Assembly: GCA_030632085.1 (NCBI GenBank)
Contig: DAOVJY010000002.1
Span: 77,325 to 141,324, forward strand
Direction of reading: 5' to 3'
From: Candidatus Omnitrophota bacterium
Lineage (GTDB): Bacteria; Omnitrophota; Gorgyraeia; JAGLLT01
Length of the DNA: 64,000 bases
The number at the start of each line of letters is the position of its first letter. Within the stretch, counting starts at the first letter, position 1. Below the pieces are notes generated by a model. That model was given only the letters and a program-made list of their open reading frames with translations, had not been told where the DNA came from and searched no databases. Positions 1 to 64,000 of this stretch are shown here, one piece after another. A program made the position numbers and the translations under genes.

Positions 1-1
1 C

Positions 2-958
2 ATGGAGATGCCAGCCTTAACGACAGAAGATATTGAGCAAATCAGTAATCAAATTACCGATGATGATAAACGCGGAAAGATTCGCGAGGTTGGCGGCTGC
101 GATTTTGGTTTTAGTTTTGGTAAGAATCGTTTTAGAGCGTCAATTTTTAGAGAAAAGGGCGCGCTGGGAATTTCCTTGCGTCTTATTCCATCAAAACTTT
201 TTTCTTTGGAAGAGTTGGGTTTATTGGGGAAAATTAAAGAACTTTTACATAGTGAAAGAGGCTTAATTTTGGTTACCGGCCCCACGGGTTCGGGCAAGAG
301 TACTACTTTGGCAACGATGGTTGATTATATAAATGAAAATATGCAAAAGCATGTAATTACTATTGAAGATCCAATTGAGTATTATCACTCCCATAAAAAG
401 AGTATTATTACTCAGCGGGAGGTCGGGGTTGATGTGCCTTCATTTTCTGAAGCGATTGTAAGAGGCTTGAGAAGCGACCCCGATGTTATTTTAGTTGGTG
501 AAATGCGAGACTTAGCAACTATCCAGGCGGCACTTTTAGCGGCCGAAACCGGACATTTAGTGCTCGCGACTTTACATACTATAAACGCGCCTCAGACAGT
601 AGACAGGGTTATCAACTCATTCGCGGTTCATCAGCAGGAACAGGTTAGGACACAGCTTTCAGCGACAATTTTAGCGGTTTTATCACAAAAACTTATTGTT
701 AAAAAATCGGGCCGGGGACGGGTGGCTTGTTTTGAAATTATGGTTAGTACTTCCTCAATTCAGAGCCTGATAAGAGAAAGGAAAACTTTCAGAATTTCTT
801 CCGAGCTTCAGACCGGATCTAAATACGGCATGAAACCTTTTGATTCCTCGCTTATAGAACTATGTGAGCGGGGCATTATTTCAAAGGAAGCGGCGTTGGT
901 AAACGCGTTTGATAGGGAGCAGTTTGAGTCAATGTATCGTGAAAGGATAGGTAAATAA
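2..958 (+). CDS. pilT: Type IV pilus retraction ATPase PilT (5' end outside window)
   Basis: Walker A GPTGSGKSTT, Asp box DPIEY, Walker B ILVGEMRD and His box ETGHLV; the C-terminal region is PilT-like. The ORF is open at the window start. Confidence 0.85.
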   Translation: MEMPALTTEDIEQISNQITDDDKRGKIREVGGCDFGFSFGKNRFRASIFREKGALGISLRLIPSKLFSLEELGLLGKIKELLHSERGLILVTGPTGSGKSTTLATMVDYINENMQKHVITIEDPIEYYHSHKKSIITQREVGVDVPSFSEAIVRGLRSDPDVILVGEMRDLATIQAALLAAETGHLVLATLHTINAPQTVDRVINSFAVHQQEQVRTQLSATILAVLSQKLIVKKSGRGRVACFEIMVSTSSIQSLIRERKTFRISSELQTGSKYGMKPFDSSLIELCERGIISKEAALVNAFDREQFESMYRERIGK

Positions 959-960
959 TT

Positions 961-2688
961 ATGACCGATGATTTTCTGAGAAGAAAACCATTAGGTGAAA
1001 TTCTTTTTGATCAGGGTATAATCAGCCAGGAGCAATTAGATGAAGCGCTTGAAGACCAGAAAAAAAGCGGCCGGTTATTAGGTAGAATCCTGGTTGAATT
1101 TGGCTTTGTAAAAGAGGAAAGAATTCTGGAAGCTCTCGGTATTCAGATTGGTATGAAGGTTACTAATCTGGCCGACATGAATATACCCGAAGAAGTCATT
1201 AAGCAAGTGCCTTCTTCATTAGCTCAGGTTTATAATGTAGTTCCCGTTAAAATTGAAAATAATATTATTACCGTAGCCCTATCAGACCCGCTTAATATAA
1301 ACGTTTTGGATGATTTAAGATTTGTTTTGAATTGTGAAGTTCAGGGAGCAATTGCCATGGAGGAAGATATTAACGAGGCTATAGAAAAATATTACGGGGT
1401 TACTACTCAGGAAGATTCCCTCAATGCTCTGGTTCAGGAAATAGAAAAAAGTACTCCCACGGTTTTATCGGCTGAAATTCAAGAGATGCAGGATATTACC
1501 AGTTTAAAAGAGCTCGCCTCCCAGGCTCCGGTTGTAAAGCTGGTTAACCTGGTTCTTTTGCAGGCCGTAAAAGATACGGCCAGTGATATTCATTTCGAAC
1601 CTTTTGAAGATGAATTTAAAGTCCGTTATCGTGTTGACGGTGTTTTATATGAAATAACCCGTCCTCCTAAGAATCTTAGTTTGGCCATAACTTCCAGAAT
1701 AAAAGTTATGGCCGGCCTGGATGTAGCTGAAAGCCGAATTCCTCAGGATGGTAGGATTATGATGCGTGTAGCCGGTAGAGGTATTGACCTGCGCGTTTCT
1801 ACTTTACCGACCGTTTTTGGAGAAAGTGTGGTTATGCGTGTTTTAGATAGAAGCGTAATCAGTTTAGATTTGGATCAAGTCGGCCTGACAACCGAGCAGC
1901 AGGACATCGTTAAGAAACTTATCAGTAAACCTAACGGTATTATTCTTGCAACCGGCCCCACCGGCTGCGGCAAAACAACTACGCTTTATTCCTGCTTAAG
2001 GGAAGTTAATAAAATTGAATATAAGATTATTACAACTGAAGATCCGGTTGAATATGATATTTCCGGGATTATCCAGGTTAGTATTAAGCCTAAAATTAAC
2101 CTGACTTTTGCCGCGTGCTTAAGGCATATATTAAGACAGGACCCGGATATTATAATGGTTGGTGAAATTCGCGATAAAGAAACGGCCCAAATAAGTATAC
2201 AAGCCTCATTGACCGGCCACCTGGTATTTTCTACTTTACACACTAATGATGCTCCGGGAGCGGTTACCCGATTAATTGACATGGGCATTGAGCCTTTCTT
2301 AATATCTTCAACCCTTGAGTCGGTTGTCGCTCAGAGGTTGATACGTGTTCTATGCCCTAAGTGTAAAGAGGCCTATGTGCCGGATGAATATGAACTATCC
2401 CAGATTAATCTTTCTCAGGATAAGGCCGCGGATAAGACATTTTATCGGGCCAAAGGCTGCCATGAATGTAATGATATTGGTTATAGAGGCAGAACCGGAA
2501 TATTTGAAATACTGATAATGACTGATAAAATCAGAACTCTTATTATGGATAAATCCCATACGGCTCTTTTAAGAAAAGCGGCCATTGAAGGCGGTATGCG
2601 TACTTTAAGAGATGATGGCCTACTTAGAGTATATGACGGTTTAACTACTATAGAAGAAGTTATCAGGGAAACTCAAGGGTATTCTTAA
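961..2688 (+). CDS. pilB: Type IV pilus assembly ATPase PilB/GspE
   Basis: 575 aa with a GSPII_E N-terminal domain, Walker A GPTGCGKTTT and a C-terminal tetracysteine motif CPKC...CHEC. It follows pilT directly. Confidence 0.9.
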   Translation: MTDDFLRRKPLGEILFDQGIISQEQLDEALEDQKKSGRLLGRILVEFGFVKEERILEALGIQIGMKVTNLADMNIPEEVIKQVPSSLAQVYNVVPVKIENNIITVALSDPLNINVLDDLRFVLNCEVQGAIAMEEDINEAIEKYYGVTTQEDSLNALVQEIEKSTPTVLSAEIQEMQDITSLKELASQAPVVKLVNLVLLQAVKDTASDIHFEPFEDEFKVRYRVDGVLYEITRPPKNLSLAITSRIKVMAGLDVAESRIPQDGRIMMRVAGRGIDLRVSTLPTVFGESVVMRVLDRSVISLDLDQVGLTTEQQDIVKKLISKPNGIILATGPTGCGKTTTLYSCLREVNKIEYKIITTEDPVEYDISGIIQVSIKPKINLTFAACLRHILRQDPDIIMVGEIRDKETAQISIQASLTGHLVFSTLHTNDAPGAVTRLIDMGIEPFLISSTLESVVAQRLIRVLCPKCKEAYVPDEYELSQINLSQDKAADKTFYRAKGCHECNDIGYRGRTGIFEILIMTDKIRTLIMDKSHTALLRKAAIEGGMRTLRDDGLLRVYDGLTTIEEVIRETQGYS

Positions 2689-2840
2689 ATGAATAAGATA
2701 GTTAAGGCTGGTAGCTTGTATTTGATAATTGTTGTGCTTAAACTAAAACATCCCGCATACTGCGGGATTTAATTCTGGCAAATTACTTACATTCGCTTAC
2801 GCTCTGTAAGTAATGCCCTCATTAAAGGAGGTAACCGAAA

Positions 2841-4127
2841 TTGCCTAAATTTGAATATAAAGCTATAGATCCTAACGGTAGAGAAATTTCAGGTGTTGTT
2901 GATGTCGGAACTACGCAAGAAGCTGTTTCTAAAATAAAAAATAAAGGGTTTTATCCGACACAGATAAACGAAGTAAAAAAAGAACAAGCTCAGAAATCTC
3001 CCGGAGCGGCTGCTGCTGCCGCGCCTGCCGCGCAAAAAAAAAGCGGACTTAATGCTGAATTATGTATTCCTTTTCTGGGCATAGGTACTGTTAAAAATGT
3101 TGATGCCGCGATTTTCACCAGGCAGTTGGCCACGTTAATTGAAGCCGGCCTTCCTTTGGTAAGAAGTTTAAATGTTTTGTATGATCAGCTAAAATCCGGG
3201 CCCTTAAAAAGTATTATATCTAATCTTTCAAAAGACGTTTCCTCCGGAGGTACTTTAAGTGAATCTCTGGCCAAGTACCCTAGGGTTTTTAACCATCTTT
3301 ATGTCAATATGATCAAGGCCGGTGAGGCCGGCGGCATACTTGAACTTGTTTTAGAAAGATTAGCTGAGTTTCAGGAAAAAAACATGGCCTTGACTCAAAA
3401 GGTAAAATCAGCCCTTACTTATCCGGCTTTGGTTGTTGTTTTCTCAGCCGGCGTTCTTTTGTTTTTAACCACCTATATTATTCCCAAATTTATGGGTATT
3501 TTTGAGAATATGGATGTTGGTGAAATGCCGGGCATTACTAAATTTGTTATGATTATGAGTTCGCTTATAAGGGATAAATGGTATATCGGTGTCGGCCTTA
3601 TGGTTTTGGCTATTGTCGCTCTTAAAGTACTAAATAGCTTTAAGAATAGTAAATTTTTCATAGATAAGTTTAAACTGCGTATTCCCGTAGCGGGAGACTT
3701 AACTAAAAAAATAGAAGTATCCAGATTTTCCAGAACTCTGGGTACTCTTATTTCCAGCGGTGTTCCTATCTTGCAGGCTTTACGAATCACACGGGGAATA
3801 ATGAGTAACGAAGTCATGCGCAGGGCTCTCAAGCGTGTTCATGATAGTATCCGCGAAGGTGAATCTATAGCCGGCCCCTTAAAAGCCAGCGGAGCTTTTC
3901 CGCCCATGGTTGTGAATATGATAGATGTTGGTGAAGAAACCGGTTCTTTGGATACCATGCTCAATAAAGTCGCTGATATTTATGATACTGATGTTGATGC
4001 CACGGTAGACGCCTTGACTTCAATCATTGAACCATTTTTGATTGTCAGTATGGGTGTTATTGTAGGTTTCCTGGTAATTTCTATGTTCCTGCCGCTCTTT
4101 AAACTTATGGCTTCATTATCCGCTTAA
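2841..4127 (+). CDS. pilC: Type IV pilus inner-membrane platform protein PilC/GspF
   Basis: 428 aa with two GspF-type repeats and three TM segments. TTG start follows the SD AAAGGAGG. Confidence 0.85.
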   Translation: MPKFEYKAIDPNGREISGVVDVGTTQEAVSKIKNKGFYPTQINEVKKEQAQKSPGAAAAAAPAAQKKSGLNAELCIPFLGIGTVKNVDAAIFTRQLATLIEAGLPLVRSLNVLYDQLKSGPLKSIISNLSKDVSSGGTLSESLAKYPRVFNHLYVNMIKAGEAGGILELVLERLAEFQEKNMALTQKVKSALTYPALVVVFSAGVLLFLTTYIIPKFMGIFENMDVGEMPGITKFVMIMSSLIRDKWYIGVGLMVLAIVALKVLNSFKNSKFFIDKFKLRIPVAGDLTKKIEVSRFSRTLGTLISSGVPILQALRITRGIMSNEVMRRALKRVHDSIREGESIAGPLKASGAFPPMVVNMIDVGEETGSLDTMLNKVADIYDTDVDATVDALTSIIEPFLIVSMGVIVGFLVISMFLPLFKLMASLSA

Positions 4128-4144
4128 AGAGCCGGTTGTTGGTT

Positions 4145-4173
4145 TTGGACATAGTTTAAGAATGTGGTATAAT
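4145..4173 (+). promoter_or_regulatory. Sigma-70-type promoter TTGGAC-N17-TATAAT upstream of the pilin gene array
   Basis: -35 TTGGAC at 4145-4150, a 17-nt spacer and -10 TATAAT at 4168-4173, about 20 nt upstream of the first pilin ATG. Confidence 0.55.
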
Positions 4174-4192
4174 ACGTTATAGAGGTATATGT

Positions 4193-4618
4193 ATGAAAAA
4201 CAACGCTTTTACTATAGTTGAATTAATGATTGTACTCATTATTATGGGTATTCTGATGGGGCTTACCGTAGGAGGAGCTATGAAGATTCTGCAGGAGGCC
4301 AAAAAAGGGCAGGCGGAGGCTGATATAGGTGCTCTTGAATCGGCTGTATCCAGGTATGAAAGGGATATTGGTAGTTATCCCCCTGATTCAGCTAACGGTT
4401 TATGGTATTATCTTGAGGATGATAGATCAGGAGATCCAACCGGTTGGGAAGGCCCTTATATTGATTTTGATGACGGTAGGACTTCAGATAATAATTATGA
4501 AGACCCCTGGGATAATAATTATCAGTATGATTGCACAAGTGTAACTAGGCACAATCTTGACTTTGTAGACATATGGACGACAGTTCCAAGTACAGGGGAT
4601 ACAATAGGCAATTGGTAA
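4193..4618 (+). CDS. GspG-type pseudopilin / major pilin paralog 1
   Basis: Prepilin N-terminus MKNNA|FTIVELMIVLIIMGIL, and GspG hallmarks DIGSYP, WEGPYI and DPWDNNYQY. The C-terminal tail is rich in aromatic and acidic residues. Confidence 0.8.
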   Translation: MKNNAFTIVELMIVLIIMGILMGLTVGGAMKILQEAKKGQAEADIGALESAVSRYERDIGSYPPDSANGLWYYLEDDRSGDPTGWEGPYIDFDDGRTSDNNYEDPWDNNYQYDCTSVTRHNLDFVDIWTTVPSTGDTIGNW

Positions 4619-4632
4619 AGAGGGTGTTTTAA

Positions 4633-5118
4633 ATGATATATAGTAATAAAAAGGCTTTTACATTAGTTGAAATGATAACTGTGATGGTTATTGTCGGTAT
4701 TTTATTAGGGCTTGTGCTAACGGGTTCTTTTAACGCGATTAAGGAAGCTCGAATTGAAAAAGCTAAAGCGGCAATGAAGGCGACTAAGGCGGCGTTAGAG
4801 ATGTTTGAATCGGATATTGGTGATTATCCCGTATATACAAATACATCCGGTAATGGAAATGATTTTAAGTCTTGGTTGATGAATGGGGATCATGCAACCG
4901 GTAATTATGACAACTGGTATGGGCCTTATATGAGTTTTATAGATGCTGAAATTTTAAGTAACACTCATTATTTGGATCCCTGGGGAAACGGTTATAGATA
5001 TTATCATGTAGCGGATACGGATGGCTATAATCTTTGGTCGTCCGGGCCGGATGGAAATAATGACAGCCTTGATGGTGAAAGCGGTATAATCGGAGATGAT
5101 ATAGGTAGTTGGGACTGA
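4633..5118 (+). CDS. GspG-type pseudopilin / major pilin paralog 2
   Basis: KKA|FTLVEMITV N-terminus; motifs DIGDYP, WYGPYM and DPWGNGYRYY; SD AGAGGG. Confidence 0.8.
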   Translation: MIYSNKKAFTLVEMITVMVIVGILLGLVLTGSFNAIKEARIEKAKAAMKATKAALEMFESDIGDYPVYTNTSGNGNDFKSWLMNGDHATGNYDNWYGPYMSFIDAEILSNTHYLDPWGNGYRYYHVADTDGYNLWSSGPDGNNDSLDGESGIIGDDIGSWD

Positions 5119-5123
5119 TAGAT

Positions 5124-5636
5124 ATGAAAAAAATAAAAGCTTTTACATTGATAGAGTTATTAATGGTAATGGTAATTATCGGTATTTTAGCTTCCCTGAT
5201 TACTACCGGGGCTTTTAGGTCTATAAGGGGTGCTCGGGAAAGCAAAGCACAGTCTGATATAGCGGCCCTGGAAACGGCCATTGAGAGATATAAATTAGAT
5301 GTGGGCGTATATCCTCCGGGAGACGGTTCAGGCAACAGCTTTAAGTACTACCTGCAGGATGACAGGAGTGTCGATACAACCGGCTGGAATGGGCCTTACA
5401 TGATTTTTAAAGCTAAGGATTTAAATGTTAACGCTTTTGTTGATCCCTGGGGAAGTGATTATAGATATTATCATGATCAGCTCACCACAGGGAAAGCGTA
5501 TTTGCATACCTACCCGGATACGCATATCACTCAAAATCCAATTGATATATGGTCTATTGGCGAAAACAAAACAGATGATGTAGAAACGACTAATTATATT
5601 AACACAGATGATGATATATACAGCTGGGGGGATTAG
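5124..5636 (+). CDS. GspG-type pseudopilin / major pilin paralog 3
   Basis: MKKIKA|FTLIELLMV N-terminus; motifs DVGVYP, WNGPYM and DPWGSDYRYY. ATG at 5124 is preferred over the ORF-track start at 5109. Confidence 0.8.
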   Translation: MKKIKAFTLIELLMVMVIIGILASLITTGAFRSIRGARESKAQSDIAALETAIERYKLDVGVYPPGDGSGNSFKYYLQDDRSVDTTGWNGPYMIFKAKDLNVNAFVDPWGSDYRYYHDQLTTGKAYLHTYPDTHITQNPIDIWSIGENKTDDVETTNYINTDDDIYSWGD

Positions 5637-5648
5637 TTGGTGATTAAT

Positions 5649-6179
5649 ATGAAAAAGAAATCTTTCACTCTTTTAGAGATGATGGTTGTCTTGGTTATTA
5701 TTTTTATAATAACAGCGATTGCGATGCCTAATTTCTGGGGAGGCTATAAGAGCAAGGAGGTTAAAGGTTCCGCGAGGAGAGTTGCCTCTATTTTAAGTAC
5801 CGCTAAAAGCTATGCCCAAGCTCAAAATACGCAGTATGATGTTGTTTTTTGGTATGGCGATAGTTTTCTTAGTATGGATATTTATAAAGAGTTTGATCCT
5901 TGGACTGAAGCGAGTTGGGATCGTAAAGTTGGAAAATCTGAAAAATTCAATTTTACGAAAGTTGGAATTAGTACTATAATTGATACACCCATTACTACAC
6001 CCATCAGCAATTATGCCTGGATATCATTCTATTCCGATGGGCGCGCTGATGATCATGATGCTAATCTTCCGGAAGATGAAGAGATTGTTTTTACGCTTGA
6101 TGTCGGTGGAACCCCCAAAACCCTTACAATATATATCAATGAAAACACCGGCTGTATAAGAGTTGGTGATTTAGAATAA
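5649..6179 (+). CDS. GspH-like minor pseudopilin
   Basis: MKKKS|FTLLEMMVVLVII prepilin N-terminus; about 175 aa, the size of GspH/FimT. ATG 5649 is preferred over TTG 5637. Confidence 0.65.
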   Translation: MKKKSFTLLEMMVVLVIIFIITAIAMPNFWGGYKSKEVKGSARRVASILSTAKSYAQAQNTQYDVVFWYGDSFLSMDIYKEFDPWTEASWDRKVGKSEKFNFTKVGISTIIDTPITTPISNYAWISFYSDGRADDHDANLPEDEEIVFTLDVGGTPKTLTIYINENTGCIRVGDLE

Positions 6180-6236
6180 TTGATTGCATATTTTCTTGCC
6201 TTTTTTATTTCCTCATGATATAGTTAGCTCCGCGTT

Positions 6237-6713
6237 ATGAGGAATTCAAGTTTAAAATCATCTTTCACTATAATTGAGCTGGTAGTCTGCCTGGTTATTG
6301 TGGGTACTATTTCAGCGGTAACTTTGCCGTATTGTTGGGGCGCTTACAGGTCTGCTGAAGCTAAGACTTCCGCCCGTGTTGTTGCTTCAATATTAAGAAG
6401 CACAAAAGAGAGTGCCCGGGCTCAAGGTAAGAAATATGAGATTATTTTTGCAGCTTGTGATAATAATCTTAATATTGATGTCTATACCAACTTATCAGAA
6501 GTTAATCCTTTGAAAGTAGGTAAGACCGAGAAACTATCCTTAAGCGGTTCATATGAATTTAGAATAACATTTTATAATGATAAAGCCATCTTTACTTCTT
6601 TTGGGACTTCTAACGGAGGGTCTGTTTATATTACTGATACTTCTACAGGCAAAGGTTATAGGATAAGTGTGTTATCAACCTCCGGCAGGGTTAAAGTGCT
6701 GGCTTTTGATTAA
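6237..6713 (+). CDS. GspH-like minor pseudopilin (second copy)
   Basis: SS|FTIIELVVCLVIVG N-terminus. It shares the core ARVVASIL..A with the previous gene, so it is a paralog. Confidence 0.6.
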   Translation: MRNSSLKSSFTIIELVVCLVIVGTISAVTLPYCWGAYRSAEAKTSARVVASILRSTKESARAQGKKYEIIFAACDNNLNIDVYTNLSEVNPLKVGKTEKLSLSGSYEFRITFYNDKAIFTSFGTSNGGSVYITDTSTGKGYRISVLSTSGRVKVLAFD

Positions 6714-6745
6714 TAGCGGTTAGATTTATTTTTCTTTTCTTATCA

Positions 6746-6774
6746 TTGATAAGTTTTGTAACTTGTGGTATTAT
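6746..6774 (+). promoter_or_regulatory. Candidate sigma-70 promoter TTGATA-N17-TATTAT
   Basis: Read directly from the sequence, upstream of the GspI-like gene. Confidence 0.4.
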
Positions 6775-6835
6775 ATACAGTAGAGATAGTATGCATTAAG
6801 TGAATATAATATTTTTTTTAGGAGGTTTATAAAAA

Positions 6836-7198
6836 ATGAGAAAAAAACAAGGGTTCACTCTTTTAGAAATAGTTATTGCTTTGGCTATATTAGCTATCGG
6901 CCTTGTTGGTATTTTAAGCCTTTTTCCGGTAGGTTTTGAGGCCTCAAGAAGGGCCAGTATGCTTACGGAGGCAACTATCCATGCTCAGCAAAAAATGGAA
7001 GAGTTTAAGCGAATCGGCTATGATGGCCTTTTTGATACAAATTACGCGGCATTTTCTGATAATAGTGGTTTGGAATGGAAGGTTACGGTTGTAGAAATAG
7101 ATCCTCTCGGGAATTTAAAAAGCGTAACTCTCGATATTCAATGGCAGGAGAAAGGGGACAATAAGAGTGAGACATTTGTTACTTATATCGCCAAGTAA
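6836..7198 (+). CDS. GspI/PilV-like minor pseudopilin
   Basis: MRKKQG|FTLLEIVIALAIL N-terminus; 120 aa, the size of GspI. Confidence 0.65.
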   Translation: MRKKQGFTLLEIVIALAILAIGLVGILSLFPVGFEASRRASMLTEATIHAQQKMEEFKRIGYDGLFDTNYAAFSDNSGLEWKVTVVEIDPLGNLKSVTLDIQWQEKGDNKSETFVTYIAK

Positions 7199-7817
7199 AA
7201 GAAAGGCTTTTACCCTTATTGAAATACTGGTAGCCAGTGTTATCCTGGTTATTATAGTTGGGTCTATGGCGGTAATTTTTTCGCAGGCTAATCGGTCGTG
7301 GAGTGAAACGGAAGCCAGATTACAGGTTTATCAAAATACCAGGGAAGTTATAAACGCGATCTCCAGAGATATTGCCTGCGCCTATCAAAGCACCAGCACT
7401 GTTGTTAAATTCGATTATGACAACATTGCTACTGATACTCTCTATTTTACCGCGGCGGTTAATACAAATTACGACACAAATGAATATGATTTAAGTATTA
7501 TCGGCTACAAAATAGACACCGCAACCAATACTGTAAAAAAATATAAAGAAGATTATGACGGAACACAAGCTGCCGGCTGGACACCAACTTCCGGCAATTG
7601 GAGCCCTTTGGCTGAGAATATAACCGGTTTGGCTTTTGAGTTTTATGACGCGGATCAGACAGTTCCCGGATGGCTTGTATCAGGTAGTAAATGGAATTCT
7701 AGTGTAGGTGTAAAAGATTATTTACCCCAGGCGGTTAAGATAACAGTTGATGCCGAGGATAAACAAGCTAGATTCAGTAGAACTTTTAATACCACTATCT
7801 ATATTCAGGCATACTAA
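7167..7817 (+). CDS. GspJ/PilW-like minor pseudopilin
   Basis: KRKA|FTLIEILVASVIL N-terminus; 216 aa. It overlaps the previous gene by 32 nt. Confidence 0.6.
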   Translation: MRHLLLISPSKRKAFTLIEILVASVILVIIVGSMAVIFSQANRSWSETEARLQVYQNTREVINAISRDIACAYQSTSTVVKFDYDNIATDTLYFTAAVNTNYDTNEYDLSIIGYKIDTATNTVKKYKEDYDGTQAAGWTPTSGNWSPLAENITGLAFEFYDADQTVPGWLVSGSKWNSSVGVKDYLPQAVKITVDAEDKQARFSRTFNTTIYIQAY

Positions 7818-7914
7818 TTTTGAGAGCATCTATTCAAATAATCAAGAAGTTACGCGGTAAATATGGCATTAACGGCTATGAAGAGAAGTTTCTAAATAAT
7901 CTAAGGTGGTAGAT

Positions 7915-10344
7915 ATGTTAGTAAATTTAAAAAAGAGAAAAGGTATTGCCCTGCCCCTCATCATAGGTATCATTGCTCTTTTGGTTATTATTGTAATGGG
8001 CTTAATAGTTGCTTTGAAGTATGAAACGATAAGCGTCATAGTATCTTCAGATCTACAAAAGGCCGCTTATCTTGCTGATTGCGGAATTAATAAGGCGATC
8101 GCTGGATTAAAAACAAAGGCAGGAAGTGATTTTATCTGGAGTGTAAATGATACAGGTCTAGATGATACTGATTGGTATGACGGATATAGCTGTAGTACCT
8201 TATTAAGTAATCTGGGTTCATATAATGCTAATATTATAGATTGTTCGAATCAGATATATGTTAATGGTGATAATACCGGTGATAGATTAGAAGATATGTT
8301 AAATATCTTAGGCGGAAATATTGGAGGAGGCTGTAGCGGCGATGAAGGAACCAAGATTATTAACAATCGCCCGACAGCCGGCTACGAGACCAAGAAACAG
8401 CTAAGAATTGCCTTAACCGACGGTGAATATAACGCTATTAAAGATTATGTGACAATCTGTAGCTATGTAAATAGTTCGTTTAACCGGGCCCCTATAAATG
8501 TCAATACGGCAAAGCAAGCTGTTTTAGAGACCGTCTTAGAGGGCATATCGGGTATCTCAGATGGGCAAGCAGCTACAGCCGCTAACGCCATTATGAATGG
8601 AAGCGATAAAAGGCCTTTTTCTGATTGGAGCGGTTTTGATACTTGCATAGACGGCACTCTTTTAACTTTAGGCGAGAAACAGTCTATCAAAGATAACTGT
8701 AATCCTAACTCTACCGCCTGGAACAGCACTACTGGAGCATATGAACACACTTCGGATACAACAGAATTCTGTTTTCACGCTGGAGGGTATTTTGAGATAG
8801 AGTCAGAAGGCACCTTTTATCAATCCGCCGCCCAAAGTATTATTCTTGCCCGGAAAAACATTGCTACTATAGTTCATACTCATAGTGTATTTAATAAAAC
8901 TACTAAAGCCGATTTTACCGCGGGGGATACCAATTTTGACGGAACAGAAGATATCGCGGGAGAAGGTGTACCTATCTATGGAAATGTCAACTGGCTTGAT
9001 TCTTGCCCTGTTGATTCGAGTGATGAAACTGGATTGTATTCTGATGAAGCTGCGGGAATATATGATGTAGATGAGACTGATAAATGCAAACCTTTATATG
9101 ATGTTATTCCCGGCTCAATAAAATTAGGTTTTTGGGATAATTGTGATGAGGAGAATGATAATACCGCTCAAACAGGTTGGAGCTGGGAGCACTGGATAGA
9201 TTCTGAAAGCGGCTCTCTTGCAATAGTTGACCGTGATTCAGATGGTGATTATGAATTGAGCTCGACTTCCAGCAACTCAGATTCTCATCTAGATCTTCTT
9301 GGGGTTCAACCCGACCAGTGGAATTGCGGCCAGAAATTCTCAATTAGATTATACGCTCATTTATATGAAGAAAAACCTCACCCATATATAGTTGCGGATA
9401 GTAGGCGATGGGGCGAGATTTATGAAGACGAGCAGCAGATAGAATTTGTCGGGATAGGCGGAACACCTGATATGCATAAGATGTTTGTAAGTCAGTTTAG
9501 ATGTGTATACTGGGGTGGTCCGGTGGATATAAGCGGCGGCGGATTGAACCCACCCGATGATTTTTTAGATACTATGCTTAGAATGATTTGGGATGGCGGC
9601 GGCGGAGAGCACTATGTTTATATGCATGATTTATATAGTTTACCTATTAATAGTGCTACATTACCCGCAGATGGTAATCGTATCCTTCCCTGGAATGTTG
9701 CTATGAGATTAGTTGTTGATGGAAGTGGTGACGGTAATTATACGGCATACCTCGCGGTTGATGACGGAGGCGCTTATCATGAATGGTATGCAGGAGATGG
9801 GGGCGAGTGGATTCCATGGAGCTGGCGGATTCATATGGTGAAGTATGACGCGGATGACCATGACTTCCATATCATGACAGATGTAGGCGATACTGACAGA
9901 TATGATTGTATGAATCATGACCAATCAGTCAATAAGTTTATAAAGACTGATTGGTTTCTACGCTTAAGAAATGATGTCCCAAGTTACAGCCGCTATCCAA
10001 TATGGGATGATGTCCGTATTATTCCTGATGAGGGATATTATCAATCACCTCAGTATAGTCCGACAGGAGGTTCTAATGTTGAATGGGGAGCTATAAACTG
10101 GACACTGACCATGCCAGATTCTGCAAGTTCTTCTTCAGAGACAGCTGAGGTTGAAGTTGATACAGGCAGTGGTTTTAGTCCAGTGAGCCAGAATGGTAGT
10201 ATAAATGCGGCTGCATCGAGTAATATAAAATATAAAGTTACTTTAAAATCAACCGATACAACTCATAAAGAAACACCTGTATTTGAGGATATAACGGTGA
10301 TTTATTTGCCGCAAACGAAAGTATTGTACCGGAGTGGGCAATAA
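7915..10344 (+). CDS. Giant GspK/PilX-like pseudopilin, putative pilus-tip protein
   Basis: Uncleaved hydrophobic N-terminus KGIALPLIIGIIALLVIIVMGLIVAL and a GspK-type HhH-like motif NVNTAKQAVLETVLEGISGIS. It occupies the GspK slot after the I/J-like genes. The central insertion of several hundred residues, rich in Cys, Asp and Gly, is unusual. ATG 7915 with SD AAGGTGG is preferred over GTG 7906. Confidence 0.55.
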   Translation: MLVNLKKRKGIALPLIIGIIALLVIIVMGLIVALKYETISVIVSSDLQKAAYLADCGINKAIAGLKTKAGSDFIWSVNDTGLDDTDWYDGYSCSTLLSNLGSYNANIIDCSNQIYVNGDNTGDRLEDMLNILGGNIGGGCSGDEGTKIINNRPTAGYETKKQLRIALTDGEYNAIKDYVTICSYVNSSFNRAPINVNTAKQAVLETVLEGISGISDGQAATAANAIMNGSDKRPFSDWSGFDTCIDGTLLTLGEKQSIKDNCNPNSTAWNSTTGAYEHTSDTTEFCFHAGGYFEIESEGTFYQSAAQSIILARKNIATIVHTHSVFNKTTKADFTAGDTNFDGTEDIAGEGVPIYGNVNWLDSCPVDSSDETGLYSDEAAGIYDVDETDKCKPLYDVIPGSIKLGFWDNCDEENDNTAQTGWSWEHWIDSESGSLAIVDRDSDGDYELSSTSSNSDSHLDLLGVQPDQWNCGQKFSIRLYAHLYEEKPHPYIVADSRRWGEIYEDEQQIEFVGIGGTPDMHKMFVSQFRCVYWGGPVDISGGGLNPPDDFLDTMLRMIWDGGGGEHYVYMHDLYSLPINSATLPADGNRILPWNVAMRLVVDGSGDGNYTAYLAVDDGGAYHEWYAGDGGEWIPWSWRIHMVKYDADDHDFHIMTDVGDTDRYDCMNHDQSVNKFIKTDWFLRLRNDVPSYSRYPIWDDVRIIPDEGYYQSPQYSPTGGSNVEWGAINWTLTMPDSASSSSETAEVEVDTGSGFSPVSQNGSINAAASSNIKYKVTLKSTDTTHKETPVFEDITVIYLPQTKVLYRSGQ

Positions 10345-10355
10345 AGGAGCAGGAT

Positions 10356-11453
10356 ATGAAATCTACAATTGTTATTCTGATAACGGTTATTTTTTTATTT
10401 ATGATAAGTCCCTGTTTCGCAAGCTTGCCAATAGATGAAGCCGTTGATGAATTTAGTCAAAGGCTGGGTAAGATTACAAGCGATGGTATAGATAAAGATG
10501 ATGCTGAAGATTATTTTGAGTTGGGTAAATTCTGTATAAAAAACGGCTTACTTGAACGCGCTAAGGTTATTTTAGAAAAAGCGGCCGGCCTCGATCCAAA
10601 ATATCAAGATAGAGTAGAACATCTTTTGGCTGATATAAAGGATAAAGAAGAGCGGGGTAAGGATTTAGGATTAATTTATTCTGCATATGATGATTACAAC
10701 TTAGGATATTACGGTGAGGCAAAGATAAAGCTTGAAGAGTTGATAGAGAAATATGAAGAAAGTGAATATGTCAATAAGGCAGAGAATCTTCTTGATGAAA
10801 TGAAAAATAAAACAGAAGATAAGCCCTTTCTTTTAACTCCTGTTACAGATAATCCGATGGAATTTAGAAAGTTTATCACCGATATTATAAAAGAAAAAGC
10901 AAAAGAGCGGAATTGTGATGTGAAAGAAATTGATGTATCAAAGGTAAAAGAGGAATATCTATCAAACCTCATTAAAAAGGCCGAATATTTTATCTCTGAC
11001 ATGACAGCCAAGAGCAACGGAGAAAGCTTAAACCAGGATTACCTTTTTTTTGCAATGAAGTGTACAGAGGTAGTTTTCAAATTGTCAGAAAATGAAAAAT
11101 TAAAAGAGAAAACAAAAGACATTCAAACCGAAGCCGCGAACAAGTTATTTACCGAGTACCCGTTGCCGGCTGATATAAAAAATCTGGATTTATATTATAA
11201 GAGGCTGCAGTTAGTAGATAATAAAGAAATTATTAAGAATATATGCGAGAAATATCTTAAACTTGGCAATGTTTATCTTGAAAGAGCCAATGAATCAGAG
11301 GGCCGGAAAAAGATTGATTATTTGGTCAAAGCTTATGATGTATTTGCGATGGTTAAAGATTACGCGAAATCCGATGAGATTAAGAATAAGGCCTTTAGAA
11401 AAATAAAATTGATTCAAAAAGAGAAGAGGAAAGAAGTAAGAAAATTAAGATAA
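10356..11453 (+). CDS. Secreted helical TPR-like protein, possible PilF-like pilotin
   Basis: Signal peptide MKSTIVILITVIFLFMISPCFA; helical, repeat-like composition. It lies inside the pilus locus. Confidence 0.35.
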   Translation: MKSTIVILITVIFLFMISPCFASLPIDEAVDEFSQRLGKITSDGIDKDDAEDYFELGKFCIKNGLLERAKVILEKAAGLDPKYQDRVEHLLADIKDKEERGKDLGLIYSAYDDYNLGYYGEAKIKLEELIEKYEESEYVNKAENLLDEMKNKTEDKPFLLTPVTDNPMEFRKFITDIIKEKAKERNCDVKEIDVSKVKEEYLSNLIKKAEYFISDMTAKSNGESLNQDYLFFAMKCTEVVFKLSENEKLKEKTKDIQTEAANKLFTEYPLPADIKNLDLYYKRLQLVDNKEIIKNICEKYLKLGNVYLERANESEGRKKIDYLVKAYDVFAMVKDYAKSDEIKNKAFRKIKLIQKEKRKEVRKLR

Positions 11454-11637
11454 ATAAATATAAGTTTAAACATTTTCTATAATAAAAAAAAGTTACCGGA
11501 ATTTTAAAGGGAATCAATTTTCTGTTGCTAAAATATACCCCCGTTTTCGGTGTTCAAAAAGCAGTGAATTTCTTAAGCGCATGCGTGAATGTGAAACGTT
11601 GATGAAATAGCGCCTCCCATCTAATAACCAATTTAAA

Positions 11638-11666
11638 TGTTGATTAACAAAAGAGTTTATTGTATA
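11638..11666 (+). promoter_or_regulatory. Sigma-70-type promoter TTGATT-N17-TATAAT upstream of pilM
   Basis: -35 at 11638-11643, a 17-nt spacer and -10 TATAAT at 11661-11666; pilM starts at 11717. Confidence 0.5.
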
Positions 11667-11716
11667 ATTACATTGATTTGTTTTAGCGATTAACACTTTG
11701 GAGATGATATAAACAA

Positions 11717-13375
11717 ATGGCAATTAAGAATTTAATCGGGCTAGATATAGGCCATAGCGCGGTCAAGTTAATAAAATTTAAGAAAGTCCGCAATAAAATA
11801 CAGCTTGAGAAGGCCCGAGTGGTTGAACTGCAAGATGGTGTTTCCCCTTCAGCGGCAATAGCCGCGCTTTTTAAAAGTGAACGATTAGGCGCTTGCAAAA
11901 TAGCTATATCCGTTTCAGGCCAGTCTGTTTTTACGCGCTATACAAAGCTTCCTAAAATATCCCAGAAAAAGATTGAACAAGTAGTTAAATATGAAGCCCA
12001 GCAGCAGATTCCTTTTCCGATTGATAAGGTTGTTTGGGATTATCAGCTATTTAAAATATCTAAAGGCTCTCAGTTGGAAGTTTTTCTGGCTGCCGTTAAG
12101 AAAGACATTATAGATAATTTATATCGCCAGGTAAACGCGATTAAAGGAGCTGAAGTTGTTTCTGTGCAGCCCGCGCCGGTAGCTCTTTATAATATACTTA
12201 ATTTTAATAAAGAAATAAACGATAAAACGGTTATTTTAGATATTGGAGCTAATGTTACCAGCGCTATCATTGCTAAAGGCAGGCAGTTGTGGATAAGAAG
12301 TATACCTATGGGCGGGGCCGAGTTAACCAGGGTTATAGGTGAAAGCCTGGCTTTAAAACCTCAGGAAGCGGAGATTTTAAAACGTAAAGAAGGTATCGTG
12401 TTGGCGGGTGTTACCGGTGATGAAGACCTGACTCCAAGGTCAGACGCGATTTCAAAGGCTATTAGTCCCGTGTTAAGTGAACTTTTATCGGAAGTTTCAC
12501 GTTCTATTAGTTATTATAAATCTCAATTTGATAAAGAAGCGGTTTTTGAGAAAGTGCTGCTGACAGGCGGCGGTTCTAAGATACGTTATATCGAAAGATT
12601 TTTTGAAGCTAACCTGAAGATAAAGACAGAAAAAGTCAATCTTTTTAAAAATTTAACCACTAATAAATACGTAAAAGCTAACATTGATGACATTGATGAT
12701 CGCTTGGCGGTTGCTATGGGCTTAGCCCTCCCGGGAGTAGAAACGCCGACTATTAATTTAAATTTGATTTCTGATCAACAAAGGAAGCTCAAAGACTTTT
12801 CAAAGAAGAAAGTATATATTACCAGCTCCGCGTTAATTGCTCTCGGTATTTTTGCCATGCTGAGTTTATGCAATGCGCAGGGAGTGAATTCAGCTGCCGG
12901 CAATCTTAAAGCTATATCTCTTGAAATGAATAAATACCGTGATAATCAAGTAACAATAAATGAGTTGCAAAACAGTATCAAGGCTGTAAAACTAAAGTTA
13001 AACTTTTTAGGAGATATTACTAAAGACAGAACAATCTGGCTGAATATATTATCAAGAATAAACGGTTCTTTGCCGGGGGATACTTGGTTAATCAGGTTTA
13101 GCACCGACGCGAATGAACCTAATATTATTATTTTAGAAGGTAAAACAACCGGCCCTTTTGATACAATTAAAAACTTCGGGGAAAAGCTTCTTAGCCTTGG
13201 GTTTTTTTCCGGCGTTGAAACTTTGCGGGCTGACAGGCCGTCGGCTGAAGAAGAAGAGTTAGGCGAGCCGTACAATATAGTGTTTACTTTAAAGTTGATG
13301 TTGAAAAACCCGGCTTCTAATTTTTTCATAAGAAAAGAACCTGTAGCCGCGGAAAACAAAAGAATTAAAAGATGA
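11717..13375 (+). CDS. pilMN: PilM-PilN fusion protein (actin-like ATPase fused to a TM coiled-coil domain)
   Basis: N-terminus LIGLDIGHSAVKLIK is a PilM/FtsA-like fold. An internal TM helix VYITSSALIALGIFAMLSLC at about aa 365 is followed by a PilN-like periplasmic region. Confidence 0.75.
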   Translation: MAIKNLIGLDIGHSAVKLIKFKKVRNKIQLEKARVVELQDGVSPSAAIAALFKSERLGACKIAISVSGQSVFTRYTKLPKISQKKIEQVVKYEAQQQIPFPIDKVVWDYQLFKISKGSQLEVFLAAVKKDIIDNLYRQVNAIKGAEVVSVQPAPVALYNILNFNKEINDKTVILDIGANVTSAIIAKGRQLWIRSIPMGGAELTRVIGESLALKPQEAEILKRKEGIVLAGVTGDEDLTPRSDAISKAISPVLSELLSEVSRSISYYKSQFDKEAVFEKVLLTGGGSKIRYIERFFEANLKIKTEKVNLFKNLTTNKYVKANIDDIDDRLAVAMGLALPGVETPTINLNLISDQQRKLKDFSKKKVYITSSALIALGIFAMLSLCNAQGVNSAAGNLKAISLEMNKYRDNQVTINELQNSIKAVKLKLNFLGDITKDRTIWLNILSRINGSLPGDTWLIRFSTDANEPNIIILEGKTTGPFDTIKNFGEKLLSLGFFSGVETLRADRPSAEEEELGEPYNIVFTLKLMLKNPASNFFIRKEPVAAENKRIKR

Positions 13376-14160
13376 AATTTTTTAAAGAACTGCTTCAGAG
13401 AAATTTAATATTTTTTATTGTAACAGCCTTACTGTTATTAGTGGTTGTTGCCGCCGGGGTTAATTTTGCTTCCGGCCTTGGAAAGAAATATTCCCTGGAC
13501 GGTAAAATCCAAAAAGAAATGCGGCTTTTAGATAATTTCAAAACGATAAAGGACGCGGCTCCAACTTTAAAATGGATAGATTATCTATCTAAAAAAGAAA
13601 AGCTTTTTGGTAAAATATATGTTGATGCCGGCTTACTGTATGATAAGCCGGCGTCTTTTATGCCAAAAGATATTATTGAACCTTTAAAATTCAAGGAAAA
13701 GATTTTTAAAAAGCAGAAGGAGATGCGTAAAAAGGCGTATTCCAGCCAGCTTGAATTAAAAGAAGAGGCTGTATCTTTTGGTTTTAAGGAATATGAAACC
13801 AAGATACCAACTGAAGCCGAAGTTCCAAATTTGACAAAAAAATTGGATATTATTCAAGAAGTAGTAAATCTTATGTGCCTCAGTCATATTGAGACCTTAT
13901 CTTCAGTTGAGTTTCTAACTCATAGAGATGACAAGTTGGAGACTATTCGGGGTAATATCAATTACAGAGTTTTTTCTTTAAGGCTTAGCGCAACCTCATC
14001 CGTGAAAAAATTGGTTGATTTATTATTCAAAATATCAACGTCGGATTATATATTTATAACCGAAGAATTAAATATCGCACAATCGGAAGATTTTAAGGAA
14101 AAAATAAATTCAAGTTTTGTTATTTCGTGCATAGTACTTATGGAGAGCGATGAAAAGTAA
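13372..14160 (+). CDS. PilO-like inner-membrane pilus assembly protein
   Basis: Single N-terminal TM helix LIFFIVTALLLLVVVAAGV followed by a soluble domain. Its position after pilMN and 4-nt overlaps with both neighbours support the call. Confidence 0.45.
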   Translation: MKFFKELLQRNLIFFIVTALLLLVVVAAGVNFASGLGKKYSLDGKIQKEMRLLDNFKTIKDAAPTLKWIDYLSKKEKLFGKIYVDAGLLYDKPASFMPKDIIEPLKFKEKIFKKQKEMRKKAYSSQLELKEEAVSFGFKEYETKIPTEAEVPNLTKKLDIIQEVVNLMCLSHIETLSSVEFLTHRDDKLETIRGNINYRVFSLRLSATSSVKKLVDLLFKISTSDYIFITEELNIAQSEDFKEKINSSFVISCIVLMESDEK

Positions 14161-14836
14161 TCCCTTATTATCCAATATAGAAAAAATAGTTTTCGGACTC
14201 TTGATTCTCATTTCATTAATTGTTATTGTAATCTATCAAGGGCGTATTTATATTAAAGATGAAACTATCAAAAATAAAATAGCCGGAGTTAAATTTAATT
14301 TACCTCCTGAAAAAATTGAAGGCGTTAAAGAATATAATGACTTAATCGCGCGGCTTAAGCGGTTAGATAGTTTTAGTAAATATGAAATCTATCTCGCGAG
14401 AAACGGTTTTCTGAAATATATTAAGCCGGTGCCCGAGATACCTCCATTTGAATTAAAGGCTGTCCGTAAAAAATATCTGGATGTGGAATATAGGGGTTTT
14501 ATAGAGTCTCTTTCGGGTACCGTTGCCCAGTTAAAGGTGAAAAACAGATCTTACTTCGTTAAAGAAGGCGATGAAATTGATGGCTATACAGTTAAAAAAG
14601 TATGTAATGATTATATGCTCATTAAAGATGGGGCCGGCGTTGAATACATATTGCCTTTAGGAGAAAAGATTTTAAGTAATGATTATGAGGCCGCGCTTTA
14701 CGTAAGTAAAACACATAAGACGGTTAAGGTAAAATTGGGTGATATTGTAAATGGCTTCAAAGTACTTGACATTTCACCTGAGAATGTGGTATTATATAAC
14801 CAAACTTATAATAAAAAACTAATTGTAGAGAAGTAA
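14150..14836 (+). CDS. PilP-like pilus assembly protein (putative)
   Basis: N-terminal TM helix IVFGLLILISLIVIVIY and a beta-rich C-terminal region. Its position between pilO and the secretin genes supports the call. Confidence 0.35.
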   Translation: MKSNPLLSNIEKIVFGLLILISLIVIVIYQGRIYIKDETIKNKIAGVKFNLPPEKIEGVKEYNDLIARLKRLDSFSKYEIYLARNGFLKYIKPVPEIPPFELKAVRKKYLDVEYRGFIESLSGTVAQLKVKNRSYFVKEGDEIDGYTVKKVCNDYMLIKDGAGVEYILPLGEKILSNDYEAALYVSKTHKTVKVKLGDIVNGFKVLDISPENVVLYNQTYNKKLIVEK

Positions 14837-14891
14837 CATAAGTGTGGACACAAGATGTTGCGATTAAGCTACTAAAAAAAGGAGAGTCTCA

Positions 14892-16001
14892 ATGTGCAGG
14901 CTTCTTAAAAAATTTACTGTATTAATTTGCTTAACTATAGTAATAGTCTTTGCTCTCAATAATATAGCCTATTCTCGAAGCAAAACAGACGCTGAAGATT
15001 TAGCCAAAAAGCTTGCTGTGCAGAAGAAGCTGGAGCAGGAAGAAAACGAGATATTGATAGATGGCCGTAATCAACGGGGCATTTATTATTTCAACAAAGG
15101 ATATTATAATGAAGCTATTCAGCAGTTTCATTTAGCCCTAGAGCTTGATCCCGGTAGTGCCGTAGCCAATGAATATCTCAATAAGGCATTGGAAAAACTT
15201 AGCAAGTCGGCTAAGAAGCATTATAAAAAGGGTGTGGCTTACTATAATAAGGGAGAAATGCAGAAATGTATTGATGAAATGTCTATGATACCCGTATGTT
15301 CTTCTTATTATCAAAAAGCGCAAGAGTATATTACATATTCTGATGAAGTATTGACCGAAGGTGCCGTTTATGGAATAAATAGCCCTAAAGCCGGAACACA
15401 GCACATTAAAGATCAAATGAGGCAAATGGACTCAGAGAAAGAGTTAGTTATGCTGCGCAAAAAAGCTCACGAGCAGCAACTCATGCTTGAAGTAGATTCA
15501 GCCTATTTACCCCCGGAATCATATGAAGAAGCAGCGGAGGAAGAAGCTATAAGCGCTGAAGAAATAGAAGAGCAGCAAAGAGAAGAAGCTCAGAAAAGAT
15601 TGCGGGCTAAGATGAATGAAAACATTGTTCCCGCTTTAAGTTTAAGTGATGCCGATATCAGAGATGTTATCAGGGAATTAGTTAAATTAACCGGTGTTAA
15701 TATCATTCTTGATGAAGGAGCTCTAAAGAAGGCATTAGAAGCCGGCATTATGACAGTGTCGTTTACTACCGTTACCCCCATGCCGCTTTTAGACTTATTA
15801 GATATTGCTTTAAAAACTTCCGATTTAACTTATAAAATGGAACCTACATATATATGGATCTCAGATAAAGAAACTATATATAAAGAAAACTTAGTCGTTA
15901 GGACTTATAAGCTTAAATATGGAGTAAGAAGCACTAGAAGTGTGCAGCTTACTCAATTTGGTGATGACGTGGATGATGACTTTGGTGATGATGATTTTTA
16001 A
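14892..16001 (+). CDS. Secreted TPR protein carrying a secretin/TonB N0-like (STN) domain with an acidic C-terminal tail
   Basis: Signal peptide and a TPR region (YFNKGYYNEAIQQFHLALELDP). The segment DADIRDVIRELVKLTGVNIILDEG...TVSFTTVTPMPLLDLLDIALKTSDLTYK matches the N0 domain of PilQ/GspD. The protein ends DDVDDDFGDDDF. Confidence 0.6.
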   Translation: MCRLLKKFTVLICLTIVIVFALNNIAYSRSKTDAEDLAKKLAVQKKLEQEENEILIDGRNQRGIYYFNKGYYNEAIQQFHLALELDPGSAVANEYLNKALEKLSKSAKKHYKKGVAYYNKGEMQKCIDEMSMIPVCSSYYQKAQEYITYSDEVLTEGAVYGINSPKAGTQHIKDQMRQMDSEKELVMLRKKAHEQQLMLEVDSAYLPPESYEEAAEEEAISAEEIEEQQREEAQKRLRAKMNENIVPALSLSDADIRDVIRELVKLTGVNIILDEGALKKALEAGIMTVSFTTVTPMPLLDLLDIALKTSDLTYKMEPTYIWISDKETIYKENLVVRTYKLKYGVRSTRSVQLTQFGDDVDDDFGDDDF

Positions 16002-16014
16002 CCTATAAAAGGCT

Positions 16015-17190
16015 ATGATAAGAAGAAAAATATTTATTATTATTCTGTTAGTATTAGTTTCAAGTAATGTTTGCTACGCGCAGGAAGGCATGAGTGTTAA
16101 GGAGTATTTAGAAGAAGCCCTTCCTTCTCAAGCCGGCAGAAAAATAGTTCTTGATAGAACTAGCGGTATTCTAACTGTAACCGATACTCCCTCTAATCAC
16201 AAACTTATCAGGCGTTTGATTGGGGAATTTGATGTTGGCCCGACTCAGGTTATGATTGAGGCTCGTTTTGTTGAGGTAAAAATTAACAATTTAGAAGAGT
16301 TGGGTACAGAGTTTTACTGGTACCAGCAAGGTGACGCTTCGGATGGTAGGATATTTAGAAGCCTTGAGGTGGGAGATGCTCCCGGTTTATATGATAGAGG
16401 CGCGTCGAGTTTCAGTGAGAGTTTAGAGACAACTGCCGACGGTATTCAATGGGGCTCTTACGATTCATCAGGTAATTACGAAGGTTTTCCGGCTGAAGGA
16501 TATGGAGCTGATTTTTTCTTTGGAAAAACCGGGTATGATGGAAATTTCTTAAGAGCTTATATACATGCTTTGGAAGAAAAAGGCAAGGCTAATACTCTTT
16601 CAGCTCCAAAGATTATGACAATGGCGGGCCAAATGGCTACTATGGAAGTTACCAGAACTTTTCCTTACGTAAGCAAGGTTGAACTTGAAAACCAAGGAAC
16701 TGCTGATGACCCGATTTGGAACTTAAAAACAACTATAGAAGAAAAGACTATTGGTATTTCACTGGAAGTTACTCCTCATGTGGCTTCCGGAAGCAAATTT
16801 ATAACTTTAGATTTACATCCTGAAGTTAATGTTTTATTAGATCAAAGGTCGATAAGACCATCTGTTGAAACAACATATTTTGATTTTGAGGATGGCGAGT
16901 ATATTTATTGGTCGAGGACTGTCCCAGGTATTCCAGATTCTGTAGGTTGGCCGACAGTAGATACCAGGTCTACGCAGACAACCGTAGTTACTCAAAGCGG
17001 CAGGACAATAATACTTGGCGGCATGATACGAGAAGAAGAGTCTGTAACGAACAAAAGCATTCCTATATTAGGAAGTATTCCCATATTAGGAAATTTGTTC
17101 AAATATAAACATGTTGAGAAGGAAAAAACAAATTTACTTATTTTTATTACCGCGACATTAATATCACCTGAAGGTGAAGAGATTAAATAA
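16015..17190 (+). CDS. Short secretin (PilQ/GspD family core), paralog 1
   Basis: Signal peptide; N1/KH-like domain (VMIEARFVEV); secretin C-domain motifs LSAPKIMTMAGQMATMEV and IPILGSIPILGNLFKYKHVEKEKTNLLIFITATLI. Only 391 aa, with no N0 domain. Confidence 0.85.
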   Translation: MIRRKIFIIILLVLVSSNVCYAQEGMSVKEYLEEALPSQAGRKIVLDRTSGILTVTDTPSNHKLIRRLIGEFDVGPTQVMIEARFVEVKINNLEELGTEFYWYQQGDASDGRIFRSLEVGDAPGLYDRGASSFSESLETTADGIQWGSYDSSGNYEGFPAEGYGADFFFGKTGYDGNFLRAYIHALEEKGKANTLSAPKIMTMAGQMATMEVTRTFPYVSKVELENQGTADDPIWNLKTTIEEKTIGISLEVTPHVASGSKFITLDLHPEVNVLLDQRSIRPSVETTYFDFEDGEYIYWSRTVPGIPDSVGWPTVDTRSTQTTVVTQSGRTIILGGMIREEESVTNKSIPILGSIPILGNLFKYKHVEKEKTNLLIFITATLISPEGEEIK

Positions 17191-18350
17191 TGAAAAAAAT
17201 AATAGTAATATTTTTTATTTTAAGTTTAATGTTAATTTCAATAAAAGTTGTCTCGGCTCAGGACGCGGATACCATTAAAGATTTTTTAGAACAAGTTTTG
17301 CCTCCGCAGCCGGGCAGAAAGATTGTTTTAAATTCCGCGACAGGGATGTTGACTGTAACAGACACGCCTTCAAATCACAAACTGGTAAGAGAACTCCTTG
17401 GAAAGTGGGATATTGGCCCGAGGCAGATATCAATAGAAGCTAAATTTGTTGAAATTTCTGAAGGTGTTTTAAATGAGTTGGGAATTGAATGGTATGGTAC
17501 CAGAAGCGATACTCAGCATCAGGTTGGTGTTGAAAGGCGAAAAAAGAAGCATAATTTTTATGTAGGCCAAGGACCAACAAGTGGTACAGGTAACGCGCAA
17601 CTAAGACCACCGGTATACGACCAAAGTACATCTGGCGCCTCAGCGGCGACAGATTATAGATATGATTCGTCATGGCCAACACCTCCCTGGAGCGGCACTG
17701 AATGGGGCGCCCCGGCAGATCCCGCGGGTTTGGGATTGTGGGTAGGAAAATCTTACCTTTCAGGTACTGAATTGTACGCGTATTTAAGGGCCCTTGAATC
17801 TGATAATAAAGTAGCTTTATTATCAGCGCCAAGAGTTACCACCTTATCAGGTCAGATGGCTAATATAGAATTAGCAACTACACAGCCATATGCTTCGGAA
17901 GTAAACCTGACAGATACAGGCGCCAGTTCTTTTGGGCATTATCAAACATATGAAATTGAAGAGAAGAAGACGGGTATATTTCTTGAGGTTACTCCCTCTG
18001 TTGCTGAAGGGGGTAATATTGTAACTCTTGATATACATCCGGAAGTTAGTGAAGTTGTCAGAAAAGTACCTTTATCAGATAGTACTCAATTCCCCAGTTA
18101 CTTAGGATGGCCTATTGTTGATATGCGCACAACTCAGACTACGGTTGCCGTAAGAAGCGGCCAAACTATCGTTATTGGCGGCCTTATGCAGGATAGTGAA
18201 GTCATGATAGAGCGTAAGGTACCTATTTTGGGTAGTATTCCAATATTGGGTAACTTATTCAAATATAAGTATGAGGAAAAAGAAAAAACTAACTTAGTAA
18301 TATTTTTAAAAGCGACTATAATTTCCGCCGACGGCAAGGAAGTTAAATAA
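17190..18350 (+). CDS. Short secretin (PilQ/GspD family core), paralog 2
   Basis: Same architecture as paralog 1 (ISIEAKFVEI, LSAPRVTTLSGQMANIEL, VPILGSIPILGNLFKYKYEEKEKTNLVIFLKATII), with a divergent, Gly/Pro/Trp-rich central insertion. Confidence 0.85.
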   Translation: MKKIIVIFFILSLMLISIKVVSAQDADTIKDFLEQVLPPQPGRKIVLNSATGMLTVTDTPSNHKLVRELLGKWDIGPRQISIEAKFVEISEGVLNELGIEWYGTRSDTQHQVGVERRKKKHNFYVGQGPTSGTGNAQLRPPVYDQSTSGASAATDYRYDSSWPTPPWSGTEWGAPADPAGLGLWVGKSYLSGTELYAYLRALESDNKVALLSAPRVTTLSGQMANIELATTQPYASEVNLTDTGASSFGHYQTYEIEEKKTGIFLEVTPSVAEGGNIVTLDIHPEVSEVVRKVPLSDSTQFPSYLGWPIVDMRTTQTTVAVRSGQTIVIGGLMQDSEVMIERKVPILGSIPILGNLFKYKYEEKEKTNLVIFLKATIISADGKEVK

Positions 18351-18661
18351 TGAAAAAAAAGTGCTTGAAGTTTTTAATTTGCTTGTTAATTGTTCATATA
18401 ATTAGCTTTGCGGGAATAGCTGAAAAGGCCGCGGCCGCTGAGGACAACAGCAAAATTAAACTTACAACGTGTGACTTGCATAAGCCTTATATTATTAGAG
18501 GCCTTGTTCATGTAAGAACGGGGCAACCTGACCTTAATAAAATTGATGAAATGTTGATAAAGGAGGCCAAAAAACTTGATGCCGATTGTATTATCGGTGT
18601 CGGTTATATGGAAGCATACGGATATCTTTTTGGTTATGGTACAGCCGTTAAGGTAAAATGA
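18350..18661 (+). CDS. Small secreted protein with a YbjQ/UPF0145-like C-terminal fold
   Basis: Signal peptide MKKKCLKFLICLLIVHIISFAG; C-terminal ADCIIGVGYMEAYGYLFGYGTAVKV resembles the UPF0145 core. Confidence 0.3.
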   Translation: MKKKCLKFLICLLIVHIISFAGIAEKAAAAEDNSKIKLTTCDLHKPYIIRGLVHVRTGQPDLNKIDEMLIKEAKKLDADCIIGVGYMEAYGYLFGYGTAVKVK

Positions 18662-18807
18662 TTCTGCATCGAAATAACTAACCTTTTTAAATCCCAAAAA
18701 ACTTATAAAAGTAGATATTATTTCAACCTCCCTTTTAGATAAATGTTTATATATATTGATGAACCTGAAAGCAACTGGATTAGTTATATAAAGGAGAATT
18801 ATTAATC

Positions 18808-19623
18808 TTGCGGTTTGCTAAAGTAAAGTTAATCATTTTTATTATTTTCCTTTTATTATTTTCAAATTTCAATCTTTGTTATGCTAATGATCATCAAAAA
18901 ATAAGAAAAAATTTACCGCAAGCGCTTCAAAGGATGCACTTTATCATTTATCACAATGACAAGTCTTGCGCTAATAAAGTCAGCTGGAAAGCCGAGTATA
19001 GCTATAAAAGAATAATTAGGCATTTTGGTATAGATGGTTTTCGGCCATGGGAAAAGAAAAATAAGTGCCATATATATTTATTTGAAAACAGGGATGATTA
19101 CATAAGGTTATCGGGAGCTCCTTCGTGGTCAGGTGGTTGCGCGATGGATAATCCTCCGAGATTGTTTATATATAAAGGCGCGCCAAAGCTTATCGAAAAC
19201 ACACTGCCCCATGAAATTACTCATTTGATATTTCATTTATTGATTCCCGGAAAAAGAATACCTTTATGGTTAGATGAAGGCATGGCTCAATATGAAGAGA
19301 AAGACTGGGATACCGGGTATATTAAGGGATATTTAAAAAAACATATTAATGAGGGGATATATATTCACTTTGATGAACTCTTTTCTTTAAAAAATTACCC
19401 AAACGATCAGGAGAAATTAAGTCTTTTTTACGCGGAATCAGCCAGCATTATTGATTACCTCAGGAAGCAGCAAATCGCTTCTTTATATGGAGATTTTATT
19501 TTAAAAATAAGGAACGGAAAAAGTGTCGACCGGGCACTTAAAGAAACATATCACCCAAAGTTTAAAAATGGTATTGTTGATTTAGAAAAATATTGGCTTA
19601 AATATGTCAAAACCAGATACTAA
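18808..19623 (+). CDS. Secreted zinc metallopeptidase, Peptidase_MA-like
   Basis: Signal peptide; HExxH (LPHEITHLIFH) followed by WLDEGMAQYEE, the EGxAxY third-ligand motif. Confidence 0.5.
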   Translation: MRFAKVKLIIFIIFLLLFSNFNLCYANDHQKIRKNLPQALQRMHFIIYHNDKSCANKVSWKAEYSYKRIIRHFGIDGFRPWEKKNKCHIYLFENRDDYIRLSGAPSWSGGCAMDNPPRLFIYKGAPKLIENTLPHEITHLIFHLLIPGKRIPLWLDEGMAQYEEKDWDTGYIKGYLKKHINEGIYIHFDELFSLKNYPNDQEKLSLFYAESASIIDYLRKQQIASLYGDFILKIRNGKSVDRALKETYHPKFKNGIVDLEKYWLKYVKTRY

Positions 19624-22297
19624 AATACATAAGAAAAAAGCTTTTCTAATAGATGGATCATCTTTTTGTTATAGAGCGTATTACGCTATTAAAGCCCTAA
19701 GCAATTCAAGCGGAAGGCCTACTAACGCGATTTATGGTTTTATAATGATGCTTAATAAGATTATCGAAAAGGAGAAGCCTGATTATCTGGCTGTAGCTTT
19801 TGATGTAAAAGCGCCTACCTTCAGACATAAGCAATATGAAGCTTATAAAGCTCATAGGCCTCCAATGCCGGATGAATTAAGTAGTCAGTTGCCGATTATA
19901 AAAGATGTCATGGATGGTTATGGTATACCTATTTATGAATTGGCCGGTTATGAGGGCGAGGATATTATTGCCACAATTACCGAGAAGCTTAAAATGAGTA
20001 ATATAAATGTATTTATTGCCACCGGTGATAAAGACATTATGCAATTAGTTGATGATGAGGTTAAAGTTTATAATACAAATAAAGACGGCCAGATTTTTGA
20101 TATAGCTAAAGTTAAAGAGAGGTTTGGGGTAGAACCAAAAAGAGTAGTTGATATAATGGCGCTTACAGGTGATAAAGTTGATAACGTGCCGGGAGTGCCG
20201 GGGATAGGCCCTAAGACGGCCCTAAATTTAATTAGCAAATATTCATCGGTCGACAATCTTATTAAAAATGCCGATAAGATTAAAAATAAGCGCATCTCAG
20301 AATTAATCATTAAACATAAAGATGATGCTCTATTATCAAGAGAACTAGTTACGATAAACAAAGAAGCTCCACTAAAGATTAAAGTGGAAGATTTAGAAAT
20401 AAAAAAACCGGATTCAAATAAGCTCTTTGAAATATATAAAGAACTGGAGTTCAGAAACCTTTTAAAAATTTTCGCGCCGGAAGTTAAAATTGAGGCCAAG
20501 TATACGATACTTAAAGGACGAAAAGATTTAGAGAAATTAATTATCCAATTAAAGAAACAAAAAATGCTTTCTTTTGATTTTGAAACCAACAGCCCCAATC
20601 CTCATAAGGCGGTGCCTGTGGGAATAGCTTTTAGTTATAAAGAAAATAACGCCTGTTATCTTCCTTTAGTAAGCGGGGATTATATGCCTCAAGGCGGAGT
20701 TAAGATAGAAGATGCCATGAGTTCATTAAAGAATATTTTAGAAGATGAGAGCCTGAAGAAAATTGGGCAGAATATAAAATATGAATATATCATATTAAAA
20801 CGCTATGGTATTAAGCTGGCGGGTATCTATTTTGATACTATGGTAGCTTCGTATGTACTTAACCCCTCCAAGGCTAACCATAATTTAGATGATATCAGCT
20901 TGGAATATCTAGGCCATAAAATGACTTCATATGCTGAATTAGTGAAAAAAGATAAAAAGAAAGAAAACTCCATAACGGAAGTACCTCTTAAGGAGTTGGC
21001 CGACTATGCTTGCGAAGATGCTGATATTACTTATAGGCTTCATAAGGTACTTGAAGATAAACTTAGGAAAATGAGTCTCTGGAAGTTATGCGAAGAAATC
21101 GAGATGCCTCTGATTGAAGTCTTAGCCTCTATGGAAATGAATGGAGTTTCTGTTGATGAGAAGAAGTTGAAAGAGCTTTCAAAAGATATATCCGCGTCAA
21201 TAGTAGAAATTAAAACTAAAATAATTGAGATTGCCGGAATTGAATTCAATTTAAATTCACCCAAACAATTAAGCGAAATCCTTTTTACTAAACTTAAATT
21301 ACCAGTTATCAAAAAGACAAAAACAGGCTCTTCTACAGACGTTGAAGTTTTAAAAAGATTATCAGACGAACATGAATTACCGGGGATGATATTAAAATAC
21401 AGGGAATTAGCTAAAATTAAATCAACATATACCGATGCTTTATGCAACTTGAAAGATCCAAAGACGGGGAAAATACATACTTCTTTTAATCAGACAGTAA
21501 CCCAAACAGGCCGCCTGAGTTCTTCAAGCCCGAATTTACAGAATATTCCGATTAGGAGTGATTTAGGCAAGAGGATAAGAGAAGCGTTTATTCCGTCAGA
21601 AAAAAAATATTTATTTCTTTCAGCTGATTATTCACAAATTGAATTAAGAGTCTTAGCTTATTTATCGCATGATGATGCCCTAAAGAAAGCATTTAAAGAT
21701 AATTTGGATATCCACTCATATACAGCAAGTTTAGTATATGATGTAGATTTAAAGGACGTAACGCCTAAAATGAGAAGCATAGCTAAAACGGTGAATTTTT
21801 CTGTTATATATGGGGTAAGCGCTTTTGGTTTATCAAGGGATTTGCATATTGATATTAAAGAAGCTAAAGAATTTATAGATAATTATTTTAAGAGATATCC
21901 TCAGGTAAAAGTGTATATTGATAAGATGATTGTGGAAGCCGCGGAGAAAGGTTACGTTAAAACACTTTTTGGCAGAAGGCGTTATATTCCTCAGATAAAG
22001 AGTAGTAATATCCAACAGGTAAATTTTGGAAAGAGGATAGCCATCAATATGCCGGTACAGGGAACAGCCAGCGATTTGATAAAGATAGCTATGATTAATA
22101 TTTATCGTAAGCTTATTGATGAAAAGATAAAATCTAAGATGATTTTGCAAATTCATGATGAATTAATTTTTGAAGTATATGACAGCGAGATAGAGAAACT
22201 GAAGAAAATTGTAAAAGACGAAATGGAAAACGTAGTTGAATTAGGTGTTCCAATTCTGGTAGATATAAAAACAGGTAGAAATTGGGCCGAGTGTTAG
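19604..22297 (+). CDS. polA: DNA polymerase I
   Basis: 897 aa with a 5'-3' exonuclease N-domain, a 3'-5' exonuclease domain (FDFETNS) and the polymerase motifs RRRYIP and LQIHDELIFEV. Confidence 0.95.
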   Translation: MSKPDTKIHKKKAFLIDGSSFCYRAYYAIKALSNSSGRPTNAIYGFIMMLNKIIEKEKPDYLAVAFDVKAPTFRHKQYEAYKAHRPPMPDELSSQLPIIKDVMDGYGIPIYELAGYEGEDIIATITEKLKMSNINVFIATGDKDIMQLVDDEVKVYNTNKDGQIFDIAKVKERFGVEPKRVVDIMALTGDKVDNVPGVPGIGPKTALNLISKYSSVDNLIKNADKIKNKRISELIIKHKDDALLSRELVTINKEAPLKIKVEDLEIKKPDSNKLFEIYKELEFRNLLKIFAPEVKIEAKYTILKGRKDLEKLIIQLKKQKMLSFDFETNSPNPHKAVPVGIAFSYKENNACYLPLVSGDYMPQGGVKIEDAMSSLKNILEDESLKKIGQNIKYEYIILKRYGIKLAGIYFDTMVASYVLNPSKANHNLDDISLEYLGHKMTSYAELVKKDKKKENSITEVPLKELADYACEDADITYRLHKVLEDKLRKMSLWKLCEEIEMPLIEVLASMEMNGVSVDEKKLKELSKDISASIVEIKTKIIEIAGIEFNLNSPKQLSEILFTKLKLPVIKKTKTGSSTDVEVLKRLSDEHELPGMILKYRELAKIKSTYTDALCNLKDPKTGKIHTSFNQTVTQTGRLSSSSPNLQNIPIRSDLGKRIREAFIPSEKKYLFLSADYSQIELRVLAYLSHDDALKKAFKDNLDIHSYTASLVYDVDLKDVTPKMRSIAKTVNFSVIYGVSAFGLSRDLHIDIKEAKEFIDNYFKRYPQVKVYIDKMIVEAAEKGYVKTLFGRRRYIPQIKSSNIQQVNFGKRIAINMPVQGTASDLIKIAMINIYRKLIDEKIKSKMILQIHDELIFEVYDSEIEKLKKIVKDEMENVVELGVPILVDIKTGRNWAEC

Positions 22298-22305
22298 AGG
22301 GTGAT

Positions 22306-22899
22306 ATGAAAATTATAGGTATTACGGGTAGTTTTAAAACCGGCAAGACAACGGTTTTGAATATTTTTAAAGATTTAGGTGTTGAGATTATCGACGCTGA
22401 TAAAGTAGCGCATAAACAATTCACCAGCGAAGAAGTTATCGCGGCAATAAGAAATCATTTTCAAGATTCAGCTGAAGTTGTAGAAGGAAATATTATCAAT
22501 AGAAGCAAGTTAGCGCAGATTGTATTTAATAACCAAAGTGAGCTTAAATGGTTAAATAATTTAATTCATCCCTTGGTAGCTAAGGATATTGAAAATTCAT
22601 TGAAAGAAATAAAAAAAAGAAATCCCGAAACTCTGGTGGCAATTGAAATACCGCTTCTTTATGAAGCCGGTATGACATATTTGGTTGATAAAATTGTTGT
22701 TGTTTCGGTTGACCGGCAGACACAGTTGAGAAGAGCTCTGAAAGAGGGGTTTTCCCGTGAAAACGCGCTAAGGAGAATAGAATCTCAATTTGATATCTTA
22801 AAAAAGGAGGAACGCGGAGATTTTGTTATTGATAATAAGAGTAGTTTAGAAAATACCGGAAATCAGGTAGAAAAAATATGGAAAAAAATAAAGGAGTAA
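22306..22899 (+). CDS. coaE: Dephospho-CoA kinase
   Basis: P-loop IGITGSFKTGKTTV with the CoaE fold; start ATG 22306 follows the SD AGAGGG. Confidence 0.85.
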   Translation: MKIIGITGSFKTGKTTVLNIFKDLGVEIIDADKVAHKQFTSEEVIAAIRNHFQDSAEVVEGNIINRSKLAQIVFNNQSELKWLNNLIHPLVAKDIENSLKEIKKRNPETLVAIEIPLLYEAGMTYLVDKIVVVSVDRQTQLRRALKEGFSRENALRRIESQFDILKKEERGDFVIDNKSSLENTGNQVEKIWKKIKE

Positions 22900-22902
22900 A
22901 AC

Positions 22903-24192
22903 ATGGTGACAAAGCAAGTAGGTAATCAAGAACATGAAGTTGATATTGAAAAATTAAAGAAAATGAAGATGACCGAACTAGCTAAATTAGCGCATGAGTT
23001 AAGTATTAACGGGGCTAGCAATCTTAAAAAGCAGGAGTTGATTTATAATGTATTGCGGGCTACCGCCGAAAAAGCGGGTAATATGTTTGGCGAGGGGGTT
23101 TTAGAGGTTCTGCCTGATGGTTTCGGTTTTTTAAGATCACCGAATTATAATTATCTTCCGTGCCCGGATGATATTTATGTTTCACCTTCACAAATAAAGA
23201 AGTTTTCTTTAAAGACCGGTGATGTTGTCAGTGGTCAAATACGTCCGCCAAAAGAAGGAGAAAAGTACTTTGCTCTTTTGAGAGTGGTAGCGGTTGATTT
23301 TGAGGCACCTGAAAAGTCTAAAGATAAAATTCTTTTTGATAATCTTACCCCTCTCTATCCGGAAGAACGCTTTATTTTAGAGACAGGCCCGGAAGAGATA
23401 TCCATGAGGATTATGGATATGCTTACTCCTGTAGGAAAGGGCCAGAGGGGTTTAATTGTAGCTCCTCCTTATAGCGGGAAAACCGTCTTGATGCAGAAAT
23501 TTGCCAATAGTATATCCCAGAATTATCCTGAAGCGGTTATGATAGTGCTGCTAATTGATGAAAGGCCCGAAGAGGTAACTGATATGCAGAGGTCGGTCAA
23601 GGGTGAAGTTATAAGTTCAACCTTTGATGAACCGCCTGCCAGGCATGTACAGGTGGCTGAAATGGTTTTAGAGAAGGCAAAAAGATTAGTTGAAAGAAGA
23701 AAGGATGTTGTGATATTATTAGACAGTGTAACTCGTCTGGCTAGAGCGTATAACTCGGTTGTACCTCACTCGGGAAGGATTCTTTCCGGGGGAGTTGATG
23801 CCGCTTCCATTGAAAAGCCAAAAAGATTTTTTGGGGCAGCCAGGAACATTGAAGAGGGCGGCAGTTTGACTATAATAGCTACAGCTTTAATTGAAACGGG
23901 CTCTCGCATGGATGATGTTATTTTTGAAGAGTTTAAAGGTACGGGTAATATGGAGTTGACTCTGGATAGGAATTTGTTTCAGAGAAGAGTTTATCCGGCA
24001 ATTGACATTAAGCGTTCTAATACAAGAAAAGAAGAGCTGCTTTATGATCCTGAAGAGATTAAGAGAATATGGATTCTGAGAAAAGCCCTTTCGGAGACCA
24101 CCAGCTTGGAAGCAATGGAGCTTCTGATTAAAAAGATACAGAAAACCAAAAGCAACGCGGAATTTTTGTTAACTTTAGATACACTTAACTAA
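22903..24192 (+). CDS. rho: Transcription termination factor Rho
   Basis: N-terminal RNA-binding domain (GFGFLR) and the ATPase domain [15 protein letters not shown]; 429 aa. Confidence 0.95.
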
Positions 24193-24198
24193 AAATAT

Positions 24199-24454
24199 CC
24201 CTTGCTTAAACAAAGGTAAATTCTTTACAACAATTTACCTTTAAGCTTCGGAGTTAATTCGGGCTTATCAGTTATGTTCACACTGCGTGTTCCATAACAG
24301 ATGCCCTTAATAAAAGGAAGTTAATAGACTCCTCGCTTAAACAAAGGTAAATTCTTTACAACAATTTACCTTTAAGCTTCGGAGTTAATTCGGGCTTATC
24401 AGTTATGTTCACACGGTGTGTTCCATAGCAGATGCCCTCATTAAGGAGAATAGA
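24199..24454 (+). repeat. Tandemly duplicated ~125-nt structured leader immediately upstream of rpmE
   Basis: Two copies about 95% identical (24199-24319 and 24330-24452). Each contains a perfect 11-bp hairpin AAAGGTAAATT-N9-AATTTACCTTT. The second copy ends in the rpmE SD. Confidence 0.8.
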
Positions 24455-24658
24455 ATGAAAGATAAACTGCATCCAGGATACAAAGAAACAACGATTACAT
24501 GCGCCTGCGGCAATGTAATGCATACCCGTTCCACTAAAGAAAATATCAGAGTGGAAATTTGCAGTAAGTGCCATCCGTTTTTTACCGGTACGCAAAAGAT
24601 AATTGACTCTGCCGGACGAGTTGAGCGCTTCAATAAAAAATACAACAAGAAAAAGTAA
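24455..24658 (+). CDS. rpmE: 50S ribosomal protein L31, zinc-ribbon (C+) form
   Basis: CACGN...[10 protein letters not shown] motifs; ATG 24455 follows the SD AAGGAG. Confidence 0.9.
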
Positions 24659-24660
24659 TT

Positions 24661-25734
24661 ATGATAAAAAAACTCCAAGAGCTCACCGGCCGCTTTGATG
24701 AGATTGAAAAGCGGATGCTGGACTCCGAGGTTATATCTGATAGCAAAAAGTATCAAGCTTTAGCTAAAGAAAGAGCTAAACTGGAAGCGGTGGTTGCCAG
24801 ATATAAAGAGTTCAAATGTAATGAAAAGGAAATTGATGAATTAAAAAAAATCCTTTCTAATAAAAAGACTGATAAAGATTTTCGTGAGCTTGCCAGGGCT
24901 GAAGTGGATATGCTTCAGAATAAAAACGGCAGCCTTAAAGGCGAGATAGAGAATCTTCTCTTGGAAAAAGAAGAAGGCTTTGATAAGAATATTATTATGG
25001 AAATCAGAGCCGGTACAGGTGGTAATGAGGCCGCCTTATTTGTTTCTGATCTTTTTAAGATGTATGCTAAGTATGCTCAAGCAAAAGATTATAAGGTTGA
25101 AATTATTGATTCTCACCAGACAGCTGAAGGTGGTTTTAAAGAGATAATTTTTTCTATTGAAGGTTCCGGAGCTTATGGAGTTTTTAGGTTTGAAAGCGGT
25201 ACACATCGAGTTCAGAGAGTTCCCGCTACGGAAACTCAGGGAAGAATTCATACTTCCGCGGCTACAGTTGTAGTTTTGTGTGAGGCCAAAGAAGTGGACT
25301 TAAAGATTGACCCTAAGGATTTAAGGATAGAAACCTATCGGTCATCCGGGGCCGGGGGGCAACACGTCAATGTAACCGATTCCGCTGTACGTATTACCCA
25401 TATGCCTAGTAATACTGTGGTAAGTTGCCAGGATGAACGTTCTCAGATAAAAAACCGGGCTAAGGCCATGAAAGTCTTAAGAGCAAAGATACTTGACAAA
25501 TTACAAAAGGACCAGAAGAAAGAAATCTCTCAAAACAGGAAATTACAAGTTGGTACAGGTGACAGGTCGCAAAAAATCAGAACTTATAATTTTCCCGACA
25601 GGCGGGTAACCGATCATAGAATTAATCTTACTTTGCATAAGTTAGAAAGTATACTTTCCGGTGAGTTGGATGAGCTTATTCACGCATTAAACTTAGAGGA
25701 TAGAAAGTTGTCCCTTAAAAATATTTCATCTTAA
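24661..25734 (+). CDS. prfA: Peptide chain release factor 1
   Basis: GGQ motif SGAGGQHVNVTDSAVRITH and the PxT-region fold; 357 aa. Confidence 0.95.
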   Translation: MIKKLQELTGRFDEIEKRMLDSEVISDSKKYQALAKERAKLEAVVARYKEFKCNEKEIDELKKILSNKKTDKDFRELARAEVDMLQNKNGSLKGEIENLLLEKEEGFDKNIIMEIRAGTGGNEAALFVSDLFKMYAKYAQAKDYKVEIIDSHQTAEGGFKEIIFSIEGSGAYGVFRFESGTHRVQRVPATETQGRIHTSAATVVVLCEAKEVDLKIDPKDLRIETYRSSGAGGQHVNVTDSAVRITHMPSNTVVSCQDERSQIKNRAKAMKVLRAKILDKLQKDQKKEISQNRKLQVGTGDRSQKIRTYNFPDRRVTDHRINLTLHKLESILSGELDELIHALNLEDRKLSLKNISS

Positions 25735-25738
25735 AAAA

Positions 25739-26557
25739 ATGAATAGAAAAATTATTATTTTAATTATAGCGGCTTTTATTATAGTCGCTATTACTAACTA
25801 TAAAGTTTTTGCTAATGATGTAATCAGGCAAAATCGTTTGAGCATATTAAATAAGATGAAAAGCACTACGGAAATTGAGCAAGATAGCCGTATTTACAGA
25901 ACACAACATTTTAATGTATTTACAGATGAGAAGAGCATAGAAGCTTATAATATTAACAACACGAAAAAACTTCAAGCGTCTATGTTGCGCATTTGTTATA
26001 TATTGGAAGAGGTTTATGCCGCGTTTGAACTAATGATTGGCGAGGAAACTTATGGGAAATTTGATGTGGCCATTTTGGCACCGGAAATATATATGAAACA
26101 ATACCAAAAATCAGACGCGTATCATATATATTTTACCGGATCAAGAGTTTGGATATGCGTTCCCCATGAAGCAATGACTGACCCCTTGGGGAATTTTAAT
26201 GAAGATATCGGTAGTCTTTATTGGGTTTACATAAATATGTCTTGTTTCGCAAGATGGGGAAGTAATATGACGATGAATGACGTGGATGGATTTAGTAATT
26301 ATTTCAGAGAAGTCGGGCAGAAAACATCCAAATGGTGCAATACTCTTACCGATGAAGAGAGACAACGGATTATTAATGAGATAGATGTAAGTTATACATT
26401 TCTTTTTAAAAGTTACCCCGATATCTTTAAATCTAAAGAAGTAAATAAAGTATATATGCAATGCAGGTGGTGCCATAAAGAAATTGATGTTACCAAAATA
26501 AGAAAAGGCTCCAGGATTAAATGCCCCTATTGCAAAAAGACAATAACGGTTAAATAG
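25739..26557 (+). CDS. Hypothetical membrane-anchored protein with a C-terminal zinc ribbon
   Basis: N-terminal TM helix IIILIIAAFIIVAIT; C-terminal CRWCHKEI...CPYCKKTI. It is inserted between prfA and prmC. Confidence 0.5.
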   Translation: MNRKIIILIIAAFIIVAITNYKVFANDVIRQNRLSILNKMKSTTEIEQDSRIYRTQHFNVFTDEKSIEAYNINNTKKLQASMLRICYILEEVYAAFELMIGEETYGKFDVAILAPEIYMKQYQKSDAYHIYFTGSRVWICVPHEAMTDPLGNFNEDIGSLYWVYINMSCFARWGSNMTMNDVDGFSNYFREVGQKTSKWCNTLTDEERQRIINEIDVSYTFLFKSYPDIFKSKEVNKVYMQCRWCHKEIDVTKIRKGSRIKCPYCKKTITVK

Positions 26558-26559
26558 AA

Positions 26560-27432
26560 ATGTTGAATTTAAAGGTTAATGCTTTAAGAGATATCAAAAA
26601 TGATGTTGTTGAGGTTTTAGAAAAAGCTGAAGTAGAAGGGTGCTTAGAGGAGGCCGAAATACTAATTTGCGAAGCTTTTAATATTAATAGGCTTGAAATA
26701 TATGCAGGAGATTATAAGCCAAGCGCGAATCAGTTAAAGAAGTTATCAGCTTGGTTGCAGAAAAGATGCCAACATATACCATTAGGATATGTTATTAATA
26801 AAGCTTTTTTCTATGGAAATGAATTTTACGTTGATGAGGGTGTTCTTATTCCCAGATGCGAAACGGAAGTGTTAGTGGACTCTGTGCTTAACCTCTTTAA
26901 AGACAAAGGGTTAAGCGAAAAAATGATCGTAGATATAGGTACAGGATGTGGAAATATAGCTATTTCATTGACAAAACACCTAAGTAGTTGTAAAATAATG
27001 GCTACCGATATTTGTCCTAAAGCCATATCTGTCGCAAAGAAAAACGTAAATAAATTCGGTTTAGAGGCAAATATTGCTCTTTTACAAGGTGATTTATTTG
27101 AATCTCTTGAAAATTACAGAGGTAAAATTGATGCTATCGTATCTAACCCGCCATATATAAGTCAGGTTGAGATGGATGTTCTCTCGAAAGATGTAAAACA
27201 TGAGCCGTATATAAGTCTTTATGGCGGTAGAAACGGCCTGGATTTTTATGAAAGATTTTTTCAGGAGGCGGCCGATTATTTAACTGACGATGGCCTTATT
27301 TTTTTTGAAATAGGATGTAAGCAAGGCAATGCCGCGCGCGCTTTATGTGAAGCGTCAAGCAGCTTCAGTTTTTTAAAAATTATAAAAGATTATAGGCAGC
27401 TTGATAGAGTTATTTGTTGTAGAAAGAATTAA
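26560..27432 (+). CDS. prmC: Release factor glutamine N5-methyltransferase
   Basis: The NPPY motif (VSNPPYI) and SAM-binding motif DIGTGCGNIA. Confidence 0.9.
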   Translation: MLNLKVNALRDIKNDVVEVLEKAEVEGCLEEAEILICEAFNINRLEIYAGDYKPSANQLKKLSAWLQKRCQHIPLGYVINKAFFYGNEFYVDEGVLIPRCETEVLVDSVLNLFKDKGLSEKMIVDIGTGCGNIAISLTKHLSSCKIMATDICPKAISVAKKNVNKFGLEANIALLQGDLFESLENYRGKIDAIVSNPPYISQVEMDVLSKDVKHEPYISLYGGRNGLDFYERFFQEAADYLTDDGLIFFEIGCKQGNAARALCEASSSFSFLKIIKDYRQLDRVICCRKN

Positions 27433-27440
27433 AGATATCT

Positions 27441-28703
27441 ATGGATAAAATACTGATTAATGGCGGCAAACCGCTAAAAGGTGAAGTAACTATAAGCGGC
27501 GCTAAGAATGCTGTGCTGCCTATATTGGCGGCAACGTTACTGACTGAAGAGAAGTGTACTATAAACAATGTGCCGCAAGTGGTTGATGTTCGTACTTTGA
27601 TAAAAATACTGAAATCTCTGGGGCTTAAAATTGTAACTGATAAAGATAAAATAGAAATAACTCCGGGTAATTATAATAATTACACCGCTCCATACGAATT
27701 AGTTAGTACTATGCGGGCTTCAATCTGCGTTTTAGGCCCCCTTTTAGCTAAACTTAAAAGAGCTAAAGTTTCCATTCCCGGAGGTTGCGTTATCGGCTTA
27801 AGGCCGATAGACCTCCATCTGAAGGGACTAAAGAGCCTCGGAGCCGATATTGAATTTAAGCATGGTTATATTGACGCTAAAACCAAGAAATTACAAGGAA
27901 ACAATATTTATTTAGGCGGCTCTTTCGGATCAAGCGTATTAGCTACAGCTAATATTATGATGGCAGCTGTTTTGGCCGAGGGGCAAACAGTTATTGAGAA
28001 TGCCGCCTGCGAACCCGAAATTGTAGACCTGGCAAAGTTCTTAATAAAAATGGGAGCTAATATCACGGGCCACAGTTCACCTATGATAGTAATAGAAGGT
28101 GTAAAAAAACTTCACGGGGCGGAACATACGGTAATCGGTGATAGAATTGAAGCCGGGACATATATGATAGCCGCCGCTATGACTAAAGGTGAAGTTATTT
28201 TAAAAAATAGTTGTTTAGCTCATCTCGGTGTAGTTATTGATAAATTAAGAGAAGCCGGGGTAAATGTTGATAAAGCGGATGGTATTATCAAGGTGAGTAG
28301 AAATGCTGAATTAAGGCCTATTGATGTAACCACTTTGCCTTATCCGGGTTTTCCAACCGACTTACAGGCTCAGATGACAGCTTTTTTGTCTATGGCTAAC
28401 GGTATAAGTGTTATAACCGAGAAAATATATCCCAGCCGCTTTATTCATGTAAGTGAATTAAACCGAATGGGAGCTGATATATTTATTGAAGGGCCCAGCG
28501 CTATTATAAGAGGAGTTAAGTCTTTAAGTGGTGCTCCGGTAATGGCATCGGATTTAAGAGCATCCGCCGCATTGATATTAGCTGGATTGGCTGCTGAAGG
28601 TTCTTCGGAAATATCAAGAGTTTACCATCTAGATAGAGGATATGAAAGAATAGAGAAAAAACTCTCAAAACTGGGAGCGGATATAAAAAGAGTTAAAAGT
28701 TAA
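27441..28703 (+). CDS. murA: UDP-N-acetylglucosamine 1-carboxyvinyltransferase
   Basis: 420 aa with the EPSP-synthase-like fold and the catalytic-loop region LRPIDLHLKGL. Confidence 0.9.
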   Translation: MDKILINGGKPLKGEVTISGAKNAVLPILAATLLTEEKCTINNVPQVVDVRTLIKILKSLGLKIVTDKDKIEITPGNYNNYTAPYELVSTMRASICVLGPLLAKLKRAKVSIPGGCVIGLRPIDLHLKGLKSLGADIEFKHGYIDAKTKKLQGNNIYLGGSFGSSVLATANIMMAAVLAEGQTVIENAACEPEIVDLAKFLIKMGANITGHSSPMIVIEGVKKLHGAEHTVIGDRIEAGTYMIAAAMTKGEVILKNSCLAHLGVVIDKLREAGVNVDKADGIIKVSRNAELRPIDVTTLPYPGFPTDLQAQMTAFLSMANGISVITEKIYPSRFIHVSELNRMGADIFIEGPSAIIRGVKSLSGAPVMASDLRASAALILAGLAAEGSSEISRVYHLDRGYERIEKKLSKLGADIKRVKS

Positions 28704-28748
28704 TTCTCCGCCTAAGGCGGATCATTAAAAAAAGGAGTATGATTTAAA

Positions 28749-28991
28749 ATGGCGGTAAAAATAAGATTAAAAAGAATTGGTTCAAAGAAAAGAGCTTTTT
28801 ATCGAGTTGTAGTTACTGATGAAAGAACAACCAGAGACGGTAGGGTTATTGAAGAGTTGGGAAGTTATGATCCAAACCAGACTTCTCAAAAGGTAGCTAT
28901 TAATATAGAAAGAGCTAAGTATTGGGTTGGAAAAGGCGCTGTTGCCACTAAGACTGTAGGTAATATTTTAAAGTCTCAAAACGTTCTTTAA
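28749..28991 (+). CDS. rpsP: 30S ribosomal protein S16
   Basis: MAVKIRLKRIGSKKRAFYRVVV. Confidence 0.95.
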   Translation: MAVKIRLKRIGSKKRAFYRVVVTDERTTRDGRVIEELGSYDPNQTSQKVAINIERAKYWVGKGAVATKTVGNILKSQNVL

Positions 28992-28996
28992 TATAT

Positions 28997-29704
28997 ATGT
29001 TGCAAATTGATGTAGTAACTATTTTCCCGGAAATATTTAAAGCGGTTGTAAGCGAAAGCATAATTAAGCGCGCGCAGGAAAAGAAAAAAGTCGCGATTAA
29101 TATTCATAATTTGAGAGATTACGCGGATAACCGTCATAAAAAAGTGGACGATAGGCCATTTGGAGGCGGCCCCGGGATGGTAATAAGTCCGGTTCCGGTC
29201 TTTAAGGCTGTAAAAAAAATTAAGGGAAGAAGTAAAGCGGCCAAAGTAATACTTTTGACTCCTCAGGGGAAAAAATTAGACCAGAAGAAAGTTCAGTTGT
29301 TATCAATTGAAAAAAGGTTGATTTTTTTATGTCCGCATTATGAGGGTATAGATGAAAGGGTCAGGCAAGAATTGGTTGATGAGGAAATATCTATTGGAGA
29401 TTATATTCTTACCGGCGGAGAGTTACCGGCGCTAGTTATTATAGATTCAGTTGTGCGTTTATTGCCGGGAGTTTTAGGTGATGAGGATTCCATAAAATCG
29501 GAGTCATTTGCAGATAATTTACTTGAATATCCTCATTACACACGTCCGGCAGACTTAAAAGGTATGAATGTACCGGAAGTATTGCTTTGCGGTAATCACA
29601 AGAAGATAGAACAGTGGAGAAGACAGCAATCAATATCCAAAACCAGAAATAAAAGGATGGATTTATACAATAAATATTTAAAAGAAAATAAGAGTAATAA
29701 ATAA
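28997..29704 (+). CDS. trmD: tRNA (guanine37-N1)-methyltransferase
   Basis: SPOUT knot motifs IGDYILTGGELPALVIIDSVVRLLPGV. Confidence 0.9.
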   Translation: MLQIDVVTIFPEIFKAVVSESIIKRAQEKKKVAINIHNLRDYADNRHKKVDDRPFGGGPGMVISPVPVFKAVKKIKGRSKAAKVILLTPQGKKLDQKKVQLLSIEKRLIFLCPHYEGIDERVRQELVDEEISIGDYILTGGELPALVIIDSVVRLLPGVLGDEDSIKSESFADNLLEYPHYTRPADLKGMNVPEVLLCGNHKKIEQWRRQQSISKTRNKRMDLYNKYLKENKSNK

Positions 29705-29723
29705 TTATCAAGGAGGCCAAAAA

Positions 29724-30071
29724 ATGAACAAAGTACAATTAATTGAAAAAAAACAATTAAGAGATGATATGCCCCAATTTAAGGCGGGAGATTCTCTTAA
29801 GGTGCATGTACGAATTAAAGAAGATGAAAAGGAGCGTTTACAGATATTTGAAGGTATTGTTTTGGGAGTGAAAGGTGTCGGTATAAAGAAGACTTTCACT
29901 ATTCGTAAAATTTCTTATGGGGTGGGAGTTGAGAGGACTTTTCCTCTGCATTCACCGAATTTAAAGAAAATTGAACTAATTAAAAAGAGTAAAATGAAAC
30001 GCGCCAAATTCTACTATCTAAGAGATAGGGCGAGTAAGAAATTTAAAGTAGAAGAAGAAAGAAGCCGATAG
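29724..30071 (+). CDS. rplS: 50S ribosomal protein L19
   Basis: FKAGDSLKVHVRIKE...RLQIFEGIV. Confidence 0.95.
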   Translation: MNKVQLIEKKQLRDDMPQFKAGDSLKVHVRIKEDEKERLQIFEGIVLGVKGVGIKKTFTIRKISYGVGVERTFPLHSPNLKKIELIKKSKMKRAKFYYLRDRASKKFKVEEERSR

Positions 30072-30190
30072 GTTTTAATATTTTTTAAATTTTTTGATTA
30101 ATTATTATTACTTTTTTAATGCAACCCGAGTCTTGATTCTAGTTACAGGTCAGTTTTTTAAGATTAGATTTATAACCTTTTAATCAAAAG

Positions 30191-30793
30191 ATGTATATAA
30201 AAAAAGCTGTACAAACATATTTAAATGATCTTTCATCCAAAAAGCCGACTCCGGGCGGAGGCAGCGCGGCCGCGCTTGTGGGAGCAAACGGCGCGGCTTT
30301 AATATTAATGGTAGCTGAATTTTCTCGAAAAAATCAACAAGTCGCGGCCGTCATGAGGGAAGCTAAAAAGATTAAGACAGATTTAGCGGCCTTTGTAGAC
30401 ATAGATGTTAAAGAATATAAAAAAGTCGCTTTAGCGTACAAAAAACCTACCGGAACCGCTGCTCAGATAATATCCAGAAAACGTATTATTTCACAAGCAT
30501 TAATTTCAGCTTTAAAAGTATCTGAAGACATTTGTAATCTTTGCTTTAAGGGGATAAGATTGAGTAAGAGACTTGTGAAAATAGGCAATACAAATTTAAT
30601 AACAGATACCGCTATTAGCGCGTTCTTTTTTGAGGCCGCTTTTAGAAGTTCTTTTTATAACATTAAAATAAACTTAAAATGCTTAAAAGATAAAAGGCTT
30701 GCTCAGGCAAAAATTGCAAAATATAAAAAGCTGGAAAAACAAATAAGAAAATTAAGAGAAGAAACACTAAAAAACGTGGATAAATATCTATGA
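30191..30793 (+). CDS. Cyclodeaminase/cyclohydrolase-family protein (FTCD C-terminal-like; putative methenyl-THF cyclohydrolase)
   Basis: PTPGGGSAAALVGANGAALILMVAEFS is the folate-binding signature of this family. The gene sits immediately upstream of folD. Confidence 0.7.
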   Translation: MYIKKAVQTYLNDLSSKKPTPGGGSAAALVGANGAALILMVAEFSRKNQQVAAVMREAKKIKTDLAAFVDIDVKEYKKVALAYKKPTGTAAQIISRKRIISQALISALKVSEDICNLCFKGIRLSKRLVKIGNTNLITDTAISAFFFEAAFRSSFYNIKINLKCLKDKRLAQAKIAKYKKLEKQIRKLREETLKNVDKYL

Positions 30794-31692
30794 GCGCGAA
30801 AATATTAGATGGCAAAACTATTGCCGCTGAGATAAAAGGTGAATTAAAAAAAGAAGTAGCCGGCCTGAAAGAGGAATTTAACTCTTCAATAAAGCTTGTT
30901 TCTCTACAGGTTGGCAATAATGGCGGCATAGAAAGTTATCTAAAATCGCAAAAGGACTTAGCAGCCGACCTGGGGATTGATTTTGAGGCTATGTCTTTAG
31001 GCGAGGCAACCGATAGCCAAACATTGCTTAAGCATATTAGAGATCTTAATGAGAACAAGAATGTCAACGCTGTAATCTTGCAGAGGCCGTTACCCGATAA
31101 ACTTGATTCTCAGGAGAAGGAAGAGAAATTAGCTTTTGAGCAGCAAATATCAGCGGATAAAGATGCCGAAGGGTTACATTTAAAAAATTTAGGCAGTCTT
31201 TTCTATGAGACAAAATTGAAGCAATGTCTTTGGGGGAAAATTGCTCCATGTACCGCTCAGGCTGTAATGGAGATTATTAGGTCAACCGCACTGGGAGTCC
31301 GCGGTAAAGAAGCGGTTATAATTGGACACAGTAAGATAATTGGAAAACCTTTATCATTAATGCTTCTTAATGATTTTGCGACCACAACCGTGTGTCATAT
31401 TGCCACTAAAGATATTAAAAGCCATGTGGAAAAAGCCGATATTTTAATAAGCGCCGTAGGTAAACCGGGACTTATAAAGGGCGCTTGGGTAAAGGAAAAT
31501 TCTATTGTTATAGATGTGGGAACGGCCAGGGTTGACGGCCGCCTAAAAGGTGATGTAGAATTTGAAGAAGCAAAAGAAAGAGCCGCTTATATTACTCCCG
31601 TTCCCGGAGGAGTTGGCCCCCTAACTACCGCTATGTTAATGAAAAACGTTGTAAGATTGTTTGCAAATAATTATGATAAGAAAAATATCTGA
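30790..31692 (+). CDS. folD: Bifunctional methylene-THF dehydrogenase / methenyl-THF cyclohydrolase
   Basis: The YLKSQKDLAADLGI/ILQRPLP motif and Rossmann motif GHSKIIGKPL; an internal insertion of about 30 aa is present. Confidence 0.85.
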   Translation: MSAKILDGKTIAAEIKGELKKEVAGLKEEFNSSIKLVSLQVGNNGGIESYLKSQKDLAADLGIDFEAMSLGEATDSQTLLKHIRDLNENKNVNAVILQRPLPDKLDSQEKEEKLAFEQQISADKDAEGLHLKNLGSLFYETKLKQCLWGKIAPCTAQAVMEIIRSTALGVRGKEAVIIGHSKIIGKPLSLMLLNDFATTTVCHIATKDIKSHVEKADILISAVGKPGLIKGAWVKENSIVIDVGTARVDGRLKGDVEFEEAKERAAYITPVPGGVGPLTTAMLMKNVVRLFANNYDKKNI

Positions 31693-32554
31693 TATATTCA
31701 AAGAAAAAGAAAAAACTCTTGGGTTTGAATTTTTTCCTCCCAAGACTCCTAAGGGCTTGTTGAAGCTTTATGAAACCGCGCATTTATTAAAGGATTTACA
31801 ACCTGATTATTGTTCGGTTACATATGGAGCGGGGGGTAACACAAAAGATAAAACTATGGAAGTTGTAGATGAACTGCAAAAGCGTTTTGGTTTGCCGGTG
31901 ATGCATCACTTAACTTGCAATCGTCATAGCATATCTGAAATTAAACAAATATTAAACCGTATGCAGGAAAGAAACATCCGCAATGTTTTAGCTTTATATG
32001 GAGATTTACCGCAAGATGAAAGCATTTGTCTCGAAGATAAGAAAGAGATAAAATATTGTTATGAGTTGTGTAAAATTTTAAAATCACGCGGTGATTATTT
32101 TTGTGTCGCTGTTGCCGGCTTTCCTTATGGACATATAAATTCCCCCGATAGGGATACTGATATTGAATATCTTAAAATAAAACTTGAATCCGGAGGGGAT
32201 TTTGTTATTACTCAGTTGTTTTTTGATAACGCGGTATATTTTGAGTATATTGAAAAATTAAGAAGAGCTAAGATACAAACCAGGGTTATCCCCGGCATTT
32301 TGCCCATAGTAAATTATGAAAAAATGCTTAAATTCTGCGCTGATTGCGAAGTAGTTGTTCCTAAAGAAGTGCATGAAATATTTAAGCCTATCACTCAAGA
32401 TGAAGAAGCTACTCGAAAAGCCGGTGTGGACTTTGCTGTTAAGCAATGCAGGGAGTTGCTTAATAAGGGAGCTCCCGGATTACATTTCTTTACTCTTAAT
32501 AAGGCGGATCCTGTCAGAGAAATTATAATACAGTTAAGAGAGGATAAATCATAA
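31673..32554 (+). CDS. metF: 5,10-methylenetetrahydrofolate reductase
   Basis: GFEFFPPKT and SVTYGAGGNT motifs. ATG 31673 is preferred over TTG 31661; the gene overlaps the folD 3' end. Confidence 0.85.
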   Translation: MIRKISDIFKEKEKTLGFEFFPPKTPKGLLKLYETAHLLKDLQPDYCSVTYGAGGNTKDKTMEVVDELQKRFGLPVMHHLTCNRHSISEIKQILNRMQERNIRNVLALYGDLPQDESICLEDKKEIKYCYELCKILKSRGDYFCVAVAGFPYGHINSPDRDTDIEYLKIKLESGGDFVITQLFFDNAVYFEYIEKLRRAKIQTRVIPGILPIVNYEKMLKFCADCEVVVPKEVHEIFKPITQDEEATRKAGVDFAVKQCRELLNKGAPGLHFFTLNKADPVREIIIQLREDKS

Positions 32555-32563
32555 TATTTTCTT

Positions 32564-33400
32564 ATGCAAAATAGTAAAATTACATTATCAACCTTAAGGC
32601 AAGCAAAAGAAAGCAAGCGAAAAATAACTATGCTTACCGCTTATAACTATCCGCAAGGCCTTTTAGTGGATGGGGTGGGTATAGATATAATTTTAGTTGG
32701 AGATTCTTTGGGCAATACAGTTTTGGGTTATGAGTCAACAGTCGCGGTTACTATGGATGAAATGCTTCATCATTCGAAAGCTGTAAGGAGAGCTGTCAAA
32801 AATTCCTTTTTGATTGGTGATATGCCTTTCATGTCTTATAATAATACTCGCAAAGAAGCCATAAAGAATGCCGGTAGGTTTCTTAAGGAAGCCGGTTGCG
32901 ATGCTGTAAAGCTTGAGGGCGGAACAGAAGTGGTAAACGCGGTAAAATACATTGTTAAGGCGGGCATTCCCGTGTTGGGGCACTTAGGATTAACTCCTCA
33001 GACAGTATCTATGTTGGGAGGCTATAAAGTTCAAGGTAAAAAAGCTAAAAAGGCCCGTGAAATAATAGAAGCGGCCTTTGCTTTGCAGGAAGCCGGTTGT
33101 TTTGGGTTGGTTTTAGAATGTGTACCCTGGCAGTTAGCAAAAAAAATAACTCAAGAATTAAAAATATTTACGATTGGTATAGGGGCGGGTTCGAATTGCG
33201 ACGGCCAGGTATTAGTGCTCTATGATTTGTTAGGGGTTTCTCTTGGTCACAAACCTTCTTTTGTTAAGCGGTATGCTGACGTTACCTCAGTGGTCACCAA
33301 GGCCATAAATAATTATAAAAAAGATGTTACCTCGGGTAAGTTTCCTTCCAAGAAGCAATCTTTTTCCATGAAGAAAGATGAATGGGAGAAAATATCGTGA
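32564..33400 (+). CDS. panB: 3-methyl-2-oxobutanoate hydroxymethyltransferase
   Basis: MLTAYNYP, VGDSLGNTVLGYEST and KLEGG motifs. Confidence 0.9.
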   Translation: MQNSKITLSTLRQAKESKRKITMLTAYNYPQGLLVDGVGIDIILVGDSLGNTVLGYESTVAVTMDEMLHHSKAVRRAVKNSFLIGDMPFMSYNNTRKEAIKNAGRFLKEAGCDAVKLEGGTEVVNAVKYIVKAGIPVLGHLGLTPQTVSMLGGYKVQGKKAKKAREIIEAAFALQEAGCFGLVLECVPWQLAKKITQELKIFTIGIGAGSNCDGQVLVLYDLLGVSLGHKPSFVKRYADVTSVVTKAINNYKKDVTSGKFPSKKQSFSMKKDEWEKIS

Positions 33401-34494
33401 AAGTTAAAAGAGTTTTTGTCGCGGCTACGAAGCAGAATGACGGTAAAACCGCTATAAGTTTAGGGTTAATTTGCGCTTTCGCGCGGGAAAATATCAATGT
33501 AGGGTTTATTAAACCCGTAGGCCAGAGATATTTAATAGAAGATGGCCAGAAGATAGATGAAGACACTCTTTTAATAAGAAATGTTTGCGATTTGCGCGGC
33601 AACTTAAAAGATATGTCCCCGGTTGCAATTGAAAGAGGTTTTACAAAAAAATACATATTGAGTAGTAAAAAAAATAATTTGGAACAATGTGTTAAAAAAG
33701 CCTTTAATAACGTGTCACGAAAAAAAGATTTAGTAGTTATTGAAGGAACGGGGCATGCCGGAGTAGGAAGTATCTTTGATTTATCTAATGCTAAAGTCGC
33801 AAAAGCGTTAAAAAGCAAGGTTGTTCTTGTGGCCGGTGGAGGGGTGGGTAGGCCGGTTGATGAAATAATGTTAAACAAGGCTCTTTTTGATAAACAAAAA
33901 GTAAAAATTGCCGGGGTTATTATTAATAAAGTCTTACCTGAAAAGTATAAAAAGATTAATAAGTTAATTAGAATAGCTTTAAAGAAAAAAGGGCTTAATG
34001 TTCTGGGAGTTATACCATACTATAAGACATTATCTAAACCCACCGTTCAACAGATATTAGATGAAGAGAAGGGCATTAATCTTTTATGCGGCAGGAAGGC
34101 GCTTGAGAATTCGGTTGATAAGATAATTGTTGGCGCGATGGAACCCCATGAAGCTTTAAATTATATAACCGGTAATAGTCTGGTTATAACCCCCGGAGAT
34201 AGAGAAGATATTATTTTAACATGCATAAGCACTCATCTGGCATCTTCAGAGCAAAGTAAGAGTATTTCAGGTATTGTTTTAACCGGCGGCATTAGGCCGC
34301 ATAGGAGTATTATGAATTTAATAAAGAAATCCGGCATACCGGTTTTGCAGGCTAAAGAAGATACGTATACGATAACCTCCAAAATTCATGATTTGATAAT
34401 TAAGGTTAAACCCTGTGATACGGAAAAAATAGAACTTATAAAAAAAATGGTCAAGAATTACGTAGATTTAAAAGCATTATACGCGGCTATGTAG
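33397..34494 (+). CDS. BioD-like P-loop + DRTGG domain protein (phosphotransacetylase N-terminal-like)
   Basis: N-terminal P-loop ATKQNDGKTAISLG and a C-terminal DRTGG-type region VLTGGIRP. GTG 33397 with SD GGGAGA is preferred over ATG 33382. Confidence 0.55.
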   Translation: MKVKRVFVAATKQNDGKTAISLGLICAFARENINVGFIKPVGQRYLIEDGQKIDEDTLLIRNVCDLRGNLKDMSPVAIERGFTKKYILSSKKNNLEQCVKKAFNNVSRKKDLVVIEGTGHAGVGSIFDLSNAKVAKALKSKVVLVAGGGVGRPVDEIMLNKALFDKQKVKIAGVIINKVLPEKYKKINKLIRIALKKKGLNVLGVIPYYKTLSKPTVQQILDEEKGINLLCGRKALENSVDKIIVGAMEPHEALNYITGNSLVITPGDREDIILTCISTHLASSEQSKSISGIVLTGGIRPHRSIMNLIKKSGIPVLQAKEDTYTITSKIHDLIIKVKPCDTEKIELIKKMVKNYVDLKALYAAM

Positions 34495-34657
34495 TGAATG
34501 ATTATTAGCGTTTAGCCATAAAAGTCATACCCTGGTGGGCACAGGCAAGTTATAAGTCAAAAGTCATAAGACACAAGTAAAAAACAAAAAATAAAAGGCT
34601 GAGAGTTGCCCGCTAAAAAATAGGATTGAACCTTAGGTGTAAAGTTAGGGATTAAAT

Positions 34658-34693
34658 GAAAAAAACCCGCTAAATATTTAGCGGGTTTTTTTT
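34658..34693. terminator. Bidirectional Rho-independent terminator
   Basis: A7-CCCGCTAAATATTTAGCGGG-T8: a perfect 10-bp palindromic stem flanked by an A-tract and a T-tract. It serves the + strand DRTGG gene and the minus-strand K-rich gene. Confidence 0.85.
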
Positions 34694-34717
34694 GATTAAT
34701 ATCTATAGAAAGTATTT

Positions 34718-34912
34718 TTACTTCTTTTTCTTCGCTGTTTTTTTCTTTACAACTTTCTTTTTTGCAACCTTTTTCTTTACTACTTTTTTCTTAGCTACCT
34801 TTTTCTTTACAACCTTTTTCTTAGCTACCTTTTTCTTTACAACCTTTTTCTTAGCTACTTTTTTTGCCACTTTCTTCACCTCCCTTTTTTTAACTATCCT
34901 TATTGAATTCAA
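34718..34912 (-). CDS. Lysine-rich histone H1-like/basic repeat protein
   Basis: Only minus-strand gene; composed of 30-nt tandem repeats encoding (KKKVAKKKVV)n. The likely start is GTG near 34870 preceded by SD GGGAGG, rather than the TTG at 34912. It ends at the bidirectional terminator. Confidence 0.55.
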   Translation of the reverse strand: MNSIRIVKKREVKKVAKKVAKKKVVKKKVAKKKVVKKKVAKKKVVKKKVAKKKVVKKKTAKKKK

Positions 34913-34962
34913 AATAAGTATACACTAAAAAATTATGAAAAACAAGACGACGAGATATTTTT

Positions 34963-34991
34963 TTTGACAATGATTTTTAGATGTCGTATAA
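34963..34991 (+). promoter_or_regulatory. Consensus sigma-70 promoter TTGACA-N17-TATAAT upstream of the rnf operon
   Basis: -35 at 34963-34968, a 17-nt spacer and -10 at 34986-34991; rnfC starts at 35046. Confidence 0.6.
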
Positions 34992-35045
34992 TAAGTACGA
35001 TTAATAGAAAAAATAAAATAATAGTTAATACAAAGGCGTATTATA

Positions 35046-36380
35046 TTGTCAAAGACATTTAAAGGTGGTATTTTCCTTCCGGAAAATAAGCATTTATCAG
35101 AAACCCTGCCAATAGAAATTATTTCTTTACCGAATAGAGTAATCATTCCTCTTGCATTTTATGGCGGTAAGAAATGTGAACCAAATATAAAAGAGGGTGA
35201 TCGGGTAAGCACCGGCCAGGTGCTTTGCGAACCGCAAGAGCATATATCTACTTTTATCCATTCGAGCATTTCAGGTGTTGTAAGTAAAATTGGAGAATTT
35301 CCTCATCCCGTTCTTAAGAAAAGCTATGGAGTGCTTATTGAGTCTGATGGAAAAGATTTAAAGGGATTTGAGGAGGGTGAAAGAAACTGGCAGAGTTTAT
35401 CAGGTGAAGAAATTATTAAAATTATAAAAGAGGCGGGTGTTGTTGGCTTAGGTGGTGCCGGTTTTCCAACGCACGCGAAATTACGTATTCAGGATAAAAA
35501 ACAAGTTGACGCATTTTTAATTAACTTAATTGAGTGTGAACCATATTTAACGGTTGATTATCGTTTAGCTTTAGAGAGATTTGATGAAATACTATCCGGT
35601 ATTAATATTCTGCTTAAGGTTTTAAGAGCTGAGAAAGCCTATCTGGCGGTTGCTGCCGATAAAAAAGAACTAATAGAGCATTTAAGCGTTAAAACGCGCG
35701 AAAGCAAAAATGTTGAAATAATTACTTTAAAGCATAAGTACCCGCAAGGAGAAGAAAGCCAGTTGATTAAAGCGGCCCTGGGAAGAATTATCCCTAAGGG
35801 CAAATTACCTTGTGATGTAGGAGTTGTGGTTGATAATGTGCAAACTGTTTATGCTGTTTTTGAGGCTGTCTGCCGCAAAAAACCTTTTTATGAAAGAGTT
35901 ATTACCGTTACCGGCCGGGGCATTAAAGAACCCAAGAATTTATTGGTTCGTATTGGCACCAGATTGCAGGACATTATTAATTATTGCGGCGGGTTTCAAG
36001 CTGATAAATTAAGAATAATTTATGGAGGCCCTATGATGGGTGTAGCTCAGGATAATTTAGATATGCCTATTACTAAGGAGACATCCGGTATTATATGCCT
36101 GCCTTTTAATAAAAAAGAAGAAATAAAAGAATCAGCTTGTCTTAGGTGTGGTAGATGTGTTGATGTTTGTCCCAGAAATTTATTACCCCTTGAAATGAAT
36201 AGGCTCATAAAAAATAAAAAATGGGATGAGCTGGAAGCGTATAATATTTCCGAGTGTATGCTTTGCGGTGCTTGTAACTATATTTGTCCGGCTAACATAC
36301 CCTTAGCCGCTAGAATGGCTTTAGGCAAAAGAGCATTAACCAGCATTAAGAAGGTAAGGTCAAGAAAAAATGGCAGCTGA
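35046..36380 (+). CDS. rnfC: Rnf electron-transport complex subunit C
   Basis: GLGGAGFPTHAKL motif and two 4Fe-4S motifs CLRCGRCVDVCP and CMLCGACNYICP. Confidence 0.9.
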   Translation: MSKTFKGGIFLPENKHLSETLPIEIISLPNRVIIPLAFYGGKKCEPNIKEGDRVSTGQVLCEPQEHISTFIHSSISGVVSKIGEFPHPVLKKSYGVLIESDGKDLKGFEEGERNWQSLSGEEIIKIIKEAGVVGLGGAGFPTHAKLRIQDKKQVDAFLINLIECEPYLTVDYRLALERFDEILSGINILLKVLRAEKAYLAVAADKKELIEHLSVKTRESKNVEIITLKHKYPQGEESQLIKAALGRIIPKGKLPCDVGVVVDNVQTVYAVFEAVCRKKPFYERVITVTGRGIKEPKNLLVRIGTRLQDIINYCGGFQADKLRIIYGGPMMGVAQDNLDMPITKETSGIICLPFNKKEEIKESACLRCGRCVDVCPRNLLPLEMNRLIKNKKWDELEAYNISECMLCGACNYICPANIPLAARMALGKRALTSIKKVRSRKNGS

Positions 36381-37305
36381 TTTTATTATATCAGATTCAC
36401 CATATATTCATTCAGGCAAGTCAACTAAAAAAATAATGTTTTTAGTTATGCTTGCTTTACTGCCGGCAATATTTGCCTCTGTATATTACTTTCGCGCGGG
36501 TGCTATATACTTAATTTCCACTTGTGTTATTAGCTGTGTCGTTTTTGAATACCTTATTCGGAAAATACGGCATAAAGAAACAACAATTTATGATTTAAGC
36601 GCGGTTGTGACCGGTATATTAATGGCTTTAATTTTACCTCCTAATTTTCCTTTGGGGGCGGCGGTTGTTGGTTGTTTGGCGGCCGTTTTTTTAGGCAAAG
36701 AGGTTTTTGGCGGCTTAGGCTCAAATATCTTTAATCCGGCATTAGTCGGCAGAGCTTTTTTGATGGCTACATTTCCCGTTTTAACTACTACCTGGTGTGA
36801 ACCATTTAGCCTGCAGGCGGTGACTACAGCTACACCTTTAGGGCTTATGAAATTTCAAAATGTAACAACCGATTTACAATCTTTGTTTTGGGGTAACGTT
36901 TCAGGTTCTCTGGGTGAGACGTCAGCCATCGCTTTACTTTTAGGTGGCATAATTCTCTTGCTATACAGAGTTATCGATTGGAGGATACCTTTTGGTTATA
37001 TAGTTACGGTAGCACTTATTTCCTTGGGCTTTCATTCAGCTAATCCCGCGAGTTACGCGGGCCCTCTTTTTGAAATATTAGCCGGTGGTTTAATTATTGG
37101 AGCTTTTTTTATGGCGTCTGATCCGGTAACTTCTCCTGTAACAAAAAAAGGCAGGTTAATTTTTGGCGCGGGTTGCGGTTTATTAACTATGATTATTAGG
37201 TATTGGGGTGGTTTGCCCGAAGGTGTTATGTATTCAATACTTTTCATGAATGCTCTTAGGCCGCTAATTGATAAGTTTACCCGGCCGATTTGTTTTGGAG
37301 GTTGA
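36370..37305 (+). CDS. rnfD: Rnf complex subunit D
   Basis: Polytopic membrane protein; FMASDPVTSP is the FMN-attachment region of RnfD/NqrB. Confidence 0.9.
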   Translation: MAADFIISDSPYIHSGKSTKKIMFLVMLALLPAIFASVYYFRAGAIYLISTCVISCVVFEYLIRKIRHKETTIYDLSAVVTGILMALILPPNFPLGAAVVGCLAAVFLGKEVFGGLGSNIFNPALVGRAFLMATFPVLTTTWCEPFSLQAVTTATPLGLMKFQNVTTDLQSLFWGNVSGSLGETSAIALLLGGIILLLYRVIDWRIPFGYIVTVALISLGFHSANPASYAGPLFEILAGGLIIGAFFMASDPVTSPVTKKGRLIFGAGCGLLTMIIRYWGGLPEGVMYSILFMNALRPLIDKFTRPICFGG

Positions 37306-37309
37306 TCAT

Positions 37310-37855
37310 ATGAAGCAGAGTTTTAAAATGATATTTTCTCTTTGTTTGATAGCTGTTGTCTCAGCGGTTGTTTTAGCTAAGGTTTACCAGATTACGCAGC
37401 CGGCGATTACAGCTAATGAGAAGAAGGCTACCGAGGTTGCCGTATATAAAGTTGTGAGCGCGGCCAACAGCTACAAAGAAGCTAAAATTGGTGAAATCGA
37501 TATCTTTAAATGTTATGATGAAAATAACAAACTCTGTGGGTTTGCTTTTACCGTTGAGGGAGTAGGTTATCAGGATTTAATTAAAGTTATGGTTGGAGTC
37601 AGTGCTGATTTTAATAAAATATTAGCAATTGAGGTTTTAGAGAATAGTGAAACACCGGGCTTGGGCAATAAGATAGAAACTCCCTGGTTTGAAAATCAAT
37701 TTCAGAATTTAGATCTTCAAAATAAAATAACTGTAGTAAAAGGAGTTCCTCAAAAAAATTCAGAGATACAAGCAATAACGGGGGCAACTATTTCTTCAGA
37801 GGCGGTAGTTGATATTGTTAATAATAAGATTGAAGAACTAAAAAAGTCTAAGTGA
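37310..37855 (+). CDS. rnfG: Rnf complex subunit G
   Basis: N-terminal TM helix; FMN-binding motif ITGATISS. ATG 37310 follows the SD GGAGG. Confidence 0.85.
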   Translation: MKQSFKMIFSLCLIAVVSAVVLAKVYQITQPAITANEKKATEVAVYKVVSAANSYKEAKIGEIDIFKCYDENNKLCGFAFTVEGVGYQDLIKVMVGVSADFNKILAIEVLENSETPGLGNKIETPWFENQFQNLDLQNKITVVKGVPQKNSEIQAITGATISSEAVVDIVNNKIEELKKSK

Positions 37856-37858
37856 TAA

Positions 37859-38485
37859 ATGCGAAAGATTAATGTATTATTTAGTGATTTTATAAAAGGG
37901 CTCTGGCAGGAGAACCCGATATTCCGCCTGCTTATTGGTATGTGTCCTACCTTGGCGGTTACAAGTCAGGTGAAAAATGGTTTAGCTATGGGTTTAGCTA
38001 CCACTTTTACTTTGCTTGCTTCAAGTACAATAATTTCTATATTTAGAAATTTTATTCCAAAAGAAGTTAGAATTCCTTCATATATAGTAATAATTGCTAC
38101 TTTTGTTACTATCGTTTCGCTTTTTTTAAAAGCAAACTTCCCGGAAATAAGTAAAGAATTGGGGCCTTATGTGCCGCTCATTATTGTAAACTGCCTCATC
38201 TTAGGCAGGCAGGAAGCTTTTGCTTCAAAAAATCCTACACATCGGGCTATAGCAGATGCTTTGGGCATGGGAATAGGTTTTACTCTTTCGCTGATAGCCT
38301 TGTCGTCGGTAAGAGAAGTTTTGGGCATGGGGACTCTATTGGGGCATCAGGTAATTTTTGGTAATTTTAGGCCCTGGATTATAATGTTAACTCCACCGGG
38401 AGCTTTTTTAACCTTAGGGTTACTTTTAGGTTTGGTAAATATAATTAATAAGGCCGTTAAAAACAGGAAAAAGAAGAAACAATAA
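37859..38485 (+). CDS. rnfE: Rnf complex subunit E
   Basis: RnfA/E family membrane protein, 208 aa, in the operon order C-D-G-E-A-B. Confidence 0.85.
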   Translation: MRKINVLFSDFIKGLWQENPIFRLLIGMCPTLAVTSQVKNGLAMGLATTFTLLASSTIISIFRNFIPKEVRIPSYIVIIATFVTIVSLFLKANFPEISKELGPYVPLIIVNCLILGRQEAFASKNPTHRAIADALGMGIGFTLSLIALSSVREVLGMGTLLGHQVIFGNFRPWIIMLTPPGAFLTLGLLLGLVNIINKAVKNRKKKKQ

Positions 38486-39073
38486 ATGGTAAAAGAATTA
38501 ATTTTAGTTTTTATCGCCACAGTATTAATAAATAATTTTGTCCTGAAATATTTTTTAGGTATTTGTCCCTTTTTGGGTGTATCTGATAAACTTTCTTCAG
38601 CGATTAGCATGGGGTTCGCGACCACTTTTGTAATGACCATTACCGCTCCGGTCGCCTGGCTGATAAATAATTATATTTTAATTAAATTCGACCTCCCTTT
38701 TTTGCAGTATGTCTGTTTTATTATAGTTATTGCTTCATTGGTTCAATTTGTTGAAATGGTGATAAAAAAGTTTTTTCCTTTACTGCATCAATCAATGGGA
38801 ATTTATTTACCTTTAATAACAACTAATTGCGCGATTCTTTTCATGACATTGCAGTTGGTTTTAAGAGAGTATTCTTTAATTAAAAGTATGGTCTTTGGAT
38901 TTGGTTCCGGAATAGGTTTTACTCTGGCTATAGCTATTATGGCTTCCATTAGAGAAGAACTGGAATTTCGGGATGTACCTGAATCCTTAAAAGGCCCGGG
39001 CATTACTTTAATAATCGCCGGCATTTTAGCTCTTATCTTTGTGGGCTTGGCCGGCTTGATACAGGTTAGATAA
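38486..39073 (+). CDS. rnfA: Rnf complex subunit A
   Basis: RnfA/E family paralog, 195 aa. Confidence 0.85.
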   Translation: MVKELILVFIATVLINNFVLKYFLGICPFLGVSDKLSSAISMGFATTFVMTITAPVAWLINNYILIKFDLPFLQYVCFIIVIASLVQFVEMVIKKFFPLLHQSMGIYLPLITTNCAILFMTLQLVLREYSLIKSMVFGFGSGIGFTLAIAIMASIREELEFRDVPESLKGPGITLIIAGILALIFVGLAGLIQVR

Positions 39074-39076
39074 AAA

Positions 39077-39355
39077 ATGAATATAGTCTTATTGTCAGCG
39101 ATTGTAATGGCTGTGCTGGCTGGAATCCTGGGAGCTATATTAAGTTTCGCGTATAGCAAGCTTAAAGTAGAAGAGGATCCCCGCAGGGAACAGTTGATGG
39201 ACCTTTTGCCGGGAGCTAACTGCGGCGCTTGCGGTGCCGCGAGTTGTGCCGACTTTGCCGATAAATTAATAAAAGGTGAAGCTGATATTTCTAAATGCCG
39301 AATTAGCCTACGTGATGAAGACAATCTGCTCAAGATTAAAGAATTGCTTAAGTGA
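39077..39355 (+). CDS. rnfB: Truncated RnfB-like subunit (TM anchor + N-terminal Fe-S domain only)
   Basis: TM helix and GANCGACGAASCADFADKLIKGEADISKC, the RnfB N-terminal 4Fe-4S domain. The usual tandem ferredoxin domains are absent; the gene ends at the A/C-rich spacer. Confidence 0.7.
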   Translation: MNIVLLSAIVMAVLAGILGAILSFAYSKLKVEEDPRREQLMDLLPGANCGACGAASCADFADKLIKGEADISKCRISLRDEDNLLKIKELLK

Positions 39356-39545
39356 TAATTAGTATTGTAAGTCACAAGACATAAGAAATAAAAAGTTACA
39401 AGACACAAGTCACAAGAGACAAGCAATAGCAAAGAGACAAAAAGCGAAGAGCAAAAAAACAAGAAATAAGAAACAAGTATAAAGTCACAAGTCACATGAC
39501 ACAAGTAAGAAACAAAAAAATAAAAACAAAAGAACATATCTGAAA
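39356..39545 (+). repeat. A/C-rich T-depleted modular intergenic spacer (CACAAG / GTCACAAG / GCGAAGAGC words)
   Basis: About 190 nt, roughly 55% A, with recurring words GTCACAAG (x4), ACAAG (many) and AAGCGAAGAGCAAAAAAACAAG. It shares its vocabulary with the spacers at 34.5, 50.1, 52.7 and 55.8-56.8 kb. Confidence 0.7.
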
Positions 39546-39593
39546 CGCCGCGTATATTATAATTCGGATGTGTCCCTAATTTTAAAAAAGGCT

Positions 39594-39622
39594 TGACAAC
39601 CATTTTGAACAATGGTAAAATA
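39594..39622 (+). promoter_or_regulatory. Sigma-70 promoter TTGACA-N17-TAAAAT upstream of the pyr operon
   Basis: -35 at 39594-39599 and -10 at 39617-39622. It is followed by a ~150-nt leader containing CCAGGAAAGGC, which resembles a PyrR binding loop, and a T-run. Confidence 0.5.
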
Positions 39623-39773
39623 ACTCAAATAATTAAAACCTTTTAACTTGGCACTGTGAGGCCAGGAAAGGCAAAAGATGGAAAAACCATATATACAAAA
39701 TCATAAACCTACTCAGGCAACTGGGTTGGTTATTTTTTTGTCTATTTTTGGCGGTAAAAAAAGGACATAATTT

Positions 39774-40325
39774 ATGAGTAACGATAAGATTAAAATAATT
39801 ATGGATGAAGAGCAGATTAAAAGAGCTCTTATAAGAATCAGCCATGAAATTCTAGAAAAAAACAAAGGTACAAAAGATTTGGCTATTATAGGCATTAGGA
39901 ATCGGGGAGCTTTTTTGGCTGAAAGAATAGCGGCTTTGATTAAAGAGATAGATTCAAAAGAAGTACCCATTGGTATTCTGGATATAACTCTATATCGTGA
40001 CGATTTAACAACCATTGCCTGGCAGCCCGTAGTCCATAAAACCGAGATAGATTTTGACATCGGTGAAAAGAATATTATTTTGGTTGATGATGTGCTTTTT
40101 ACGGGAAGGACCATTAGGTCGGCTCTTGATGCCCTGATTGATTTTGGCAGGCCGGCTAATATTCAGTTAGCTATTTTAGTTGATAGAGGGCATAGAGAGC
40201 TACCCATTAGGGCTGATTATGTAGGTAAGAATGTACCGACTTCGTTGGGTGAGGCGGTTGATGTCCGTTTAGATGAAGTAGATAAAAAAGAAGAAGTGTG
40301 TGTAAGAAAGGTTGATGAGAAATGA
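39774..40325 (+). CDS. pyrR: Pyrimidine operon regulator / uracil phosphoribosyltransferase PyrR
   Basis: PRTase motif [20 protein letters not shown]; 183 aa; first gene of the pyr operon. Confidence 0.9.
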
Positions 40326-41263
40326 AATGGCGGCGAAGAAATTTATTAAGCCTGGAAGATCTTGATAAAGAAGAAATTATCCATATTTTGAACACAACCA
40401 CTTCTTTTAAAGAGATATCTAAAAGGCCCATTAAAAAAGTTCCGGCCTTGAGAGGCAAAACAATAGCAACTTTATTCTTAGAGCCCTCAACCAGGACCAG
40501 AGCATCTTTTGAATTGGCGGCTAAGCGTCTTTCGGCTGATGTGGTCAGCATTTATTCTTCAAGCAGCTCAATCTTAAAAGGAGAAACTCTAAGAGATACC
40601 GCCCGCAATATTGAAGCTATGAATATAGATGCCATAATCATAAGGCATTCCTCGAGCGGTTCTCCGCTTGTATTATCAAGATATGTTAAAGTACCTGTGA
40701 TTAATGCCGGCGACGGGTCTCATGAGCACCCAACACAGGCTCTACTTGATATTTACACAATTAGAGAAAAGAAGAAAAACCTTAAAGGCTTAAAGGTGAG
40801 TATTATCGGAGATATACTGCATTCAAGAGTAGCCAGAAGTAATATCTGGGGTTTGAGTAAGCTTGGGGCTAAAGTCTGCGTTTGCGGCCCGGCTACTTTA
40901 CTACCGTCTGAGATTGAAAAATTGCCTACAAAAGTAACTTATAAAATAGATGAAGCTTTAAAAGACGCTGATGTTGTAATTACTCTGAGAATCCAGCTTG
41001 AGAGGCAAAAAGATAAGTTCTTTCCTTCCTTACGAGAGTATGCCAGAGAGTATGGCCTCAACAGTCAAAATATAAAGCTAGCTAAAAAGGATGTTCTTGT
41101 AATGCATCCGGGGCCCATTAATCGCGGCATTGAGTTATCACAGGAGGTTGCCGACGGCCCCCATTCGGTAATACTGGAGCAGGTAACTAACGGCGTGGCT
41201 GTGCGCATGGCCGTTTTATACCTTCTTTTGCAAAAGGAGGGAAAAAATGAATCTGCTAATTAA
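40322..41263 (+). CDS. pyrB: Aspartate carbamoyltransferase catalytic subunit
   Basis: [13 protein letters not shown] and HPGP motifs. Confidence 0.9.
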
Positions 41264-42530
41264 AGGAGCCAGACTTATAAGCCCGGTCGACAACCTGGAT
41301 AAAGAGCAGGATGTCCTTATTGAAAAAGGGTTAATAAAAAAGATAGCCAAAGGCATAAAAGATCCTAAAGCGAAAGTTATTGAAGCCAAAGGAAAAATTG
41401 TATCTCCGGGATTAATTGATATGCACACTCACCTAAGAGAGCCCGGCAGGGAAGATAAAGAAACTCTTTATACCGGCGCCAGGGCAGCCGTAAGAGGAGG
41501 TTTTACTTCTATAGCGTGCATGGCTAATACCGATCCTCCTCTGGATAGTGAGCAGGATATGGAGTTTGTATTGAGCGAAGCTAAAAAGATTAGCCTGATT
41601 GATATACTGCCCATAGGAGCCGTAACGCTTAAGATGGAACAAAAGCAGTTAACTGAAATTGCCAAACTCAAAAAAGCCGGAGCGGTCGCTCTTTCTGAAG
41701 ATGGGCATACTATTTTGGATAGTAATTTTTTCAGGCGAGCCTTGGAATACGCGAACATGTATGACTTGATTGTAATTTGTCATTGTGAGGATAGTTATCT
41801 TGCCAATGGCGGACAGATAAATGAAGGGTATATGAGTACGCTTTTAGGCCTAAAAGGAATTCCGAATGAAGCTGAGAGTATTATTGTCTCCAGAGATATA
41901 AGCTTAGCTCGCGTTGCCAATGCCCGGATTCATATAGCTCATGCCAGCACTAAAGAATCAATTGATTTAATAAGGCAGGCTAAGAAAGAAAAAATAAAAA
42001 TAACAGCTGAAACCTGCCCGCATTATTTCTTGCTATCGGATGAAGATTTAAAAAATTACAACACTAATTTAAAAGTCAACCCGCCGCTTAGGGCTAAAAA
42101 AGATATAGAAGCCGTAAAAGAAGCTTTAGCTGACGGCACTATTGATATAATTAGTTCCGATCACGCTCCTCATTTAGAGAGCGAAAAAGATTTGGAGTTT
42201 AATAAAGCTCCCTTTGGAATGATTGGCCTGGAAACCAGCCTGGCGGCTTCATTTAAGTTGGTGGAAGATAAGACGCTGAAAATAGAAGAATTGATAATTA
42301 AGATGGCCTCAAAGGCAGCTGAGATATTCAATTTAAAGGCCGGAACAATTAAAGAGGGAGCCTTTGCTGATTTAACTATCATTAATCCCGCGAGCCCCTG
42401 GCGGGTAAAGAGAGAGGAGTTTGAGTCAAAGAGCTCTAACTCTCCTTTTATAGGTAATGAATTTAACGCCAGAGTAGAGGCGGTTGTTTCTAAGGGTAGA
42501 GTTGTGATGGAGAATTTCAAAATTGTTTAA
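41247..42530 (+). CDS. pyrC: Dihydroorotase
   Basis: [10 protein letters not shown] metal-binding motif and amidohydrolase fold; 427 aa. Confidence 0.85.
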
Positions 42531-42551
42531 CTTTTTACAAGGAGGCGCGTT

Positions 42552-42842
42552 GTGATGAAAAAGTTTTTTTATGTTTTGCTTGTTTTAATATGTATTAGTT
42601 TTATATTAACGGTTCAGGGATGTAATTTTTCCAAAAATTCCACCGGTAATAGGCAGTTAGCCGGTAAGCAAAAAGTTCAGGCTGAAGATTGGCTGCACAG
42701 TGCTGACCTTCTGTATAATGTAAAAGATTATAGCTTCGCGCTTGAATATTATAAGAAGGTTGTAAAATATTATCCGGGAACCAAGTACGCGTCTGAAGCC
42801 CAAAAGAAAATGGATGAAATTCAGAGCACAAAGATCAATTAG
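42552..42842 (+). CDS. Small secreted/lipoprotein with a single TPR-like unit
   Basis: Signal peptide with Cys at position 24; YNVKDYSFALEYYKKVVKYYPGTKYASEAQ; inserted within the pyr operon. Confidence 0.4.
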   Translation: MMKKFFYVLLVLICISFILTVQGCNFSKNSTGNRQLAGKQKVQAEDWLHSADLLYNVKDYSFALEYYKKVVKYYPGTKYASEAQKKMDEIQSTKIN

Positions 42843-42848
42843 CCAAAA

Positions 42849-44081
42849 ATGGAAGTAGTTGTTGATTTTCACATACATTCTAAGTATTCCAGAGCTACAA
42901 GCAAAAATATGGATGTTGAGCATTTGAGTTCGGCCGCGAAGATTAAAGGTATTGATTTAATTGGAACAGGTGATTTTACTCATCCTCAATGGCTCCTTGA
43001 ATTAAAAAGTGGTTTATCTGAAGCCGCGCCCGGTATATACGAAGGCAACGGAACACATTTTGTTCTATCCGCGGAAGTAAACAACATTTATACTAAAACG
43101 CAAAAGTCACGCCGCGTCCATAATCTCCTCATAGCTCCAAATTTTAAAGTGGTTGAAGAGATAAATAAAGCCTTAAGTGAATACGGAGACCTTTTTGCCG
43201 ATGGCAGGCCGATACTTAAACTCGATGCCAAGAAAATGCTTATAATTTTGAGGTCAATAAGCCATGATATATATGTGATTCCGGCTCATTTATGGACACC
43301 CTGGTTCGGGCTTCTGGGTTCGGTAACCGGTTTTAATTCCGTAGAAGAGTGTTTTGAAGAGGAAACAGATAACATTTACGCCGTAGAAACCGGACTAAGC
43401 AGCGACCCGGCTATGAATTGGAGATTAAGTAAATTGGATAAGTTTTGTTTAATATCAAATTCCGACGCCCATTCTCCAAAGAATTTAGGCCGCGAAGTGA
43501 ATATATTTGATTGTGAAATTGATTATTACAAAATAATGGATATTATAAAAAAACGAAACAATAATAAATTTCTTTATACGGTTGAATTTTTCCCTCAAGA
43601 GGGTAAATATCATTATGATGGACACAGGGCTTGTAATCAATGCCTTAGCCCAAAAGAGACTATAAAAAATAATTATAAATGCCCCGTTTGTAAAAAAAAA
43701 GTAACTGTAGGCGTGATGCACAGGGTTGAGGAACTGTCTGATAGGGAGGAAGGTTTTAAAGATAAAAAGTTTATACCTTTTAAGAATATAATCCCTCTGC
43801 GTGAGATTATATCAGAAGCCAAGCAAGTGGGTGTAGACACAAAGGCGGTTCAAACTGAATATAATTATATAATTTCAAGGGCGGGTACGGAATTTGAAGC
43901 TTTACTTAAAAAGTCTAAGGAAGAATTAAAAACTTTTTGCAGCCCTAAAGTAGCAAAAGGGATTATAAGAGTTAGAAACGCCCAGGTGGATATTCATCCC
44001 GGCTATGATGGTGAGTATGGTAAAATAAATATCTTCAACGACGAGGATTCAAATAAAGATAAGCAGCTTACTTTGTTTTAA
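42849..44081 (+). CDS. PHP-domain nuclease with C-terminal zinc ribbon, Endonuclease Q-like
   Basis: N-terminal PHP signature VVDFHIHSKYSRATS...GIDLIGTGDFTHPQW; C-terminal CNQC...CPVCKKK. Size and architecture match EndoQ (TIGR00375-like). Confidence 0.6.
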   Translation: MEVVVDFHIHSKYSRATSKNMDVEHLSSAAKIKGIDLIGTGDFTHPQWLLELKSGLSEAAPGIYEGNGTHFVLSAEVNNIYTKTQKSRRVHNLLIAPNFKVVEEINKALSEYGDLFADGRPILKLDAKKMLIILRSISHDIYVIPAHLWTPWFGLLGSVTGFNSVEECFEEETDNIYAVETGLSSDPAMNWRLSKLDKFCLISNSDAHSPKNLGREVNIFDCEIDYYKIMDIIKKRNNNKFLYTVEFFPQEGKYHYDGHRACNQCLSPKETIKNNYKCPVCKKKVTVGVMHRVEELSDREEGFKDKKFIPFKNIIPLREIISEAKQVGVDTKAVQTEYNYIISRAGTEFEALLKKSKEELKTFCSPKVAKGIIRVRNAQVDIHPGYDGEYGKINIFNDEDSNKDKQLTLF

Positions 44082-44106
44082 AGGGATTAAATTACAAGGA
44101 GAAACA

Positions 44107-45126
44107 ATGAAGAAAGCGTACTTGGTTTTAGAAAACGGCGAGGTTCTGGAAGGTAATTCCTTTGGGGCAAAAAAAGAGGTTGTCGGACACGTGGTTTTTA
44201 ATACGAATATGATGGGTTACCAGGAAGTTATAACCGATCCCGCTTATGCTGACTGCCTGGTAGTTATTACATACCCGCTTATCGGGGCTTGCGGAGTAAA
44301 TGAGAATGATCATAACTCTCATATCGGCGCGGCGAGAGGATTAATTATAAAAGAATATTCGCGAACAGTTTCAAACTGGCAGGCGAGTATGAGCTTGGAA
44401 GATTTCATGAAGAAAAAAGGTATTGTCGGAATTGAGGGAGTTGACACAAGATATTTGACAAGACACGTTGTAAATAGCGGTATTCAAAAAGGGATGATAA
44501 CTAACACAAAAAACAATATTAAATCTCTTTTAAAAAAAATGCGGCAACATAAAGAAGACAGGCTCTATAAAAAAGTTAGCTGTAAGAAAGCTTATAATTG
44601 GGCCGCGAATAAAAAAGCAAAAAAAACCGCCGTAGTTCTTGATTATGGAGTTACTTTCAACCTTTTAAACTGGCTTTCAGAGCAAGATTTTAAGGTGAAG
44701 GTACTGCCGGCAGATACAATTTCTGATAAAATATTAAAGGAAAAAGCGGACTTAATTGTTCTATCAAACGGGCCCGGCAGTCCGCTTGAAGCTAAAAAAG
44801 AAGTTGATAATATCAGTAAACTGCTAGGTGAAAAACCTATTATTGCTTTCGGTTTAGGCAGCTGCTTTCTTGCTATTGCCTTGGGAGCTAAAGTAGAGGC
44901 ATTAAAGTCAGGCCATTACGGTTTCAATAAGGCGATTAAAGATTTAAGGGCCAATAAAGTTTATATAACGCAGCAAGATCACCGTTTTGCCGTTAATAAA
45001 GATTCTTTACCAAAAGAAACCGAATTAATAAGTATTAATTTACACGATGATACACTTGAGGCTTATTCAAATAAGAAGTTTAAGGCGGCGGGTTATTGTT
45101 ATTTACCAACTACAATAAATATTTAA
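44107..45126 (+). CDS. carA: Carbamoyl-phosphate synthase small subunit, with a divergent glutaminase active site
   Basis: The CPSase small-chain N-domain (VVFNTNMMGYQEVITDPAYADCLVVITYPLIG) and a GATase-like C-domain (IVLSNGPGSP). The catalytic motifs GxCLGHQ and HPE are replaced by GLGSCFLA and a C-terminus lacking HPE. Confidence 0.8.
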   Translation: MKKAYLVLENGEVLEGNSFGAKKEVVGHVVFNTNMMGYQEVITDPAYADCLVVITYPLIGACGVNENDHNSHIGAARGLIIKEYSRTVSNWQASMSLEDFMKKKGIVGIEGVDTRYLTRHVVNSGIQKGMITNTKNNIKSLLKKMRQHKEDRLYKKVSCKKAYNWAANKKAKKTAVVLDYGVTFNLLNWLSEQDFKVKVLPADTISDKILKEKADLIVLSNGPGSPLEAKKEVDNISKLLGEKPIIAFGLGSCFLAIALGAKVEALKSGHYGFNKAIKDLRANKVYITQQDHRFAVNKDSLPKETELISINLHDDTLEAYSNKKFKAAGYCYLPTTINI

Positions 45127-45146
45127 ATTAAAGGAGACATACTTTT

Positions 45147-48100
45147 ATGCCAAGAAGAGACGACCTTAAAAAAATATTGATTATCGGTTCCGGCCCTATT
45201 GTAATCGGGCAGGCATGCGAATTTGATTATTCAGGATCTCAGGCCTGCAAAGTTTTAAAAGAGGAAGGATATAAAATAATTTTAATTAACTCAAATCCGG
45301 CTACTATTATGACCGATCCGCAGATGGCTGATAAAACTTATATTGAACCCATTACTCCCGAAGTTATAACTGAAATTATTAAAAAAGAAAGGCCCGACGC
45401 CTTACTTCCTACGCTAGGAGGGCAAACAGGGCTTAATATGGCCTATTTTTTAGATAAGATGGGGGTTTTGAAAAAATATTCAGTAGAAGTCCTCGGCGCT
45501 AATATTGACGCTATCGCCAAGGCGGAGGATAGGGATATTTTTAAAAAGACTATGAAGTCCATAGGTGTTAAAGTTCCCAAAAGCGGTATTGCCCGCTCAA
45601 TTGAGGAAGGTTTTAAGCTGGCTAAAAAAATCGGATTTCCTTTATTATTGAGGCCGGCTTTTTGTTTAGGCGGAGCCGGGGCCGCGTGTGTTTATAACTC
45701 CGAAGAGTTGGAAGCGGCTTTGCAGCTTGCAATTGATACTTCTCCCATAAAAGAGGTTTTAGTGGAAGAGTCTGTGTTAGGGTGGAAAGAAATAGAATTT
45801 GAAGCTATGAGAGACTGTGAAGATAATATTGTTATTGTTTGCTCAATGGAAAATATTGACCCCATGGGGGTGCACACCGGAGATAGCATGGTTGTAGCTC
45901 CGGCTCAAACTATAACAGCTAAAGAATGTGCCAAGTTAGTTGAAGATTCAAAAAAAGTAATTAGAGCTGTTAATATTACCGGAGGAGGTATGAATTTACA
46001 GTACGGTGTAAATCCGGATAATGGAAAGTCGGTAATTATTGAAATAAATCCGAGGGTTTCGCGTTCATCCGCCCTGGCTTCAAAGGCCACAGGCTTTCCT
46101 ATAGCCAGAGTAGCCACAAAATTAGCTGTGGGTTATACCCTGGATGAAGTTGTAAATGATGTTACGGGCAATACTACAGCTTTCTTTGAGCCCTCAATTG
46201 ATTATTGTGTTTTTAAAATGCCCCGTTTTACTTTTGAAAAATTTCAGAAGGCGGACTGGTCGCTAGGTATATCCATGAAAGCTGTGGGTGAATCTATGTC
46301 CATCGGCAGAAACTTTAAAGAAGCTCTTCAAAAGGGTTTAAGGTCATTAGAAACCGGCCGTTACGGCTTGGGAGCTGACGGTAAAGATGTTTTGGATAAA
46401 AACTTATCAAAGAAAGAAAAAATAGAAGAAATAAAAGAAAAACTTAAAATAGCTAACGCGGATAGAATTTTCTACGTAAAAGAAGCCTTTAATCATGGTT
46501 TGGATATTGACGCGATATATGAACTATCTAAAATAACTAAATGGTTTCTAAGTAATATTAAAGAATTAGTTGATTTAGAGAAGAAAATAAAATCCGGTAA
46601 ATGCTCTAAAGAGGTTTTAATAAAAACTAAAGAATTCGGTTATAGCGATGTTCAGTTAGCTCACATGTTAAAAAAGAGCCTAAAGCAAGTCAGATTCTTG
46701 AGGAAAAAGTTGATAAAACCTGTTTATAAACTGGTTGATACCTGCGCGGGTGAATTTAATTCATCCAGGCCTTATTTTTATTCATCTTATGGAGAAAAAG
46801 ATGAAAGTAGAGCCACTAAAGCTAAAAAAGTTATTATTTTAGGCGGTGGGCCAAATAGGATAGGGCAAGGTATTGAATTTGATTACTGTTGTTGTCACGC
46901 GGCCTATGCTTTAAAAGAAATTGGCTATGAGTCGGTAATCATTAATTCAAATCCGGAAACCGTATCAACCGATTATGATACTTCAGATAGGCTTTACTTT
47001 GAACCTCTTACGCTGGAGGATGTTCTTAATGTTATCGATAAAGAGAAGCCTTATGGAGTTATAGTTCAATTAGGAGGGCAGACGCCTCTAAATATTTCTA
47101 AAGAACTGGAAGCGGCGGGCGTAAAAATATTGGGTACATCTGCCGATAAGATTGATATCGCCGAAGATAGAGATCGTTTCAAAAAATTACTTCATAAGTT
47201 AAAATTAAAGCAACCCAATAACGCGACCGCGACAAATTTAAGAGAAGCCCAGAAAATAGCATCAAAAATTGGATATCCGGTAGTCGTTAGGCCTTCATAT
47301 GTTTTAGGCGGCAGGGCGATGGAAATTGTCTATGATGAGGCATCATTAGAACGCTATATGAGAGAGGCGGTAATAGCTTCAAGTGAACATCCGATATTAA
47401 TAGATAAGTTTTTGGAAGATGCTATTGAGGTTGATGTTGATATGATTTCAGACGGTAAGACGCAGGTTGTTGGCGGTATTATGGAACATATAGAAGAGGC
47501 CGGTGTCCATTCGGGAGATAGCGCGATGGTTTTACCGCCATTCAGCCTTAAGAAAGAGTTAGTGGACAAAATAAAAGATTACTCTCATAAACTAGCCAAG
47601 GAACTTAAGGTTATAGGACTTATGAATGTGCAGTATGCCATAAAGAATGATGAGATATATATTCTGGAGGTTAATCCCAGGGCATCCAGAACAATACCCT
47701 TTATATCTAAGTCTATAGGTATACCATTAGCTAAACTGGCCACTAAGGTTATGGTTGGGATGAGTTTAAAGGAGTTAGGTTTTACTAAGGATATAACCCC
47801 CAAACACATAAGCGTAAAAGAGTCTGTTTTTCCTTTTATGAGATTTCCGGGGGTAGACATTATTCTTGGGCCGGAAATGAAGTCTACCGGTGAAGTTATG
47901 GGTATTGATTATGATTTCGGCAAAGCATTTATAAAGTCTCAGATAGCAGCCGGTCAAATCCTGCCTAAAAAAGGTAGAGTCTTTATAAGCGTGAAAGATA
48001 AAGATAAAAATAAAATTATTGACGCCGCAAAAAAACTTCAGAAGCTGGGCTTTAAGCTTATAGCTACGAAAGGAACTGCTGTGAGCCTTAAAGAAGCCGG

Positions 48101-48371
48101 GGTAAAAGTAAAAAAGGTTTATAAACTTCATGAAGGCAGGCCCCATATAGTCGATTTAATTAAAAGCGATGAAATAAATTTAGTAATTAATACTCCTAGC
48201 GGCAAAGGGCCCAAAGAAGATGAGATAAAAATCAGGACTAGCGCTTTGTTGCATAAAATTCCCGTGATTACAACTGTACCGGGAGCAATAGCGTCAGTCA
48301 GCGGTATTGAGGCGCTAAAAAAAGGTAAGTTAAAAATAAAAGCACTACAAGATTATAATAAAGAGATATAA
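45147..48371 (+). CDS. carB: Carbamoyl-phosphate synthase large subunit
   Basis: 1074 aa with duplicated ATP-grasp halves, an oligomerisation domain and a C-terminal MGS-like domain. Confidence 0.95.
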   Translation: MPRRDDLKKILIIGSGPIVIGQACEFDYSGSQACKVLKEEGYKIILINSNPATIMTDPQMADKTYIEPITPEVITEIIKKERPDALLPTLGGQTGLNMAYFLDKMGVLKKYSVEVLGANIDAIAKAEDRDIFKKTMKSIGVKVPKSGIARSIEEGFKLAKKIGFPLLLRPAFCLGGAGAACVYNSEELEAALQLAIDTSPIKEVLVEESVLGWKEIEFEAMRDCEDNIVIVCSMENIDPMGVHTGDSMVVAPAQTITAKECAKLVEDSKKVIRAVNITGGGMNLQYGVNPDNGKSVIIEINPRVSRSSALASKATGFPIARVATKLAVGYTLDEVVNDVTGNTTAFFEPSIDYCVFKMPRFTFEKFQKADWSLGISMKAVGESMSIGRNFKEALQKGLRSLETGRYGLGADGKDVLDKNLSKKEKIEEIKEKLKIANADRIFYVKEAFNHGLDIDAIYELSKITKWFLSNIKELVDLEKKIKSGKCSKEVLIKTKEFGYSDVQLAHMLKKSLKQVRFLRKKLIKPVYKLVDTCAGEFNSSRPYFYSSYGEKDESRATKAKKVIILGGGPNRIGQGIEFDYCCCHAAYALKEIGYESVIINSNPETVSTDYDTSDRLYFEPLTLEDVLNVIDKEKPYGVIVQLGGQTPLNISKELEAAGVKILGTSADKIDIAEDRDRFKKLLHKLKLKQPNNATATNLREAQKIASKIGYPVVVRPSYVLGGRAMEIVYDEASLERYMREAVIASSEHPILIDKFLEDAIEVDVDMISDGKTQVVGGIMEHIEEAGVHSGDSAMVLPPFSLKKELVDKIKDYSHKLAKELKVIGLMNVQYAIKNDEIYILEVNPRASRTIPFISKSIGIPLAKLATKVMVGMSLKELGFTKDITPKHISVKESVFPFMRFPGVDIILGPEMKSTGEVMGIDYDFGKAFIKSQIAAGQILPKKGRVFISVKDKDKNKIIDAAKKLQKLGFKLIATKGTAVSLKEAGVKVKKVYKLHEGRPHIVDLIKSDEINLVINTPSGKGPKEDEIKIRTSALLHKIPVITTVPGAIASVSGIEALKKGKLKIKALQDYNKEI

Positions 48372-48372
48372 T

Positions 48373-49152
48373 ATGTATCAAGAAAAAGCCACGGTTTTAG
48401 AAAATAAAAAAATAACTTCTCAGTGCTACATGTTACAGCTTCGCGCGAAGAATATTGCCAGAGAGGCTCAGCCGGGGCAGTTTCTTCATATTAGAATTTC
48501 TAATAAGAACCAAAAACCTTTTCTAAGAAGGCCTTTCGCGGTACATAACACGGAAAATAAAAATGAATTCAGTCTTCTTTATAAGATGCGGGGAGAGACG
48601 ACTAAATTGATGCGCGAACTTAAAAAAGGTGATAAAATTGATGTTATCGGCCCCTTGGGTTCCGGTTTTAATCCTTCTCATGAGGCACAAAAATATGTTT
48701 TAGTTGCCGGAGGCATTGGTTTGGCACCTTTATTTTTTCTGGCGAAAAAACTTGCAGATGATAAAAAAGAAGTTATCTTTGTCTGTGGAGCCGGAACAAA
48801 AAATGAATTGCTTTGCGCAAAAGAACTATCACAAATAAAAATAAAACCTGTCTTGGCAACCGATGACGGTTCGCGAGGAATAAAAGGGAGTGTTAACGAT
48901 TTGTTAAATAATTATTTGACTAAAAACAGAAAAGATAAAATTGAGGTGTTTGCCGCGGGCCCCGGAATGATGCTAAAGGAAGCGGCTCGAATTTGTAAAA
49001 AAGCCGGAGTGCGCCTGGAAGTCAGTATGGATGAGATTATGGCTTGCGGCGTGGGAGTTTGTTTGGGTTGCGCGGTAAAAACTAAAAACGGTTATAAGCT
49101 GGCCTGTAAAGATGGGCCTGTCTTTAAAGCAGAGGATATCGTATGGGCGTAG
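48373..49152 (+). CDS. pyrK: Dihydroorotate dehydrogenase electron-transfer subunit
   Basis: FAD/NAD-binding fold and C-terminal 2Fe-2S motif CGVGVCLGCAV. Confidence 0.85.
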   Translation: MYQEKATVLENKKITSQCYMLQLRAKNIAREAQPGQFLHIRISNKNQKPFLRRPFAVHNTENKNEFSLLYKMRGETTKLMRELKKGDKIDVIGPLGSGFNPSHEAQKYVLVAGGIGLAPLFFLAKKLADDKKEVIFVCGAGTKNELLCAKELSQIKIKPVLATDDGSRGIKGSVNDLLNNYLTKNRKDKIEVFAAGPGMMLKEAARICKKAGVRLEVSMDEIMACGVGVCLGCAVKTKNGYKLACKDGPVFKAEDIVWA

Positions 49153-50057
49153 ACTTAGCGGTAAAAATCGGTAAATTAACACTTAAAAATCCGGTAATGG
49201 TTTCCTCGGGGACATTTGGTTGCGGTGAGCAATACGAGGAGTTGGTTGACTTAAAAGAACTGGGAGCTATCACAACCAAGACAATTACTTTACGAGAAAG
49301 AGAAGGTAATAAGCCTCCGAGGATAGCTGAGACTTATGCCGGCATGTTAAATGCTATTGGATTGGAGAATAAAGGTTTGAATTATTTCTGTGATACTACC
49401 CTTAAATATTTGAATTCTATTAAGACACCGTACATTGTTAGTGTTGCCGGAGAAGAAGAAAAGGATTACAGTAAATTGATAAAAGCGCTTGATAAGTTAA
49501 ATATTGAAGCTATAGAGCTTAATATATCCTGTCCGAATGTCAAATCAAAGAAAAAACGCATGTTTTCTCAGGATGCTCAAGATACATTTAAACTGGTTTC
49601 CAAGGTAAGAAAATTAACCAAGGCGACATTAATCGTTAAACTTTCACCTAATGTAACCGATATTAAAGAAATAGCTTTAGCTGCCCAGGACGCGGGAGCC
49701 GAAGCGGTTTCTTTAGTTAATACTTTTTTAGGAATGGCCATTGATGTTCATAGCAGAAAACCTAAATTAGGTAATATTACCGGCGGACTAAGCGGCCCGG
49801 CCATAAAACCTCTCGCGCTGCGAATGGTTTATGAAGCGGCAAATTGTTTGAAGATTCCGGTTATTGGCCAGGGTGGTATAATGTCACCTGAAGACGGTTT
49901 AGAATTTATTTTAGCAGGTGCCACGGCAATATCAATTGGTACGGCAAATTTTATTGAGCCGCAAAGCGCTATCTTAATTAAAAAAGGTATTGAAAAATAT
50001 TTAATAAAGAATAAAATAAAAAGTATAAAACAATTACGTGGCACCATTATCAGCTAA
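49143..50057 (+). CDS. pyrD: Dihydroorotate dehydrogenase catalytic subunit (class 1B)
   Basis: NPVMVSSGTFG, ITTKTIT and NISCPN motifs. Confidence 0.9.
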   Translation: MGVDLAVKIGKLTLKNPVMVSSGTFGCGEQYEELVDLKELGAITTKTITLREREGNKPPRIAETYAGMLNAIGLENKGLNYFCDTTLKYLNSIKTPYIVSVAGEEEKDYSKLIKALDKLNIEAIELNISCPNVKSKKKRMFSQDAQDTFKLVSKVRKLTKATLIVKLSPNVTDIKEIALAAQDAGAEAVSLVNTFLGMAIDVHSRKPKLGNITGGLSGPAIKPLALRMVYEAANCLKIPVIGQGGIMSPEDGLEFILAGATAISIGTANFIEPQSAILIKKGIEKYLIKNKIKSIKQLRGTIIS

Positions 50058-50263
50058 CAGCAAAGAGATAAGGGCTAATAGCTGATGGCTGATGGCTGAT
50101 GGCAAAGAGCAAAAAAACAAAACAAAAGAGCAAAAAAACAAACAAGAAACAAAACACAAGTACAAAGTCACAAGTTATACCCTTGCAGGGCACAGGCAAG
50201 ACACAAGCAAAAAACAAAAAAAACAAGATACAAGTACAAAGACATAAGTTGGAAGAGGGAGAA
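50058..50263 (+). repeat. A/C-rich T-depleted modular intergenic spacer
   Basis: TCAGCTAACAG, (GCTGATG)x3, AAAGAGCAAAAAAACAAA x2, CAAGTACAAAG x2 and the motif TTATACCCTTGCAGGGCACAGGCAAG. It lies between pyrD and pyrF. Confidence 0.7.
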
Positions 50264-50989
50264 ATGAAAGAAAAATCAAAAATAATATTGGCTTTAGATG
50301 TAGATACCTTAAAAGAAGCGCAAAGCATTATTAAGGATACAAAAAAGTATATAGATATATACAAGGTCGGCCCGCACTTATTTACGAAATACGGCCCTCA
50401 GATTATTAAACTTATTCGTAAAAGTAAAAAAGAAGTTTTTTTAGATTTAAAGCTGCATGACATTCCCAATACGGTTGCGAGTTCCGTGAAGCAGATAACC
50501 CGTTTAAAGGTTTACATGCTTACTTTGCATACTTCAGGCGGCCTTAAGATGCTTCGTGAAGCTAAAAAGGCGGCCGTAAGTGAAGCAAAGAAATTAAAAT
50601 TAAGAACTCCCATACTTTTAGGAGTAACCGTTTTATCCAGTTTCCAAAAGAAAGATTTAAAACAAATAAATATAAATTTAACAATTAAGGAGCAGGTTTT
50701 ATCGTTATTTAATTTGGCCCAGCGGGCTAATCTCGGTGGAGTTGTTTTATCCGCCAAAGAATTAAGTTATATTAATAAAATTAAAAAAAAGAAGTTGCTC
50801 AGAGTTGTTCCGGGTATCAGGCCAAGAGGGTGCAAAAAAGATGACCAGAAACGTACAATGGCTCCCAATGAAGCAGTCCGACAGGGTGCTGACTTTTTGG
50901 TTATAGGCCGGCCGATAATAAAGGCGCCTTCGGTAAAAAAAGCGGCTATGGCTATTTCGAAGGAGATTAACGGGGATTATGACAAATAA
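50264..50989 (+). CDS. pyrF: Orotidine 5'-phosphate decarboxylase
   Basis: KIILALDV and DLKLHDIPNTV motifs. ATG 50264 with SD GGAAGAGGGAG is preferred; the upstream K/Q-rich extension in the ORF track is a translation of the spacer. Confidence 0.85.
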   Translation: MKEKSKIILALDVDTLKEAQSIIKDTKKYIDIYKVGPHLFTKYGPQIIKLIRKSKKEVFLDLKLHDIPNTVASSVKQITRLKVYMLTLHTSGGLKMLREAKKAAVSEAKKLKLRTPILLGVTVLSSFQKKDLKQININLTIKEQVLSLFNLAQRANLGGVVLSAKELSYINKIKKKKLLRVVPGIRPRGCKKDDQKRTMAPNEAVRQGADFLVIGRPIIKAPSVKKAAMAISKEINGDYDK

Positions 50990-51557
50990 AGAGATTTTAA
51001 ATATATTTAAAAGATGTAATGCTTTAAAAGAAGGCCATTTTTTATTAACTTCGGGTTTACATTCCGGCGTTTACTTTCAAAAAAACCTTGTACTTCAGTA
51101 TCCTGATATAACAAAAAAACTTGCCAAAGAGCTGGCTGTAAAAGTTAAGAAGCGCGAGATAGATGTTGTTTTGTCACCGGCGGTGGGAGCTATAGTTCTG
51201 GGATATCAAGTAGCTTCTATTTTAAAATGTAAATTTTTATTTGCCGAAAGGCAAAAGAATAAGCTTTGCTTAAGAAGAGGTTTTACTTTACCTCAAAAAA
51301 GCAGGGTACTTATTGTTGAAGATATTATTACTACCGGAGGCTCAGTCCGGGAATTGGTCAAGTTGGTTAGTAAAGCCAAGGCCAAGCTTATAGGTGTCGC
51401 TTGTTTAGTGGATAGAAGCCGGGATAAGGCCAGATTCAATAAAATGAAACCCAAGAGCTTGCTTAAGATGAACGTAAAAAATTACCAGCCTTCAAAATGC
51501 CCCTTCTGTAAAAAAGGCCTTGAGCTTTCTAAACCGGGCAGCAGGAATTTTAAATAA
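50979..51557 (+). CDS. pyrE: Orotate phosphoribosyltransferase
   Basis: PRPP-binding motif VLIVEDIITTGGS. Confidence 0.85.
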   Translation: MTNKEILNIFKRCNALKEGHFLLTSGLHSGVYFQKNLVLQYPDITKKLAKELAVKVKKREIDVVLSPAVGAIVLGYQVASILKCKFLFAERQKNKLCLRRGFTLPQKSRVLIVEDIITTGGSVRELVKLVSKAKAKLIGVACLVDRSRDKARFNKMKPKSLLKMNVKNYQPSKCPFCKKGLELSKPGSRNFK

Positions 51558-51593
51558 ATAAACTACCCGATTATTCATAAATCTAATCACTTG

Positions 51594-51621
51594 ACAGACT
51601 TATCTTACCTTGTATAATGAA
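51594..51621 (+). promoter_or_regulatory. Sigma-70 promoter TTGACA-N16-TATAAT upstream of the yicC leader
   Basis: -35 at 51594-51599 and -10 at 51616-51621; it predicts a ~175-nt 5' leader. Confidence 0.55.
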
Positions 51622-51625
51622 ACCA

Positions 51626-51800
51626 AGACAAGAACAGGATTAAGGATTAAGGATTAAGTTAGAAGCAGGATTTGGACACAGAATTAAGTAAAAGCAACTT
51701 AATTCTTAAAGCGAATAAAATGAGCGTCTTAATTCTTAGAGTGAGCGAACGCGAACGTCTTGATATATAAGAAGTATAATACAAGAATAAAGGAAATATA
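51626..51800 (+). repeat. GGA-repeat / inverted-repeat structured leader (modular spacer family)
   Basis: CAGGATTAAGGATTAAGGATTAAG...AGCAGGATTTGGACACAG gives five GGA motifs in about 45 nt. A perfect 10-bp hairpin AGAATTAAGT-N7-ACTTAATTCT follows. Downstream are two inverted partial copies, CTTAATTCTTA(A/G)AG, and a ~40-nt module shared with the thrS leader. Confidence 0.7.
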
Positions 51801-52676
51801 ATGTTAAAAAGTATGACCGGATACGGATTAGGCAAAAGTTCTTTCGCTTTCGGTTTAATGACCATAGAGGCCAAATCTTTAAATTATCGTTATCTTGAAG
51901 TCATTGTCCGCTTACCCGAAGAGATCAGCCACTTTGAAAAAAAGATTAAGGAACTCGTCAAGCAGAAAATAAATAGAGGCAGGGTGAGCATTGTAGTTAA
52001 TATTGAAAATAAGGATGAGTCTAATTATAAGCTTAAAATAAACAAAAAACTCATTAAGTCATATTATAACACGCTAAAAGACATAAAAAGAGAATTTAAA
52101 CTCAAGGATAATCTCACCCTCGCTGAAATATTAAAATGCCCCGACATTATTACTATTGAAAAGAAGAGCCATCCGGATTTTAAAAAATGGAATAAGGCCA
52201 AAAGGGCTTTTGATGAATGTACTAAAGATTTGCTTAAAAGTCGAAAAACTGAGGGCAAATTTATTTTTAAAGATCTCAATACACGCGCTAAGAATATCGC
52301 GAATCTTCTTATAAAGATTAAAAAACGCCTACCTCTGGTTATAAAGGATCAGCGCGACCGTTATCTGAAGAAAGTTGCGGCTGCCGGAACAACAGGCACA
52401 AAGGCAAAGAACAATAATAGTGAATTTTACGCGTTAGCTCAGAGTTATGATATTAGCGAGGAGATTACTCGAATTAACGCGCATGTTAAAACTTTAAAAA
52501 AGTCAATGACCGAGGATAGTGAGGTGGGAAAGAAATTAGACTTCATTGCCCAGGAATTAGTCAGAGAGGCTAATACAGTCGCGGCTAAGACGCAGGATTA
52601 TTGTATTTCAAGCAGTGTTATTGAAATTAAAGCTGAAATTGAAAAGATTAGAGAACAAGTTCAGAATGTAGAATGA
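51801..52676 (+). CDS. yicC: YicC-family protein (stress-induced, RNase-like; YicC_N + DUF1732)
   Basis: N-terminus MLKSMTGYGLGKSS; 291 aa; conserved position upstream of gmk-rpoZ. Confidence 0.8.
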   Translation: MLKSMTGYGLGKSSFAFGLMTIEAKSLNYRYLEVIVRLPEEISHFEKKIKELVKQKINRGRVSIVVNIENKDESNYKLKINKKLIKSYYNTLKDIKREFKLKDNLTLAEILKCPDIITIEKKSHPDFKKWNKAKRAFDECTKDLLKSRKTEGKFIFKDLNTRAKNIANLLIKIKKRLPLVIKDQRDRYLKKVAAAGTTGTKAKNNNSEFYALAQSYDISEEITRINAHVKTLKKSMTEDSEVGKKLDFIAQELVREANTVAAKTQDYCISSSVIEIKAEIEKIREQVQNVE

Positions 52677-52793
52677 GCAAAAAGGATTAAGAATTAAGGA
52701 TTAAGGATTAAGTTAAAAGCAGGAAACAAGAGCTAAGAGCAAAAAAACAAAAACAAAAAGCGAAGAGCTGAGAAATAATGACCAAATATATCT
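52677..52793 (+). repeat. A/C-rich modular spacer with GGA repeats
   Basis: AAAAAGGATTAAGAATTAAGGATTAAGGATTAAG...AGAGCTAAGAGCAAAAAAACAAAAACAAAAAGCGAAGAGC. Confidence 0.7.
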
Positions 52794-53363
52794 ATGATGA
52801 GAGACGGTAAACTTTTTATTATATCGGCTCCTTCGGGAGCGGGTAAGACAACTCTTGAGAAGATGCTTTTGAGTTCCGAGTTAGGCCTGATTAAGTCGGT
52901 TTCGACTACGACACGCGCGCCAAGAGCGGCGGAAGAAAATCATAAAGATTATATTTTTCTTACCAAGGATGAATTTGTAAAGCAAAGAGACGAGGGTAAA
53001 TTTCTTGAATGGGCTGAAGTTTTTGGTAATTTTTACGGGACACCAAAGTCCAAAGTTATCAATGCCATAAAAAAAGGCAAAAATGTAGTTTTAAGTATTG
53101 ATGTGCGGGGGGCCGAGCAGGTAAAAAAGATATTTCCGGAGGCTATTTTAATTTTTATCAACACCTCCAGCCTCAATATTTTAAAAGGGCGGCTTAAGAG
53201 AAGGTTAACGGACTCTGATGAAGAGATTAATAAAAGATTAGAAGTAGCTAATAATGAAATTGCAAAATTAGGTATGTATGATTATACAATTATAAATGAT
53301 GATTTAGCTACCGCGTTTGGTGAACTAAAAAATGTAATTAAAAAACGTTTAGAGAAGGAGTAA
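52794..53363 (+). CDS. gmk: Guanylate kinase
   Basis: P-loop ISAPSGAGKTTL. Confidence 0.9.
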   Translation: MMRDGKLFIISAPSGAGKTTLEKMLLSSELGLIKSVSTTTRAPRAAEENHKDYIFLTKDEFVKQRDEGKFLEWAEVFGNFYGTPKSKVINAIKKGKNVVLSIDVRGAEQVKKIFPEAILIFINTSSLNILKGRLKRRLTDSDEEINKRLEVANNEIAKLGMYDYTIINDDLATAFGELKNVIKKRLEKE

Positions 53364-53365
53364 AG

Positions 53366-53560
53366 ATGGTAGATGTTCCGGTTGAAGAGCTCATAAAAAA
53401 AACCAACAGCCTTTTTAAATTAGTTAATCTTGCCTCGAGGAGAGCCTTGCAGTTAAATGAAGGAGCTCCGCCTTTAATTGAGGATGATAATCATCAGGCA
53501 AAGTACGCTACTATTGCCTTAGAAGAAATTTTAGCCGGTAAAATAATTTATAAGAAATAG
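53366..53560 (+). CDS. rpoZ: RNA polymerase omega subunit
   Basis: LVNLASRRALQLNEGAPP. Confidence 0.85.
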   Translation: MVDVPVEELIKKTNSLFKLVNLASRRALQLNEGAPPLIEDDNHQAKYATIALEEILAGKIIYKK

Positions 53561-53582
53561 TTTTTCCAGAGGTATATTTATT

Positions 53583-54119
53583 GTGAATAAGAAAAATAAT
53601 ATAATTGTCGGTATTTGCGGCGGTATAGCTATTTACAAAACATGTGAATTAGTCCGCCTTTTAAAGAAAAATAATTTTAATGTAATTTGCCTGATGACCC
53701 GGGAAGCAACCATGCTTATTCAGCCGGAGTTATTTAGTTTCCTTTCTCAAAACAGGGTTTACACGGATATTTTTTCAGCTAACGATAATTATGATCCTAA
53801 TCATATCAAATTAGCTAATTGGGCCGATAAAATGGTTATAGTTCCGGCAACGGCTCATATGATAGCTAAATTGCGAGCGGGTTTGTGTGATGATATTGTT
53901 TCCCTAAGCGTTTTATCAACTAAGGCAAAAGTGTTTATTTGTCCCGCTATGCATGAAGATATGTACAAAAAGAAGATTGTCTCTGAAAATATAACCGCGC
54001 TCAAAAAAAGAGGTTATAAATTTTCAGGCCCCATAAGAGGCAAACTTCTGAATCAAAAATTAGCCATGGGGCATCTGCAGGAAGTTAACCAAATTTTTAA
54101 AAGTCTTAAGCAGCTTTAA
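53583..54119 (+). CDS. coaC: Phosphopantothenoylcysteine decarboxylase (stand-alone flavoprotein)
   Basis: IIVGICGGIAIYKTCELVRLL; 178 aa with GTG start. Confidence 0.85.
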   Translation: MNKKNNIIVGICGGIAIYKTCELVRLLKKNNFNVICLMTREATMLIQPELFSFLSQNRVYTDIFSANDNYDPNHIKLANWADKMVIVPATAHMIAKLRAGLCDDIVSLSVLSTKAKVFICPAMHEDMYKKKIVSENITALKKRGYKFSGPIRGKLLNQKLAMGHLQEVNQIFKSLKQL

Positions 54120-54120
54120 T

Positions 54121-54783
54121 ATGACAGCTAAAAAAAGCCTTAAATTTTTGATTTCCGCTGGGCCTACCAGAGAACCTATAGATCCTATAAGGTATATTTC
54201 CAACTATTCTACCGGTTATTTGGGTTATGAAATGGTTCTGGCGGCAAAAAAGAGGGGGCACAGGGTTGTTTTGGTGAGCGGCCCGACAGCCTTTAAGAAA
54301 CCCGCGGGTATTAAGAGTATTGATGTAATTACCGCCAAAGATATGCTCAAGGCTTTAAAAGATAATATAAAATGGGCTGATTGTCTTATAATGACCGCGG
54401 CTGTTTCTGATTTTCGTCCAAAAAAAGCTCAACTAAAGAAAATTAAGAAAGATACTCAAAAAACAACCCTTCAGCTTGTAAAAAATCCGGATATATTAAA
54501 AAGTCTTAAACCATATAAAAAAGGTAAAATTTTCATCGGCTTTGCTTTGGAAACCCATAATCTGTATGAAAATGCCAAAAAGAAACTCAAAAGCAAGGGG
54601 TTGGATATAATAGTAGCTAATAAGAAAGGGAGTAAATCAGCTTGCTTCGGTGAAACAGATAATACATACTATATTATAGATAACTCTTTTAATAGCAACA
54701 TCTTAAAAGATAAATCAAAAAGTTATTTATCACAGTACTTAATTGACAAATCCTTTAAGGTATGGTATAATTTGTACAAGTGA
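54121..54783 (+). CDS. coaB: Phosphopantothenate-cysteine ligase (stand-alone)
   Basis: LISAGPTREPIDPIRYISNYSTG. It is separated from coaC by a TAA stop plus 1 nt. Confidence 0.85.
   Translation: MTAKKSLKFLISAGPTREPIDPIRYISNYSTGYLGYEMVLAAKKRGHRVVLVSGPTAFKKPAGIKSIDVITAKDMLKALKDNIKWADCLIMTAAVSDFRPKKAQLKKIKKDTQKTTLQLVKNPDILKSLKPYKKGKIFIGFALETHNLYENAKKKLKSKGLDIIVANKKGSKSACFGETDNTYYIIDNSFNSNILKDKSKSYLSQYLIDKSFKVWYNLYK
54743..54771 (+). promoter_or_regulatory. Perfect consensus sigma-70 promoter TTGACA-N17-TATAAT inside the coaB 3' end
   Basis: -35 TTGACA at 54743-54748, an exact 17-nt spacer and -10 TATAAT at 54766-54771. It drives the DUF1559 pilin pair. Confidence 0.6.
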
Positions 54784-54820
54784 GAAAAGGCTGATAAAAT
54801 TGGATAAAAGAAGGGTGTTG

Positions 54821-55234
54821 TTGGAGCGCCCGATAGATAAAAGTTATACTTTAGTTGAACTACTAATGTCGCTCTCTGTTATATTTATTCTTTTGGGGCT
54901 TATGTTACCCGGTGTTTTCGGGATTAATAAGCAAGCGATAAAAACGCGATGCGCTAATAATCTCAGGCAAATTTCACAGGTTTTAAATGCCTGGGCGGTG
55001 AGCCATGAATATTTTCCCGAAGATTTTAGGGAGTTGGTTGAAAAGGGGTATATAAGCGATTTAGACGCTTTTAAATGCCCATATAGAGGCTCTATTGATG
55101 ATTATGAGTTTCTAATTAAGGGCAAAAAGGTTAGTAATGTTGGTGCAGGTGCAGCTATAGTTTACTGCCGTCATTGTAATATGTTGGTTTTTATGGATAC
55201 TCACGTTGAAGAACATAAATGGAAAATTCCGTAA
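54821..55234 (+). CDS. DUF1559-type prepilin-like protein (planctomycete-type H-X9-DG pseudopilin domain)
   Basis: KS|YTLVELLMSLSVIFILLG followed by LMLPGVFGINKQAIKTRCANNLRQISQVLNAW. TTG 54821 with SD AGAAGG is preferred, because the ORF-track start at 54743 is the -35 box. Confidence 0.6.
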   Translation: MERPIDKSYTLVELLMSLSVIFILLGLMLPGVFGINKQAIKTRCANNLRQISQVLNAWAVSHEYFPEDFRELVEKGYISDLDAFKCPYRGSIDDYEFLIKGKKVSNVGAGAAIVYCRHCNMLVFMDTHVEEHKWKIP

Positions 55235-55253
55235 AAGGAAGGAGGTGGAGAAG

Positions 55254-55664
55254 ATGAAAAACAAAAAAGGTTTTACACTCGTAGAATTAATGATAGTTAT
55301 GGTTATTATAGGTATCTTGTTAAGCCTGTTACTTCCGGGTGTGTTTACCGCTCGTCAGGAAGCCTTGAAGACTCAAGTGGCCAGTAACCTGCGTCAGGTA
55401 GGCATTGCTTTATATGCCCATGCTAAGAATAGCAATGGGGCTTTACCTGCTAACTTAGCTGCTCTAGATCCTACTTATATTGAGGGTATAGCAGACATTA
55501 ACAAAAATATTGATGGTGACCCTTTCACTTTCAATGAAGCAACCAGTAATCTCTATAGCTTAAGTGCAAGCACTGTATTAGTTACTGATGATAGCATTAT
55601 TAGTGGTACTAATGCAACCGGTTATACACTTAGAGCGGATGGTTCTGTTAATACAAGTATTTAA
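55254..55664 (+). CDS. DUF1559-type prepilin-like protein, second copy
   Basis: MKNKKG|FTLVELMIVMVIIGILLSLLLPGVFTARQEALKTQVASNLRQVGIALYAH; C-terminal RADGSV (a DG motif). ATG 55254 follows the SD AAGGAGGTGGAG. Confidence 0.7.
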   Translation: MKNKKGFTLVELMIVMVIIGILLSLLLPGVFTARQEALKTQVASNLRQVGIALYAHAKNSNGALPANLAALDPTYIEGIADINKNIDGDPFTFNEATSNLYSLSASTVLVTDDSIISGTNATGYTLRADGSVNTSI

Positions 55665-55711
55665 TGTGAATGTAAGTTTTTATAGGCATTAACATTAAAT
55701 AGTTAATTGAA

Positions 55712-55748
55712 AGAGCGCTTAAAGAGTATTTTTAAGTGCTCTTTTCTT
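55712..55748 (+). terminator. Rho-independent terminator after the DUF1559 pair
   Basis: 12-bp stem AGAGCGCTTAAA / TTTAAGTGCTCT with one mismatch, loop GAGTATT, followed by TTTCTT. Confidence 0.6.
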
Positions 55749-55750
55749 GA

Positions 55751-55860
55751 TATCAGCACACAAGACATAAGTCATACCCTTGCAGGGCACAGGCAAGTCA
55801 CAAGAAACAAGTCATAAGGCACAAGCAAAAAAACAAGATGCAAACAATTACCAATGGCCA
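55751..55860 (+). repeat. A/C-rich modular spacer
   Basis: CACAAGACATAAGTCATACCCTTGCAGGGCACAGGCAAGTCACAAGAAACAAGTCATAAGGCACAAGCAAAAAAACAAG. Confidence 0.7.
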
Positions 55861-55993
55861 AATTCAATTCCGCTTCGCCCGCATCAGCCTTTGACGGGCT
55901 TAATCCTGTTTTTTGGCCCTTTTTCACTTGACTTTTGGCTTGTAAGTGATAAATTGATATCAAGTTTATATTTAAAGTCTATATAGTCATGCT

Positions 55994-56070
55994 GGCGGCA
56001 TACCCAAGTGGTTTAAGGGGACGGTCTGCAAAATCGTTATTCATCGGTTCGAATCCGATTGCCGCCTCCA
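55994..56070 (+). tRNA. tRNA-Cys(GCA)
   Basis: Acceptor GGCGGCA/TGCCGCC; anticodon arm ACGGT-CTGCAAA-ATCGT; T-arm ATCGG-TTCGAAT-CCGAT; CCA is encoded. Confidence 0.8.
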
Positions 56071-56235
56071 GTAAAAGCATAGAGCAAATAGCTAAGAGCA
56101 GATAGAAAAGCAAGACACAAGAAATAAGTCACAAGTAAAAGCAAAAGCAAAAGAACAAAAAAATAAAAGCAAAAAGAATTTTACTATACGATAACCAAAA
56201 AGGCGGGTTTATCCGCCATAGCTGGAAGCGAAGGC
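56071..56235 (+). repeat. A/C-rich modular spacer between tRNA-Cys and tRNA-Leu
   Basis: CATAGAGCAAATAGCTAAGAGC...CAAGACACAAGAAATAAGTCACAAGTAAAAGCAAAAGCAAAAG. It ends in the hairpin GGCGGGTTTATCCGCC, which reads as a terminator on the minus strand. Confidence 0.65.
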
Positions 56236-56322
56236 GGGCGAGTGGTGGAATGGCAGACACGTGGGACTTAAAATCCCATGGATGAATAATCCGTGTGGGT
56301 TCGACTCCCACCTCGCCCACCA
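56236..56322 (+). tRNA. tRNA-Leu(TAA)
   Basis: Acceptor GGGCGAG/CTCGCCC; anticodon loop CTTAAAA; long variable arm; T-arm GTGGG-TTCGACT-CCCAC; CCA is encoded. Confidence 0.8.
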
Positions 56323-56587
56323 GATTGGCAAATGGCATAGGGCGAATAGCTAAGAGCTTAGGGCAAAAAACAAATAAGAAACAAGATACAAGTAAGAATT
56401 TAGGGCGTAGAGCTAAAACGCAGGATTAAGGATTAAGACGCTCAATATTGACAAGTTGTTAGTGAGCTCTAAGGATTAAGTTTGGAACAAGAAACGAAAA
56501 GCAAAGCATAGAGCAAAAAATATAGAGCTATCAGCTAACAGATGGCATTGACTATTTGCAATTTGCTATAAGTTATTTGCTAATAAT
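56323..56587 (+). repeat. A/C-rich modular spacer with GGA-repeat module between tRNA-Leu and tRNA-Val
   Basis: It opens with the conserved tRNA trailer GATTGGCAAATGGCA, followed by ATAGCTAAGAGC, GCAGGATTAAGGATTAAG, CTCTAAGGATTAAG, CATAGAGCAAAAAA and TATCAGCTAACAG. Confidence 0.65.
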
Positions 56588-56664
56588 GGGCGGTTAGCTC
56601 AGTTGGTTAGAGTGCCACGTTGACATCGTGGAAGTCACTGGTTCAAGTCCAGTACCGCCCACCA
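56588..56664 (+). tRNA. tRNA-Val(GAC)
   Basis: GGGCGGTTAGCTCAGTTGGTTAGAGT D-arm; anticodon arm GCCAC-GTTGACAT-CGTGG; T-arm ACTGG-TTCAAGT-CCAGT; CCA is encoded. Confidence 0.85.
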
Positions 56665-56858
56665 GATTGGCAAATGGCAAAAAATAAGTCACAAGTAAAA
56701 AGTCACAAGTCACAAGCGAAGAGCTAAGAGCAAAAACAACAGACTATAGATTGAAAACAAAAGAACAAAAAAATAAGAGCGAAAAGAGAGAATAACTTAA
56801 TTCTTAGAGTGAATGAAATGAACGTCTTAATTCTTAATCCTTATCGAGGAAACAGGCC
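56665..56858 (+). repeat. Modular spacer / thrS leader with an inverted GGA-complement module
   Basis: GATTGGCAAATGGCA trailer, then GTCACAAG x2, GCGAAGAGCTAAGAGC and a ~40-nt module ACTTAATTCTTAGAGTGAATGAAATGAACGTCTTAATTCTTAATCCTTA that is shared with the yicC leader. Confidence 0.65.
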
Positions 56859-58565
56859 ATGAACTTAGATACACTTAGGCATAGTGCTTCACATGTTATG
56901 GCTCAGGCTGTAAAAAGTATTTTTAAAAATGCTAAGCTGGGAATTGGCCCATCTATCGAGAATGGTTTTTATTATGATTTTGACCTTGATCAGCCTATAA
57001 AAGAAGACGATTTGCCTCGCATTGAAAAGAAAATGCGGGAGATAGTAAAGCGGAATTATAAGTTTGAAAAAGAGGCAATTTCTAAGGATGAAGCAAAAAA
57101 ACTTTTTAAAGAGCTGAAAGAGCCTTATAAATTAGAGCTAATTGATGAGCTTGAAGACAATAGTATCTCAATATATAAAGATGGTGATTTTATTGATCTT
57201 TGTAAGGGGCCTCATCTTAGTTCTACCGGTGAAATAAAGCATTTTAAACTTTTGAATGTGGCCGGGGCTTATTGGAGAGGCAGTGAAAAGAATCCGCAGC
57301 TCACCAGGGTATACGGCACAGCTTTTGAGACTAAAAAAGATTTAGATGATTATTTACAGAGGCTTGAAGAAGCAAAAAAGAGAGACCATAGAAAGGGATT
57401 TTCTTTAGGTTATTTTAGTATGCACCAGGAAGTTGGCCCGGGTTTAGTGGTTTATCATCCTAAGGGAGCTTTGTTAAGAAGCCTGATTGTAGATTATTTA
57501 AAGAATGAACATCTCAAGCGAGGCTATCAGATGGTTTTGGGGCCTCATATAATGAAGTCGGATATTTGGAAAACTTCCGGGCATGCTGATTTTTATAGAG
57601 AAAATATGTATTTCTTTGATGTGGAAGGGCAAGAGTATGTGGTTAAGCCTATGAATTGTCCGGCGCATATTTTAGTTTACGCGTCAAAAATAAGAAGTTA
57701 TAATGATTTACCTATTAGATTTTTTGAACTGGGAACTGTCTATAGGCATGAGAAGTCAGGGGTTTTACACGGACTACTTAGATTGAGAGGTTTTACGCAG
57801 GATGACGCGCATATATTCTGCACGCGAAGCCAGCTTCAGGAAGAGATAGTGGGGGTAATTAAATTTGTTAAAGTCGTTATGGCTAATTTTGGGTTTACTG
57901 ATTATGAGTATGAGGTTAGTACCCGGCCTGAAAAGTATATCGGTTCAGAAAAAGATTGGGATAGTGCTGAAAAAATATTAATTCAATCTTTAGAGGCCGA
58001 GGGCGAAAAATTTGAGATTAACGAAAAAGACGGGGCTTTTTACGGGCCTAAGATAGATATAAAAATTAAAGACGCCCTGGGGAGGCCCTGGCAGTGCGCG
58101 ACTATTCAATGTGATTTTGCTCTGCCCGAACGGTTTGACTTATCATACATTGATAATCAAGGCAAGAAGCGGCGCCCTGTTATGCTGCATAGAGTAATCT
58201 TAGGCAGCATTGAGCGCTTTATAGGTGTATTGTTGGAGCATTATGATTTTGCCATGCCCTTATGGTTGGCGCCGGTGCAAGTGAAGATACTTCCGGTTAC
58301 CTCAAGATCTCATGAATTTGCTTTAGAAGTTAGTGATAAATTAGTTACCGGTTATAGAGTTGAAGTTGACTTAAATAATGTGACTTTAGGTAATAAAATA
58401 AGAAAAGCCCAACAGGAGAAGATTCCCTATATGGTAATTTTGGGTGATCGCGAAATGCAGAACAACACCCTTTCAGTCAGATCGCTGAAAAAAGGTGATT
58501 TAGGTAACATTGATTTAGTTGAATTTGTAAAAGTATTGACCGAGGATTTACTGAACAGGAGGTGA
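56859..58565 (+). CDS. thrS: Threonine-tRNA ligase lacking the N-terminal TGS domain
   Basis: Editing-domain Zn motifs HSASH and CKGPH, class II catalytic core and anticodon-binding domain. 568 aa, so the ~70-aa TGS domain is absent. Confidence 0.9.
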   Translation: MNLDTLRHSASHVMAQAVKSIFKNAKLGIGPSIENGFYYDFDLDQPIKEDDLPRIEKKMREIVKRNYKFEKEAISKDEAKKLFKELKEPYKLELIDELEDNSISIYKDGDFIDLCKGPHLSSTGEIKHFKLLNVAGAYWRGSEKNPQLTRVYGTAFETKKDLDDYLQRLEEAKKRDHRKGFSLGYFSMHQEVGPGLVVYHPKGALLRSLIVDYLKNEHLKRGYQMVLGPHIMKSDIWKTSGHADFYRENMYFFDVEGQEYVVKPMNCPAHILVYASKIRSYNDLPIRFFELGTVYRHEKSGVLHGLLRLRGFTQDDAHIFCTRSQLQEEIVGVIKFVKVVMANFGFTDYEYEVSTRPEKYIGSEKDWDSAEKILIQSLEAEGEKFEINEKDGAFYGPKIDIKIKDALGRPWQCATIQCDFALPERFDLSYIDNQGKKRRPVMLHRVILGSIERFIGVLLEHYDFAMPLWLAPVQVKILPVTSRSHEFALEVSDKLVTGYRVEVDLNNVTLGNKIRKAQQEKIPYMVILGDREMQNNTLSVRSLKKGDLGNIDLVEFVKVLTEDLLNRR

Positions 58566-58572
58566 GAGGTCT

Positions 58573-59094
58573 ATTTCTAGTGATGCAAGAATAAATCAGT
58601 TCATAAGAGCTAAAAAAGTAAGAGTTGTGGGTAAAGAGGCGGAGCAGATTGGTATCCTTTCTATTGAAGACGCTCTTAAAAAGGCGGAGGATGTAGAACT
58701 TGATTTAGTTGAGGTTGCTCCTTCGGCCGACCCGCCGGTGTGCCGAATAATGGATTATTCTAAGTATAAATATGAACAGTCCAAAAGGGCAAAAGAAGCA
58801 AAGAAAAAACAAAAAATCATTGAAGTAAAAGAAATTAAGTTCAAGCCGAAAATTGAAGAACATGATTATCAAGTTAAACTGGCCAAAGCGATTAATTTTT
58901 TAGAAAAGGACGAAAGAGTCAAAGTAAGTTTACGTTATCGCGGCAGAGAAGTGACTCATCCTGAAATTGGCAAGCAACTTTTAGATAGATTTATTAGTGA
59001 TACCAGTCAATATGGAGAATTGGCTAAAGAACCCAAGCAGATGGGTAAGACTATTATAATGTTTATTGACCCGAAAACAAAGCAGTCTATTTAG
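58573..59094 (+). CDS. infC: Translation initiation factor IF-3, probable AUU start
   Basis: The conserved N-terminus ARINQFIRAKKVRVVG lies upstream of the GTG at 58627. The in-frame ATT at 58573 follows SD AGGTGAGAGG, as in the autoregulated E. coli infC start. Confidence 0.8.
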   Translation: MSSDARINQFIRAKKVRVVGKEAEQIGILSIEDALKKAEDVELDLVEVAPSADPPVCRIMDYSKYKYEQSKRAKEAKKKQKIIEVKEIKFKPKIEEHDYQVKLAKAINFLEKDERVKVSLRYRGREVTHPEIGKQLLDRFISDTSQYGELAKEPKQMGKTIIMFIDPKTKQSI

Positions 59095-59112
59095 TAAAGG
59101 AAGGATAACTAA

Positions 59113-59310
59113 ATGCCAAAACTTAAAACAAATAAAGGGACGGCTAAGCGTTTCAAAGTAACCAAAAGCGGTAAGATTAAACGTAATAAAGCCGGCAGCA
59201 GCCACATATTAAGTAAAAAGACAAGAAAAAGAAAAAGAAGTCTGAGGCAGTCCGGAATGGTCGACAAGGTTGACGAAAAAAGATTAAAGCAATTATTGCC
59301 CTATAGTTAA
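59113..59310 (+). CDS. rpmI: 50S ribosomal protein L35
   Basis: [24 protein letters not shown]. Confidence 0.9.
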
Positions 59311-59337
59311 TAAAAATTCTTAAGGAGGAATTATATT

Positions 59338-59694
59338 ATGCCAAAAGTTAAACACGCGCCCGCGTCAAAGAAAAGAAAAAAGAGGGTGCTTAAAGCGGTA
59401 AAAGGTGCTCGAGGCGGACGTAGCAAACTTATTGCCACCGCTAAAGAAACGCTCAATAGGGCTCTTGCCTACGCCTATCGGGATCGCAAGGTGAAGAAAA
59501 GAGAGTACAGAGCTCTCTGGATAACCAGAATTACGGCAGCATGCAAACTGCATTCCATAGGGTACTCAAAATTTATTAACGGGCTAACTAAAACTAAAAT
59601 TGTCCTAAATAGGAAAATGTTGGCGGAAGTTGCCGCGACTGATGATTATGCTTTTTCAAAACTGGTAAAACTGGTTAAAGAATCAGTTAAATAA
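59338..59694 (+). CDS. rplT: 50S ribosomal protein L20
   Basis: MPKVKHAPASKKRKKRVLK...RALWITRI. Confidence 0.95.
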   Translation: MPKVKHAPASKKRKKRVLKAVKGARGGRSKLIATAKETLNRALAYAYRDRKVKKREYRALWITRITAACKLHSIGYSKFINGLTKTKIVLNRKMLAEVAATDDYAFSKLVKLVKESVK

Positions 59695-59726
59695 AGATAG
59701 TTTTGTTTTTTTAAGGAGGTAAAGTT

Positions 59727-60035
59727 ATGAATAAAGCCATTATAATGGCAAAGATTAAGAGGCAGCAGGCGGAGTTAGGTGAAATCATCGCTGAAATTAG
59801 CAAAGATAGAAGGTTAAATAATATCTTAAGGATATTAAGGGTGAGATATAGAGAAACAGAGCACCTCTTAGAGGCTATGGGCGATAAAAGCTATATTCCT
59901 AAAGGTATTGAGGATTTGGATGCCCTTGATGAGATTGTAAAGACAGAAAAGAAAATCGGTAAGATCAAAACCGGCATCAAGAAAATGAAGCAACTGGATA
60001 AAGAAAAGAAAAAAATAGAAAAGAAACTAAGATAA
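59727..60035 (+). CDS. Hypothetical K/E-rich coiled-coil protein
   Basis: 102 aa, with SD GGAGG; inserted between rplT and pheS. Confidence 0.4.
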   Translation: MNKAIIMAKIKRQQAELGEIIAEISKDRRLNNILRILRVRYRETEHLLEAMGDKSYIPKGIEDLDALDEIVKTEKKIGKIKTGIKKMKQLDKEKKKIEKKLR

Positions 60036-60039
60036 TTTT

Positions 60040-61044
60040 ATGCTTAAAGAGATAAAAGAATTACAGAAAACGGCTTTTTCCGAGCTTAATAAGGCTCAAC
60101 TTCTCGAGGATATAGAAAAAGTTAGGATAAAATATCTGGGTAGAAAAAGTAAACTCAGTCAAATTTTAAAAGGCCTCAAAGATTTAACGGTAGAACAAAA
60201 AGCCGAAGTTGGTAAAGTAGCTAATATTTTTAAGCGGAAGATTAGTCAAGAGATTGAAGTTAAGATAACCGCGCTTAATGAAGCTAATTTATGGCCAAAA
60301 ATTGACATCACGATTCCGGGGATTAAAAATGCACGCGGCCATATACACCCGATTACGAAGACGATTTATGAAATATGTGACATTTTTACTTCTTTGGGTT
60401 TTAATGTGGTTGAAGGGCCCGAAGCGGAAAAAGAGCGTTATAATTTTGAAGCCTTGAATATTCCCCTTGATCATCCGGCAAGAGACGCTTTTGATACATT
60501 TTACCTAAAAGATGATCTTCTTTTACGTTCACATACTTCTCCGGTTCAAGTAAGAGTGATGGAAAAGGAAAAACCTCCTATCGCGATTATTGTGCCCGGA
60601 AAAGTATACAGGCCCGATGCCGTAGATGCCACCCATTCGTTCATGTTTCATCAGGTGGAAGGTTTATTGGTCGATAAGAATATAACTTTTTCTGATTTAA
60701 AAGGCACTCTTTCCGTTTTTCTCAGAAAGATGTTTGGTAAGGAAGTTAAGGTAAGGTTTCGGCCTCATTTCTTTCCTTTTACGGAGCCTAGCGCCGATTT
60801 AGACGTTTCTTGTTTTGTGTGCAATCAGAAAGGTTGCCGTGTTTGTTCTGATACCGGATGGCTTGAAGTAGGCGGTGCCGGCATGGTTGATCCCGAGGTT
60901 TTTAAAGCGGTAAATTATGACTATGATGAATTTAGCGGTTTTGCTTTTGGTGTGGGCGTAGAGAGAATAGCTATGTTGAAGTACGGCATAAATGATATTA
61001 GATTATTTTTTGAAAATGACTATAGATTTTTAAAACAATTTTAA
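60040..61044 (+). CDS. pheS: Phenylalanine-tRNA ligase alpha subunit
   Basis: Class II motifs FRPHFFPFTEPS and GAGMVDPEV. Confidence 0.95.
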   Translation: MLKEIKELQKTAFSELNKAQLLEDIEKVRIKYLGRKSKLSQILKGLKDLTVEQKAEVGKVANIFKRKISQEIEVKITALNEANLWPKIDITIPGIKNARGHIHPITKTIYEICDIFTSLGFNVVEGPEAEKERYNFEALNIPLDHPARDAFDTFYLKDDLLLRSHTSPVQVRVMEKEKPPIAIIVPGKVYRPDAVDATHSFMFHQVEGLLVDKNITFSDLKGTLSVFLRKMFGKEVKVRFRPHFFPFTEPSADLDVSCFVCNQKGCRVCSDTGWLEVGGAGMVDPEVFKAVNYDYDEFSGFAFGVGVERIAMLKYGINDIRLFFENDYRFLKQF

Positions 61045-61135
61045 ATGAAGACGCAATTTATGGAATGTAATAAACGTAAATTGCTTGTCTGAATTTATCC
61101 CGAAGCTTCGGGATGGTTTCATTAAGGAATTCATT

Positions 61136-63205
61136 ATGTTAATAAGTTATAATTGGTTAAAAGATTTTACTAATCTTAAGGATAGCCCCCAGCGGCTGGC
61201 CGAAAAGCTTACTATGGCCGGTATAGAGGTGAGCTCTCTTGAAAAAAGAAAAGACGATTTCATTTATAACGCGGAAATTACGCCTAACAGGCCGGATTTA
61301 TTATGCGCTAAAGGAATTGCCAGGGAAGCGGCTTGTTTAACGCGGAGTAAATTTTATGATCCTTTAAGTTCGACCGTCGATACCCAATCTATCGGTGGTA
61401 ATATTGATATTGAGGTAAAGCAGAAAAAAGCCTGCCCCAGATATAACGCGACTCTTATTAAAAATATTCAGGTCAAGGTGTCCGATGAAAAAATTACCAG
61501 ACGCCTATCGGCTTTAGGTTTAAGGCCGGTTAACAGTGTAGTTGATATAACCAATTACTTTCTTTTAGGGTGGGGACAGCCTATGCATGCCTTTGATTAT
61601 GATAAGATTGAAGGCCGTAAAATTATTGTTCGTTATGCCAATAAAGGCGAGAAGCTTCTGGCTTTAGACGGTAAAGAGTATGAGTTGGATGAAACTATAT
61701 TAGTAATTGCTGACGCGAAGAAACCTATCGCGATTGCGGGAGTAATAGGAGGCGTTGGCGCGGAGATTGGCTTAGAAACTAAAAACGTGCTTTTAGAGTG
61801 CGCTGGTTTTGATACCATACTCATAAGAAAAGCAGCGCGTAAATTGGGAATTTCAACCGATTCATCATACAGGTTTGAAAGAGGGGTTCCCGTTACCTCT
61901 GTAGGTGAAATAGCGCTGGCGGCCGCGTCTTTTATTCAAAAAAAAGCGGGTGGTAAAATCATTGATAATTTAGATGTATCTAATCTTCAGGTAAAAAAGG
62001 TTACATGTACCTTAAGGTTTTCAGAGATCAAAAGAATTTTGGGAATTAATATTTCGCAGGATGATGTTAAGAAAATTCTGGTTTCACTTGGCTTTATCAT
62101 TGAAAATGAAGTTCAAGATTCATTAGAGGTTACCACACCTTTTTTTAGGAGAGATGTTAAGCGCGAAATAGATTTAATAGAAGAAATCGCGCGTATATAC
62201 GGTTATGATAAAATGCCTTCAACGATTACTAAGGTTAGCAGCGGGCAAATTGATAATTATAAGTCGCTTTCAGGTGTAGTTGATGAAACAATAAGGTTCG
62301 CGTTTAAGAGAAAAATTCATCAGTCGCTATGTGCTTGCGGTTTAAATGAAATAATTACTTATAGCATGATTAGCGATAAGGAGTCAGCGGTTTTTGGTTT
62401 TAAATCTGATGAAGTTGTTAAGCTCCAGAAAGCTTTAAGTAGTCAGCAAGAGATAATGAGGCCGACATTATTAAGCGGTTTAATGCAAGCGCTGAGTTGG
62501 AACATTAATAGGCAAATTGATGATATTGGAGTTTTTGAATTAGGCGATATTTTCATAAATCAAAATCATAAATTTACCGAAAAGTTAAATGTAGCCTTTG
62601 GCCTTTGCGGTAGAAAATATATTAATGACTGGAAACATAAGCCTAAAGAGGTTGATTTTTATGATTTAAAAGGTATTCTTGAAGATTTCCTCGATCATTT
62701 AGGCATCAAGGATGTTCAATTTTTAGAATGCGAAGAGCCATATTTTTCTAAGGGAGCTGGGGCTAAGGTTAATTATAAAAATAAAACTATTGCCAGATTT
62801 GGAAAGCTTGCCGCGGAAGTTATCTCTGTCTATGATGTTGATAAAGATATTTACGCGGCTGAAGTATACATAGAGGATATATTAGGCGATATGTGTTTGA
62901 AGAAGAAATTCAAACCCATCGCAAAGTTTCCAGCTGTGACTAGAGATTTAGCTATTATTGTTAAAAGCGATTTATCGACAAGAGAAATTATCGATAAAAT
63001 TAGGGTGACCGGTAAGCATCTCATAAAAGAGGTTACCTTGTTTGATGTTTATGAAGGCAAGCAGATTCCTCCCGGTTATTTGAGTTTAGCTTTTTCTATT
63101 AAGTATCAAGCGGATGATAGAACTCTAATTGATGAGGAAGTTGACGAAATTCAAACCCGGATTCAGAAAGTTTTAGTTGAAAATCTTAAGGCTCAAATTA
63201 GATAG
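61136..63205 (+). CDS. pheT: Phenylalanine-tRNA ligase beta subunit (short form)
   Basis: N-terminus MLISYNWLKDF with B3/4 and B5 domains. ATG 61136 with SD AAGGAAT is preferred over the ORF-track start at 61085. Confidence 0.9.
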   Translation: MLISYNWLKDFTNLKDSPQRLAEKLTMAGIEVSSLEKRKDDFIYNAEITPNRPDLLCAKGIAREAACLTRSKFYDPLSSTVDTQSIGGNIDIEVKQKKACPRYNATLIKNIQVKVSDEKITRRLSALGLRPVNSVVDITNYFLLGWGQPMHAFDYDKIEGRKIIVRYANKGEKLLALDGKEYELDETILVIADAKKPIAIAGVIGGVGAEIGLETKNVLLECAGFDTILIRKAARKLGISTDSSYRFERGVPVTSVGEIALAAASFIQKKAGGKIIDNLDVSNLQVKKVTCTLRFSEIKRILGINISQDDVKKILVSLGFIIENEVQDSLEVTTPFFRRDVKREIDLIEEIARIYGYDKMPSTITKVSSGQIDNYKSLSGVVDETIRFAFKRKIHQSLCACGLNEIITYSMISDKESAVFGFKSDEVVKLQKALSSQQEIMRPTLLSGLMQALSWNINRQIDDIGVFELGDIFINQNHKFTEKLNVAFGLCGRKYINDWKHKPKEVDFYDLKGILEDFLDHLGIKDVQFLECEEPYFSKGAGAKVNYKNKTIARFGKLAAEVISVYDVDKDIYAAEVYIEDILGDMCLKKKFKPIAKFPAVTRDLAIIVKSDLSTREIIDKIRVTGKHLIKEVTLFDVYEGKQIPPGYLSLAFSIKYQADDRTLIDEEVDEIQTRIQKVLVENLKAQIR

Positions 63206-63214
63206 GGGCGCCTG

Positions 63215-63243
63215 TCTTGATTTTGGACAGTCGATGTGATATT
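63215..63243 (+). promoter_or_regulatory. Candidate sigma-70 promoter TTGATT-N17-TATTAT upstream of rarA
   Basis: Read from the sequence; it follows a CTGTC-N9-GACAG hairpin after the pheT stop. Confidence 0.35.
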
Positions 63244-63421
63244 ATTTAAGTAGAGAAAAAAATTCCCTGCTTTGCGCGTGAAGGGCGCATAGGTTTGAGC
63301 TAACACCATTTTAAGGGGAACCTAACTTCATGATGCCTGATGGCAAAATGAGAGGTACCCACTTAGTAGACTGGGTTCAAAACTACCACTCTCACACGGC
63401 TATGGCGGGGAATTTTTATAT

Positions 63422-64000
63422 TATGGACCTTTTTAATCAAAGCACAAAAGATAATAATCAATCCCCCGATGAACACACGCCTCTGGCCAACAGAATGAAG
63501 CCCACCTGTCTGAAAGATTTTGTTAATCAAAAGCATATTTTAGGTGAAGGTAAACCGCTTTTAAGAGCCATAAAGGCGGATAGGCTATCGTCACTTATTT
63601 TTTATGGCCCTCCCGGGGTTGGTAAGACGGCCCTGGCATATATCATTAATTATGAAACCAAAACTCATTTTCACCGTTTAAACGCGGCTATCTCTTCCGT
63701 AAAAGAGTTAAAAGATGTTATTTTGGTTGCCGGAAAAAGGAGGAGACATGATAATCAGCGTACTATTGTATTTATTGATGAAATTCACCGCTTTAATAAA
63801 GCCCAGCAAGATGTTTTATTACCCGATATTGAAGAGGGTAACATAATTCTCATCGGAGCTACTACATATAATCCTTTTTTTAGTATCATACCGGCTGTTT
63901 TATCCAGATCGGAAATATATGAATTAAAACCTTTAGAGGAAAATGATATAGAGTTAATAATAGAAAGAGCCTTAAAAGATAAAGAGAAAGGCCTGGGAAA
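63422..64000 (+). CDS. rarA: Replication-associated recombination protein A (MgsA/RarA AAA+ ATPase), 3' end outside window
   Basis: PLANRMKPTCLKDFVNQKHILGEGKPLLRAI, Walker A GPPGVGKTALA, Walker B IVFIDEIHRFNK. An in-frame upstream ATG at 63329 would add 31 aa. Confidence 0.85.

Follow-up and report, generated by a model that had tools for sequence, protein, structure and literature searches.

Does a gene cluster that carries GspG-type pseudopilins next to PilT and PilM combine two machines, a type IV pilus (T4P) and a type II secretion system (T2SS), and what could it be used for? The cluster lies on a scaffold from an Omnitrophota metagenome, with a PilM-PilN protein 82% identical to that of Ca. 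Kappaea frigidicola (Kappaea below), and in the window, by which we mean the whole 64,000-nucleotide stretch analysed, it occupies positions 2-19623 with 20 co-directional ORFs, all on the + strand. The original prediction described it as a self-contained hybrid of the two machines. Pfam, NCBIfam, structure prediction and synteny uphold nearly every gene that it named. The claim of a self-contained locus does not hold: the window start cuts off the first 37 PilT codons and a second PilB-like ATPase (570 aa), PilD is missing and additional pilin genes are found at 54.8-55.7 kb. As predicted, no prepilin peptidase (Peptidase_A24) is present in the window, nor is there one in the 10 kb upstream. 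GspG-type pilins do stand beside PilT, PilB-type ATPases and a full PilM, all three of T4aP type, but the notion of two joined systems fails, since Omnitrophota loci repeat both the gene order and the protein families. The mix of T4aP and T2SS components is a trait of the lineage and not a fusion of two systems, and we put the probability at roughly 70% that the locus is the Omnitrophota version of a type IVa-like pilus machine of the PVC superphylum. What is unusual here is that three separately encoded proteins would make up the outer-membrane pore, and that the putative tip subunit has a lectin-like domain.

The retraction ATPase PilT (2-958, the C-terminal 318 of 355 aa) was correctly named; TIGR01420 scores the fragment in the window at 391 bits and the complete protein (L002:8931-9998) at 426 bits, with a cut-off of 319, and the motif SIQSLIRE, read from the sequence, is AIRNLIRE-like. 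The assembly ATPase (961-2688; T2SSE 471 bits, MshEN 69 bits) is also confirmed, and is the second of two PilB-type paralogs, 46% identical to the one upstream. Its N-terminal MshEN domain is of the c-di-GMP type, and the c-di-GMP motif NF053729 reaches 70 bits against a cut-off of 38. The parts could also be read as a type II secretion system, in which a short periplasmic GspG-type pseudopilus with a GspH-K cap pushes folded exoproteins, e.g. the adjacent Peptidase_MA_2 enzyme, through the secretin as the sole or an additional role of the locus, and this we consider unlikely. Both ATPases do pass the NCBIfam GspE cut-off of 630 (649 and 641 bits), and GspE/GspF and PilB/PilC models score the ATPases and the platform protein equally well, but PilT is conserved across loci within the operon, the N-terminus of the ATPases is MshEN, as in PilB, and among solved structures PilB is their best relative over the full length (for the 961-2688 protein M. 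xanthus PilB 3jc8, full length, at 547 bits, with EpsE at 460 bits). The architecture of the ATPases is PilB-like rather than GspE-like. The predicted platform protein (2841-4127) is clear as such, with two T2SSF repeats at 221 bits; GspF at 402 bits and Thermus-type PilC at 399 bits are each under their own cut-off, and its subtype is therefore ambiguous. In the pilus machine that we favour, the two PilB-type ATPases and PilT would drive extension and retraction of a filament on this one PilC platform.

Three pilins follow, G1 (4193-4618, 141 aa, T2SSG 46.5 bits), which is a candidate major subunit, G2 (4633-5118, 161 aa, 40.3 bits) and G3 (5109-5636, with a likely start at ATG 5124, 46.4 bits). 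With the Pfam T2SSG gathering cut-off at 21 bits and scores of 40-46 bits over 4193-5636, the pilins come out as GspG-type and not as ordinary PilA-type type IVa pilins, and their nearest solved relatives are PulG and GspG; for G2 these are 5wda and 2kep, and the match includes the C-terminal DPWG..Y..Y motif. In alignment G3 shares the GspG motifs with the other two, and all three finish with a DIGNW-like motif and have no disulfide pair. These motifs, DPWG..Y and DIGNW-like, are what a secretion system would offer as well. Alignment places orthologs of G1 in loci L006 and L086, and the three pilins are conserved as orthologous paralogs among relatives. A promoter-like site, TGGACA-16-TATAAT, precedes G1 at 4146-4173, and is weak evidence. 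Two extra pilin-like genes of 137 and 136 aa (54821-55664, +; N_methyl, with ComGC-like and GspG N-terminal matches) sit 35 kb downstream of the locus, and the second of them, at 55254, has a canonical KKG/FTLVE site. The filament would be built of GspG-fold pilins, with G1-G3 or the pilin at 55254 as candidates for the major subunit.

A true chimera, formed by recent recombination of a block of T2SS pseudopilin genes into a T4aP locus, would account for mixed HMM labels such as T2SSG, T2SSJ and T2SSK beside PilT and PilM. We find it highly improbable, as the same order with three GspG-type paralogs is present in relatives at 62% and 82% PilMN identity, GC content is uniform along the whole locus, and the divergence of the pilin block keeps in step with the rest of the locus, the K812/TPR365 cassette described below excepted. 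Mixed labels are moreover to be expected in deep-branching lineages, because T2SS is derived from within the paraphyletic T4aP, and "generic" systems with mixed profiles are known (PMC6668835). The core of PilMN, Amuc_1100, secretin and polA/coaE/rho recurs in Verrucomicrobiota, Kiritimatiellia, Lentisphaerae and Auribacterota, and such loci have already been counted as T4aP in almost all Omnitrophota, with expression reported for V. archaeovorus (PMC10066038).

The minor pilins had been predicted as an H/H/I/J/K-like set. The K fold is borne out by structure prediction, while the H, H, I and J matches are weaker and sub-threshold, though consistent. H1 (5637-6179, GspH/FimU-like, N_methyl 28.9 bits) has 42 bits with GspH TIGR01708, under the cut-off of 80, and 39 bits with Verru_Chthon cassette D; H2 (6237-6713, GspH/ComGD-like), 80% identical to its Kappaea ortholog, has 26 bits with ComGD and 24 with GspH, both below threshold. 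The PilV/GspI-like pilin (6836-7198, N_methyl 36.8 bits) stays sub-threshold with PilV (32 bits), XpsI (30) and GspI (22), and the GspJ/PilW-like one (7167-7817) has 25.4 bits with T2SSJ against a gathering cut-off of 28; the Kappaea ortholog of the latter matches PF11612, and its own N-terminus matches Verru_Chthon cassette C. Together with the K-like protein they may form the complex that primes assembly.

The K-like protein, K812 (7906-10344, 812 aa), is a modular minor pilin and a candidate tip adhesin. Its match to GspK by sequence HMM is weak, and it was by an AF2 model (pLDDT 77.8, pTM 0.80) and Foldseek that the N-terminal half was recognised as GspK-fold and the C-terminal half as a ConA-like lectin/jellyroll; XcpX/GspK structures are the best PDB matches (9a1f_T with E 9e-8, 5vtm_X, 6utu_C), followed by the calreticulin globular domain, legume lectins and VIP36. 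That the 812-aa "GspK" joins, in the predicted structure, a minor pilin of GspK fold to a ConA-like lectin domain is new. The orthologs have Pfam T2SSK, HHH_3 and LamG matches, and their C-terminal halves are variable; identity to Kappaea is 35%, compared with about 80% for neighbouring genes. The GspK fold speaks for type II secretion, but such a long cap with a hypervariable lectin-like domain fits a surface adhesin better than the tip of a periplasmic piston. A pilus mainly for DNA uptake (competence), in which DNA is caught by the helix-hairpin-helix region of this tip protein, is very unlikely in our opinion. PilT is present, orthologs match PF12836 HHH_3, one of them is named a ComE-like DNA-binding protein by one source, and residues 147-205 of K812 match ComEA weakly; that region does however belong to the ordinary GspK alpha-domain (Pfam T2SSK, XcpX structural match), genes for ComEA, ComEC and DprA are absent in or next to the locus, and a variable lectin-like domain suggests that the ligands are glycans. 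At the tip of an adhesive pilus, the lectin domain could serve as a variable adhesin that binds glycans.

K812 is paired with TPR365 (10356-11453, 365 aa), an exported TPR/helical protein with weak TPR matches that always follows the K812 ortholog; both genes are doubled in L015 and both are missing from L006. The identity of TPR365 to Kappaea is 22%. The two form a hypervariable cassette that is lost or duplicated together. The label of a TPR pilotin given to TPR365 is unsupported, as there is no lipobox in its N-terminal sequence and it travels with the GspK-like gene and not with the secretins.

The PilM-PilN fusion (11717-13375) stands as predicted, with PilM_2 (PF11104) at 131 bits over residues 8-338, Amuc_1101_fam at 294 bits over residues 45-463, and orthologs that have PF05137 PilN. 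It has relatives in at least 574 species-level genome matches, mostly from the PVC group. Its architecture is GspL-like and one ortholog matches PF05134 T2SSL, which favours type II secretion, but the PilM domain is of full length and none of the GspC, GspL and GspM models reaches threshold at the locus. The next two genes had been called PilO/P-like. What occupies the PilO position (13372-14160) is a bitopic Amuc_1100-family protein (NF038287 E 5e-9, and a precomputed PF28028 match), the family profile of which matches crystal structures of Amuc_1100 (6lad and 6kny, E 3e-18); the PilP part of the call holds by position and weak similarity for the 228-aa bitopic PilP/GspC-like protein (14150-14836). 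The latter is kept in all Omnitrophota loci, has sub-threshold matches to GspC_delta (E 1.3e-4) and pilP_fam (E 3e-3), and its family profile has no match in PDB. These three proteins would make contact with each other as the alignment complex.

The three-gene secretin module contains two secretins, with the 369-aa member being a TPR+N0 protein (14892-16001). Its AF2 model (pLDDT 79.5) has an N0-like fold at residues 245-331, for which PilQ N0 (4ar0) and LspD N0 (7pmp) are the best Foldseek matches, and a C-terminal beta-strand and acidic tail, with residues 335-369 disordered. Sec1 (16015-17190) and Sec2 (17190-18350) are short secretin cores with 142 and 149 bits for PF00263, and Sec1 consists of a signal peptide, a truncated N3-type domain and the secretin domain. 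Their Secretin_N matches are confined to profile positions 14-69 and 9-69; they are 43% identical, and each forms an orthologous clade of its own, that of Sec1 spanning Omnitrophota. The stop and start codons overlap (TAATG), so the two are translationally coupled, and all three proteins have separate signal peptides. Stand-alone orthologs of the TPR+N0 protein, 356-454 aa long, fall into 58 clusters. The protein aligns colinearly with the N-terminal region of those PVC secretins that are unsplit, and the junction has neither gap nor overlap. Comparison with these secretins shows that a single TPR-N0-N3-secretin gene underwent fission and duplication to give the three genes. For Omnitrophota it is a new finding that the secretin is divided in this way, with one TPR+N0 protein and two short cores that go back to an ancient duplication. 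When the C-terminal strand of the TPR+N0 protein was added to mature Sec2, Secretin_N rose from 36 to 50 bits and the profile match became complete, compared with 41 bits for a scrambled strand; on Sec1 the gain was modest, +1 to +2.6 bits. The TPR+N0 protein may thus supply the missing first strand of the N3-type domain, and it probably bridges the PilP-like protein and the channel, which the three separately exported polypeptides would assemble together. We know of no precedent for hetero-oligomeric secretins, which counts against this reading. A 103-aa exported YbjQ/SeBP-like protein (18350-18661), with weak similarity matches (TIGR03884 E 1e-3, YbjQ_1 E 0.14, 2jz7 E 0.05), follows Sec2 in 8/8 Omnitrophota loci that reach this position.

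The secreted metallopeptidase of the original prediction is indeed an exported Peptidase_MA_2 protein (18808-19623, HEITH, PF13485 45.8 bits), but a facultative neighbour. It adjoins the locus in several lineages (L006, L009, L012, L061 and L086, often in two copies), as a secretion system would have it, but is missing from four Omnitrophota loci (L010, L011, L014 and L015). Protease secretion that depends on type IV pili is known in other bacteria. The GspG-type pilins, the GspK-type cap and the adjacent exported peptidase are parts expected of a T2SS and count against the pilus reading, as do the weak PilP-like assignment and the prepilin peptidase that was not located. Most likely the locus encodes a retractile adhesive pilus, with a likely role in attachment to the surface of hosts, prey or particles, which agrees with the proposal that members of the phylum have a host-dependent lifestyle.

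Like the canonical T4aP of Pseudomonas and Myxococcus (pilB-pilT-pilC, pilMNOPQ, fimU-pilVWXY1E), the locus has an MshEN-bearing PilB, PilT, PilC and PilM, the M-N-O-P-Q order, and a minor-pilin set of four or five members with a large tip protein. Unlike them, it has GspG-type pilins that lack a disulfide-bonded D-region, PilM fused to PilN, an Amuc_1100-family protein in place of PilO, the putative tip adhesin fused to a GspK-like pilin where PilY1 is separate, and a secretin that has undergone fission and duplication; a lipoprotein pilotin was not found in the locus, and the TPR region is on the N0 protein. With the canonical T2SS (Klebsiella Pul, Pseudomonas Xcp) it shares a GspG-type major subunit, the GspK fold, a PilM/PilN fusion whose architecture recalls GspL, and a secretin region with an N0 domain, for which contact with a GspC/PilP-type HR domain is expected. 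It differs in PilT, the three G paralogs, the MshEN-type ATPase N-terminus, the absence of GspC, GspL and GspM HMM matches, and a K protein that is 2.5 times longer and has a lectin-like domain. The Omnitrophota T4aP loci found by TXSScan (Seymour et al. 2023, PMC10066038) are of the same phylum and locus class; that study gives presence/absence, and its main text does not contain the word "secretin" or mention GspG-type pilins or a lectin-fused GspK.

The "type IV pili" cluster Amuc_1098-Amuc_1102 of Akkermansia muciniphila (PMC5332112, PMC10688800) has the same Amuc_1101-family PilM-PilN fusion with an Amuc_1100-family protein directly downstream, a related secretin (Amuc_1098) and the polA/coaE/rho neighbourhood shared across PVC genomes. 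The NCBIfam Amuc_* scores are here far under the equivalog cut-offs (294 vs 650, 36 vs 180, 33-142 vs 750), three proteins take the place of one secretin of about 800 aa, and the module is directly adjoined by the ATPases, the platform protein and a complete set of pilins. As for the divided pore, the BfpB-BfpG channel of the EPEC type IVb pilus is also made of a secretin and a separately encoded periplasmic protein, with a 17:17 stoichiometry near the N3 ring (PMC12531336). There, however, BfpG is an accessory partner rather than a part split off from the secretin, and the single secretin gene keeps its own N0.

The pilus locus (2-19623) comprises twenty ORFs, all on the + strand and most of them abutting or overlapping by a few bases, and HMM searches bear out almost every item of the parts list in the original prediction. 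A fragment of PilT (TIGR01420, 391 bits) is followed by the 575-aa assembly ATPase PilB2 (961-2688; T2SSE 471 bits, plus MshEN), a PilC/GspF platform protein (T2SSF 221 bits), three pilins (G1-G3, 4193-5636), four more prepilin-type proteins with sub-threshold similarity to GspH, GspH/ComGD, PilV/GspI and GspJ, an 812-aa protein with a faint T2SSK match (K812, 7906-10344) and a 365-aa TPR-like protein (TPR365, 10356-11453). Then come a 552-aa protein with a PilM domain (the PilM-PilN fusion, 11717-13375), two bitopic proteins without annotation (13372-14160 and 14150-14836), a 369-aa TPR protein with faint N0/STN matches (TPR+N0, 14892-16001), two secretins of about 390 aa each (Sec1, 16015-17190, and Sec2, 17190-18350; PF00263, 142 and 149 bits), a 103-aa protein after Sec2 (18350-18661) and, as the last gene of the locus, an exported Peptidase_MA_2 protein. 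A scan for promoters and terminators gave counts no higher than in shuffled controls; the best sigma-70-like site of the locus, TGGACA-16-TATAAT with an extended -10 TG (4146-4173), lies 20 nt upstream of the G1 gene and is a weak lead.

The description of the locus as self-contained does not hold, since genes that belong to it or resemble its parts lie elsewhere. The window start cuts the locus within PilT, whose first 37 codons lie upstream together with the gene of another PilB-type ATPase, PilB1 (570 aa, at 7206-8918 of the longer stretch that includes the upstream DNA), so that the operon begins PilB1-PilT-PilB2-PilC, an order also present in a relative's locus (L006); phoU/pho4 and unrelated genes precede PilB1. 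The two ATPase paralogs are 46% identical, and the MshEN c-di-GMP motif is degenerate in PilB1 (25 bits, against 70 bits in PilB2). Two further pilin-like genes, 54821-55234 (137 aa) and 55254-55664 (136 aa), lie at a distance of 35 kb and immediately 5' of a tRNA-Cys/Leu/Val cluster, and the second one, with a canonical KKG/FTLVELMIV site, could be the real major pilin or part of another filament. PilD, the prepilin peptidase expected of a type IVa pilus (T4aP), is absent from the window, as originally noted, and also from the 10 kb upstream; its gene is often found elsewhere in the genome than the pilus locus (PMC6668835).

Beyond the locus the window, part of a 286-kb metagenome scaffold (ENA ERZ23498525, scaffold_7), holds housekeeping genes: prfA, prmC, a murA-like gene, trmD, folD, panB, the Rnf operon, pyrimidine synthesis genes, tRNA synthetases, three tRNAs and a 6S RNA, the last at 63261-63415 downstream of pheT (Rfam RF00013, 68.6 bits). 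A 272-aa ORF between prfA and prmC (25739-26557) has no Pfam or NCBIfam match. All genes called in the 64 kb are on the + strand, the GC skew is positive throughout and the GC content is about 0.34-0.41.

The motors of the locus are of the T4aP type. The full PilT protein scores 426 bits with TIGR01420 against a cut-off of 319, as a T4aP retraction ATPase should, and the PilB-type ATPase matches the PilB structures of M. xanthus and Geobacter over its full length (547 and 533 bits), in an alignment that takes in the MshEN c-di-GMP-type N-terminus, as against 460 bits for V. cholerae EpsE. A T4aP extension ATPase is present in this sense, with NCBIfam PilB scores of 641 and 622 that are slightly below the cut-off of 675. 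The NCBIfam scores for GspE and PilB are near-equal, as are those for GspF and PilC, which places the ATPases and the platform protein at about the same distance from the T2SS and the T4aP reference families. The PilQ secretin of a T4aP can also be recognized (142 and 149 bits, and an N0 model close to the PilQ N0 domain 4ar0), although here it extends over three genes.

The pilins are another matter, and they are of the GspG type, as had been predicted. G1-G3 score 40-46 bits with Pfam T2SSG (PF08334; gathering score 21), and 62-71 bits with NCBIfam GspG, under the equivalog cut-off of 88.85; their closest solved structures are PulG/GspG, including the C-terminal DPWG..Y..Y block. Together with their orthologs from two other species they have W..GPY, DPW..Y.Y and a terminal DI(G/N)xW-like motif in common, and none of these proteins has a cysteine pair, so a PilA-type major pilin with a disulfide-bonded C-terminal region is missing from the locus and a GspG major pseudopilin stands in it. 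Among the minor pilins, the GspK identity of K812 is backed by structure, the GspJ-like protein is near threshold (25.4 bits against 28) and the GspH- and GspI-like ones have sub-threshold matches, mostly N-terminal; the set also matches PilV and Verru_Chthon cassette models. Just before the prepilin cleavage site, six of the seven locus pilins (4193-7817) have Ala or Ser, as do five of the six pilin N-termini that can be read in Ca. Kappaea frigidicola (L086, 2415-6121); all pilins of L006 (5244-9825) have Gly there, and the difference suggests a lineage-specific shift in peptidase specificity.

Given a GspG pseudopilin, the main rival explanation is that the machine has a role in secretion, alone or in addition to a pilus. 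Unlike a T2SS, the locus does not have a single GspE without a retraction ATPase, since PilT and two PilB/GspE paralogs are present, and the GspC/GspL/GspM platform is lacking: Pfam searches at E up to 10 gave no match to T2SSL, T2SSM or T2SSC, and GspC_delta reached 21.8 bits (E 1.3e-4) against a cut-off of 150, even if the architecture of the PilM-PilN fusion is GspL-like. T4aP are paraphyletic and the T2SS is derived from them, and "generic" systems with mixed profiles are known, one of them chimeric-looking, in Chlamydiae (PMC6668835). We find it most likely that the locus builds a retractile adhesive filament. The exported Peptidase_MA_2 adjoins the locus in some lineages only, and is a possible substrate or accessory.

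The alignment proteins connect the locus to a family known from elsewhere. PilM has a PF11104 score of 131 bits and the protein shares 82% identity with its counterpart in Ca. Kappaea frigidicola, with Omnitrophota as the next-best named relatives. The fused PilN part is recognized through PF05137 matches of its orthologs only, one ortholog having a T2SSL match, and residues 45-463 of the fusion match the Amuc_1101 family (NF045709, E 2e-87), as homology below the equivalog cut-off of 650. The 262-aa protein at the PilO position (13372-14160) matches Amuc_1100_fam (NF038287, E 5e-9) and has a precomputed PF28028 match; a single-sequence query gave no match in the PDB, but its family profile matches the Amuc_1100 crystal structures 6lad and 6kny over nearly the full length (E 3e-18). 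It would be the PilO equivalent, as judged only by position and topology, and a literature search on a relation between the crystal structures of Amuc_1100 and PilO returned irrelevant papers only. For the 228-aa protein (14150-14836) there is a pilP_fam match (E 3e-3) and no usable PDB match to its family profile. Pfam searches at E up to 10 with the PilN-like region and the Amuc_1100-like, PilP-like and 103-aa proteins gave no usable match.

What sets the locus apart is its secretin, which has undergone both fission and duplication. Outside Omnitrophota the pilus module has a single secretin, about 700-1100 aa long, and some sister lineages (Auribacterota and UBP3-type) have two full-length tandem secretins. 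All sampled Omnitrophota loci that reach the region (L006, L008-L012, L014, L015 and L086/L087) carry in its place a TPR protein of 365-460 aa, a pair of secretins (about 360-400 aa each) and a small protein (about 100-108 aa). TPR+N0 concatenated with mature Sec1 or Sec2 is colinear with the unsplit secretins, with neither gap nor overlap at the junction, and the break falls in a loop of about 30 aa, variable and acidic, between the conserved strand LVTRTYKLKYG and the helix that opens an N3-type domain. In an AlphaFold2 model (54 orthologs, pLDDT 79.5) TPR+N0 consists of helical/TPR repeats, an N0-type fold at residues 245-331 and a disordered C-terminus; in the PDB it comes closest to the N0 domains of PilQ (4ar0) and LspD (7pmp), and then to STN-type domains and to TPR proteins, PilF and BamD among them. 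Its orthologs form 58 clusters, every one of them stand-alone, 356-454 aa long and annotated as TPR or hypothetical. A profile search of 1.84 billion representatives gave 61,862 matches swamped by generic multi-TPR proteins, where the few informative single-stretch matches of about 360-480 aa added nothing to the 58 clusters. That the split stems from faulty assembly or from a frameshift can be rejected, as the parts have signal peptides of their own and the split is kept in the 58 clusters and in all the sampled Omnitrophota loci.

Sec1 and Sec2 are 43% identical and have separate signal peptides, and TAATG overlaps couple their genes and link them to that of the 103-aa protein. In a neighbour-joining tree each forms a clade of its own, with the species in the same order in both, and on this tree alone the duplication predates the sampled Omnitrophota. 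In neither does the Pfam Secretin_N profile match over its first 8-13 positions. We prefixed the strand of TPR+N0 to the mature proteins and rescored them, with a scrambled strand as control. For Sec2 the score rose from 36.0 bits (profile 10-69) to 50.2 bits (1-69) with the native strand and 41.3 bits (2-69) with the scrambled one, a clear gain, whereas that for Sec1 was small, from 31.1 bits (14-69) to 32.2-33.7 bits (from 3 or 1, to 69), with 30.5 bits (14-69) for the control. TPR+N0 may dock on Sec1/Sec2, possibly donating in trans the missing first beta-strand of the N3-type domain, and the three proteins may co-assemble. The 103-aa protein is exported, always follows Sec2 in Omnitrophota, and has a conserved motif (LTT.D...Y..G.V...GAD.VIGV.Y...GY.YAYGTAVK.K) and a weak similarity to YbjQ/SeBP (selenium-binding protein). 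No lipobox was found in TPR+N0, Sec1, Sec2 or the 103-aa protein, and the sole pilotin-like element of the module is the TPR part of TPR+N0. A three-component, split and hetero-oligomeric secretin, in which Sec1 and Sec2 co-assemble, TPR+N0 docks on them and couples the channel to the inner-membrane alignment complex, and the conserved YbjQ-like protein is a fourth partner, is to us a tentative reading with a probability of roughly two in five.

Another feature of the locus is found at the presumed tip of the filament. The AlphaFold2 model of K812 (39 relatives; pLDDT 77.8, pTM 0.80) has a confident N-terminal pilin helix and alpha/beta domain, and its N-terminal half has XcpX/GspK as best PDB matches (E 9e-8 to 1e-6). 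The beta-rich C-terminal half matches the globular domain of calreticulin, legume lectins, VIP36 and a sialidase carbohydrate-binding domain, and is predicted to have a ConA-like jellyroll fold. Structure prediction was needed for this, as the family profile gave a weak ComEA HhH match alone against PDB sequences. Conservation among the homologs (44 clusters) is limited to the N-terminal 40-55%, and some have LamG matches. Most proteins of the locus are 73-92% identical to those of the Kappaea locus, but K812 is 35% and TPR365 22% identical, and the pair (7906-11453) is absent in L006 and doubled in L015 (2262-9918). The two genes behave as one variable cassette, and this variability together with the joint loss and doubling is what one expects of a recognition module that is exposed on the surface and has a partner of its own. 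TPR365 had been put forward as a pilotin candidate, which we reject, because it has no lipobox and travels with K812 and not with the secretins.

Put together, a retractile filament could work as follows. PilB1, PilB2 and PilT would act on PilC, and the filament would be made of GspG-fold pilins, primed by an H/I/J/K complex that shows the lectin-like domain at its tip. The channel of Sec1 and Sec2 would let the filament through, and TPR+N0 would join it to the PilP-like protein and the PilMN/Amuc_1100 complex.

This kind of system is already known and catalogued in Omnitrophota: T4aP were found with TXSScan in nearly all of them, and expression in V. archaeovorus has been noted (Seymour et al., PMC10066038). 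The literature searched does not describe a secretin split and duplicated in this way with its conserved small partner, the GspK-lectin cassette or the fixed GspG-type trio, which is not proof of novelty; no relevant paper was found on a secretin in Velamenicoccus, nor on hetero-oligomeric or paralogous secretins, for which the search was drowned by the hormone secretin and a precedent may exist. To our knowledge no earlier secretin has its ring-forming and N0 parts as separate polypeptides, or two paralogous pore subunits, and if the three-component secretin is true it would be the first in both respects. A secretin that nature has split and duplicated could be used to test the cooperation between N0, N3 and pore domains, and the targeting of secretins that have no lipoprotein pilotin. 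As a host-recognition factor in ultra-small, host-dependent Omnitrophota, the hypervariable minor pilin with its lectin-like tip is a concrete candidate.

When the PilM-PilN alignment was scanned against one genome per species, at least 574 species had a relative, and the best 80 of these belong to Omnitrophota, Verrucomicrobiota, Kiritimatiellia, Lentisphaerae, Auribacterota and their allies. Matching the window proteins to the ORFs of the relatives' loci gave a recurrent order across these phyla, namely PilM-PilN, Amuc_1100-like, sometimes PilP-like, secretin, polA/5'-3' exonuclease, coaE and rho, and in several Verrucomicrobiota PilT-GspE-GspF are near the PilM-PilN module. The polA gene (or a stand-alone 5'-3' exonuclease), coaE and rho are found 3' of the secretin module in most of the loci L006-L085, a strikingly conserved neighbourhood whose functional link with the module is not obvious. 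Gene order and the three pilin paralogs are unchanged in relatives at 62% and 82% PilMN identity. The GspG-type pilins do occur together with PilT and PilM, as the original prediction had it, and this is a property of the lineage, but the gene order and paralogs are lineage-wide and do not agree with a hybrid in the sense of a chimera. What the locus encodes is a type IVa-like pilus system common to the PVC group, in the form it takes in Omnitrophota, and neither a chimera nor a new machine.

The synteny and the family assignments make the Amuc_1098-1102 cluster of Akkermansia, described as a "type IV pili" cluster (PMC5332112, PMC10688800), the closest described system. Amuc_1100 is a much-studied, host-active protein of Akkermansia, and that its family occupies the PilO position even in free-living or episymbiotic environmental bacteria argues for pilus assembly as its ancestral job. 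Both loci have an Amuc_1101-family PilM-PilN fusion with an Amuc_1100-family protein adjoining it, and the neighbourhood of polA, coaE and rho is there as well, directly after the pilus locus (19604-24192). The difference is in the secretin, where the Amuc_1098 type has TPR, N0, N3 and secretin domains in one chain, whereas in the window these domains follow one another in the same order over three genes (14892-16001, 16015-17190 and 17190-18350).

Follow-up and report, generated by a model that had tools for sequence, protein, structure and literature searches.

Almost all type IV filaments known to us have been presented as built from a single major pilin, and the single bacterial exception that we know to have been solved so far consists of two near-identical subunits. 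The DNA analyzed here (hereafter the window, a stretch of 64,000 nucleotides) comes from an Omnitrophota bacterium related to Candidatus Kappaea, a member of a phylum for which we know of no cultured representative, and it contains three adjacent genes for GspG-type proteins. This locus raises the question of what three such proteins build and whether they act together, separately, or in alternation.

Three intact genes for GspG-fold prepilins

G1 (positions 4193..4618; this and all other features described below lie on the forward strand) encodes 141 amino acid residues and is the shortest and most conserved of the trio. G2 (4633..5118) encodes 161 residues with an enlarged Trp-rich α-β loop, and G3 (5124..5636) encodes 170 residues with an insertion of ~20 residues in the β-sheet region and a long variable C-terminal loop. 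The ORF finder placed the start of G3 at a TTG at 5109, which would give 175 residues; the ATG at 5124 is likelier because the exact 170-residue product is present in the database (P0130). The three products share 40 to 43% pairwise identity and match Pfam T2SSG (PF08334) with 46.5, 40.3, and 46.4 bits for G1, G2, and G3, respectively (E values of 4.4e-12, 3.7e-10, and 4.6e-12; gathering cutoff, 21 bits), and N_methyl with 25.7 to 29.8 bits (gathering score, 21.2 bits). The three adjacent GspG-type paralogs reported in the first-pass annotation are thus real and intact. The core motifs quoted there are also present, except that G1 has DPWD for DPWG and G3 has DVG.YP for DIG.YP. An exhaustive HMMER search with the G2 profile returned one representative at 264 bits and the next at 144 bits or lower. 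A look-up of protein clusters for names and accessions of the three products yielded no name.

Each of the three proteins has a prepilin (class III) leader with F+1, E+5, and a hydrophobic α1N. The leader sites are A↓FTIVE, A↓FTLVE, and A↓FTLIE in G1, G2, and G3; the −1 residue is thus Ala in the window, whereas it is G or S in the orthologues and usually Gly. In α1C, G2 presents a basic face (K37/K41/K44) and G1 an acidic one (E37/D39/E44).

The AlphaFold2 models cover G1 (pLDDT 86.9) and G3 (pLDDT 83.3, falling to 61-72 at residues 121-140 and to 62-64 at residues 151-170), and G2 was placed in the GspG fold by sequence alignment, in which it aligns without gaps to PulG 92-124; profile alignments were made to PulG, EpsG, and XcpT. 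The top 13 to 14 Foldseek matches in the Protein Data Bank for both models are all GspG major pseudopilins (EpsG, PulG, XcpT, and enterohemorrhagic E. coli GspG), with a probability of 1.0 and target-normalized TM-scores of 0.55 to 0.70, and the G3 model matches EpsG and PulG best. Matches to PilA/PilE are restricted to α1, and a C-terminal disulfide-bonded D-region of the PilA/PilE type was found in none of the three G proteins, which have 0 to 2 Cys residues per mature protein and no conserved pair.

The G proteins are strongly acidic, and their aromatic content reaches 12 to 17%, with no aromatic-free gap longer than 25 residues in G2 and G3. These values, together with sequence-based e-pilin predictions for Omnitrophota (PMC10066038), would suit aromatic-rich pilins that form electrically conductive e-pili. 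We regard this as highly improbable: the mature proteins are 136 to 164 residues long with globular heads and a GspG fold, unlike the short Geobacter-type pilins; the longest aromatic-free gap of G1 is 49 residues, by a criterion that is itself a weak sequence heuristic; and strain-level variation of the heads, described below, is at odds with a conserved electron path.

C-terminal tails and GspG hallmarks

The tail sequences quoted in the first-pass annotation are exact, but their description as a new aromatic/acidic feature with a shared motif gives way to a more ordinary one. To judge from the alignments, the tails are the canonical GspG Ca2+-loop and DDIxNW terminus in three evolutionary states, with paralogue- and lineage-specific changes in length. 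The shared ..GNW/..SW(G)D terminus is how GspG proteins ordinarily end: the GADIGNW end of V. cholerae EpsG aligns to the GATIGNW of G1, the PulG C-terminus reads GPDGVPESNDDIGNW, and a classical single-GspG relative (L015) ends in DDIGSWDQ. The calcium site of GspG is formed by the Asp of GPDG (D117 in PulG), the Asp of DDIGNW (D125), and backbone carbonyls (PMC13081927). The Ca-loop of G1 is 4 to 5 residues shorter than that of PulG, with S and T at the two Asp-ligand positions and an end that is exactly ..IGNW; the Asp ligands are unconserved among the G1 orthologues. G2 keeps both calcium-ligand motifs, GPDG and DDIG, in a loop that is, by sequence only, ~8 residues longer. G3 has GENK in place of GPDG (N for D117), keeps DDD, and ends in DDDIYSWGD, whereas in the G3 proteins of L004 and L010 the Ca-loop is missing altogether and the calcium ligands are lost.

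Two other GspG features bear on function. Intersubunit salt bridges from E44/D48 to R87/R88 are highly conserved and essential in T2SS pilins (PMC13081927). Our proteins have E (G1 and G3) or K (G2) at position 44 and, in the order G1, G2, and G3, S, E, and E at position 48; the Arg pair 4 to 5 residues before DPWG is absent from all three, so that the R87/R88 partners are missing. The α3-β1 loop, which sets secretion specificity in PulG/OutG (PMC13081927), is the most divergent loop among G1, G2, and G3.

The surrounding pilus machine

The genes around the triad were assigned by profile. The window opens inside a gene for a PilT-family retraction ATPase (2..958, truncated by the left edge; TIGR01420, 391 bits against a cutoff of 319), which in relatives encodes a 355-residue PilT preceded by a second MshEN-ATPase. 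It is followed by an extension ATPase of the PilB/GspE type (961..2688), whose N-terminal MshEN c-di-GMP-binding domain was assigned from an MshEN-related motif, and by a PilC/GspF platform protein (2841..4127; GspF 402 and Thermus-type PilC 399 bits, both below the equivalog cutoffs). Downstream of the triad are genes for five minor pilins: H, which is GspH-like (5637..6179; N_methyl, with GspH matched weakly at 42 bits); H2, a second H-like protein (6237..6713; weak N_methyl, ComGD, and GspH matches); an I-like protein (6836-7198; N_methyl and a PilV/GspI match below cutoff); a J-like protein (7167-7817; N_methyl and a T2SSJ match below cutoff); and a giant GspK-like protein of 812 residues (7906..10344; weak T2SSK matches), the presumed tip subunit. 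The GspK-like protein is hypervariable, with 37 to 42% identity to most relatives and 80% between L001 and L004.

Farther downstream, a PilM-PilN fusion (11717-13375; PilM_2, E value of 5.7e-38; TIGR01175 pilM, 150.8 bits against a cutoff of 133) would form the inner-membrane platform with an Amuc_1100-family-like protein (13372-14160; 36 bits). A TPR protein (14892-16001) matching positions 216-396 of the Amuc_1098 family precedes two short secretins in tandem (16015-17190 and 17190-18350; secretin domain E values of 2e-41 and 1e-43). All scores against the Akkermansia equivalogs are below their cutoffs: 294 of 650 bits for Amuc_1101, 36 of 180 for Amuc_1100, and 119 to 142 of 750 for Amuc_1098. 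Profile searches of the window recognized no PilO- or PilP-like functions and no GspC, GspL, or GspM, the sole GspC signal being 21.8 bits, and no prepilin peptidase gene was found within the 64 kb.

These assignments bear on whether the locus encodes a classical T2SS endopilus, in which G1 alone would be the major pseudopilin of the piston in the periplasm, the extra minor pseudopilins G2 and G3 would tune substrate specificity, and the system would export folded proteins instead of making a surface pilus. The GspG fold and Pfam family of the three proteins and the minor pilins of the H/I/J/K type fit such a system, the extension ATPase scores above the GspE equivalog cutoff (TIGR02533, 649 against 630 bits) and below that of PilB (TIGR02538, 641 against 676), and the divergent α3-β1 loop is the one that determines secretion specificity in PulG/OutG. 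However, PilT and the PilM-N fusion are present, and the fusion and the Amuc_1100-like protein occupy the place of the missing GspL and GspM. The G proteins themselves fall short of the GspG equivalog cutoff (TIGR01710; 61.7, 71.4, and 66.9 bits for G1, G2, and G3 against 88.85) and have neither arginine of the E44/D48-R87/R88 pair. We therefore consider a T2SS unlikely. With a PilB-like ATPase, PilT, PilC, PilM/N, and a secretin in one locus, the machine appears from its gene content to be a type IVa/PVC pilus system like that of Akkermansia Amuc_1098-1101 and not a classical type II secretion system. The term pseudopilin used in the first-pass annotation is probably a misnomer, since PilT and PilM/N are present rather than GspC/L/M. 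Members of the Omnitrophota reportedly possess type IVa pili with a suggested role in attachment to hosts (PMC10066038).

Conservation and origin of the triad

In 8 genomes, G1, G2, and G3 form three separate orthologue clades with bootstrap values of 100, 100, and 90 to 99%, and the gene order F-G1-G2-G3-H is constant among relatives. Residues specific to each orthologue group are invariant within it, and the mean column identity of G1 is 79% among 6 orthologues. By the Nei-Gojobori method, dN/dS is 0.06 to 0.45 across the 8-genome groups and 0.14 to 0.45 in the heads, with dS saturated for most pairs; a search for positive selection by the same method found values below 1 everywhere, heads included. 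Neither frameshifts nor internal stops were found in the 30 genes of 10 triad loci.

The first-pass annotation had named the decay of all copies but one as the outcome that would speak against it. That two of the genes are redundant, decaying duplicates and only one matters could be argued from the relatives with a single G gene and from the loss of calcium ligands in G1 and in G3 of L004 and L010. The intact reading frames, the low dN/dS in each orthologue group, and the maintained order, spacing, and group-specific residues make this extremely improbable; all three genes have been kept in the 8 genomes under purifying selection.

More distant relatives, L030 and L031, have the same machine with one G gene and one H-like gene, without H2. 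The triad is therefore a derived expansion, which arose within the clade by duplication from a single-G ancestor. For the distant triads L027 and L029, orthology is weakly supported, with bootstrap values of 28 to 74%, as is the grouping of the single G of L030 with G1 (49%); none of our conclusions draws on these placements. A scan of GTDB genome contigs with the PilC alignment gave four loci (a 1,962-bp fragment, a Kappaea contig, a truncated contig, and a distant Gracilibacteria locus), and among the listed matches of the G1 alignment to metagenome contigs, at least two distant loci were confirmed. L020 turned out to encode a classical T2SS with a single GspG.

A shared promoter-like site and tight spacing

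Upstream of G1 lies a σ70-like promoter-like site with an extended −10 (4146..4173), consisting of TGGACA, a 16-nt spacer, and TATAAT, with TG just 5' of the −10. As a match to the consensus, it agrees at 11 of 12 positions and is the best site between 2600 and 8000; its −10 element, AATATGRTATAAT, is invariant in 8 lineages. The ribosome-binding site of G1, AGAGG, follows at 4181-4185 and reads AGAGGTA in seven of the eight lineages and AAGGATA in L027. Every G gene is full length and begins with a start codon and leader of its own behind a separate ribosome-binding site, which is weak in G3. The intergenic gaps are 14 nt (G1-G2) and 5 nt (G2-G3), and between the G genes neither a terminator-like site nor a conserved internal promoter was found. 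These are signs of co-expression, and they are consistent with the filament of three major subunits that the first-pass annotation had considered.

The spacing matters for the idea that each G protein forms its own homopolymer under its own condition, as Thermus PilA4 and PilA5 do, with two PilB-like ATPases that might each drive one pilus. Relatives do have two MshEN-type extension ATPases and PilT, Thermus makes two distinct pili in one bacterium (PMC7203116, PMC13039148), and paralogues at ~40% identity with distinct α1C surfaces, basic in G2 and acidic in G1, might polymerize apart. However, the shared promoter-like site and the tight gaps leave differential expression of G1, G2, and G3 without a visible basis. 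Two extension ATPases are also present in the relatives with one G gene, so that the arrival of the second ATPase is not tied to the extra pilins. We give separate homopolymers a small chance.

Variation within cells and between strains

The first-pass annotation had also proposed phase or antigenic variation. Within the cell, we found no signature of switching: the window contained no silent cassettes, no simple-sequence, tandem, or homopolymer tracts, and no long identical tracts between its paralogues, whose longest similar stretches do not exceed 41 nt, at identities of 85% or lower; nor was recent gene conversion found among its G1, G2, and G3. An inverted repeat that brackets G2-G3-H (4616-4642/6130-6156), the sole one of this kind, is 81% complementary and absent from six relatives, and we took it as chance.

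Variation of the Neisseria pilE/pilS type, through donor-copy rewriting or through slipped-strand or invertible switching, does find one parallel. In the distant L027, genes 2 and 3 of the triad agree at 50 of their final 51 nt, compared with 66% identity overall, so that paralogue gene conversion does occur in the tail region there; it is seen more weakly in L029. Promoterless, 5'-truncated silent copies of the pilS kind were not found, every copy of the window being complete, and the orthologue clades remain distinct (bootstrap values of 90-100%). With the sequence features given above, a pilE/pilS-type system has very little probability.

At the population level, by contrast, the proposal of variation holds. 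L007 and L010 are 100% identical over a 7.5-kb flank, 40 to 85% identical in a block that spans from inside G1 (the head) through G2 and G3 to the end of H, and 95 to 97% identical beyond it; dS is 0.45 to 1.4 in the block and 0 in the flank, and H is 69% identical. L008, which comes from the same sample as L010, is an independent assembly of the L007-type allele, and a second allele pair, L022/L026, occurs in one sample, both contigs ending at the F/G1 junction. Near-identical flanks, a divergent block, and the presence of both alleles in one metagenome indicate allele replacement by recombination between strains, not phase variation. As in the strain-variable pilin islands of the P. aeruginosa type, whole block alleles thus differ between otherwise similar strains. 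The variation lies in the globular head and spares α1, and most of it is carried by the surface loops of G2 and G3 (the α-β loop, the β-sheet insertion, and the Ca-loop). Because dN/dS stays under 1 in the heads as well, we take the variability to reflect the import of old alleles rather than demonstrable diversifying selection. Co-existing pilin types are expected of a structure that is exposed on the surface to phages, hosts, or prey, and replacement of the pilin block between strains is hard to square with the purely periplasmic structure of a T2SS.

A model for the filament

We favor, with moderate confidence, the explanation that all three G proteins function as GspG-fold type IV pilins in a single retractile pilus of the type IVa/PVC kind; the surface pilus of the cell probably consists of several kinds of subunit, with exposed parts that differ from strain to strain. 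In this model, the three genes would be cotranscribed from the conserved promoter-like site before G1, and a prepilin peptidase encoded outside the window would cut after the A, G, or S preceding F+1. The PilB/PilC/PilM-N platform would polymerize the subunits beneath a tip complex of H, H2, I, J, and the giant K, and the filament would exit via the secretins and be retracted by PilT. G1, which is compact and would not depend on the calcium site of GspG, would serve as the conserved core subunit, and G2 and G3 would be additional filament subunits. We infer co-polymerization, with a mixed filament as the most likely product. L030 and L031 indicate that the machine can do with one G gene, and G2 and G3 could therefore be low-abundance accessory pilins. 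The divergence of the three proteins, much greater than that of S. sanguinis PilE1 and PilE2, and the weak ribosome-binding site of G3 also count against the model, and the GspE-level score of the extension ATPase leaves some room for a role in secretion.

A stricter version, which we hold to be quite unlikely, is an obligate three-component heteropolymer with G1, G2, and G3 in defined, nonequivalent positions, for example, through pre-formed heteromers as in the archaellum with alternating ArlB1 and ArlB2, and with heads forming a strain-specific surface for recognition of host or prey. The basic G2 face (K37/K41/K44) might then pair with the acidic G1 face (E37/D39/E44), and the swappable heads of G2 and G3 would be the recognition surface of these nanobacteria. 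Such a filament, if real, would be the first ordered multisubunit type IV filament of bacteria. Heteropolymeric type IV filaments, such as the S. sanguinis pilus and the archaellum of M. villosus, are defined by at least two major subunits that occur in similar amounts in the same filament.

Throughout an entire clade of uncultured Omnitrophota that probably depend on hosts, three major-type pilins of deep divergence have been kept behind a single promoter-like site, across lineages with saturated synonymous sites, and the block is exchanged between strains. If co-assembly is true, the locus would offer a natural system for studying how a pilus machine selects and orders subunits, and the filament surface could be retooled with the machine untouched; if G1 alone polymerizes, the triad would be an ordinary expansion of pilin genes. 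The strain polymorphism marks the pilus as the interface on which phages, hosts, or prey exert ecological pressure, and the cassette could therefore serve to mark strains and to frame hypotheses on host range.

Comparison with known systems

The three proteins resemble GspG (PulG, OutG, EpsG, XcpT) in the leader with F+1/E+5, a gap-free alignment of α1 (residues 1-59), the DPWG..Y.Y core, the C-terminal D-D-I-x-N/S-W, and the predicted fold. They differ from it in that there are three paralogues rather than one, R87/R88 are absent, G or T stands in place of P22, and the Ca-loop is shortened in G1, lengthened in G2, and variable in G3. The proteins are also acidic and aromatic-rich, and their genes stand in a PilT/PilM-N machine without GspC, GspL, or GspM.

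Tandem major-pilin paralogues are shared with Streptococcus sanguinis, whose mixed pilus contains two major pilins, PilE1 and PilE2, that differ in a loop and the C-terminal tail (PMC10628169). That pair is co-expressed and co-assembled, and we infer co-assembly here; the S. sanguinis subunits are, however, two in number, highly similar, not of the GspG type, and from a monoderm host, whereas ours are three with ~40% identity. Thermus thermophilus, whose type IVa pilins resemble T2SS pseudopilins (PMC5131608), likewise combines one type IVa machine with more than one major-type pilin, forming wide PilA4 and narrow PilA5 pili through one machinery (PMC7203116, PMC13039148). Unlike the mixed filament proposed here, the Thermus pilins make separate homopolymers.

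For the strain-variable block, Kus 2004 and Giltner 2011 reportedly described the major pilin and linked genes of P. aeruginosa as divergent alleles that are exchanged by recombination among similar strains. Pilus-specific phages are a plausible driver of that exchange. The P. aeruginosa pilin allele groups and pilin island are also treated elsewhere (bioRxiv 10.64898/2026.03.17.712343). In the locus described here, the exchanged unit instead comprises three pilin genes and a minor pilin, without accessory glycosylation genes, in an uncultured nanobacterium.

A related machine is that of Akkermansia muciniphila, where, as here, the pilin genes are followed by those for a PilM-like protein of the Amuc_1101 family, an Amuc_1100-like protein, and a secretin similar to Amuc_1098; the Omnitrophota belong to the PVC group. 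With scores far below the equivalog cutoffs, our locus is related to the Amuc_1098-1101 family and not a member of it. The Amuc_1098-like function seems to be split between the TPR protein and two short secretins, and the pilin triad is not known as a feature of the Akkermansia cluster. In phylum and kind of locus, it corresponds to the "type-4a pilus" loci of Omnitrophota (Seymour et al. 2023, PMC10066038), for which attachment to host or prey cells was proposed. In its passages on pilins and pili, that survey scores the system as present or absent and does not mention GspG-type pilins, a conserved triad, or strain-level replacement of a cassette.

Three tandem prepilins with the GspG fold

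An ORF scan placed three adjacent plus-strand genes at 4193–5636, namely, G1 (4193–4618, 141 aa), G2 (4633–5118, 161 aa), and G3 (5109–5636, 175 aa); for G3, the 170-aa product from the ATG at 5124 is the form on record in the database (P0130). All three exceeded the gathering scores for Pfam T2SSG (E values of 4e-10 to 5e-12) and the prepilin N_methyl motif and share 40–43% protein identity, which confirms the three consecutive GspG-type paralogs described in the first-pass annotation; the core motifs and tails quoted there were also found, with small deviations (DPWD in G1 and DVG.YP in G3). The AlphaFold2 models of G1 and G3 (pLDDT of 86.9 and 83.3, respectively) had only GspG major pseudopilins (EpsG, PulG, XcpT, and EHEC GspG) as significant PDB neighbors. 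The NCBIfam GspG equivalog scores of G1–G3 were 62–71 bits, below the cutoff of 88.85. Compared with a classical relative, the three proteins are unusually acidic (net −11 to −16 versus −1) and rich in aromatic residues (12.5–15% versus 8%). Aromatic content is all that a reading as conductive e-pili would draw on, and we consider that reading very improbable. None of the three has R87/R88, which pair with E44/D48 in salt bridges reported as essential and highly conserved among T2SS pilins.

Immediately before the predicted prepilin cleavage site, where Gly is canonical, G1, G2, and G3 have Ala (4205–4210, 4654–4659, and 5139–5144) and the minor-pilin-like H and H2 have Ser (5660–5665 and 6260–6265); G, A, or S is interchangeable at this position among orthologues. 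No prepilin peptidase gene was found within the 64-kb window.

C-terminal tails and the calcium loop

The shared ..SW(G)D/..GNW motif that had been highlighted at the ends of the tails is present but is nothing special. It is a GspG family signature because, in PDB profile alignments, EpsG '...GADIGNW' aligned on G1 '...GATIGNW' and PulG '...LGPDGVPESND' on G2 '...SGPDGNNDSLD', and the C-terminal end of a classical single-GspG relative, L015, is '...GPDGVADNADDIGSWDQ'. The tails of G1–G3 are the ordinary C-terminal portion of the GspG fold, and the difference specific to each paralogue resides in the loop. In PulG/OutG, the Ca2+ has five ligands, namely, D117 of GPDG, D125 of the terminal DDIGNW (D124 is also possible), S/T122, and two backbone carbonyls (PMC13081927). 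The G1 loop is four to five residues shorter than that of PulG, and in the window, S and T stand in place of the two main Asp ligands, which are also not conserved among orthologues; its terminus was modeled as a well-ordered β-hairpin (pLDDT of about 90). In G2, whose loop is about eight residues longer, both GPDG and DDIG are retained, and several G2 orthologues terminate in DDIGG without the Trp. The window copy of G3 reads GENK, and its long loop was modeled with low confidence (pLDDT of 62–64); G3 orthologues range from the full GPDG...DDITxWD to total loss (SAGAINNWD in L004 and L010).

Conservation and origin of the triad

The order of PilC/GspF, G1, G2, G3, H, and H2 is kept in syntenic loci of seven further genomes (L001, L004, L007, L010, L013/L014, L022, and L026). 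In neighbor-joining trees, the 24 proteins formed three position-specific clades with bootstrap values of 100, 100, and 90–99%; dN/dS was 0.06–0.45 inside each clade, with dS often saturated, and no truncated copy was found among the syntenic loci. The possibility that one paralog is conserved while the others decay is thus contradicted, and decaying duplicates are scarcely credible: all three genes are maintained. The more distant loci L027/L028 and L029 likewise have three G genes, placed weakly in G1, G2, and G3 (bootstrap values of 28–74%). Two still more distant loci with the same machine, L030 and L031, carry one G gene (7001–7462 and 7001–7444, respectively) and one H-like gene each in a common ATPase-PilT-ATPase-PilC...PilMN layout. 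Because these single-G, single-H relatives share the machine, the triad, together with H2, is a derived expansion. The upstream PHO4-PhoU synteny is also found in L030, and the tail of the L030 G protein is G1-like (FVDIEDGSSKGINNW). An exhaustive HMMER search of 1.84 billion sequences showed that the G2 type is narrow, with one representative at 264 bits and the next at ≤144 bits.

The best sigma-70-like site in 2600–8000 lies at 4146–4173, 20 nt upstream of G1, and consists of TGGACA, a 16-nt spacer, and TATAAT (11 of 12 consensus positions), with TG just upstream as in an extended −10 element. Eight lineages, the distant L027 among them, share this −10 element without change, and the G1 ribosome-binding site is AGAGGTA in all of them except L027, which has AAGGATA. 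This single promoter-like site, the short intergenic gaps (14 nt for G1-G2 and 5 nt for G2-G3), and the lack of terminator-like sites between the three genes argue for their co-transcription. The ribosome-binding site is good in G2 (AGAGGGTG) and weaker in G3.

Block replacement between strains

Across the region from PHO4 to PilC inclusive, about 7.5 kb, the nucleotide sequences of L007, from the Candidatus Kappaea frigidicola MAG, and L010 match completely (100%), but identity declines from inside G1 to 90% and then 82%, is 40–67% across G2, G3, and H, and returns to 95–97% in H2; the divergent block corresponds to about 7600–9540 in L007 coordinates. Protein identity is 100% for the ATPases E1 and E2, PilT, and PilC/GspF, 86% for G1, 62% for G2, 66% for G3, 69% for H, and 94% for H2. 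Because dS is 0.45–1.4 in the block and 0 in the flank, the difference reflects an old allele imported by recombination rather than local hypermutation. An independent assembly of the L007-type allele is L008, a 3-kb contig that is 99.5% identical and spans both junctions; L008 and L010 share JGI sample 3300025669, so both alleles occur in one sample. One ENA sample yielded a second allele pair, L022 and L026. Each of these contigs begins about 110 nt upstream of G1, and their comparison shows a mosaic in which blocks of 97–100% identity alternate with blocks of 56–70%. The unit replaced by recombination is the G1 head, G2, G3, and H. The topologies of the G1, G2, and G3 trees are mutually discordant. 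In each orthologue group, most of the variation falls in the globular head (mean column identity of 0.32–0.52 for G2 and G3 versus 0.77–0.93 in α1); G1 orthologues are conserved more evenly along the protein. Positive selection on the heads could not be demonstrated, since dN/dS is <1 there. In L026, the operon is broken after H2 by small toxin-antitoxin-like genes (2840–4576; DUF6036/AbiEii-like and an NTP_transf_2 nucleotidyltransferase).

The final 51 nt of the second and third pilin genes of L027 (3341–3391 and 3826–3876) are identical at 50 of 51 positions versus 66% overall, and the corresponding tail regions of L029 (6897–6968 and 7397–7468) at 59 of 72 versus about 66%. These matches reflect gene conversion confined to the C-terminal tail in both loci. 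The near-identity in L027 indicates that a tail module can move between paralogues; the short tail type of L027 recurs on L010 G2.

Phase or antigenic variation within a cell, which the first-pass annotation had offered as one meaning of the divergent tails, is unsupported in the window. Pilin variation as in Neisseria is highly unlikely: the window holds no silent cassettes, simple-sequence tracts, or conserved inverted repeats, and no stretch of similarity between paralogues exceeds 41 nt or 85% identity. A 27-nt inverted repeat (4616–4642 and 6130–6156; 81% complementary) brackets G2-G3-H but is unconserved in six relatives and was attributed to chance.

The pilus machine and its genomic setting

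A single, long, co-directional locus runs from PilT to the secretins. On the plus strand, it encodes PilT (2–958, cut by the window edge), a PilB/GspE-type ATPase with an MshEN c-di-GMP domain (961–2688), PilC/GspF (2841–4127), the triad, two H-like minor pilins (5637–6713), I-like and J-like minor pilins (6836–7817), and a K-like protein of 812 aa (7906–10344). A TPR protein (10356–11453) is followed, again on the plus strand, by a PilM-PilN fusion like the Amuc_1101 family (11717–13375) and an Amuc_1100-family-like protein (13372–14160), then by a 228-aa ORF with no family match (14150–14836) and, on the plus strand, a TPR protein like the N-terminal part of Amuc_1098 (14892–16001) and two tandem short secretins (16015–18350). 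Because the locus encodes PilT and PilM/N and lacks GspC/L/M in family profile comparisons, the machine is a type IVa/PVC-type pilus using GspG-fold pilins and not a canonical T2SS; a classical T2SS endopilus supplemented by additional minor pseudopilins would be an unlikely product of this locus. The similarity to Amuc_1101 and Amuc_1100 links the machine to the PVC-type pilus cluster of Akkermansia. The closest named relative is the Candidatus Kappaea frigidicola MAG (Omnitrophota, PVC group). Type IVa pili are reported to be encoded near-universally in Omnitrophota, and attachment to host or prey cells has been proposed as their role (PMC10066038).

In the 11717–14160 region, the PilM-PilN fusion matched the Amuc_1101 family at 294 bits, and the next ORF matched Amuc_1100 weakly. 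The 14892–18350 region has the appearance of a split, duplicated secretin, not a single long PilQ or GspD. Two MshEN-domain ATPases flank PilT in L001, L004, L007, and L010; the first would fall just left of the window. The K-like protein is a giant GspK-like minor pilin, presumably the tip subunit. It is hypervariable, with 37–42% identity to most relatives (80% between L001 and L004), and a second K-like gene lies further downstream in L001, L004, and L013.

Housekeeping genes occupy the rest of the window (PolA, Rho, RF1, folate enzymes, Rnf, pyrimidine synthesis, and tRNA synthetases), with three tRNA genes (55994–56067, 56236–56319, and 56588–56661) and a 6S RNA gene (63261–63415) found using Rfam. 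Among these genes, two ORFs (25739–26557, 272 aa; 42849–44081, 410 aa) matched no Pfam family and gave weak Cys-rich/RING-like hits. Nearly all ORFs of at least 150 aa are on the plus strand, the four on the minus strand overlapping plus-strand ORFs; gene orientation is strongly uniform across 64 kb, and GC skew is positive in all 2-kb bins.

A candidate mixed filament

The locus thus combines three conserved GspG-fold prepilins, of derived triplication, with one conserved promoter-like site and a PilT-containing type IVa/PVC-type machine. G1, G2, and G3 are probably co-expressed and processed, and this single machine probably polymerizes them into a surface filament that is retractile and starts from a tip complex of H, H2, I, J, and K. 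In such a filament, G1 would form the conserved core, with G2 and G3 as added subunits supplying a variable surface. On one face of α1C (mature numbering), core-clade G2 has K37/K41/K44 and G1 has E37/D39/E44; these charged faces hint at heterotypic G1-G2 contacts but prove nothing. Alternatively, each G protein could form a separate homopolymer, as in Thermus (PMC7203116), which we judge improbable.

Multi-pilin-gene loci and strain-variable pilin islands are known kinds. The novelty lies in the combination of three deeply diverged GspG-fold major-type pilins conserved as a unit behind one promoter-like site, and in its coupling to a PilT-containing PVC-type machine and to block exchange among strains of an uncultured nanobacterium that co-exist; the searched passages of the literature on Omnitrophota pili do not describe this combination. 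PilE1/PilE2 of S. sanguinis form a bacterial mixed filament and, similarly, are paralogues that differ in a loop and the C-terminal tail; however, those subunits are near-identical (PMC10628169), whereas G1, G2, and G3 share only about 40% identity.

Follow-up and report, generated by a model that had tools for sequence, protein, structure and literature searches.

Pilins that carry lectin, PA14 or vWA modules are documented and have been proposed to reside at the filament tip (PMC8179133, PMC9934059). GspK and XcpX, the minor pilins closest in fold to the N-terminal part of the protein described here, are proteins of ~260-330 aa which hold nothing beyond the pilin fold.

The uncultured and mostly ultra-small bacteria of the Omnitrophota are suspected to live on other cells, and no adhesin is known to have been assigned to their type IVa pili. 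Such pili are near-universal in Omnitrophota, where they are the most consistent "symbiosis" trait and have been proposed to serve in host attachment (PMC10066038). Here, I describe an Omnitrophota operon, contained in a 64,000-nucleotide stretch of DNA that was analysed as a whole (the window), in which the gene following those for the GspI- and GspJ-like pilins encodes an 809-aa protein, made of a predicted GspK-like pilin and 474 further residues, for which a binding role at the filament tip is proposed.

The gene and its operon

The reading frame is uninterrupted from the ATG at 7915 to the stop codon at 10342-10344 (809 aa, ~88 kDa) and constitutes an intact, genuine gene. Translation from an alternative in-frame GTG at 7906 would yield 812 aa; P0001, the identical protein on deposit, has 809, and in public data a protein identical to the target is present on three contigs. 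The coordinates of the gene, of the segments of its product and of the surrounding operon are collected in Table 1.

Table 1. Features of the target gene, its product and its operon (window coordinates)
Feature	Position	Strand	Evidence
Motor and platform: PilT-like ATPase 2..958 (cut at window start), GspE/PilB with MshEN 961..2688, GspF/PilC 2841..4127	2..4127	+	Pfam
Seven pilin genes: GspG-like 4193, 4633, 5109; GspH-like 5637..6179, 6237..6713; GspI/PilV-like 6836..7198; GspJ-like 7167..7817	4193..7817	+	Pfam, NCBIfam
Shine-Dalgarno-like AAGGTGG, 5 nt upstream of the ATG	7903..7909	+	Direct sequence reading
Whole ORF, 809 codons and stop; modular GspK/PilX-like minor pilin (predicted)	7915..10344	+	Sequence; identical deposited protein P0001
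Prepilin-type leader MLVNLKKRKG (aa 1-10), then hydrophobic N-terminal helix IALPLIIGIIALLVIIVMGLIVAL	7915..8019	+	Sequence, alignment
GspK-like module (aa 1-335): long alpha1 helix and pilin beta-sheet (strands 91-109, 268-328), predicted	7915..8919	+	AF2, Foldseek
Alpha-domain with helix-hairpin-helix motifs (aa ~121-262), including RAPINVNTA (aa 191-199)	8275..8700	+	Profile matches
Conserved acidic linker (aa 336-399), DxNxDG-like motif at 338, near-invariant VNWLDSCPV (358-366)	8920..9111	+	Alignments, motif scan
Large beta-rich domain (aa 400-704), from IKLGFWDN to WDDVRIIP, hypervariable core aa 471-690	9112..10026	+	Foldseek, variability
Terminal beta-sandwich (aa 705-809, ~105 residues), motifs VEWGxIxWT and ETPVxEDITxTYLPxTxxLY	10027..10341	+	AF2, hhalign
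365-aa Lys/Glu-rich protein, signal peptide, weak sub-threshold TPR matches, immediately downstream	10356..11453	+	Profile scans
Alignment and outer-membrane genes: PilM-PilN fusion, Amuc_1100/PilO-like, 228-aa ORF, TPR/secretin-N0-like, two tandem secretins, 103-aa ORF	11717..18661	+	Profile scans

The position of the gene directly downstream of the GspI-like and GspJ-like genes is repeated in loci L001-L016, and the gene of the 365-aa Lys/Glu-rich protein adjoins it also in the closest relatives. The wider order GspE-F-G-H-I-J-[K]-(TPR)-PilMN-PilO-like-secretin-secretin recurs across many loci, that of the alignment and secretin genes being conserved in L002-L016, while locus L001 has a second MshEN-GspE gene upstream. 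The two tandem secretins are short (386-391 aa) and 43% identical to each other. The genes called at loci L001-L004 include no PilY1 (PF05567). Incidentally, genes neighbouring the target weakly match the Verru_Chthon cassette proteins B, C and D.

Such an operon may be read in two ways. The protein might cap a true type II secretion pseudopilus, its extension staying in the periplasm and capturing or pushing substrates, or gating or plugging the secretin: the pilins match the GspG, GspH, GspI and GspJ families (the major ones, in Pfam, the GspG family of type II secretion systems, T2SS), XcpX and GspK of T2SS are the nearest fold relatives of the N-terminal module, and JGI labels relatives of the target "PulK". 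The operon, however, contains a PilT-like ATPase, PilM_2 and PilN (as a PilM-PilN fusion) and a PilO-like gene, none of its scanned products matches the GspC or GspL families, and the family (see below) has a hypervariable core, tandem paralogues and variants with a PA14 domain, features more in keeping with an exposed determinant of specificity than with a conserved part of the machine, all of which makes a T2SS tip an unlikely reading. Along the same line, substrate capture, which the preliminary description had offered beside a tip adhesin, is less likely as a role in type II secretion because the operon encodes PilT and PilM-N.

Domain architecture and composition

Residues 1-335 are predicted to form a complete GspK/XcpX-like minor pilin, comprising leader, pilin fold and helix-hairpin-helix alpha-domain. 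The Gly/hydrophobic-helix pattern of prepilins is present, with leader and helix joined at KRKG/IALPLIIG; G10 and A12 are invariant in a 14-sequence alignment, and Glu at +5, typically absent from GspK, is lacking in the target and in all 16 homologues whose leaders were compared. As expected for GspK-type leaders, the Pfam scan returned no match to PF07963. The AF2 model reaches a pLDDT of ~90 over aa 10-335, and its top four Foldseek matches are all XcpX or GspK (9a1f_T, 6utu_C, 5vtm_X and 3ci0_K; E 2e-7 to 8e-4, probability 1.0, TM on target ~0.6). Within the module, the alpha-domain matches ComEA (8dfk, E 2.6e-5) and XcpX (5vtm_X, E 0.022) by profile.

Curated family models recognise the target below their cut-offs: Pfam T2SSK (PF03934) at aa 194-221 (E 4e-4; 21.1 bits vs a cut-off of 24.2) and NCBIfam GspK (NF037980) at aa 168-226 (E 4e-4; 19.9 bits vs 130). 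Pfam matches in 54 relatives comprise T2SSK in 27, HHH_3 in 25 and PilX_N in 14; at E<=0.01, T2SSK is found in 27 of these 54 and in 12 of the 16 relatives of another set. Both features named in the preliminary description, the N-terminal anchor and the helix-hairpin-helix motif, are thus confirmed in the target, and the assignment to the GspK/PilX-type minor pilins, of which this would be one of unusual size, follows from the fold, the leader and the gene position after the GspI- and GspJ-like genes.

What the preliminary description took for an insertion is placed differently. The GspK-like fold needs no residues beyond about 335, and the rest of the protein (aa 336-809) is a C-terminal extension lying outside the pilin fold, in which a linker (336-399; pLDDT low at 371-395) leads in the AF2 model to two beta-rich domains (400-704 and 705-809). 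No significant match to the extension was found in Pfam, NCBIfam, PHROGs or the PDB (phmmer and profiles A1 and A5), so that the domain search suggested earlier leaves it uncovered by any sequence match in these databases; the extension defines two domain families not described in current databases.

The first of them, aa 400-704, probably folds as a concanavalin-A-like or laminin-G-like jelly roll with long variable loops. ERGIC-53, VIP36, Emp46/47, legume lectins and GH43 C-domains form the second tier of Foldseek matches of the full-length model; for aa 400-704, matches to L-type and legume lectins and to GH43 C-domains have a probability of 0.9-0.98, E ~0.01-0.07, TM 0.35-0.49 and an rmsd of 10-14 A, on a patchy pLDDT which falls below 50 across much of aa 488-677, the region underlying the lectin-like matches. 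A model of the extension alone, which served as a consistency check on the primary full-length model, is poorer (pLDDT 50), and the lectin matches recur there. By profile, no concanavalin A-like family (including Laminin_G_3, PF13385) matches the target or the 54 relatives.

The terminal domain is modelled with confidence (pLDDT mostly 76-92) and ends in a conserved tail, LPxTxILYWRE; it ends within five residues of the C-terminus in 140 of 143 single-copy occurrences. Its counterpart in P0149 (hhalign probability 98.7%, E 2e-16) comes immediately after a genuine Laminin_G_3 domain (E 1.2e-14), and in the hhalign comparison of the extension profile with P0149 only the terminal domain was aligned, the Laminin_G_3 domain not being reached. 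In giant surface proteins, a related terminal domain adjoins GH16-like segments. A profile search found no PDB sequence relative of the terminal domain; among the Foldseek matches, PNGase PAW and EmbC carbohydrate-binding domains cover a stretch of ~115 columns, assigned here to the terminal domain by length alone, and matches of the terminal-domain profile to the PA14 domains of Flo1 and Flo5 (E 0.07-0.46) were treated as due to chance. Structure prediction, another check suggested at the outset, yields a confident GspK-like fold, weak lectin-like fold matches and a confident terminal beta-sandwich.

As regards composition, most of the patches quoted in the preliminary description are found where the sequence is read, namely CSGDEG (140), CPVDSS (364), CKPLYD (391), CDEEND (410), DRDSDGDYELSS (439), WGGPVDISGGGLNPPDD (533) and WDGGGGEH (559); a "CFVCNQ-like" patch is absent, the nearest being NCGQKF at 470. 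The Asp clusters and Gly runs are real: Asp makes up 9.6% of the protein (window background 5.2 +/- 1.6%), the highest share among the 44 long open frames of the window, Gly 9.4% and Trp 2.7%, and in the extension Asp rises to 11.6% and Trp to 3.8%. Carbohydrate-binding modules are often rich in aromatic residues. Contrary to the early impression of a Cys-rich, disulfide-stabilised module, the 14 Cys (1.73%; 1.27% in the extension) are at the level of the window background (1.29 +/- 0.92%) and poorly conserved: among homologues only C262 and C286 (GspK module) and C364 (linker) are kept, and none of Cys 410, 471, 530 and 665, situated in the lectin-like and terminal domains. A module of that kind was therefore rejected.

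Two DxDxDG-like motifs, 338-DTNFDGTED and 439-DRDSDGDYE, are retained in only some family members. An acidic, Gly-rich first loop is common in laminin-G-like domains, and the motif at 439 would lie at the corresponding place. The same motifs, the excess of acidic over basic residues in aa 336-704 (69 vs 23) and the Ca2+ dependence of the L-type lectins among the fold matches might be taken to mean that the extension is a Ca2+-dependent, disulfide-stabilised structural module in which Ca2+ bound at the Asp clusters controls folding or pilus dynamics, as in PilY1. Yet 8 of 16 homologues are devoid of strict motifs, the cysteines speak against disulfide stabilisation, and no sugar-binding or metal-binding residues are identifiable, metal sites being unreadable from a model of low confidence; a structural Ca2+ module is accordingly judged improbable.

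A variable family and its proposed role

Word-indexed homologue searches gave only 14-18 relatives, and the size of the family became visible from an exhaustive profile search, in which 314 cluster representatives match the extension. They come almost only from Omnitrophota/PVC MAGs, and the GspK-like N-terminus is joined to the module in 126 of the 157 family proteins examined (~540-1070 aa, mostly 670-1000). The GspK module is 30-37% identical among members; the core (aa 471-690) has a mean pairwise identity of 17-20% and varies in length from 115 to 294 residues. P0003, for instance, is 61% identical to the target in the GspK module and 10% in the core. Some genomes carry three tandem paralogues, as at locus L006, and in 7 of 54 members a PA14 carbohydrate-binding domain is present as well. 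Invariant in the alignments are K403, G405, W407, D408 and W427.

These five residues also bear on the idea that the extension is an enzyme at the pilus tip, a glycanase or polysaccharide lyase of concanavalin-A fold degrading polysaccharides of the host cell wall or matrix. In its favour, GH16 and PL-14 belong to this fold class, the Foldseek matches include GH43 C-domains and an alginate lyase of PL-14 (5gmt_A, probability 0.80), and to these may be added the GH16-like neighbours of the terminal domain in giant proteins and a preprint in which Omnitrophota giant proteins, with pilus and secretion genes adjacent, are proposed to degrade cell walls (10.64898/2026.06.07.730766). In the alignments, however, the invariant residues do not make up an ExDxxE motif of the GH16 type, no glycoside hydrolase or lyase family matches the target or its 54 relatives, and the hypervariability of the core makes a conserved active site less likely, so that a tip enzyme appears very unlikely. 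As for an assembly or annotation artefact joining a normal GspK gene to a downstream one, for which the unusual length alone would speak, the reading frame is continuous, the same protein occurs on three contigs and the single-ORF architecture is repeated in many independent assemblies and more than 100 sequence clusters, whereby the fusion envisaged as a caveat in the preliminary description is effectively refuted.

The reading that I favour, with fair though not high confidence, is that of a modular tip pilin which displays a module for binding a ligand, probably a glycan. The solved GspI-J-K and XcpV-W-X complexes suggest, by analogy, that prepilin peptidase would cleave after Gly10, and that the GspK-like cap would then join the products of the upstream GspI-, GspJ- and GspH-like genes in a complex priming filament assembly and remaining at the tip thereafter. 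The filament itself would be built from the three GspG-like pilins by way of GspE/PilB, GspF/PilC, PilM-N, the PilO-like protein and the two secretins, with the PilT-like ATPase available for retraction. Since the payload (336-809) is fused to the cap, it would be shown outside the cell at the filament tip, where it may bind to a surface, the most likely ligand being a glycan of a substrate or of a host or prey cell. An adhesin would thereby be built into the pilus cap, in the place held by PilY1 in classical type IVa pili. The weak lectin-fold matches, the hypervariable centre and the tandem paralogues point to such a tip-exposed binding module as the best reading of the additional ~470 residues, in keeping with the adhesin role first suggested; as an attachment device the protein is plausible but unproven.

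A bolder version is more doubtful, though conceivable: the extension might be the determinant of host or prey recognition in Omnitrophota nanobacteria, a cap-fused adhesin replacing PilY1 whose variable core, mosaic evolution and paralogues set the cells to which they attach, the terminal domain being a new tip-specific element. In either form, the protein, a conserved cap pilin encoded in the operon whose payload varies and probably binds glycans, provides a concrete and testable candidate adhesin, and the type 4 filament field would gain a case in which the GspK-type cap itself bears the effector module. No concept is overturned, modular pilins with lectin modules being already known.

Comparison with known systems

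GspK and XcpX (3CI0, 5VTM, 6UTU) share with the target a leader devoid of Glu+5, a pilin fold with an inserted helix-hairpin-helix alpha-domain, a gene position after gspI and gspJ and the expected role of a cap. The target differs from them by its 474 additional residues, by scores below the curated cut-offs and by an operon that is type IV pilus-like (PilT, PilM-N) rather than T2SS-like.

CofB and TcpB of type IVb pili are, like the target, large tip minor pilins (>500 aa) that have been compared with GspK and in which the pilin is followed by partner-binding beta-rich domains; they belong, however, to another pilus class, form trimers and carry a beta-repeat and an H-type-lectin-like domain, and neither sequence nor fold searches with the target returned them. 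Verru_Chthon cassette protein A (TIGR02600), of ~1300 aa and known from Verrucomicrobia, is accompanied by the pilin-like proteins B, C and D and resembles the target in its PVC context and GspK-like N-terminus; membership was rejected, the match being confined to residues 10-67 and scoring 13.2 bits against a cut-off of 332.3.

In Streptococcus sanguinis, PilC (Ig-like and ConA-like lectin modules) and PilB (vWA) bear C-terminal modules on a pilin carrier, as the target does, and are proposed to act in adhesion at the tip (PMC9934059, PMC8179133). PilC and the target both pair a lectin-fold module, predicted in the latter, with a second beta-sandwich. The order of the modules is reversed, the lectin-like one coming first in the target and the small beta-sandwich after it, and the target's modules have neither a database signature nor detectable sequence similarity to PilC. 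The carrier differs as well, being a full GspK-type pilin of a diderm in the target and a short pilin moiety of a monoderm in S. sanguinis.

The proposed role is the same as that of PilY1/PilC of type IVa pili, a large variable adhesin presented by a minor-pilin tip complex, and the calcium regulation of PilY1 finds a parallel in the acidic motifs of the target. Membership in the PilY1 family was rejected, there being no Pfam match to PF05567 and no propeller among the fold matches. PilY1 is a non-pilin protein with a C-terminal beta-propeller (PF05567 / IPR008707), whereas the adhesin-like part of the target is covalently fused to the predicted cap.

A GspK-type module and the added mass

The reading frame is unbroken from the ATG at 7915 to the stop at 10342-10344 (809 aa), a ribosome-binding site (AAGGTGG) lies 5 nt 5' of the ATG, and an identical 809-aa protein is recorded on three contigs of one metagenome assembly. 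A gene-fusion artefact, the contingency that the preliminary description had raised against its own reading, is excluded.

The AlphaFold2 model, built from 16 homologues (pLDDT 71, pTM 0.73), places residues 10-335 throughout at a pLDDT of about 90. The best four Foldseek matches in the PDB are XcpX/GspK chains (9a1f_T, 6utu_C, 5vtm_X and 3ci0_K; E 2e-7 to 8e-4, probability 1.0, TM on the target about 0.6), and the family profile retrieves from the same database a ComEA helix-hairpin-helix domain (E 2.6e-5) and XcpX (E 0.022). Pfam T2SSK and NCBIfam GspK match the protein only below their curated cut-offs; among 54 relatives, T2SSK is found in 27, HHH_3 in 25 and PilX_N in 14. The N-terminus reads MLVNLKKRKG/IALPLIIG..., the Gly before the cleavage mark being invariant in homologues, and Glu at +5 occurs in none of 16 homologues; a leader with Gly and without Glu+5 is characteristic of GspK. 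By fold, leader and synteny, the protein is a GspK-type minor pilin, in agreement with the GspK/PilX-like identity first assigned to it. PilY1 and the Verru_Chthon cassette protein A (TIGR02600) were considered as identities and rejected.

Since the GspK-like fold is complete by residue ~335 in the model, the extra mass, formerly described as an insertion, is a C-terminal extension. For this window, the protein is unusually rich in Asp (9.6%), Gly (9.4%) and Trp (2.7%). It is not so in Cys: the 14 Cys (1.73%; 1.27% in the C-terminal 474 residues) compare with 1.29 +/- 0.92% in 44 long open frames of the window, and only C262, C286 and C364 are conserved across homologues. All the sequence patches quoted in the preliminary description are present but one, CFVCNQ. 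The observation of a giant pilin is real, and partly mis-described.

Features of the protein (residues) and of its operon (window positions, or side relative to the pilin gene)
Feature	Position	Basis or remark
Long N-terminal helix	9-71	AlphaFold2 model
Pilin beta-sheet	strands 91-109 and 268-328	AlphaFold2 model
Helical domain between pilin strands	121-262	AlphaFold2 model
Low-confidence linker	371-395	AlphaFold2 model
Beta-rich region	400-704	AlphaFold2 model; several long low-confidence loops
Confident beta-sandwich	705-809	pLDDT mostly 76-92
PilT-like ATPase	upstream	
GspE/PilB with MshEN domain	upstream	second copy just beyond the window
GspF	upstream	
Three successive GspG-like major pilins	4193-5636, upstream	
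Two successive GspH-like pilins	5637-6713, upstream	same operon as GspG-like genes
GspI/PilV-like pilin	upstream	one
GspJ-like pilin	upstream	one
Signal-peptide protein	10356-11453, directly 3'	365 aa, Lys/Glu-rich; weak sub-threshold TPR matches
PilM-PilN fusion	downstream	
Amuc_1100/PilO-like protein	13372-14160, after PilM-PilN	Pfam Amuc_1100
228-aa ORF	downstream	
TPR/secretin-N0-like protein	downstream	
Tandem secretins, 43% identical	16015-17190 and 17190-18350, downstream	391 and 386 aa, unusually short; each with Secretin and Secretin_N
103-aa ORF	downstream	

Domains of the extension

A domain search, proposed earlier as a check, found no Pfam, NCBIfam, PHROGs or PDB sequence match over residues 336-809, whether in the target or among 54 diverse relatives. 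The Foldseek matches ranking below GspK are mostly concanavalin-A-fold proteins (ERGIC-53, VIP36, Emp46/47, legume lectins, a lectin-like amylase inhibitor, GH43 C-terminal domains), with probability 0.9-0.98, E of only 0.01-0.07 and TM of 0.35-0.49; the extension modelled alone is poor (pLDDT 50), yet legume and L-type lectins are retrieved again. Residues 400-704 begin with IKLGFWDNxDE and finish with WDDVRIIP, motifs similar to those with which bacterial laminin-G-like domains commonly open and close; this is a lead only. The region is probably a ConA/LamG-like jelly roll whose loops carry large insertions.

The PNGase PAW domain and the EmbC carbohydrate-binding domain match a stretch of ~115 columns which, the Foldseek output carrying no query positions, is taken from its length to be the terminal domain. 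This domain, which has neither a Pfam model nor a solved relative, is a separable unit. In the protein P0149 it comes directly after a genuine Laminin_G_3 domain (Pfam E 1.2e-14), with hhalign pairing the two proteins over the terminal domain only (probability 98.7%, E 2e-16), and it occurs in 2-5 copies beside GH16-like segments in proteins of 1.3-2.7 kaa carrying DMFA2_C or Big_5. The giant proteins with this repeated ~100-aa domain are P0070, P0114, P0133, P0142, P0148, P0150 and P0151; purple-acid-phosphatase-N is among their further domains, P0151 having teneurin-like EGF domains instead. The conserved tail LPxTxILYWRE occurs only in GspK-fused versions.

Distribution and variation of the family

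An exhaustive search of 1.84 billion cluster representatives with the extension profile gave 314 proteins at E<=1e-3, 164 at E<=1e-10 and 74 at E<=1e-30. A custom-built HMM finds the GspK-like N-terminus in 126 of 157 family proteins examined, the others being mostly fragments or giant repeat proteins, and in 140 of 143 single-copy cases no more than 5 residues separate the end of the terminal domain from the C-terminus. Scanning one genome per GTDB species yielded 32 loci, about half named Omnitrophota (or PVC group); most others bear placeholder names, such as 'uncultured Planctomycetia', and are read as putative members of the same group. Some members are named 'PulK' by JGI and hypothetical by NCBI; the Omnitrophota genome papers PMC10066038 and 10.64898/2026.06.07.730766 mention neither GspK, PilY1 nor a pilus adhesin.

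Compared pair by pair, family members are on average 30-37% identical in the GspK module and 28% in the terminal domain, but only 17-20% in the core (residues 471-690), whose length ranges from 115 to 294 residues. The pattern is mosaic: the homologue P0003 shares 61% identity with the target over the GspK module but 10% over the core, and P0002 shares 38% over the module but 39-51% over the extension. One related locus, L006, carries three paralogues in tandem (986, 831 and 896 aa, at 3036-5996, 6894-9389 and 10655-13345), the first with a large insert in the alpha-domain; a protein resembling the one downstream of the target, with its weak TPR matches, lies between the second and third. An extra PA14 domain is found in 7 of 54 members; these (P0018 and six others in the family alignment) form a sub-family with this carbohydrate-binding domain within the GspK alpha-domain region, alongside the extension. 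Variable core, mosaic pattern, tandem paralogues and PA14 variants are together what would be expected of an exposed specificity determinant.

Operon context, proposed role and known systems

The gene order of the operon is kept in many related loci, and no PilY1-family match is listed among the genes of four loci. The presence of PilT and PilM-N fits a retractile type IV pilus-like machine better than a classical T2SS, despite the GspG-type pilins, whose multiplicity, with that of the GspH-like genes, may reflect a filament that is heteropolymeric or the use of alternative ones. At the major-pilin position of the related locus L002 (279-1073), a 264-aa product is recorded with GIY-YIG nuclease and T2SSG pilin domains. 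The tandem secretin pair, which related Omnitrophota loci also keep, may form an outer-membrane channel that is heteromeric or has two rings. Amuc_1100 is the family of an Akkermansia 'pili-like' immunomodulatory protein; a relative's counterpart of the gene also matches T2SSM_b, which suggests that Amuc_1100 is a PilO/GspM-like component of a PVC-type pilus machine. The Lys/Glu-rich protein adjoins the target homologue in the closest relatives too, and may therefore serve the tip protein specifically, as its partner or chaperone. Nearly every long ORF of the window (1-64000) is on the + strand, with positive GC skew in all 2-kb bins; as housekeeping genes fill the rest (PolA, Rho, RF1, an EPSP-synthase-family enzyme, RnfC-like, CarB, ThrRS, PheT), the operon belongs to the core chromosome rather than to an island.

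The evidence best supports a modular tip pilin. If the solved GspIJK and XcpVWX complexes are a guide, the GspK-like module would cap and prime the filament with the adjacent GspI-, GspJ- and GspH-like pilins; the lectin-like domain and terminal beta-sandwich, fused to the cap, would be exposed at the tip to bind a ligand, probably a glycan, and would take the functional place of the missing PilY1. The 'tip adhesin' first proposed is reasonable and now better grounded; its 'Cys-rich, disulfide' and 'insertion' parts do not hold. Calcium binding by the extension, also part of that proposal, is possible, although the two DxDxDG-like motifs are lacking in half of the homologues. PilT, PilM-N and the pattern of variability speak against a periplasmic role in a T2SS pseudopilus; the lack of any catalytic-family match and the hypervariable core speak against a tip-displayed glycanase. 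Disulfide stabilisation is not supported, with Cys at background level and conserved at only three positions.

The finding would gain in importance if the extension proved to be the host-recognition determinant of Omnitrophota. Relative to GspK/XcpX, the protein shares fold, leader and synteny and would function alike, but its sequence scores below the curated cut-offs, and it is 2.5 times as large as usual. CofB/TcpB of type IVb pili are functional analogues. As the authors of the modular-pilin concept note (Raynaud et al., Shahin et al.; PMC8179133, PMC9934059), many such pilins go unnoticed since no signature marks their modules; S. sanguinis PilC carries Ig-like and ConA-like lectin modules grafted on a pilin, and these bind glycans. 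The present family fits this concept as a case of modules without signatures, the GspK cap being their carrier.
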